Part shown: in pieces, positions 1 to 24,770 of the stretch
How the letters are laid out: the number at the start of each line of letters is the position of its first letter
Numbering within the stretch: the first letter of the stretch is position 1
DNA from: a virus
Lineage: Duplodnaviria > Caudoviricetes
Direction: 5' to 3' (one strand)
Length of the DNA: 24,770 bases
IMG/VR virus record: IMGVR_UViG_3300029995_000039
Coordinates: 1-24,770 of that record
Position numbers and translations under genes: made by a program
The notes under the pieces: model-generated
Seen by the model: the letters and a program-made list of their open reading frames with translations, nothing else
Database searches by the model: none
Told to the model about the DNA's origin: nothing

Positions 1-2073
1 AAAACCACCGATTTTGATGGTATGGGCGTATCTAAAGGTTTAGGAATATTAGCATTAGCTGCGGGTATCTCAGTATTGGCCGATGCAGTAAAGAAATTTA
101 GTGAAATAGATAATGGCAACTTGGTAAAAGGTTTGGGCGCAGTAGGTATCGCATTAACTGAAATATCACTATTTACAAATCTAACTGGAAATGCTAGTAA
201 AGTAATATCAACAGCAGTAGCGTTAACTATAATAGCAGGAGCCATGTTAATATTAGCACAAGCAATTGGTATTATGGGAAACATGTCACTTGAAGAAATA
301 GGTAAAGGATTACTTACCATGGGTGCTAGTTTAGCCATAATAGCGGTAGCATTAAAAGCACTTCCAAAAAGTACAATATTAATAGGTGCTGGATTAGTGG
401 TTGTTGCCACATCATTGGTAATATTATCAGAAGCATTGGGAACAATGGGCAATATGTCTTGGGAAGAGATAGCAAAAGGATTAGTAGTACTTGCTGGGGC
501 ATTAACTATAATAGCAGTAGCTATGCAATTTATGACGGGTGCAATACCCGGTGCTGTAGCATTGATAACTGTTGCTGGAGCATTAGCAATTCTTTGTCCT
601 GTATTATTGGCATTAGGTAGTATGTCCTGGGAATCAATTGCTCAAGGATTAACTATGTTGGCTGGAACATTTGCTGTAATTGGAGTTGCCGGATTATTAT
701 TAGGACCACTTACACCAGTATTATTAGCATTAGCTGGAGTAGTAATACTTATAGGAGTTGCTGTATTAGCCACAGGAGCTGGAATGATGATGTTAGCAGG
801 AGCAATAACTGTATTGTCAGTTGCAATTCCAATATTTGCAGCAGCATTATCAATAAGTGCAGCAGAATTAGTTGCTGGGTTTACAATAATTTTGACAGGT
901 ATCGCTTCGTTAATACCATTAATAATTACTCAAATAGGTGTTGGTCTTGTAGCATTTGCAGTGGCAATAGGCAATGGAGCACCAGCTATAGCATCAGTTG
1001 CAGTATCAGTAATATTAGCATTCTTACAGGCATTAAATGATACAATACCACAAATAGTAAATACAGTATTATCATTATTGGCAACTATATTAGAAACTGT
1101 TGTAAAATATTTACCTAGATTCATCCAAGCTGGTATAGATATAATAATGGCATTACTTGATGGTATTGCTAGTTGTATAGAAGCAATAGTACAAAAAGGT
1201 ATTGAAATAATGATTAACTTTATAAAAGGTATTACTAGTATGCTTGGTGAAATTGTTGATGCTGGTGTAAAATTAATGATAAGTTTTATAAATGGTTTAG
1301 CAGATGGTATTAGAAATAATACAGATGAAATGATAGCCGCAGTTAGTAATCTTATGTCTGCAATACTAGAAGCTGGTTTTAAAGTATTAACAGCTGGGTT
1401 TGATGGATTTGTTGATGTAGGAAAAAACTTAATGCGAGGTTTAATTAACGGACTTAAGAATGGTGTTGCTGCAATAGGAGATACTGTTAGTAGCATTGGT
1501 AATAGTGTACTTAATGGATTTAAAAATATATTTGGAATACATTCGCCATCTACAGAGACTACTGATATGGGTATGTACTTAGATAAAGGTCTTGGCGGTG
1601 GTATGTCAAAGTACTCTTCATTAGTAGATAGAGCTGCAAAAGGAGTTGGTGAATCAGCATTAGATTCAATGTCTGGCGCATTATCTGGTGTATCAGATAT
1701 ATTAAGTGGTAATGTCGCTATTGACCCAACTGTTCGTCCAGTATTAGATTTAACAAATATTCAAAATGGAGCCGGGCAAATAAACAGTATGCTAAGCAAT
1801 CAACAAGCAGTTCTTACTGGAGTAGAAGTAGCAAACAGTGCATCTAATAATAATGCAGAAACCGTTGCAGAAGCAATAATAAGAGCAAACACTACAAACG
1901 AACAAAGAGTTGTTACTGCAGTAACTAAATTATCAGATCTTATGAGTGATTTAAAAGACGTAATGAGTAAGCAACAAATTGTAATGGATACTGGTGCCGT
2001 AGTAGGTTCCATTATAACAGAAGTAGATGCAGCATTAGGTCAAATATCAACATTAAAAGGGAGGAATAATTAA
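1..2073 (+). CDS. Phage tail tape measure protein, 5'-truncated by the window edge
   Basis: Frame is open from base 1. Long Ala/Gly/Leu/Ile-rich helical repeats (MGNMSLEEIGKGL, MGNMSWEEIAKGL, LGSMSWESIAQGL) and a GIHSPS motif typical of tape measure C-termini. Lies directly upstream of Dit/Tal-like genes. Confidence 0.9.
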   Translation, partial: KTTDFDGMGVSKGLGILALAAGISVLADAVKKFSEIDNGNLVKGLGAVGIALTEISLFTNLTGNASKVISTAVALTIIAGAMLILAQAIGIMGNMSLEEIGKGLLTMGASLAIIAVALKALPKSTILIGAGLVVVATSLVILSEALGTMGNMSWEEIAKGLVVLAGALTIIAVAMQFMTGAIPGAVALITVAGALAILCPVLLALGSMSWESIAQGLTMLAGTFAVIGVAGLLLGPLTPVLLALAGVVILIGVAVLATGAGMMMLAGAITVLSVAIPIFAAALSISAAELVAGFTIILTGIASLIPLIITQIGVGLVAFAVAIGNGAPAIASVAVSVILAFLQALNDTIPQIVNTVLSLLATILETVVKYLPRFIQAGIDIIMALLDGIASCIEAIVQKGIEIMINFIKGITSMLGEIVDAGVKLMISFINGLADGIRNNTDEMIAAVSNLMSAILEAGFKVLTAGFDGFVDVGKNLMRGLINGLKNGVAAIGDTVSSIGNSVLNGFKNIFGIHSPSTETTDMGMYLDKGLGGGMSKYSSLVDRAAKGVGESALDSMSGALSGVSDILSGNVAIDPTVRPVLDLTNIQNGAGQINSMLSNQQAVLTGVEVANSASNNNAETVAEAIIRANTTNEQRVVTAVTKLSDLMSDLKDVMSKQQIVMDTGAVVGSIITEVDAALGQISTLKGRNN

Positions 2074-2798
2074 TGGCATACCATTCAATTACTTTTGGAA
2101 ATAAAAACACATTCGACGATTGGCATTTAGTTCCATCATCAAGACCATTATTTAATCCTCCTAAACAAAAAATAACACTTATGGATATACCAGGAAGCGA
2201 TGGTACACTTGATCTTTCTGAGACGTTAACGGGTTATCCAGTATATAATAATAGAGAAGGATCGCTTGAATTTATTGTATTGAATGATTTTAAAGAATGG
2301 CAAAATACATATTCTGATATAATGGATTACATACATGGTAGAGTCATGAATGCAATATTGGAAGACGATCCAAACTATTACTATAAAGGGCGATTCTCAA
2401 TAAATGAATGGAAGTCTGATAAAGACCATTCCAAAATAACAATAGATTATGTAACAGAACCATATAAGTTGTTAAAATTATCATCTATTGAAGACGCTAC
2501 CCTTGCTCAAAGTTTTAAAAATATAGTAATAGATAGTGGCACACCAATATTAAAAACATTTCAGGGACTTATCGGACGAAAACCGGTATGCCCTACGTTT
2601 ATTATCTCCACAACAGGAGGCATGACAATAAGATTAAAAAATGATGAACTAGGAATCGATAGCACAAAAGTACTTAATGATGGAACTATTGTTGTTTCAG
2701 ATTTTATACTATCAGGACTTACAGAAAATAGTACAATGTCATTTTGGTTTACAGGGCATGGAACAGTATCAATAGTTTTTAGGAATGGGAGGTTATAA
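2073..2798 (+). CDS. Distal tail protein (Dit)-like
   Basis: TAATG overlap with the tape measure stop and GGGAGG RBS. 241 aa with SITFGNKNTFDDW and DIPGSDGTLDLS segments typical of siphophage Dit proteins. Canonical position between tape measure and Tal. Confidence 0.8.
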   Translation: MAYHSITFGNKNTFDDWHLVPSSRPLFNPPKQKITLMDIPGSDGTLDLSETLTGYPVYNNREGSLEFIVLNDFKEWQNTYSDIMDYIHGRVMNAILEDDPNYYYKGRFSINEWKSDKDHSKITIDYVTEPYKLLKLSSIEDATLAQSFKNIVIDSGTPILKTFQGLIGRKPVCPTFIISTTGGMTIRLKNDELGIDSTKVLNDGTIVVSDFILSGLTENSTMSFWFTGHGTVSIVFRNGRL

Positions 2799-2800
2799 TA

Positions 2801-5800
2801 ATGTATACTATTTATGCAGGATCATTATGTATATATAATGATGTGAATTTGCTAGATGAATTAAAAATAATAACCCCTACTTTAACAATGGCCGATAGTG
2901 CTGCTGGATCGCTAGAAATCACGGTTCCAACTACTAATGTCGGTTATGATATAATACAACGTATGAAAACTGAAATAATAGTAAAACAAAATGGTATTGA
3001 GATATGGTCTGGTCGTGTTCTAAAAGAAGGTATAAACTTTTTAAAACATAGAACATTATATTGTGAAGGCGAATTGGCATATTTGAATGATACTACACAG
3101 CCACAAGCAGAATATCATGATGTTACTATACAAAGTTTTTTAGAATCATTAATAGGTATACATAACTCAAAAGTTAATATTGAAAAACAATTTACAATAG
3201 GTATCGTCACTGTTACTGATCCAAATAATTCGATATTTAGATATACTAATTATGAGAAAACAATAGAGTGTATCAATGATAAATTGCTTAAAAAATTTGG
3301 CGGGCATATTAGAATCAGAAAAGTTAATGGTATTAGATATCTAGATTATTTGGAAGACTATCCAAATACAAATACTCAAACAATTGAATTTGGTAAGAAC
3401 TTACTAGACTTTACACAAAATAAGGATATGTCAGAATATGCAACAGTTATACAACCATTAGGTGCTCGTTTAGATACTAGTCCAATAGAAGCTTTGGATG
3501 CATATTTAACAGTTGAATCTGTAAATAATGGAAAACGTTTTGTTGTATCTACAGATGCTGTAAATGAATATGGATGGATTGAAAAAGTTGTTAGTTGGAA
3601 TGATGTTGAAACAGCAGATGCACTACTTACAAAAGCTACCAAATATTTAACTGATATACAGTTTGATAATATAATTTTAGAAGTAAGTGCTGTTGATTTC
3701 AATTGTATAAATATAGAAACAGAATCAATAAAATTATTAGATGAAATGCGAGTGTTGTCCAAACCTCATGGAATGGATAGATACTTTCCAGTATCAAAAA
3801 TTGTACTTCAGTTGGACAAACCAAGCAATACAAAATTTACAATGGGTACTTCTGAAGTTATATCGTTAACGTCAGCAAACAATAAAACAAATTCTGATTT
3901 ATTAAGTAAAATTGAGTCATTACCAAAAAGATTTGAGTTACTAAAAGATGCAAAAGATAATGCAACTCAACTTATAACATCTGCTACTAATGGTTTTGTA
4001 ACCATTGTCCAAGGTCAAAATGGAAGTAGAGAATTACTAATAACAAACGACATTGATTATACGGTGGCTACAAAAGTATGGCGTTGGAATATAAATGGTC
4101 TTGCATATTCATCCACTGGATACAATGGTACGTATGGATTAGCAATGACTATGGATGGATCTATTGTAGCGGATAGAATAACAACTGGCGTATTAAACGC
4201 TAATCTAATGAAAGCTGGAATCATACGAAGTGTAAACGGTGATAGTTATTGGGACCTTGTAACTGGAGAAGTTAATTTTGTTGCATATTCGCAAGCCATT
4301 AAAGATAATACAGATGCTATAGGACTTATAAGAGAAAATCTAGATGACTTTTCAGTGGCAACATTAGCCACTTTAGACAGTCTACAGAGTCAAGTAGACG
4401 GTTCTATAACAACATGGTTTTATGCAGTTATACCAACCAATAATAATACACCAGCAGTTGATTGGAATACTACTGATCTAAAAAATATTCATTTAGGAGA
4501 TTTATACTATGATACAATAACTGGGTATGGCTATAGATATCAAGTTGTTAATAGTGTTTACGATTGGCAAATAATTACAGATACAGATATAACAAAAGCA
4601 TTAACGGCAGCAGCCGATGCTCAAGATACGGCAGATTCTAAACGTAGAGTATTCATAAACACTCCTACTGTACCATATGATGTTGGAGATTTATGGACAC
4701 AAGGTGCATCTGGTGATTTGATGAGATGTTCTGTCACTAAAGTAATTGGTATGTCGTACTTATTGAGCGATTGGATCAAAGCTAGTAAATACACTGATGA
4801 TACAGCAGTTGATAACCTACACATAGGTGGTAGGAATTTAATTATTGGCTCTAGTTCTGCTACAGTTACAGACAAATGGACGAGTGAGGGATGGGATGGC
4901 AGCATTGCATGCAATAATTCTATAGAACGAATATATTCATTACAAGCATTAAATGGTTGGCGCACACATATGTATACTCTTGATTCATCATATGCTAATA
5001 AAACAGTTACAATATCGTTCTATGCAAAATTAACATCAATTGATACAACCTCCACTAATCTAAATAGCTTAACTTTTAATAATGATTCAGCATCATCATT
5101 TACCGCTATTCCATTTGATATCGAAGGTAATACTGGAACAGATACGTTACCAGTTAAAGATGTTTGGTTATTTTTTAAAAAAACTACTACATTAAATTCC
5201 ATTGCAAGAGTCGGTTTTATGGTAGCGTGCCAACCAGAAAATCAAGGTTTCATAACTACTTGGTTAATTAAAGATTTAAAAGTAGAGACCGGCGATAAAG
5301 CGACCGACTGGACACCTGCACCAGAAGATGTAACTGCCAATACAGATACACTAAAATTTAAATTTACTAATATAATAGGTTGTGATGTAACCAATAATAT
5401 AGTTACTAACTTAGTAGTTGGTGGTGGATGGGGTAATGCCGGAGTAAGCAATACTTATAAATTTTATAATGGCGATTCTATAGAATTTAGATTCTTTGAT
5501 AGATTAGAAGTTATGGTTGGTCTAAGCACCAATGATGTAGATCAACATTATATGTCAGAACAATATGCAATATATCACGTTGCGGATTCATTATATATTT
5601 TTGAGTCAGCCATCAATATAAAGCAAATAGTTAATAATTGGCTAGAAACTGATATTTTAGCAATACAAATAACTGATAATAAAGTAAATTATTTTAGAAA
5701 TGGCAGTTTAGTATATACTAGTGCAACGACGCCAGTCCTACCAATGGTGCTAGATATAGCGATACAACAAGCAGGAGCTAAATGTAGTGTACAATATGGT

Positions 5801-8074
5801 ATGGAAAATAGTTTTAAAGTTTACTCGGATGCCATAAAGTTTACTGCAGATAATGCCACAACGGCAATATCAGATATTTCTAGTGACAGTAAACTAACAC
5901 CATCGGAAAAGCAAACTATTAGAAAAGAGTGGGATAATATATATAATACTTACTTAACAGACTCCCACCAGGCTGATGTTTTTGGAATTGTATCTGAAAA
6001 AACTAACTACTCAAATAACATGTATTATATAGCTGTATATTTGAATGGGAATGTAGATTTCAATTTCTTTACTACAATTCCATCATGGATATCGGATGCA
6101 AATTTATCAACTACTACTGATATAGATGGTACTGAATTTAGATATAAGTTTGTTACTTTTTATGAGGCAAGACAATTATTATTAAATGCTATATCTACGA
6201 AAGCAAAAATACTTGCCGATAATGCCCAATACAATGTAGATAATCTTAAAATTGGTGGTAGGAATTTATTATCAGATAGTGGATTTGAATTAGGTAACTG
6301 GAAACCAGCCGCTGAAAATTATGCGTATTCTGGAAATAAATATCCTGGTAATAACAGTGATAAATCTTACGCCATATCAAAAATCGCAGATGGCGATAGT
6401 TATGCTATATTTAGAATTGGCGTAAGGCCAGTCGGTCATTATATATTATCATTTGATATTAAATGCGATATACCAAATGGTGTAATGAGTGGTAATATAT
6501 TTGTTAGAGCATCAGACTATACCGTTACTTATCAAATGCTTCATATGTCAACTATACCAATGGCTTGGACAAGAATTATTTATCAGTTTGATGTATTAGA
6601 GGAACACTCTATGGGATTGGAACTCATACTTAGGCCCCTTGAATCAGTAAATTACGGAAGTGTACTATACGATAACTTTAAATTAGAAAATGGTACTAAA
6701 GCAACAGATTGGTCACCGGCACCAGAAGACATTGATATAATTAAATTTAGCTTTACAAATATTGTTGGTGGTACTATGGACGGCAATAAATTCACAAAAA
6801 CAATTGATTCTGGTTGGGGTTCTGCTGGTATTAGTAACACATATAAGTTTTATAATGGCGATAGTTTAGAATTTAAACTTATATCAGGGAGCCAAGTAAT
6901 GTGTGGACTAAGTATAAATGATATTGATCAGAACTACGAAACAATAGGTTTTGCCCTATATGTAGATATTTCTGGTACATTGAGTGTGTACGAATTAGGG
7001 CAAGGACGATATACTATCGCAGACACTTGGTTATATACTGATGTATTTGCTGTAAAAATATCAGAAAATAAAATATACTATTTGCGAAATGGAACTGTAT
7101 TTTATACCAGTACAGTAACACCAACTTTACCATTAGTATTGGATACTGCAATGTATCAAGTTAATTCTGAAGTAAGTATTAATTATGGTATGGTAGATAG
7201 TCTTAAAGCGTATACTGAAGGAAAGACAACAGCTAACTCTATAGTATCGACCATTAATCAAACAGCAGAAGCAATTAAAATATCGGCAGATAAACTAGAT
7301 TTAACAGGTTTAGTTACAATAGCCAATATTGGAACGGCTGGAAAAACAATAATTAATGGTAGTAACATAAAATCTGGAGCAATACAATCTGCTAATTATA
7401 GTGTTACATCACCATTTACAGGATCAAGATTAGATTTAAGTAATGGTTCATTTGACAGTGCTTACTTTAAATGGAACCAACAAGGTTATTTTACAGCATC
7501 TGGAGGCACTATTGGACTATGGTCAGTTGATCCTTCATCTGGAGGTTTAATATATAATAACACATCAAAAGGAGTTGTTGGCGGTCAAAAATTTATTGAA
7601 ATGAATCTTGGTAGTTCAGTTAATCATGGAGAATATAATATAAATACTACATTTACGCCATACGAAGCAAGTTTTGGTAGATATTATCCTAACGGTAAAG
7701 GTGCTATTGAATTTGCATTTCGTGACTATACTGAAATGACAGCTGATGGAATATTTCTATGGCATAATGGAACTAGTATGAATGATCCATCAGTTGATGC
7801 TTCTATTATGGTACAACAATATTCTGGACATGGAGGAATTACTACTGGAATATGTTTCAATAGTCCAACAACAATTAGATTTAATAATAATATAGATGTT
7901 GGAGGAGCTTCTATTTGGGGCGCCAATGTAGAAGTAGCTGGTGCTTTAATTGCTCCGAACGTGGTTTGTAAAAGTGGATTAACGGCATATTATAATGAAT
8001 CGCAAGCAGTCTATATTAGTGGTTCGCAGTTTCTAGTGCTATCAATAAAAGGTCATGAAATGGGTTGGTGGTAA
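2801..8074 (+). CDS. Tal-like tail tip / host-adhesion protein: N-terminal prophage tail-endopeptidase-like region plus duplicated carbohydrate-binding-like modules
   Basis: 1757 aa after Dit. N-terminus has GRV..., CEGELAYLND and IEFGKNLLDF segments, followed by VWRWNINGL...MDGSIVADRITTG. Two IGGRNL...ATDWxPAPED modules. Confidence 0.85.
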   Translation: MYTIYAGSLCIYNDVNLLDELKIITPTLTMADSAAGSLEITVPTTNVGYDIIQRMKTEIIVKQNGIEIWSGRVLKEGINFLKHRTLYCEGELAYLNDTTQPQAEYHDVTIQSFLESLIGIHNSKVNIEKQFTIGIVTVTDPNNSIFRYTNYEKTIECINDKLLKKFGGHIRIRKVNGIRYLDYLEDYPNTNTQTIEFGKNLLDFTQNKDMSEYATVIQPLGARLDTSPIEALDAYLTVESVNNGKRFVVSTDAVNEYGWIEKVVSWNDVETADALLTKATKYLTDIQFDNIILEVSAVDFNCINIETESIKLLDEMRVLSKPHGMDRYFPVSKIVLQLDKPSNTKFTMGTSEVISLTSANNKTNSDLLSKIESLPKRFELLKDAKDNATQLITSATNGFVTIVQGQNGSRELLITNDIDYTVATKVWRWNINGLAYSSTGYNGTYGLAMTMDGSIVADRITTGVLNANLMKAGIIRSVNGDSYWDLVTGEVNFVAYSQAIKDNTDAIGLIRENLDDFSVATLATLDSLQSQVDGSITTWFYAVIPTNNNTPAVDWNTTDLKNIHLGDLYYDTITGYGYRYQVVNSVYDWQIITDTDITKALTAAADAQDTADSKRRVFINTPTVPYDVGDLWTQGASGDLMRCSVTKVIGMSYLLSDWIKASKYTDDTAVDNLHIGGRNLIIGSSSATVTDKWTSEGWDGSIACNNSIERIYSLQALNGWRTHMYTLDSSYANKTVTISFYAKLTSIDTTSTNLNSLTFNNDSASSFTAIPFDIEGNTGTDTLPVKDVWLFFKKTTTLNSIARVGFMVACQPENQGFITTWLIKDLKVETGDKATDWTPAPEDVTANTDTLKFKFTNIIGCDVTNNIVTNLVVGGGWGNAGVSNTYKFYNGDSIEFRFFDRLEVMVGLSTNDVDQHYMSEQYAIYHVADSLYIFESAINIKQIVNNWLETDILAIQITDNKVNYFRNGSLVYTSATTPVLPMVLDIAIQQAGAKCSVQYGMENSFKVYSDAIKFTADNATTAISDISSDSKLTPSEKQTIRKEWDNIYNTYLTDSHQADVFGIVSEKTNYSNNMYYIAVYLNGNVDFNFFTTIPSWISDANLSTTTDIDGTEFRYKFVTFYEARQLLLNAISTKAKILADNAQYNVDNLKIGGRNLLSDSGFELGNWKPAAENYAYSGNKYPGNNSDKSYAISKIADGDSYAIFRIGVRPVGHYILSFDIKCDIPNGVMSGNIFVRASDYTVTYQMLHMSTIPMAWTRIIYQFDVLEEHSMGLELILRPLESVNYGSVLYDNFKLENGTKATDWSPAPEDIDIIKFSFTNIVGGTMDGNKFTKTIDSGWGSAGISNTYKFYNGDSLEFKLISGSQVMCGLSINDIDQNYETIGFALYVDISGTLSVYELGQGRYTIADTWLYTDVFAVKISENKIYYLRNGTVFYTSTVTPTLPLVLDTAMYQVNSEVSINYGMVDSLKAYTEGKTTANSIVSTINQTAEAIKISADKLDLTGLVTIANIGTAGKTIINGSNIKSGAIQSANYSVTSPFTGSRLDLSNGSFDSAYFKWNQQGYFTASGGTIGLWSVDPSSGGLIYNNTSKGVVGGQKFIEMNLGSSVNHGEYNINTTFTPYEASFGRYYPNGKGAIEFAFRDYTEMTADGIFLWHNGTSMNDPSVDASIMVQQYSGHGGITTGICFNSPTTIRFNNNIDVGGASIWGANVEVAGALIAPNVVCKSGLTAYYNESQAVYISGSQFLVLSIKGHEMGWW
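4811..5825 (+). repeat. Internal repeat copy 1 in the tail protein (IGGRNL...PAPED module plus a beta-rich module)
   Basis: DNLHIGGRNL...KATDWTPAPED...KFKFTNIIG...GWGNAGVSNTYKFYNGDSIEF...YFRNGSLVYTS...YGMENSFKVY, matched block by block by copy 2. Confidence 0.85.
6239..7213 (+). repeat. Internal repeat copy 2 in the tail protein
   Basis: DNLKIGGRNL...KATDWSPAPED...KFSFTNIVG...GWGSAGISNTYKFYNGDSLEF...YLRNGTVFYTS...YGMVDSLKAY. Confidence 0.85.
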
Positions 8075-8093
8075 ATTAAGAAAGGAGGTAATA

Positions 8094-8315
8094 ATGGATT
8101 TTGATTTAAAAATATTCATGCTAAAACAAAGTATACTTGATTCATTTAATGATGCGCAAATGCCAATAACATTAGTAGATCTAATACTTGGCGAAATGAA
8201 AACAGAAAGCGCAAAAGAAGTAACAAAAGCAATTGCAATACAGAAAGAGCATTATAACAAAGAACAAGAACGAATTGCAAAAGAACAAAATAAAGATACT
8301 CCAATCGTACCATAA
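8094..8315 (+). CDS. Small hypothetical protein after the tail gene (73 aa)
   Basis: AAGGAGGT RBS at 8082-8089 favours the ATG at 8094 over the 8055 start in the ORF track. Confidence 0.75.
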   Translation: MDFDLKIFMLKQSILDSFNDAQMPITLVDLILGEMKTESAKEVTKAIAIQKEHYNKEQERIAKEQNKDTPIVP

Positions 8316-8325
8316 AATAATAATC

Positions 8326-8351
8326 TTCGCGTAAAAAACAGTTTCTATAAT
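8326..8351 (+). promoter_or_regulatory. Conserved cassette-opening promoter-like element, copy 1
   Basis: TTCGCG TAAAA AACA GTTTC TATAAT. Confidence 0.85.
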
Positions 8352-8386
8352 GAAACTATTGATAAAGTTTACGAAGGAGAATAAGT

Positions 8387-8482
8387 ATGAAGAAATTTAT
8401 TAAAAGAAATTGGGTGTTTTTAGTAACAGAGTTTTTATTAATATTAGCAATTTGTATATTGTTACCATTAGCATTTAAGTAG
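8387..8482 (+). CDS. 31-aa single-pass membrane peptide (cassette 1 cargo, absent from the ORF track)
   Basis: MKKFIKRNWVFLVTEFLLILAICILLPLAFK, with a GAAGGAG RBS, between element 1 and hairpin 1. Confidence 0.75.
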   Translation: MKKFIKRNWVFLVTEFLLILAICILLPLAFK

Positions 8483-8488
8483 TTAATT

Positions 8489-8512
8489 GAGAGAGCTTAG
8501 GCTCTTTCTTTT
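8489..8512 (+). terminator. Intrinsic terminator-like hairpin closing cassette 1
   Basis: GAGAGAGC-TTAG-GCTCTTTC-TTTT. Confidence 0.8.
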
Positions 8513-8560
8513 GCAATTATGCCAAATTCAAAATGGTAATAAAAAGGTGGTGATACATAT

Positions 8561-8827
8561 ATGCGTGATGAACTATGTGGTGAAATACACAAGCAAGTCG
8601 ATGAAAGACTTATTCAAGCCAACAAACGATTAACAGAGCATGACATAGTACTCGATCAACAGAATGGAAGAATAAACAAACTAGAAGTACGTGGTGCCAC
8701 TATAGACACAAAAGTAGAAAATCTATGTGATGATATTAAGACACTAGTATCTACTATACGGTGGGCCGGAATATTAGCAATTACTACATTATTAGGATTT
8801 TTTATTTGGTATATCCAACATATCTAA
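8561..8827 (+). CDS. XhlA-family membrane-associated lysis protein
   Basis: Coiled-coil region (RLTEHD...RINKLE...KVENLC) followed by one C-terminal TM helix (WAGILAITTLLGFFIWYIQ). Lies ahead of the holin and endolysin. Confidence 0.75.
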   Translation: MRDELCGEIHKQVDERLIQANKRLTEHDIVLDQQNGRINKLEVRGATIDTKVENLCDDIKTLVSTIRWAGILAITTLLGFFIWYIQHI

Positions 8828-8852
8828 ACAAAATAAAAGGAGGATTTAAATC

Positions 8853-9221
8853 ATGAATTTAAACGAAATTTTAACAGTATTAATCAGTTACGGAACAATT
8901 GCCGTAACAGTAATAGGCTTATTGGCCTTTGCTACGAGTGTGATAACTCAGGTAACTAAAAGTTGGGGTTTTCTAGATAAGATTCCAACAGCATTGCAGG
9001 CGTACGTTGTTAGTTTAGTACTAACAGTGCTAACTGTACTTATTTATATACAGTTTAGTAAAATGGCATTTGTATGGTATTATATTGTCGGGGCAATTAT
9101 ATTAAGTTTCTTTGTGTCATTTGTAACAGTAAATGGCTGGTCTCAATTACGAGAAATTTGGCATAGATTTAATGATACTAATAGTACGAATACAACTGAT
9201 AAATCAGGAGGTGCACAATAA
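8853..9221 (+). CDS. Putative holin (three TM segments)
   Basis: 122 aa with three hydrophobic segments and a polar tail. AAGGAGG RBS, and TAATG coupling to the endolysin. Confidence 0.75.
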   Translation: MNLNEILTVLISYGTIAVTVIGLLAFATSVITQVTKSWGFLDKIPTALQAYVVSLVLTVLTVLIYIQFSKMAFVWYYIVGAIILSFFVSFVTVNGWSQLREIWHRFNDTNSTNTTDKSGGAQ

Positions 9222-10288
9222 TGAGTAACAGTGGTTTGGTAACATATACAAAACTATCACCAAATTGTGATAGACCTAGAAGCAAAAAATTGTCAAAGAT
9301 TACAATTCATCATATGGCTGGAAATCTTTCAGTAGAAGCCCTTGGTGATATCTTTGCTAGAGAAACAAGACAAGCTAGTGCTAATTATGGTATTGATTCT
9401 AATGGATCAGTAGCATTATACGTTGATGAAGTAAATAGAGCATGGACTAGTGGTAATCCAGGTAATGATAATCAAGCGGTTACTGTTGAAGTGGCTAATG
9501 ATGGTGGAGAAGAAACTGGTTGGCATGTAAGTGATATTGCATTAGCAAAACTTATAGATTGGTGTGTTGATGTTTGTCAACGTAATGGTATACCTGCGCT
9601 AAACTTTACAGGTGATGCTACAGGTAATCTCACAATGCATAGTTATTTTCAAAATACAGCATGCCCTGGTCCATATCTTGGATCTCAGTTTCCATATATT
9701 GCAATAGAGGTTAATCGCAGATTAGAAATTTTAAAAACTAATCCAGAAGCCGTAATAGTGCCAAACACTGATGTTGAAGTATCCGCACCAGTACCAGAGG
9801 AGGTGATCCAAGAATCTGCACCTGTACCAGAACTTGTATTAACAGTAAACATTGGTGGATCTGAACAATGGCTTGGATCAGTATATGGTTCACAGTCTGA
9901 TATTATGAATGTTGATTTTGGTTATGGTGGATTGTTAGGTAGAACTATTGAGGGGTTATGCATATCTTTAGAAAATGCAGGATTCTCAGTTAATTATGGA
10001 GTACATATAGCTGGCAGAACTTTACCAGGTGTAAACTCTAATAATGCAGATATGTCAAATAATGATACTGGGTATGCTGGTAAGTTAGGATCTGAGATCG
10101 ATGGCGTACAGATGAGCCTAGAAGGAACAGACGAATTTGATATTGAGTATCAAGTAATCCTTTTATCTGGTAGAATATTACCATCAGTGTTTGGTAAAGA
10201 TGCTAATTGGGATGATGATAATTGTGGATATGCCGGTAGATTTGGACAACATATTCAAGGAATAACAGCAAGAATAGTTAGAAGATAA
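9221..10288 (+). CDS. Endolysin: Amidase_2-type N-acetylmuramoyl-L-alanine amidase with three C-terminal ChW-like repeats
   Basis: ITIHHMAG, ASANYGI, RAWTSG, VEVAN and H...TACPG motifs. Pro/Glu linker with SAPVPE twice. Three repeats ending YGGLLGRTIEGL, GYAGKLGSEIDGV and GYAGRFGQHIQGI. Confidence 0.9.
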   Translation: MSNSGLVTYTKLSPNCDRPRSKKLSKITIHHMAGNLSVEALGDIFARETRQASANYGIDSNGSVALYVDEVNRAWTSGNPGNDNQAVTVEVANDGGEETGWHVSDIALAKLIDWCVDVCQRNGIPALNFTGDATGNLTMHSYFQNTACPGPYLGSQFPYIAIEVNRRLEILKTNPEAVIVPNTDVEVSAPVPEEVIQESAPVPELVLTVNIGGSEQWLGSVYGSQSDIMNVDFGYGGLLGRTIEGLCISLENAGFSVNYGVHIAGRTLPGVNSNNADMSNNDTGYAGKLGSEIDGVQMSLEGTDEFDIEYQVILLSGRILPSVFGKDANWDDDNCGYAGRFGQHIQGITARIVRR

Positions 10289-10301
10289 TTATATCAAGTA
10301 C

Positions 10302-10327
10302 CCCAGGAAACGGTAATACGCCCTGGG
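10302..10327 (+). other. GC-rich hairpin after the endolysin (possible terminator or regulatory site)
   Basis: CCCAGG-14 nt-CCTGGG, with only a weak U-tract downstream. Confidence 0.45.
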
Positions 10328-10360
10328 ATATTTATTAAAAACATTTCATTTTAATTTTTC

Positions 10361-10386
10361 TTCGCGTTAGTAACAGTCCCTATAAT
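10361..10386 (+). promoter_or_regulatory. Conserved cassette-opening element, copy 2
   Basis: TTCGCG TTAGT AACA GTCCC TATAAT. Confidence 0.85.
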
Positions 10387-10418
10387 GAGACTAAATTAGA
10401 AAATAAGGAGTATTTAAA

Positions 10419-10574
10419 ATGATGATAATGATATGTAGAATATGTATTGCAATATTAATTATATATATTTGTAATATGTATATATATAAATTAGAGCAAC
10501 GTAGATTGGCTATCGATATTAAAATTTTAATCAAGAGAAATAAAATAATTAAGAGTTTGATTGAGAAAGCTTAG
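10419..10574 (+). CDS. 51-aa protein with hydrophobic N-terminus (cassette 2 cargo, absent from the ORF track)
   Basis: MMIMICRICIAILIIYICNMYIYKLEQRRLAIDIKILIKRNKIIKSLIEKA, with a TAAGGAG RBS. The TAG stop lies in the hairpin loop. Confidence 0.7.
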   Translation: MMIMICRICIAILIIYICNMYIYKLEQRRLAIDIKILIKRNKIIKSLIEKA

Positions 10575-10586
10575 GCTTTTTCTTTT
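10563..10586 (+). terminator. Terminator-like hairpin closing cassette 2
   Basis: GAGAAAGC-TTAG-GCTTTTTC-TTTT. Confidence 0.8.
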
Positions 10587-10589
10587 CTA

Positions 10590-10615
10590 TTCGCGTAAAA
10601 AACAATTGCTATAAT
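10590..10615 (+). promoter_or_regulatory. Conserved cassette-opening element, copy 3
   Basis: TTCGCG TAAAA AACA ATTGC TATAAT. Confidence 0.85.
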
Positions 10616-10649
10616 GAAACTAAGAACTTAATTTAAAGGAGAATATATT

Positions 10650-10817
10650 ATGGAAAAAGATAATGATATAACTGAAGTAACAACAAATTTTGTATGGCAT
10701 TTATGTGAAAAACATGTATATAATAAAAAAATTAAAAAAGGTTTAAAAGACGGAAGTATTGAGATAATTGATGGTGAGTTCTACGAGAAAGTAGAAAACA
10801 TCGTTGAGGAAGCTTAG
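10650..10817 (+). CDS. 55-aa soluble hypothetical protein (cassette 3 cargo, absent from the ORF track)
   Basis: MEKDNDITEVTTNFVWHLCEKHVYNKKIKKGLKDGSIEIIDGEFYEKVENIVEEA, with an AAAGGAG RBS. The TAG stop lies in the hairpin loop. Confidence 0.75.
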   Translation: MEKDNDITEVTTNFVWHLCEKHVYNKKIKKGLKDGSIEIIDGEFYEKVENIVEEA

Positions 10818-10829
10818 GCTTCTTCTTTT
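10806..10829 (+). terminator. Terminator-like hairpin closing cassette 3
   Basis: GAGGAAGC-TTAG-GCTTCTTC-TTTT. Confidence 0.8.
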
Positions 10830-10832
10830 GTC

Positions 10833-10858
10833 TTCGCGTAAAAAACAGTTGCTATAAT
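10833..10858 (+). promoter_or_regulatory. Conserved cassette-opening element, copy 4
   Basis: TTCGCG TAAAA AACA GTTGC TATAAT. Confidence 0.85.
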
Positions 10859-10860
10859 GA

Positions 10861-10954
10861 GAGAAGAAAAGGAAAAGGCAACACGAATAGGCGTATAATA
10901 CATAATGTATACTACCACGTAAATAGACCTATGTTCTTCTCTTTTATTTTTTTT
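10861..10954 (+). ncRNA. Candidate structured small RNA (cassette 4, no RBS-led ORF)
   Basis: Nested pairings GAGAAGAA(10861-68)/TTCTTCTC(10934-41), ATAGG(10887-91)/CCTAT(10928-32) and GTATA(10893-97)/TATAC(10908-12), followed by a long T-tract. Confidence 0.5.
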
Positions 10955-11023
10955 AATATCAATATGTAAATTTTCCCGAGTGGGATTTTTTGATAAAAAC
11001 ATTTTAAAAAGGAGGAGCAAATT

Positions 11024-11236
11024 ATGATAATAACATTAGCACTTATCGCTGGATTGGCTATAGGTAGTTTTGTAACTAATATTATAATTACAAAACGAAC
11101 ATCATACGGTACATTAGACATTGATGTAAATGGCGAAGAAGCAGACAAATGGATAATTAAATTTAATAAGTTTGATAATCTAAAGAACAAAAAATATATA
11201 CAATTAAAAATTAATCGAATCGCTTTAAAAAAATAA
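11024..11236 (+). CDS. Small protein with N-terminal TM helix
   Basis: AAGGAGGAG RBS and hydrophobic N-terminus MIITLALIAGLAIGSFVTNIII. Confidence 0.8.
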   Translation: MIITLALIAGLAIGSFVTNIIITKRTSYGTLDIDVNGEEADKWIIKFNKFDNLKNKKYIQLKINRIALKK

Positions 11237-11262
11237 CTCGCGGCAATAACATTCCGTATTAT
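11237..11262 (+). promoter_or_regulatory. Conserved cassette-opening element, copy 5
   Basis: CTCGCG GCAAT AACA TTCCG TATTAT, starting immediately after the upstream TAA. Confidence 0.8.
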
Positions 11263-11293
11263 GAGTAAATAAAATTTAAGGAGGAATTAAGAA

Positions 11294-11695
11294 ATGATTA
11301 AAACTTTATTAGATGAGGAACTAACTGATGAATTCAATACATTGAAAAACATGACATTGGGAACCAAAGAGTATGAAGTAACAGTAAACACTGTAACTAA
11401 ATTAGTACAAACGAGGGTTGAACTGGATCGATATGAGACTGAACGAATGGATAAGTTAAATCTGCAAGAAGAGCAAGCAAAGCAAAAGGAGCAAGAATTA
11501 AACTTACAAAAAGAACAGGCAAAAAACGAGAAAGTACACAATACTTCACAGACACTAATAATGATAGGAACAGCATTGTTAACTGCAGTGATTACAATTT
11601 GGGGAACAAATAAAACGTTAAAATTTGAAGAAGAAGGAACGGTAACAACCTCAGCAGGTAAAAGTTTTTTAGGACGATTAATACCTAAAAAGTAA
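11294..11695 (+). CDS. Coiled-coil protein with a C-proximal TM helix (cassette 5 cargo)
   Basis: AAGGAGG RBS. Short duplication KLNLQEEQAK/ELNLQKEQAK and TM segment TLIMIGTALLTAVITIWG. Confidence 0.85.
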   Translation: MIKTLLDEELTDEFNTLKNMTLGTKEYEVTVNTVTKLVQTRVELDRYETERMDKLNLQEEQAKQKEQELNLQKEQAKNEKVHNTSQTLIMIGTALLTAVITIWGTNKTLKFEEEGTVTTSAGKSFLGRLIPKK

Positions 11696-11706
11696 ATGAA
11701 AAACTC

Positions 11707-11746
11707 AAGATAGAGCACTAAGTAAAAACTTAGACTCTTTCTTTTT
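11707..11746 (+). terminator. Terminator-like hairpin closing cassette 5
   Basis: AAGATAGAGCACTAAGT-AAAA-ACTTAGACTCTTTCTT-TTT. Confidence 0.75.
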
Positions 11747-11767
11747 GTTATGAAAGGAGAATTCAAA

Positions 11768-12175
11768 ATGGATAAAAAACAAATATTACATGTCAATGAG
11801 TATATGTCTACAATACAAAACATACGAGATGAATTATACTTAATGGGTACTGGCGATGAAATAAGTACAGAACTAATAGTAAATATTTTTATTCCTTTAT
11901 TAAGTCGTGGATATAGTATATTATTAATATATGATGCTGTAAAAAAATTGTTATCATCTGGACTAATGTATGATATTAGAGTAGTATTACCAGAAGAAAA
12001 AATGCCGATTCCGTATGATATGAGTTTTGAAGAATGTGAGGATTATACATTAGTTGATAATTCTCCACCAACACGGTGTCCAATATTAAAAACTAATATT
12101 CACTATTTTAAGCATCAAGATTTCATATCGAGAGCAAATAATAAACCAATATATTTGGCAAGAAGAATATGTTAA
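11768..12175 (+). CDS. Hypothetical protein
   Basis: GAAAGGAG RBS favours the ATG at 11768 over 11750. Confidence 0.75.
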   Translation: MDKKQILHVNEYMSTIQNIRDELYLMGTGDEISTELIVNIFIPLLSRGYSILLIYDAVKKLLSSGLMYDIRVVLPEEKMPIPYDMSFEECEDYTLVDNSPPTRCPILKTNIHYFKHQDFISRANNKPIYLARRIC

Positions 12176-12209
12176 TGTAACCACTGACAATAGCTAGGAA
12201 GGAGATATT

Positions 12210-12800
12210 ATGTATTTAAGAAGTAGATATTGGCTATTTTGCGAACGCGCACTATTCATGGCGTTATGCATATTTATGTCATATATTATAACACCGAACC
12301 AACAAATACAAGCACAAGAAATACCAATTCAAGAAGTAGAATACATATCATACAACAGTTCCGCACTAATATCAATTACGTTTACACCTATGCATAACGT
12401 TATTCAAGTAGAATCTAATATTATTGAGGATGATATTCAAGTACCAACATCTAGATTTTCAGAAGAAGATATTAAATTATTAGAACGGGTTACCATGAGT
12501 GAATCTGGTAATCAACCATTGGAGTGTCAAATTGCAGTAGCTCAAACCATTATAAATAGACTTGATAGTGGGCGATATGGAACTACAATATATGATATTG
12601 TATATGCAAATAACCAATACAGTACAAGAAATAATGGTGCGCCAAACGATAGTGTGTTGGCTGCAGTACAAGAGGCAATATATAACCCACCATACAATAC
12701 AAATATGGTATACTTTAGAGAAAATCATTATCATACATTTGCAGTAGATTATGAAAAATTTGGTGTTTTATATTTTAGTTTATATCCTGAGGAGGGTTAA
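12210..12800 (+). CDS. Cell wall hydrolase, SleB/Hydrolase_2 family, with N-terminal hydrophobic anchor
   Basis: LLERVTMSESGNQPLECQIAVAQTIINR...IYDIVYANNQYS...VYFR matches the Hydrolase_2 pattern, including the catalytic Glu. GAAGGAG RBS. Confidence 0.85.
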   Translation: MYLRSRYWLFCERALFMALCIFMSYIITPNQQIQAQEIPIQEVEYISYNSSALISITFTPMHNVIQVESNIIEDDIQVPTSRFSEEDIKLLERVTMSESGNQPLECQIAVAQTIINRLDSGRYGTTIYDIVYANNQYSTRNNGAPNDSVLAAVQEAIYNPPYNTNMVYFRENHYHTFAVDYEKFGVLYFSLYPEEG

Positions 12801-12801
12801 T

Positions 12802-13155
12802 ATGAAAAGAGAAGTGAATGAAATTACAAAAATAGTTCTGTTATCAGATACTGGAAAAGAAGCAGATACTTTATTTAGAATGATGATGGCAATAGTTCAA
12901 GAACGACCAAAGAATGTATTATATAGTGCAAAAAGAAAGTATATACAAGCGAATACATTTCATATTTGTATTATGCCAAATGATCAACATAAATATTGTG
13001 GATTACGGGCCGATCTTACATATCCATATACAAAAGATCTAATGGGTAAATCAAAACATACAGAACAAGAATGCACAATGGAACATATTATTGAATTTAT
13101 ACGGAAAGAATTGTGGCATAGTTCTACAAATTCGCGTATCAAACAGTCCCTTTAA
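12802..13155 (+). CDS. Hypothetical protein whose C-terminus is encoded by element copy 6
   Basis: GAGGAGGG RBS favours the ATG at 12802. The protein ends NSRIKQSL*. Confidence 0.75.
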   Translation: MKREVNEITKIVLLSDTGKEADTLFRMMMAIVQERPKNVLYSAKRKYIQANTFHICIMPNDQHKYCGLRADLTYPYTKDLMGKSKHTEQECTMEHIIEFIRKELWHSSTNSRIKQSL

Positions 13156-13156
13156 T
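13131..13156 (+). promoter_or_regulatory. Conserved cassette-opening element, copy 6
   Basis: TTCGCG TATCA AACA GTCCC TTTAAT. Confidence 0.8.
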
Positions 13157-13170
13157 GAGAAATAGTATAT

Positions 13171-13210
13171 GGGTTACTGATGGAATTACATCAATGACTC
13201 TTTACTTTTT
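13171..13210 (+). terminator. Hairpin plus U-tract directly after element 6 (ORF-less cassette or short RNA)
   Basis: GGGTTACTGATG-GAATTA-CATCAATGACTC-TTTACTTTTT. Confidence 0.65.
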
Positions 13211-13246
13211 GAATATAAAAATACACTATAAAAGGAGAGAACCGTC

Positions 13247-13405
13247 ATGAAAATTAAGAAAATTACAATGACACAAGTGCTGAGTTTATTAGCAACAGCA
13301 CTAACACTAACAAGTATGATAATTGGTAGTGAGGTGCATGAAAGAGAAATGCAAGAACTTAAAGAAGAAATAAAAACAGAACTCAATAACGAAAAGGAGA
13401 ATTAA
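13247..13405 (+). CDS. 52-aa membrane-anchored protein (absent from the ORF track)
   Basis: MKIKKITMTQVLSLLATALTLTSMIIGSEVHEREMQELKEEIKTELNNEKEN, with an AAAGGAG RBS. Abuts the next gene. Confidence 0.75.
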   Translation: MKIKKITMTQVLSLLATALTLTSMIIGSEVHEREMQELKEEIKTELNNEKEN

Positions 13406-13407
13406 AA

Positions 13408-14241
13408 ATGAAAATTGGAAATTTTAATGGTATTATAAAATTAGTTCAAAGCATTGCAACAAAACATGGACCTGAAATATTAATTGGATTAGGTATTGCT
13501 GGTATGGGTACTACGGTAGTACTATCAGTAAAGGCAACACCAAAAGCATTGTTAATTATCGATGATGCTATAAATGAAAAAAATGATATTGAGTTAGAGA
13601 TAGCAAATGAAAACGAAGATTATATTTATAACCCTATTGATAAGTTAACCGTTATGGAAACCACAAAAGTTTGTTGGAAATGTTATCTACCAGCCGTTAT
13701 AACAGGAGTAACATCAGTAGTATGCATCATCGGTGGTACTACAATGAATTTGAGAAGGAATGCAGCATTAGCAACAGCGTATAAAATATCAGAAACAGCA
13801 ATTAAAGAACTACAAGAGTATAAAGATAAAGTTGTAGATACTATTGGTGAGGAAAAGAACCAGGAAATCGAGAATAAGATTAATAAAGAACATTTAGATC
13901 GTGCTGCTGTTGATCTTGATAGTACGACTATATCTGGAACTGGCCCAGTATTATATTTTGAAAAGATGGGTGGGCAATGGTTTAAATCTGATAAAGAGAC
14001 GGTTAGAGAAGTAATAAATAACCTAAATAATACTATGAATACTGAGATGTATGTATCACTCAATGATTTCTATGCAGATATGGGCTTAGCAAATACTATT
14101 GCTGGCGATTCATTAGGATGGAATACAAATCAAGGAATGATTGAGCCAAGATTTAGTTCAATGGTTACTAAAACAGGAATACCAGTAGTAGTATTAACTA
14201 CAAGAATAGAACCAAGAGTTGATTACGGTAAATTATATTAA
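13408..14241 (+). CDS. DUF6353-like phage membrane protein, paralog 1
   Basis: KHGPEILIGLGIAG...ATPKA, YLPAV...RRNAALATAY, EYKDKV, VSLNDFY...LGW. Family name is from recall. Confidence 0.75.
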   Translation: MKIGNFNGIIKLVQSIATKHGPEILIGLGIAGMGTTVVLSVKATPKALLIIDDAINEKNDIELEIANENEDYIYNPIDKLTVMETTKVCWKCYLPAVITGVTSVVCIIGGTTMNLRRNAALATAYKISETAIKELQEYKDKVVDTIGEEKNQEIENKINKEHLDRAAVDLDSTTISGTGPVLYFEKMGGQWFKSDKETVREVINNLNNTMNTEMYVSLNDFYADMGLANTIAGDSLGWNTNQGMIEPRFSSMVTKTGIPVVVLTTRIEPRVDYGKLY

Positions 14242-14246
14242 GTATA

Positions 14247-14272
14247 TTCGCGGTAAAAACAGTTCGTATTAT
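14247..14272 (+). promoter_or_regulatory. Conserved cassette-opening element, copy 7
   Basis: TTCGCG GTAAA AACA GTTCG TATTAT. Confidence 0.85.
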
Positions 14273-14317
14273 GAGATATAATAACATAAAATATTAGAAA
14301 ATAAGGAGGAATTAATT

Positions 14318-14572
14318 ATGAGTAAGATTGATGATGTAGAAGTTGTAAACGAAAATGGAGAGGTGGTAATCACTGAAACTAAACTTGATAAAGTTAAAGC
14401 GTTTGTCAAAAAGAATAAGAAGAAAATTATTGCAGGAGCAGTAGTGATCGGACTTGTACTTGTTGGCTGCGCTATTAGCAAAGGATCAAGTGAAGAAGAG
14501 GAATTATCCATTGAAGATTTAGATTATGATGAAACAGATGATCAGAATTCAAATGACAATACTGAGATTTAA
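14318..14572 (+). CDS. 84-aa single-pass membrane protein with acidic tail (cassette 7 cargo)
   Basis: AAGGGAGG RBS. Basic stretch KKNKKK, then IIAGAVVIGLVLVGC, then an Asp/Glu-rich tail. Confidence 0.85.
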   Translation: MSKIDDVEVVNENGEVVITETKLDKVKAFVKKNKKKIIAGAVVIGLVLVGCAISKGSSEEEELSIEDLDYDETDDQNSNDNTEI

Positions 14573-14589
14573 TAGTATAAGTTATGTAC

Positions 14590-14627
14590 ATCAGAGGACG
14601 AGTGTTTAATACACTTTTCCTTTTGAT
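14590..14627 (+). terminator. Hairpin closing cassette 7 (divergent in sequence)
   Basis: ATCAGAGGACGAGTGT-TTAAT-ACACTTTTCCTTTTGAT. Confidence 0.6.
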
Positions 14628-14645
14628 CTTATGGGAGGATATTAT

Positions 14646-14879
14646 ATGACAAAATATAAATATAAAGGTCCGGTAACACTTTTTGGACGATGCATTGCTG
14701 AGAGTTGGAAAGCCGAAACATCCGCTCCGACATTTAAAAAGGCAATGAGTAATTTCAAATATCAATATAAGCAATATGCAAAAATAACTGGCAATATAGA
14801 ATTACCTGGAGTAGTATCTATATTAGATCAGACGGAGGTATATAATGGAGACAATAAAACCAAACTCGCACAAGTATAA
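14646..14879 (+). CDS. Small hypothetical protein
   Basis: GGGAGG RBS favours the ATG at 14646 (MTKYKYKGPV...). Overlaps the next gene. Confidence 0.7.
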   Translation: MTKYKYKGPVTLFGRCIAESWKAETSAPTFKKAMSNFKYQYKQYAKITGNIELPGVVSILDQTEVYNGDNKTKLAQV

Positions 14880-15492
14880 AGAAGAGCAAGCGAATAATGA
14901 AAAAGTACCAGATACTAAATTAGCTCCTGTTATAGCTGCAGGAAAAGCAAGAATACAAAAGAAGAGTGGGTTTAGTTTAGCAGCAAAATCTATTATTTCA
15001 GATGATGCTAAAAATGTTAAATCGTATATCATACTTGATGTATTAATACCAACTTTTAAAAAAGCAGTATCAGATATAGTAACTAATGGTATTGATATTG
15101 TACTATACGGTAAAAGTGGACGAACATCAAAAAAAGGAAGTGCTGGTAGAGTATCATATAGAGACTGCTATAACAAACCTGAGGATAGATTTACAAGAAG
15201 TAGTACCTCAGATAGAACTGATAACTATGTTAGTAGAAAAGGTCCAGCTACTGGATTTAATGATGTAGTCGTTGATACAAGGGCTGAGGCGGAAGATATA
15301 TTAAGTCGTATGAGTGAATATTTGGATCAGTATCCTGTAATATCTGTTGCCGACATGTATGATCTTGCTAATATAACTGATTTTCCATATACATACAATG
15401 ATTATGGATGGAAGACAGTTGCAAGTGCCAAAGTAGTACGAGTTAATGAGGGATATCTTTTAAAGATGCCTATAATAGTTCCAATAAAATAA
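14845..15492 (+). CDS. Hypothetical phage protein with a C-terminal motif shared with the DUF6353-like paralogs
   Basis: GGAGGT RBS. 215 aa containing ISVADMY...YGW. Confidence 0.85.
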   Translation: METIKPNSHKYKEEQANNEKVPDTKLAPVIAAGKARIQKKSGFSLAAKSIISDDAKNVKSYIILDVLIPTFKKAVSDIVTNGIDIVLYGKSGRTSKKGSAGRVSYRDCYNKPEDRFTRSSTSDRTDNYVSRKGPATGFNDVVVDTRAEAEDILSRMSEYLDQYPVISVADMYDLANITDFPYTYNDYGWKTVASAKVVRVNEGYLLKMPIIVPIK

Positions 15493-15512
15493 AACGAATA
15501 GGGAGAATCAAA

Positions 15513-16421
15513 ATGAATAAAGTAGAATTATTAACTAAGATTAATAAAAAAGTAATCAATATCAAAATTAAGAGTGTAAAATATAGTCCAGAATTGCTAT
15601 TGATATTAGGTATTGCTGGTGCAGTAACTGGTACGGTATTAGCTTGTATCGCAACTACAAAAATCGATTCCGTTAAAGCAGTAAAAGAAGACGAGTTAGA
15701 GTTAGCCCATCATGAGAATCAAGAAGATGAAGACGAATTAAAAAAGAGAACAACTGCTATTTATGCTATAACAGGTTTAAGATATGCAGCATTGTATGCT
15801 CCTGCAGTACTAGTAACGGGTGCATCTTTATCATGCTTAATAGTATCAAATGTTATCCTTAGACAACGTATTATCGGCGTTACAGCAGCATATGCGTCTG
15901 TAGTAACAAGCTTTAAAGAGTATCGTGAACGTGTTGTTGGTCGTTATGGTGAAGATATAGATAAAGAACTTCGTTATAATATCAACAAAAAAGAAGTAAG
16001 TACTTCAACAATTGGACCAAAAGGTAATTTAAAAACAAAGACTGAAAATATTAAAGTTGCTGATCCAAATACCATTAGTGATATTGCAAGAATATTTGAT
16101 GATGGATGTACAGGTTGGCGTAAAGATCCACAAGCAAATCTTATGTTTCTAAAATGCCAACAAACCTATGCAACAAAGTTATTAGAAACACAAGGTTACT
16201 TGTTCTTGAATGATGTCTATTATATGCTTGGATTTATGAAGACAAAAGAAGGTCAGGTTTGTGGATGGGTATACAATAAAGAAAATCCAATTGGCGACAA
16301 TAGGGTAGACTTTGGAATCTATGATATTACAAATGAAAAGGCTAGAGACTTTGTTAATGGATATGAGAGAAACTTATTGTTAGATTTTAATATTGATGGT
16401 ATGATTCTTGATCTTATCTAA
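15513..16421 (+). CDS. DUF6353-like phage membrane protein, paralog 2
   Basis: KYSPELLLILGIAG...ATTK, YAPAV...RQRIIGVTAAY, EYRERV, LFLNDVY...CGW, collinear with 13408..14241. Confidence 0.75.
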   Translation: MNKVELLTKINKKVINIKIKSVKYSPELLLILGIAGAVTGTVLACIATTKIDSVKAVKEDELELAHHENQEDEDELKKRTTAIYAITGLRYAALYAPAVLVTGASLSCLIVSNVILRQRIIGVTAAYASVVTSFKEYRERVVGRYGEDIDKELRYNINKKEVSTSTIGPKGNLKTKTENIKVADPNTISDIARIFDDGCTGWRKDPQANLMFLKCQQTYATKLLETQGYLFLNDVYYMLGFMKTKEGQVCGWVYNKENPIGDNRVDFGIYDITNEKARDFVNGYERNLLLDFNIDGMILDLI

Positions 16422-16442
16422 AACCTTTGAAAGGGGTATATA

Positions 16443-17105
16443 ATGAATAAAAATATTACTGCATTAATATCATTTGTTGCTGGCGCCGTTATTGGCGTTG
16501 CAGCGTCATATAAAATGGCAGAAAAAAAATACAATGATATTGCTAATGATGAAATAACTTCAGTAAAAGAAATGTTTAATGACAGATTAAATGCTGAATC
16601 TAATAAGGAAAAAGAAGTATGTAAATACGAACTTCAATCGGCTACTCTTGCTCCGGATACAGACGATCAAGATAGCAAACCTGTAGTTGCAGAAGAACGT
16701 AAAACCACAATGAATCCTAGTCTAGCAGAATACAAATCAACAATTACAAAAGTTGCATACGATCAAATGTGGAAAGGCGATACTAAGGAAGAAACGGAGG
16801 TAGTCAAAGAAGTGGAAAAAGAAGATGAGGACGAAAGAATTTATGTAATTTCACCAGACGAGTTTAATACATTGGAAGATTATGGCTCTGAAACATTTTA
16901 TTATACTGCTGATAATTATGTTATTAATTCTGATATGGAAGAATTATCTGATAGTCAAATAGCATTATCAATAGGTCAAGACCCAGTCGGTCACTTTGGA
17001 GAATATGATGATGATTCAGTTTATGTTCGTAATGAAACAAGAAAAATTGATTATGAGATTCTTCTAAGTGAAAAAAATATTTTTGAAATACAGCAGGAGG
17101 GATAA
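16443..17105 (+). CDS. Acidic hypothetical protein with N-terminal TM helix
   Basis: Hydrophobic N-terminus ALISFVAGAVIGVAASY. C-terminal YVISPDEF...DSVYVRN...DYEI domain. Confidence 0.85.
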   Translation: MNKNITALISFVAGAVIGVAASYKMAEKKYNDIANDEITSVKEMFNDRLNAESNKEKEVCKYELQSATLAPDTDDQDSKPVVAEERKTTMNPSLAEYKSTITKVAYDQMWKGDTKEETEVVKEVEKEDEDERIYVISPDEFNTLEDYGSETFYYTADNYVINSDMEELSDSQIALSIGQDPVGHFGEYDDDSVYVRNETRKIDYEILLSEKNIFEIQQEG

Positions 17106-17651
17106 ATGAACAATGTTGAAAAAGAGTATTTTAATTGGCTGTACACGTTGATGTGCGGGAACGATACTTTTAAAGCAAACTCTTTTTCAGCACTATTATC
17201 AAGATTATATGATCGTGAATTTACATGGATTATATGTAACGATTCAAATAGGGCTGAGGAAGGTATTAATTTAAGATATCGTTTCGCCATGGACAGACAT
17301 TATAGATATAGTGGAGTTAAAATTGCAATAAAAGGCCCATGTAATATGCTAGAAATGATAGCCGCATTAGCCATTAGATGTGAAGAAAACATTATGGATG
17401 ATCCATTAATTGGTGATAGGACTACACAATGGTTCTGGAGCATGATTAATAGTTTAGGATTATCAACTATGTATGGAAATATGTTTGATCCTGATTATAT
17501 TGATGATGTATTAACAAAATTTATGAACCGAGATTACTCACCAAATGGAAAAGGTGGTTTATTTACTATAAAAAACTATACCACTGATTTACGAAGTGCA
17601 GAAATATGGTATCAACTATGTTGGTATTTAGATAATCTTGAGGGGTATTAA
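17106..17651 (+). CDS. Hypothetical phage protein
   Basis: AGGAGGG RBS. 181 aa, abutting both neighbours. Confidence 0.85.
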   Translation: MNNVEKEYFNWLYTLMCGNDTFKANSFSALLSRLYDREFTWIICNDSNRAEEGINLRYRFAMDRHYRYSGVKIAIKGPCNMLEMIAALAIRCEENIMDDPLIGDRTTQWFWSMINSLGLSTMYGNMFDPDYIDDVLTKFMNRDYSPNGKGGLFTIKNYTTDLRSAEIWYQLCWYLDNLEGY

Positions 17652-17665
17652 GAGGAGGGTATCAC

Positions 17666-20600
17666 ATGGATTTCGTAAAGATTTTAAAAAGATATCCAAA
17701 ACAAGGTGTCGTTGAAATATATCCAAAATTTATTATCGGCAAACATAATGACATAATGATCCGAGGCGGAGACTTCTACGCTATTTGGGTCGAGGAACGT
17801 GGATTGTGGTCCACAGATGAAGATGATGTAAAAATGTTAATTGATAATGAATTAGATGATTACGTCAAAGAACATGTTAAAAATTATGAAGAATCATCAA
17901 TAAATATACAATATATGTGGGATGCTGATTCTGGAACAGTTGATAAATGGCATAAATATTGTCAGAAACAACAGAGAGATTCGTTTCACATATTAGATGA
18001 GTCTCTTGTATTTGCAAATGACAAAGCTAAGAAACGAGACTATGCAAGTAAACGTTTATCATATCCATTGGAAGATTGTGCTACTTCGGCATATGATTTA
18101 TTGATGTCAACACTATATTTAGAAGAAGATAGACATAAATTAGAATGGGCAATTGGTGCAGTTGTTACTGGTGATTCTAAAAAAATACAAAAGTTTTTAG
18201 TATTATATGGTTCACAAGGTTCTGGTAAATCTACAGTATTGAATATAATACAAATGTTATTTGATGGGTATTATTCTGCATTTGATGCTAAGGTATTAGG
18301 ATCTAGCAGTAATGCATTTGCATTGGAAGCATTTAAAACAAATCCATTAATAGCAATACAACATGATGGTGATTTATCTCATATTGAGGATAATACTAGA
18401 CTTAATAGTTTAGTCTCACATGAGATGATGACCATTAATGAAAAGTTTAAAAGTGCATACGATAGTAAATTTAAGACATTCTTATTTATGGGTACAAATA
18501 AACCAGTAAAGATTACAGATGCTAAATCTGGACTTATACGACGTTTGATTGATGTAGCACCATCTGGCAATAAACTTGCAACTAAAGTATATAATGATTC
18601 AATGAAACAAGTTAGTTTTGAACTTGGTGGTATTGCTTGGCATTGTAGAGAAGTATATTTAGAGAATCCTGGAGCATACGATAATTATATACCAACAGCA
18701 ATGCTTAGTGCATCAAATGATTTCTATAATTATGTTATAGATTGCTATCATATATTTGTACGCGATAATGGTGTAACATTAAAAAGTGCTTGGGAACTAT
18801 ATAAAACCTATTGCGATGATGCAAAAGTATTATACCCATTACCAAGACGAGCATTCCAAGAAGAAATTAAGAATTATTTTAAATCTTTTGAAGATAGGTT
18901 TGCCTTGGATGATGGCACCAGAGTACGTAGTTACTATTCTGGTTTTCTTACTGAGAAATTCGAAACTGGATTACCAGTAACGGATAAGAAAAAAGAACAA
19001 GAATCAATAAACAATCCAAACGTTACTGAAAAAGGTTGGCTAATGCTAAGTGAACAAAAATCTTTATTTGATTCTGAGTGGTCAGACTGTTATGCACAAT
19101 ATGCAACTACAAATGAAAAAGAGATACCACTTAAAGCATGGGATAAAGTTACAACAAAATTATCTAGTATTGACACTTCTAAATTGCATTATGTTAGAGT
19201 TCCAATAAATCATATTGTAATTGATTTTGATATACCAGATGCCGATGGTAATAAAAACTATGAATTAAATGCTATGGCCGCATCAACATGGCCAAAAACG
19301 TATGCTGAGGTTAGTAAAGGTGGTGCTGGTATACATCTTCATTATTTGTATAATGGGGACCCAGAGAAGCTCAGCAGAGTGTTTGAAGAGCATATAGAAG
19401 TTAAAGTATTCAATGGTAATAGTTCACTTAGACGTAAATTATCAAAGTGTAACGACTTGCCTATAGCACAAATTAGTTCTGGGCTACCGTTGAAAGGAGA
19501 GAAAATGATAAACAAAGATATACTAGCAACTGAACGAGGTTTACGAACAACAATTAAAAAATGTTTAAATAAAGAAGTTCATGCTGGAACAAAACCGTCA
19601 ATGGATTTTATTAATAAAATATTACAAGAAGCAAAAAGTCAAGGTATTAGTTACGATGTATCAAATATGAAAAATGAAATAGTAGCATTTGCAGCACAAA
19701 GTAGTCATCAAAGTGAGTATTGCTTAAATCTTATATCAACAATACCATTTAAATCAGATAATGAGATTGATAATTCTAGTATTGATGATGTGGATAAACC
19801 AATGATAATATTTGATATTGAGGTATTTCCAAATTTATTTTATGTTGGTTGGAAAGTTGAGGGTGATGGTAAACCTATTGCCCACATGTTTAATCCAACA
19901 TCAGAGCAAATACAAGAATTATTAAATATGAAATTAGTAGGATTCAACTGTCGTAAATATGATAATCATTTGTTATATGCTAGAGTAATGGGATATGATA
20001 ATATGCAACTGTATAAATTATCAAAAAAGATTATTGATAATGGTATTCTTACTGCTGGATTCTTAGAAGCTTATAATTTATCATATACTGATGTTTATGA
20101 TTTTGCATCGTCTGGTAATAAAAAAAGTTTGAAAAAACTTGAGATAGAGATGGGAATACATCATCAAGAATTAGGACTACCATGGGATGAACCTGTTCCA
20201 GAAGAGTTATGGCCTAAAGTTGCTGATTATTGCGATAATGATGTTACTGCTACTGAATCGGCATTTCATTACTTATCTGCTGATTGGACAGCAAGACAAA
20301 TATTGGCTGATTTAGCTAATATGACAGTAAATGATACTACAAATACATTAACAACTAGGATCATATTTGGTAAGGATAGAAAACCACAAGGACAGTTTAA
20401 TTATAGAAATATGGCTGAACCAGTTTATGATATGGATGATGATACACGAAAATTCTTAGCTGAGGCTTGTCCGGAAATGATGGCGGGGTTACATGGTAAT
20501 GCTCTTAGTATACTTCCATATTTTCCAGGTTATAAATATTCATTTGGTAAATCAACATATAAAGAATTTAATGAAAACAATCCAAATCCAGAGCGTAGAG

Positions 20601-21859
20601 TTCTTGGTGAGGGTGGATTAGTAGTTTCAGAACCTGGAATATGGGGTAACGATGCATTGTTAGATATTGTATCGCAACATCCTCATAGTGGTATTGCTGA
20701 GTGTATATTTGGAGTTAAATTTACAAAAGCATTCAGAGAAATAGTTGAGGGTAGAGTTAGTATCAAACATAAGGCTTGGGCAGATGTTAATGATATGCTT
20801 GATGGTAAATTAACACCATATATTCAAAAAGTTATCAATGGTGAGATGACTGCTAAGCAATTAGCCAATGCATTAAAGACTGCAATTAATTCAGTGTACG
20901 GACTTACTAGTGCTTCGTTTGATAACCCATTCAAAGATAAACGTAACGTAGATAATATCATGGCTAAGCGTGGAGCATTGTTCATGGTAGATTTACGAGA
21001 AGAGGTTATGAAACGTGGATTTACAGTAGCTCATATTAAGACAGATTCAATTAAGATACCTGATGCTACTCCAGAAATTATTAAGTTTGTAATGGATTTT
21101 GGATTGCTGTATGGATATACATTTGAACATGAGGCAACTTATGAACGTATGTGCCTAGTAAATAAGGCTGTGTATATTGCAAAATATGCTACACCAGAAC
21201 AATGTATGAAGTTATATGGATACGTTCCAGATGATTGTAATGAACATGGTGGAGAATGGACAGCTACTGGTACACAGTTTGCTATTCCTTACGTGTTTAA
21301 AACATTATTTAGTAAAGAGGATATCGTATTTGAAGATCTTTGCGAAACCTTTGCTGTGTCAAAAGGTGATCTATATTTGGATATGAATGAGAATCTCCAA
21401 GATGTAACGTTACTTGAGAAGCAGCGTGATAAGATGCTTAAGAAAATGGACATTGATGATAGGCTAAAAGATAAATCTTACCCAGAATATGAAGCGTTAG
21501 AAGAGGATATAGCCGATGGTCATGATTTGAAGTTTGTAGGTAGAGTTGGACAATTCTGTACTGTTAAAGATGGTTGTAATGGTGGTGTATTATACCGTGT
21601 GTACAATGGTAAGAATAACAATGCATCTGGTGCTTCTGGATATAGATGGTTAGAATCAGAAACAGTTAAGAATAACAATATGGAAAAAGATATTAATAAA
21701 GATTTCTATAACAAGTTGGTCGATGATGCCATTTCAACAATTAATACATATGGAGACTTTGAATGGTTTGCGTCCAATGATCCATACATCCCAAAACCTA
21801 AAGTAGATATGTATATTCCAGATGATGCTGACGAAGAAGAAGGATTACCATTTAATTAG
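17666..21859 (+). CDS. Fused replication protein: SF3 (D5-like) helicase, AEP-type primase, 3'-5' exonuclease and family B-like DNA polymerase
   Basis: Walker A YGSQGSGKS and FMGTNK (SF3). VIDFDI and SKGGAGIHLHY (AEP DxD and His motifs). FDIEVF, GFNCRKYD and YCDND (Exo I-III). LDIVSQHP, KTAINSVYG and HIKTDS (PolB A-C like). Confidence 0.88.
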   Translation: MDFVKILKRYPKQGVVEIYPKFIIGKHNDIMIRGGDFYAIWVEERGLWSTDEDDVKMLIDNELDDYVKEHVKNYEESSINIQYMWDADSGTVDKWHKYCQKQQRDSFHILDESLVFANDKAKKRDYASKRLSYPLEDCATSAYDLLMSTLYLEEDRHKLEWAIGAVVTGDSKKIQKFLVLYGSQGSGKSTVLNIIQMLFDGYYSAFDAKVLGSSSNAFALEAFKTNPLIAIQHDGDLSHIEDNTRLNSLVSHEMMTINEKFKSAYDSKFKTFLFMGTNKPVKITDAKSGLIRRLIDVAPSGNKLATKVYNDSMKQVSFELGGIAWHCREVYLENPGAYDNYIPTAMLSASNDFYNYVIDCYHIFVRDNGVTLKSAWELYKTYCDDAKVLYPLPRRAFQEEIKNYFKSFEDRFALDDGTRVRSYYSGFLTEKFETGLPVTDKKKEQESINNPNVTEKGWLMLSEQKSLFDSEWSDCYAQYATTNEKEIPLKAWDKVTTKLSSIDTSKLHYVRVPINHIVIDFDIPDADGNKNYELNAMAASTWPKTYAEVSKGGAGIHLHYLYNGDPEKLSRVFEEHIEVKVFNGNSSLRRKLSKCNDLPIAQISSGLPLKGEKMINKDILATERGLRTTIKKCLNKEVHAGTKPSMDFINKILQEAKSQGISYDVSNMKNEIVAFAAQSSHQSEYCLNLISTIPFKSDNEIDNSSIDDVDKPMIIFDIEVFPNLFYVGWKVEGDGKPIAHMFNPTSEQIQELLNMKLVGFNCRKYDNHLLYARVMGYDNMQLYKLSKKIIDNGILTAGFLEAYNLSYTDVYDFASSGNKKSLKKLEIEMGIHHQELGLPWDEPVPEELWPKVADYCDNDVTATESAFHYLSADWTARQILADLANMTVNDTTNTLTTRIIFGKDRKPQGQFNYRNMAEPVYDMDDDTRKFLAEACPEMMAGLHGNALSILPYFPGYKYSFGKSTYKEFNENNPNPERRVLGEGGLVVSEPGIWGNDALLDIVSQHPHSGIAECIFGVKFTKAFREIVEGRVSIKHKAWADVNDMLDGKLTPYIQKVINGEMTAKQLANALKTAINSVYGLTSASFDNPFKDKRNVDNIMAKRGALFMVDLREEVMKRGFTVAHIKTDSIKIPDATPEIIKFVMDFGLLYGYTFEHEATYERMCLVNKAVYIAKYATPEQCMKLYGYVPDDCNEHGGEWTATGTQFAIPYVFKTLFSKEDIVFEDLCETFAVSKGDLYLDMNENLQDVTLLEKQRDKMLKKMDIDDRLKDKSYPEYEALEEDIADGHDLKFVGRVGQFCTVKDGCNGGVLYRVYNGKNNNASGASGYRWLESETVKNNNMEKDINKDFYNKLVDDAISTINTYGDFEWFASNDPYIPKPKVDMYIPDDADEEEGLPFN

Positions 21860-21885
21860 TTCGCGTAATAAACACATCCTATAAT
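21860..21885 (+). promoter_or_regulatory. Conserved cassette-opening element, copy 8
   Basis: TTCGCG TAATA AACA CATCC TATAAT, starting immediately after the polymerase TAG. Confidence 0.85.
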
Positions 21886-21902
21886 GAAAGGATGGTGATA
21901 TT

Positions 21903-22082
21903 ATGAATATTATTAAAAGAATATCAAACAATCTAAAATACGCAAAATATCGTAAACTTAGAGATAAGGCATTATATGAAATGAAAAAACATGAATATGA
22001 TACTGATAAAACTGAGTGGATACATTGGGCGAGTATTGGAATGGAAAGTATAAAAAAATGTAGAAATATACCATTACACTAA
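21903..22082 (+). CDS. 59-aa basic hypothetical protein (cassette 8 cargo, absent from the ORF track)
   Basis: MNIIKRISNNLKYAKYRKLRDKALYEMKKHEYDTDKTEWIHWASIGMESIKKCRNIPLH, with an AAGGATGGTGAT RBS-like leader. Confidence 0.7.
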   Translation: MNIIKRISNNLKYAKYRKLRDKALYEMKKHEYDTDKTEWIHWASIGMESIKKCRNIPLH

Positions 22083-22091
22083 AAGATATAT

Positions 22092-22120
22092 GGGGTCTAA
22101 GAAATTGGACTCTTTTCTTT
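22092..22120 (+). terminator. Terminator-like hairpin closing cassette 8
   Basis: GGGGTCTAA-GAAA-TTGGACTCT-TTTCTTT. Confidence 0.75.
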
Positions 22121-22156
22121 CTAAAAAATAAAACAAATTGAAGGAGATTTAAAATT

Positions 22157-22675
22157 ATGATGAATTTAACATTTGCACCAAGAGGTATTTTACAAATTGA
22201 TGGAGCTAGAATTATCTTTAGAAATTTTAAAGGTGAAGGTAGCACGTACAATCGTGAGGGCGATAGAAATTTCGCTATTGTTATCGAAACGGAAGAACAG
22301 TATGACGCATTATTAAAAGACCTTAATAAGTTTGGCGATTGCTGGAATGTAAAAAAGAAGGCTCCTAAAGAAGAGGGTGATGAACCATTTATGTATTTAT
22401 CGGTAAAAGCAAAGTTTAATGAAAATGGACCAGCAATATATCTAGTTTCAGGTAAGGCAAGAACTAAATTAACTGAGCATAGTATAGCAATTCTTGATGA
22501 CATTGATATTGCATCTGTTAGTTTAGATATACGTCCTTACGATGCTGAAGTTAGTGGTAAGACCTACAGAGCGGCATATCTAAAGGCAATGGAGATTACA
22601 CAGGAAGTAGATAGATTTGCAGATCCATCAGATATGGAAGATGCTATCAATGAACTTGAGGATGATGCAGAATAA
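22157..22675 (+). CDS. Putative phage single-stranded DNA-binding protein
   Basis: ARIIFRNFKG...GDRNF and DIRPY...AYLK segments with an acidic C-terminal tail. Lies between the polymerase and the helicase. Confidence 0.65.
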   Translation: MMNLTFAPRGILQIDGARIIFRNFKGEGSTYNREGDRNFAIVIETEEQYDALLKDLNKFGDCWNVKKKAPKEEGDEPFMYLSVKAKFNENGPAIYLVSGKARTKLTEHSIAILDDIDIASVSLDIRPYDAEVSGKTYRAAYLKAMEITQEVDRFADPSDMEDAINELEDDAE

Positions 22676-22677
22676 AC

Positions 22678-22703
22678 TTCGCGGATTAAACAGTCCATAT
22701 TAT
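22678..22703 (+). promoter_or_regulatory. Conserved cassette-opening element, copy 9
   Basis: TTCGCG GATTA AACA GTCCA TATTAT. Confidence 0.85.
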
Positions 22704-22735
22704 GAGACTAAATAAAAATTTGAAGGAGTAGTAAT

Positions 22736-23053
22736 ATGAATGAAAAGATTAAGAACAAAGCAAAGGAAGTAAAAAACTGGGCAGTTGATCATAAACATGA
22801 AATAGTCATGATAGTAATCGGTATTAGTATTGGTGCAGTTAGTGCTTCATATTTAAAAAAGGATAATATAAAAGGATTTGATCCAGACCTTATTAGCTTT
22901 ATAGATAGTGTGAAGCGCATGAAACCTACGAACGGATATGATATAGTTGATTCTAGGGGCATGACATTTAATGATGTACGTGATGAAATGGTACTAGCAC
23001 ATACACAAGATGTAGTTGTGGTTGGTGCATTAGTATACACAAAGAACAAATAA
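22736..23053 (+). CDS. 105-aa membrane protein (cassette 9 cargo)
   Basis: GAAGGAG RBS and TM segment IVMIVIGISIGAVSASYL. Confidence 0.85.
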   Translation: MNEKIKNKAKEVKNWAVDHKHEIVMIVIGISIGAVSASYLKKDNIKGFDPDLISFIDSVKRMKPTNGYDIVDSRGMTFNDVRDEMVLAHTQDVVVVGALVYTKNK

Positions 23054-23070
23054 TTTATAGTTACAATTAT

Positions 23071-23110
23071 AGAGGGTCTAGGTTTAAAACTTAGACTCTT
23101 TATTTTATTT
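23071..23110 (+). terminator. Terminator-like hairpin closing cassette 9
   Basis: AGAGGGTCTAGG-TTTAAAA-CTTAGACTCTTT-ATTTTATTT. Confidence 0.75.
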
Positions 23111-23126
23111 ATGTGGAGGTGATATA

Positions 23127-24413
23127 ATGAGTAAAGAACAAACTCCTTTTCTACGAGATTATCAACTTGATGCCGTGAACAAAGGCACTAATGGATGCAT
23201 ATTTAATGGTGGTGTTGGTAGCGGAAAATCTAGAACAGGACTATACTATTACTTCAAACAAAATGGTGGGCGTCTACTAGATTATGAGAATTATACGCCA
23301 ATGCATAATCCACCACAAGATTTATATATAATAACAACTGCTATGAAACGTGATAGTTGTGAATGGGATGGTGAACTAGCTAATTTTTATATATCTACCG
23401 ATCCAACTATAAATCAATATGATCAAAAAATAGTAATAGACTCATGGAATAATATTAAGAAATATATAACTATCAGAAATGCATTCTTTGTATTTGATGA
23501 AGATAAAGTAACTGGATCTGGTGCATGGGTTAAAGCATTTTGGAATATAGCAAAGAATAACAATTGGATTATATTATCAGCCACACCTGGTGATACCTGG
23601 ACGGATTATATGCCAGTATTTGTAGCAAATGGATTCTACAAGAATAAAACAGAATTTGAACGAGAACATGCAGTATTTAAACGATATTCGAAATGGCCTC
23701 AGATAGAGAAATATATTAATACTGGAAGGCTTATTAGATTACGAGATAAAATATTAATAAATATGGATTTTGAAAGATTGACAATACCACATCATATGAA
23801 TGTATATACTGATTACGATGTAGAGACTTATAAAAAAGTAATGAAGACTAGATGGAATCCGTATAAAGATGAACCTATAGCACAAGCATCAGTACTGTGT
23901 GGAATTCTTAGACAAATTGTAAATTCCGATGAGTCAAGAGTTGATAAAATGCTTGATATTCTAGAGACAAAAAATACAGCTATTATATTCTACAATTTTA
24001 ATTATGAATTAGATATATTGCATAATGTATTTTGGAATGCTGGCAATGATACAGAAGCCTGTGATTATGATGCTAATAATAGATTTGAAGTTGCAGAATG
24101 GAATGGTCATATGCATCAGGAAATACCAAGAGGTAATAAGTGGGTATATTTGGTACAGTATACTGCTGGTTGTGAAGGCTGGAATTGTATCACTACGGAC
24201 ACTATAATATTCTTTTCGCAGAACTATAGCTATAAGGTTGTAACGCAAGCTGCTGGGCGTATAGACCGCTTAAACAGTCCTTATATAGATCTGTACTACT
24301 ATCATTTGAAGAGTAGAGCTAGTATTGATATTGCTATTAGTAGAGCATTAACTAGTAAGAAAGAATTCAATGCTATGAAATGGTGTAACTCGCGTAGTAA
24401 ACAACTCCTATAA
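23127..24413 (+). CDS. Superfamily 2 DNA helicase
   Basis: LRDYQ, GGVGSGKS, FVFDE, LSATPG, EGWN and QAAGRIDR motifs. Confidence 0.88.
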   Translation: MSKEQTPFLRDYQLDAVNKGTNGCIFNGGVGSGKSRTGLYYYFKQNGGRLLDYENYTPMHNPPQDLYIITTAMKRDSCEWDGELANFYISTDPTINQYDQKIVIDSWNNIKKYITIRNAFFVFDEDKVTGSGAWVKAFWNIAKNNNWIILSATPGDTWTDYMPVFVANGFYKNKTEFEREHAVFKRYSKWPQIEKYINTGRLIRLRDKILINMDFERLTIPHHMNVYTDYDVETYKKVMKTRWNPYKDEPIAQASVLCGILRQIVNSDESRVDKMLDILETKNTAIIFYNFNYELDILHNVFWNAGNDTEACDYDANNRFEVAEWNGHMHQEIPRGNKWVYLVQYTAGCEGWNCITTDTIIFFSQNYSYKVVTQAAGRIDRLNSPYIDLYYYHLKSRASIDIAISRALTSKKEFNAMKWCNSRSKQLL

Positions 24414-24414
24414 T
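24389..24414 (+). promoter_or_regulatory. Conserved cassette-opening element, copy 10 (inside the helicase 3' end)
   Basis: CTCGCG TAGTA AACA ACTCC TATAAT. Confidence 0.85.
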
Positions 24415-24434
24415 AGAATATATAAGGAGGATTT

Positions 24435-24668
24435 ATGATGAGTAAAAATGATGAATTTGAAATTGGGGACATTGAAAAAGTTAAGGTCAATGGATTGAAT
24501 ATGTATAAACTTGGACACGAGTTATGTCTAACAAAAGGTGACGCGATAAAACGCGTAAATGAGTTAAGTAATAATTGGAATGCTAAGAATATATCATTTG
24601 ATTCTGGATGCGACGTAATAAAAATGATTTGTGATGGAAAAGTTTTACACGGAATAAGATTAGGATAA
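24435..24668 (+). CDS. 77-aa hypothetical protein (cassette 10 cargo)
   Basis: TAAGGAGG RBS, between element 10 and hairpin 10. Confidence 0.8.
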   Translation: MMSKNDEFEIGDIEKVKVNGLNMYKLGHELCLTKGDAIKRVNELSNNWNAKNISFDSGCDVIKMICDGKVLHGIRLG

Positions 24669-24683
24669 GAATGTATATTTACA

Positions 24684-24714
24684 AAAGAGTTTAAGAAATT
24701 AGACTCTTTCTTTT
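24684..24714 (+). terminator. Terminator-like hairpin closing cassette 10
   Basis: AAAGAGTTTAA-GAAA-TTAGACTCTTT-CTTTT. Confidence 0.75.
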
Positions 24715-24733
24715 CTAAATAAAAGGAGGTATT

Positions 24734-24770
24734 ATGACTGCATTAGAATTTAAAAAGCTACAAGTTGGCG
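24734..24770 (+). CDS. Start of a hypothetical protein, truncated by the window edge
   Basis: AAAGGAGGT RBS followed by MTALEFKKLQVG. Confidence 0.65.
   Translation, partial: MTALEFKKLQVG

Follow-up and report, generated by a model that had tools for sequence, protein, structure and literature searches.

What is the short sequence that stands at the head of ten small units scattered among the core genes of a phage, most of them carrying one gene only? The units span positions 8326-24714 of the window, i.e., the whole 24,770-nt stretch of IMG/VR record IMGVR_UViG_3300029995_000039 analyzed here (Table 1). A sequence-only reading of this DNA had posed mobile cassettes and a co-regulated set of genes as alternatives; both descriptions appear to hold for one and the same element, and only the opposition between them falls. 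The window phage has a fused primase-polymerase, DUF6353 genes, a helicase, a VRR-NUC/Cas4/RNAP-like block and all genes on one strand, and thus belongs to the supergroup of FP_oengus, Lactococcus 1706-like phages and actinobacteriophage clusters AM, AU, AW, BI, CC, DJ and EL. It stands at 55% to FP_oengus, and a sister record, 99.996% identical to it, carries 14 elements. At base 10411, in the ribosome-binding site of unit 2, the sister record and 4 of 4 runs have G, and the window's reading of this base is probably an assembly error.

Table 1. Features of the ten units and of the neighboring SSB-like gene (window positions).
Feature	Position	Strand	Basis or match
Element 1 (putative promoter; position 27, probable +1)	8326..8352	+	PWM
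Unit 1 cargo, 31 aa, one hydrophobic stretch	8387..8482	+	no Pfam/PHROG/PADLOC match
Unit 1 terminator-like hairpin + U-tract, GAGCTTAGGCTC type	8489..8512	+	z -3.0
Element 2	10361..10387	+	PWM
Unit 2 cargo, 51 aa, N-terminus hydrophobic; stop codon within terminator hairpin	10419..10574	+	ORF
Unit 2 terminator-like hairpin + U-tract	10563..10586	+	terminator scan
Element 3, straight after terminator 2 (composite terminator-promoter junction)	10590..10616	+	PWM
Unit 3 cargo, 55 aa, soluble	10650..10817	+	no family match
Unit 3 terminator-like hairpin + U-tract	10806..10829	+	terminator scan
Element 4	10833..10859	+	PWM
Unit 4 putative small RNA, ~90 nt, no ORF	10859..10954	+	fold; no Rfam match
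Element 5	11237..11263	+	PWM
Unit 5 cargo, 133 aa, phrog_15866	11294..11695	+	ORF
Unit 5 terminator-like hairpin + U-tract	11707..11746	+	z -2.5
Element 6	13131..13157	+	PWM; overlaps 3' end of ORF 12802-13155
Unit 6 putative short hairpin RNA/attenuator, no ORF	13157..13210	+	fold z -3.8
Element 7	14247..14273	+	PWM
Unit 7 cargo, 84 aa, single hydrophobic helix + acidic tail	14318..14572	+	ORF
Unit 7 terminator-like hairpin	14590..14627	+	z -5.0
Element 8, just past primase-polymerase stop; SD-like GAAAGGA from position 27	21860..21886	+	PWM
Unit 8 cargo, 59 aa	21903..22082	+	no family match
Unit 8 terminator-like hairpin + U-tract	22092..22120	+	fold + terminator scan
SSB/single-strand-annealing-like core gene	22157..22675	+	PF24083; phrog_4787
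Element 9	22678..22704	+	PWM
Unit 9 cargo, 105 aa, one hydrophobic stretch	22736..23053	+	no family match
Unit 9 terminator-like hairpin (16 bp) + U-tract	23069..23110	+	terminator scan
Element 10	24389..24415	+	PWM; overlaps 3' end of helicase ORF 23127-24413
Unit 10 cargo, 77 aa	24435..24668	+	no family match
Unit 10 terminator-like hairpin + U-tract	24684..24714	+	z -2.5

The ten heads conform to a 27-nt consensus, YTCGCG-N6-ACA-N5-T(A/T)T(A/T)AT-R, all lie on the coding strand and far exceed chance expectation. TCGCG occurs exactly ten times on the + strand of the window, every time in an element, and under a leave-one-out PWM the elements score 19.3-41.4 bits, other + sites at most 1.7 and the - strand at most 1.1, which confirms the ten positions given by the sequence-only reading. 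The TAA within the hexamer of element 6 is the stop codon of the upstream ORF, and that of element 10 is the helicase stop codon (24411-24413). The element was present in 32 of 35 IMG/VR relatives, on a single strand per record (the control gave one match in total), and in FP_oengus, Giantsbane, Vardy and Spectropatronm, with 0 reverse matches above 9 bits; across 25 stretches from 22 records, 322 copies were forward and one reverse. Its spread covers phages of Firmicutes and Actinobacteria. Lactococcus P162 has the family's RNA polymerase (RNAP), but its element is truncated and lacks the CGC box. In several relatives, a variant that has the CGC and ACA boxes but not the AT-rich hexamer adjoins a probable cos site.

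The eight cargo ORFs and the two ORF-free units proposed earlier were all recovered, and most of the closing hairpins as well: local hairpins of units 1, 5, 6, 7, 8 and 10 fold with z from -2.5 to -5.0, and a terminator scan also recovers those of units 2, 3, 8 and 9. The exception is unit 4, where folding found no local terminator hairpin; its own 5' end, from element position 27, pairs over 10 bp with its 3' end, followed by a U-tract, at a z of only -1.6. Across relatives, a permissive rule, applied without a control, assigned terminators to 224 of 272 units. The claim of shared boundaries at both ends stands for the 5' element only, since the 3' ends are of three kinds: the GAGCTTAGGCTC type in units 1-3, the AG(R)GTCTAAG...TTAGACTC type in units 5, 8, 9 and 10, and hairpins unrelated to either in units 4, 6 and 7. 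The anti-defense or exclusion roles suggested for the cargos found no backing in PADLOC (0 of 8 window cargos matched). Rfam gave no match for the window's own two ORF-free RNAs. Unit 6 has the last element before the first DUF6353 gene, a place where many relatives have tRNA-shaped or other structured RNAs. The ORF-free cargos of some relatives are tRNA-shaped, with covarying D and T arms, and score as RF00005; we rejected them as tRNA genes, as in place of a 7-nt anticodon loop and a processable acceptor end they have a loop of 3-5 nt or of another wrong size and an acceptor stem that continues into the U-tract.

Which enzyme, then, would read the element? The RNAP gene of the family lies outside the window, in the G001 record, and its DxDGD motif and predicted double-psi-barrel fold place its product provisionally among the two-barrel enzymes resembling YonO, gp64 and QDE-1. 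The motif, as D(F/Y)DGD, is found in 78 of 78 RNAP ORFs, and the enzyme in 250 deposited phage records. The predicted model matches QDE-1 (E 4.5e-7), P23-45 gp64 (1.2e-4) and P74 gp62 (3.1e-4), with low TM-scores (0.24-0.39) and a pTM of 0.57. Unlike YonO/gp64-type enzymes, the family RNAP has N- and C-terminal helix-turn-helix (HTH) domains, HTH/Sigma70_r4_2 matches being found in 31 of 31 members. According to PMC10770324, repeated motifs specific to the phage precede early transcription starts in Thermus P23-45 and are used by its RNAPs; the supergroup's putative RNAP is described in 10.1101/842583, which in the part of its text available assigns no promoter.

In the '-11' column of the hexamer, A makes up 48% and T 44%, so that the conserved A of sigma-A is missing in about half of the copies; TAnnnT is seen in 128 of 278 unique sites (0 of 14 in FP_oengus), and position 27 is G in 252 of the 278. 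The RNA would have its 5' end directly after the hexamer, at about position 27. An ungapped helix of at least 8 bp begins at 27/28 in 16 of 27 ORF-free units vs. 19 of 237 coding units, the 27 having been hand-picked by eye and the purine-rich 27-32 segment pairing readily with any U-tract. The first paired base of leader stems falls at 26-32 in 27 of 36 cases and never upstream of 26, and an SD-like word begins at 27-32 in 92 of 272 coding units. Because the hexamer is not sigma-A-like, the 5' end probably lies at 27 and the family encodes a two-barrel RNAP with HTH domains, we lean towards the element being the promoter of the phage's own predicted RNAP. In the literature we found no report of a non-sigma-A hexamer with a probable RNA 5' end right after it, nor of a link to the RNAP.

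The alternative that survives best keeps the same units and the same shuffling, and makes the element an early or middle promoter of the host RNAP, composed of a sigma-A -10 and the CGC and ACA boxes and possibly aided by a phage activator, with the phage RNAP serving the late operon as YonO does in SPbeta. T4 MotA-box promoters are likewise host-RNAP promoters with a phage activator. TATAAT or TATTAT is present in most window copies, and the authors describing Vardy call the motif a sigma-70 -10 (PMC9671010); however, no -35 is found at 16-18 nt, and none of the ten elements is among the sigma-70-type sites listed (60 of 104). The A at '-11' is retained in 31 of 32 sites of actinobacterial phages and 12 of 14 of G001, which suits host sigma-A, but in 0 of 14 copies of FP_oengus. 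RNA stems and SD-like words starting from 27-32 would lie upstream of a sigma-A +1, and a single motif is common to phages of two phyla. In 63 of 78 loci, the element with a hairpin right behind it also heads the operon of the RNAP, and the first molecules of the enzyme would therefore have to arrive in the virion or come from elsewhere; Pfam showed no match marking packaging on the RNAP N-terminus (0 of 6). Since the late-gene side is nearly devoid of elements (one in 175,794 bp) and SPbeta YonO transcribes late genes (PMC5467207), the RNAP could be a late-gene enzyme, counter to the promoter reading. Taken together, we regard a host-read element as possible, but rather unlikely.

Whether read by the phage or the host enzyme, the units of relatives move. 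Comparison of relatives with about 95-97% identity shows gain, loss or relocation of entire units at the element: a clean 271-bp indel distinguishes G012 from G011, a 262-bp indel amounting to one whole unit distinguishes the complete records G004 and G005, and a unit is translocated between G016 and G017. Within -40..+40 of an element lie 25 of 136 alignment ends of six pairs vs. 3.7 expected, an about 7-fold excess, although the ends are mutually non-independent and 111 of the 136 are not near an element. Crossovers vary in position (near 1-5, 2-7, 13-16 and 19-31) and leave chimeric elements. No close relative of the window phage with a different unit set was found, and the evidence for mobility comes from the units of relatives. 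The pol-SSB junction is empty (gap <80 nt) in 21 of 53 relatives and the SSB-helicase junction in 28 of 56, so units 8 and 9, each with a putative promoter of its own, a gene and a terminator-like hairpin, are moron-type additions to the core operon; removal of unit 9 leaves the SSB stop, 6 nt, GGAGG and the helicase ATG, just as had been claimed.

Could the units instead be a fixed regulon, i.e., co-expressed accessory genes inherited vertically, with nearby indels incidental? Of 22 records, 16 have a unit whose cargo belongs to the unit 5 family and 11 one whose cargo belongs to the unit 7 family, built by single linkage (window phage included in both counts), and not every unit moves: these two cargos are widespread in the family. 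The ORFs upstream of elements 6 and 10 run into them, 19 of 73 loci have an element where the helicase gene ends, and most alignment ends fall elsewhere. Nevertheless, the unit-length indels, chimeric elements and translocation in such closely related pairs, the excess of alignment ends at elements and the matching pattern reported for cluster AU in 10.1101/2020.01.10.891226 largely refute this reading for the family, and we consider it improbable. In the comparison of relatives that had been proposed, indels were found at the element; the 3' ends of the units do not form one common boundary.

An integron-like capture system, in which the element would be a site-specific recombination site for a phage or host recombinase, had also been suggested from the common boundary sequence. 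Breakpoints do fall at the element, singletons are many (83 of the 133 protein cargo families that it heads in 22 records), and some members, G012 and FP_oengus, have an integrase. Yet the mechanism is not supported, because crossovers vary along the element and adjoining terminator, the G004/G005 unit indel separates two records in which PF00589 had no match, and the units have no common boundary at their 3' ends. PF00589 had no match in G001, G004, G005 or G010, and there was no recombinase among the 59 ORFs scanned from G001 or, as already remarked, the 29 window ORFs. In contrast to integrons, with their IntI tyrosine recombinase, attC-type folded site, fixed crossover and promoterless cassettes, the element is neither an inverted repeat nor an attC-like hairpin and every unit has its own promoter-like head, so that we hold this mechanism to be very improbable. 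Least credible is an operator- or stoperator-like binding site for repression, packaging or replication, since, although the site is asymmetric, multi-copy and strictly oriented and its hexamer-less variant lies near the probable cos site of several relatives, nearly all copies head an SD and ORF or a structured RNA and U-tract, almost never lie inside genes, and ORF-free units would otherwise be left without a promoter.

We propose that the 27-nt repeat is a family-wide promoter of the predicted single-subunit two-barrel RNAP, with +1 at about position 27 and three boxes spaced by one helical turn (CGC 3-5, ACA 13-15 and TwTwAT-G 21-27), which the enzyme would read through its HTH/sigma4-like domains. 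Each copy would drive a single small gene or RNA that ends in a terminator-like hairpin; termination would be leaky, because such terminators precede the SSB gene, the helicase gene and the RNAP operon, for which no further element was found. Exchange would proceed by recombination between short homologies that span the junction of terminator and promoter, possibly assisted by the SSB/annealing-like protein, a candidate recombination helper, and the Cas4-like nuclease, and with excised circles as intermediates, as in PeSLs; the initial arrival of a unit at an empty core junction would require a different, illegitimate event. Units exchanged by homologous shuffling are very probable, and the whole explanation, phage-RNAP promoter included, is in our view somewhat favored. 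The reusable promoter-cargo-terminator format, exchange at the 5' element in relatives and a co-regulated regulon, now with the family RNAP as candidate dedicated enzyme, are supported.

Phage morons and the boundary sequences of lambdoid phages are self-contained promoter-gene-terminator additions between core genes. To our knowledge, morons do not normally have one common promoter sequence, whereas the present units all have the same promoter-like head. Lambdoid boundary sequences are also cited by the Giantsbane preprint (10.1101/2020.01.10.891226). The format is not without precedent. In the PeSL cassettes of T4-like phages (RB49/phi1, PST, nt-1), as described in PMC2839356 and PMC4122927, repeated composite terminator-promoter junctions likewise flank small ORFans, and homologous recombination with variable crossover yields indels, replacements and shuffling, no dedicated recombinase being invoked; the likeness is one of arrangement, with no sequence homology claimed. 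On the sequence comparisons, the exchange described here is PeSL-like homologous shuffling and not an integron. However, PeSL promoters follow the host sigma-70 consensus (-35/-10) in T4-like myoviruses, while the present element has no -35, often misses the -11 A and is likely read by the phage RNAP; the present units are also found within the replication operon and include RNA cargos, and they are known from assembled contigs, whereas mini-circles are reported for PeSLs. The units work like PeSLs, but without host sigma-70 -35/-10 promoters they are not PeSLs. Repeat-bounded shuffling is already known for Arthrobacter cluster AU from the same Giantsbane preprint, which reports a 32-bp repeat with deletions and translocations of repeat-flanked genes. 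By homology this is the same element, with PWM matches before Giantsbane genes 37-41 and elsewhere; the available preprint text regards it as a boundary of recombination inside a single cluster, unlinked to other clusters' repeats, and does not contain the words 'promoter' or 'terminator'. For Gordonia cluster DJ, PMC9671010 describes in Vardy a 50-bp intergenic motif that contains TATAAT, with terminators close by and numerous small genes for membrane proteins; it too is the same element, read there as a host sigma-70 promoter without analysis of shuffling, and with 5 copies reported, whereas the stretch that we scanned has 9 with scores above 12 bits.

The cluster AU and DJ repeats are thereby unified as one element, and PeSL-type shuffling reaches beyond T4-like phages. 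If the promoter reading is true, a promoter can be named for an uncharacterized single-subunit phage RNAP present in those 250 records, many of them culturable SEA-PHAGES isolates, so that the specificity of the enzyme is directly testable and a compact, host-independent transcription system may be at hand. More tentatively, the supergroup, spanning Firmicutes and Actinobacteria, might be a self-contained expression-and-exchange platform, in which a sigma-less RNAP and a three-box promoter, doubling as the recombination boundary of interchangeable single-cargo units, would let a captured gene be expressed at once in any host and stay silent in the lysogen; its cargo pool may include an unnamed class of anticodon-less tRNA mimics, possible decoys for host defenses that sense or cleave tRNA. 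This would offer a reason for the supergroup's arrays of small membrane-protein genes and for its moves between host phyla, and the element points to hundreds of accessory proteins and RNAs that could be screened for anti-defense and host-takeover functions.

All ten elements lie where the sequence-only reading had placed them, and each of the ten TCGCG words on the + strand of the window belongs to one; in a leave-one-out profile of the window they score 19.3-41.4 bits, versus at most 1.7 bits at any other site on either strand. The count of eight ORFs of 31-133 aa plus two ORF-free units was likewise borne out, as were the closing hairpins of those units that were folded (z -2.5 to -5.0). 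The shared 3′ boundary claimed in the same reading does not stand: the unit 3′ ends comprise two terminator types and unrelated ones, and thus have no common boundary, unit 4 being closed by pairing of its own 5′ end with its own 3′ end. Elements 6 and 10 lie within upstream ORFs, whose stop codon they provide. In units 2 and 3 the cargo ORF stops inside the terminator hairpin (window 10563-10582 and 10806-10825), which joins the end of the ORF and the terminator into a single module. Position 10411 is T in the window and G in the sister IMG/VR record G001 and in 4/4 sequencing runs; since G makes the unit 2 RBS read AGGAGG, the T is probably an assembly error. PADLOC matched 0/8 cargos, the cargos of units 5 and 7 had uncharacterised or sub-threshold Pfam and PHROG matches only, Rfam gave seven weak matches on window 8300-14700, none near the gathering score, and a sigma-70 scan was uninformative (104 sites vs 114 expected by shuffling).

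The same element pattern is matched by 32/35 related records, on one strand each, with a single control match in all, and an iterated profile found 322 forward vs 1 reverse match in 25 stretches from 22 records. The conserved columns are CGC at 3-5, ACA with an invariant C at 13-15, T-w-T-w-A-T at 21-26 and G at 27. This profile also matches in FP_oengus, Giantsbane (Arthrobacter), Spectropatronm (Streptomyces) and Vardy (Gordonia), with 0 reverse matches above 9 bits. By a heuristic, 272/322 copies head a Shine-Dalgarno (SD) sequence and an ORF (median 70 aa; 133 families, 83 singletons), the 50/322 copies lacking these being in part missed short ORFs; a hairpin with U-tract follows the first ORF in 224/272 under a permissive rule that had no control. 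In Lactococcus phage P162 (L151), which has a homolog of the family's predicted RNA polymerase (RNAP), the element heading the small-gene array is truncated to the ACA box and the hexamer, with no CGC box, which offers a natural case in which to test whether enzyme and promoter co-vary.

The window's gene order (tape measure, tail, holin-like genes, endolysin, two DUF6353 genes, fused primase-polymerase, SSB, helicase) and its polymerase, 55% identical to that of Faecalibacterium phage FP_oengus and about 46-47% to those of Arthrobacter, Gordonia and Microbacterium phages, belong to a supergroup described in the accessible part of 10.1101/842583. G001 (57,227 bp; 99.996% identity across the whole window) has 14 elements, every one on the coding strand (2+3 control matches for the looser pattern), and none in its terminase-to-tail block. 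The host is inferred to be a Firmicute from the 32% G+C content and SD type. DNA of this phage was found in peat metagenomes, and the 24 sequencing runs listed include no RNA data sets. A second cell-wall hydrolase with an N-terminal hydrophobic stretch (PF07486; window 12210-12800) lies on the early side of the gene map, away from the lysis cassette, and G001 encodes, outside any unit, an Acb2/Tad1 hairpin-domain protein of an anti-defence family (PF24729, E 2.7e-18; L077:11805-12260, - strand).

In relatives, units are gained, lost or moved at the element without a fixed crossover. Twelve close-relative pairs were aligned, and in six non-overlapping pairs 25/136 alignment ends, which are not independent of one another, fell within -40..+40 of an element vs 3.7 expected, the other 111/136 lying elsewhere. 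Clean indels comprise a 271-bp unit (G012/G011) and a 262-bp unit (G004/G005), and one unit is translocated (G016/G017). The element copy that remains is chimeric, with a different switch point from case to case (about 1-5, 2-7, 13-16 and 19-31), the partly out-of-register indel pairs F35+F36, F37 and F16 being left out of these positions. The integron-like logic proposed earlier is thus set aside: the units are not of that kind, the crossover varies, and PF00589 has no match in G001, G004, G005 or G010 and one in G012; a scan of 59 ORFs from G001 found no recombinase. Exchange probably proceeds instead through homologous recombination, and two proteins may at most be regarded as candidates for assisting it: the SSB (phrog_4787, single-strand annealing) and the Cas4-like nuclease. 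The junctions of units 8 and 9 are empty (<80 nt) in 21/53 and 28/56 relatives, respectively. The cargo families of units 5 and 7 head units in 16/22 and 11/22 records, and no near-identical phage with another unit set was found for the window genome (DNA pattern scan, 7 loci; unit-5 scan, 4 loci; L078-L080 left out), the loci from both scans being near-identical copies or distant phages; recurrence and the lack of such a phage together count against universal mobility. In contigs from four runs, the shorter arm of the joints between units spanned just 18-24 letters at 85% likeness; these joints look repeat-driven and weigh neither for nor against unit circles.

Outside the window, G001 codes for a 988-aa protein (L077:406-3372, - strand) with the motif ADFDGD, for which an RNAP role has already been proposed in the part of 10.1101/842583 that was available. 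Homologs occur in 250 phage records, and D(F/Y)DGD is conserved in 78/78 ORFs (79 loci). A structure model built with 31 sequences (pLDDT 74, pTM 0.57) matches, at low TM-scores, QDE-1 (E 4.5e-7) and the Thermus phage RNAPs gp64 (1.2e-4) and gp62 (3.1e-4). HTH/Sigma70_r4_2 matches were obtained for 31/31 members, the first of them below the curated cut-off; a PDB search gave no informative match with the single protein and HTH-only matches with the profile, and a packaging motif was found by Pfam in 0/6 N-termini. Repeats of GTGGGC/GCCCAC and CGGTCAAAA mark an ORF-free region, possibly a replication origin, just upstream of the VRR-NUC/Cas4/RNAP operon in G001 (near L077:4900-5150); Giantsbane has one of the same kind near 52400. 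The intergenic region 3′ of this operon (L154, L180, L199, L213 and others) holds a conserved G-run/C-run inverted repeat and a core rich in CATCGC, and is probably cos; several relatives have CGC-N7-(A/G)CA boxes there, with no AT-rich hexamer.

Sigma-A -10 elements need an A at -11 and start transcription 6-8 nt downstream. In the element, the corresponding column has A in 48% of copies and T in 44%, TAnnnT occurs at only 128/278 unique sites, A is found in 0/14 sites of the temperate FP_oengus, which has CTTTAT as a motif variant, and the element comes without any -35. We favour, with some reserve, the phage RNAP as the enzyme that would read the element as its promoter, and consider host sigma-A a less likely reader, even if this A is kept in 31/32 actinobacterial sites and 12/14 in G001. 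Also on the side of sigma-A are the single element in 175,794 bp of late side, the late-gene role of SPbeta YonO (as given in part of PMC5467207), and the element with hairpin that heads the RNAP operon itself (within 2.5 kb in 63/78 loci). In L152-L230 this conserved element, with a hairpin and U-tract directly after it, lies about 0.9-1.2 kb 5′ of the RNAP gene, with equivalents at FP_oengus 27682 and Giantsbane 52727; it is possibly an autoregulatory attenuator. For the P23-45 RNAPs, repeated phage motifs serve as promoters (PMC10770324, in the part available). RNA structure points to position 27 as the predicted start: a helix of at least 8 bp begins at 27/28 in 16/27 hand-picked ORF-free units vs 19/237 coding units, RNAP-operon leader stems have their first pair at 26-32 in 27/36 and never upstream of 26 (36 of 41 unique leaders; five lacked a U-tract), and an SD-like word begins at 27-32 in 92/272 coding units. 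Under either reader the terminators would have to leak, since SSB, the helicase and the RNAP operon are all downstream of them and no further element was found. No late-operon promoter was identifiable upstream of the first late gene, whose leader has a conserved anti-SD-like word, CTCCTTTC, within a long stem.

Many relatives carry a structured RNA in the position of unit 6, as the final unit ahead of the first DUF6353 gene, and Rfam scores several of these RNAs as tRNA; neither of the two RNAs in the window resembles a tRNA. The tRNA-shaped RNAs retain intact D and T arms, replace the anticodon loop by one of 3-5 nt or of another wrong size (TTCG, GAAA, GCAA, TTAA, TAT), lack CCA, and continue from the acceptor stem into the U-tract. 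Headed by the element, they occur in phages of Firmicutes and Actinobacteria, with one each in FP_oengus and Vardy.

Locations of tRNA-shaped RNAs in stretches (L numbers) of related phage records
Feature	Location	Strand
tRNA-shaped RNA	L089:2292-2372	
tRNA-shaped RNA	L110:14662-14747	
tRNA-shaped RNA	L097:7938-8016	
tRNA-shaped RNA	L139:7298-7386	-
tRNA-shaped RNA	L137:15666-15752	-
tRNA-shaped RNA	L149:2934-3015	
tRNA-shaped RNA	L232:7549-7632	

Double changes affect 11/19 pairs in ten hand-picked copies (0/500 shuffles), a count inflated by relatedness and structure-guided choice. As the RNA of G012 differs from that at the same slot in G008, G010, G011 and G014, RNAs swap too. The tRNA-shaped RNAs are possible decoys; a literature search found no paper on phage tRNA mimics of this kind, and ARAGORN at low stringency returned noise. 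For four ORF-free RNAs, antisense targets in the G001 genome were short chance-level matches, bar one RNA's internal repeat. Near L077:16000-16100 (- strand), an ORF-free unit of G001 encodes an RNA with a 23-nt direct repeat and no Rfam match at the gathering score, which resembles repeat-type decoy RNAs; G019 (L137) has a similar one.

The cassette-and-shuffle logic is already known. Element-headed units work like the promoter-early stem-loop cassettes of T4-like phages, as far as the accessible parts of PMC2839356 and PMC4122927 go, but the window's element lacks the sigma-70 feature and the units are therefore an analog of these. The Giantsbane repeat, for which the available part of 10.1101/2020.01.10.891226 already reports deletions and translocations, and the Vardy motif (PMC9671010) are the same element as the window's. 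Small membrane-protein arrays are mentioned, without a repeat in these clusters, in the available parts of PMC5513430, PMC7302621 and PMC13313380, and PMC5559632 has no passage on cluster DJ. We found no paper uniting these repeats or assigning them to the family RNAP, within a limited coverage of subscription papers that makes an earlier description possible. Related Rhodococcus phages were reportedly described by Summer in 2011, and these repeats may already be there. What is new and testable is the family-wide identity of the element, its likely connection with a phage RNAP, and the cargo of tRNA mimics.
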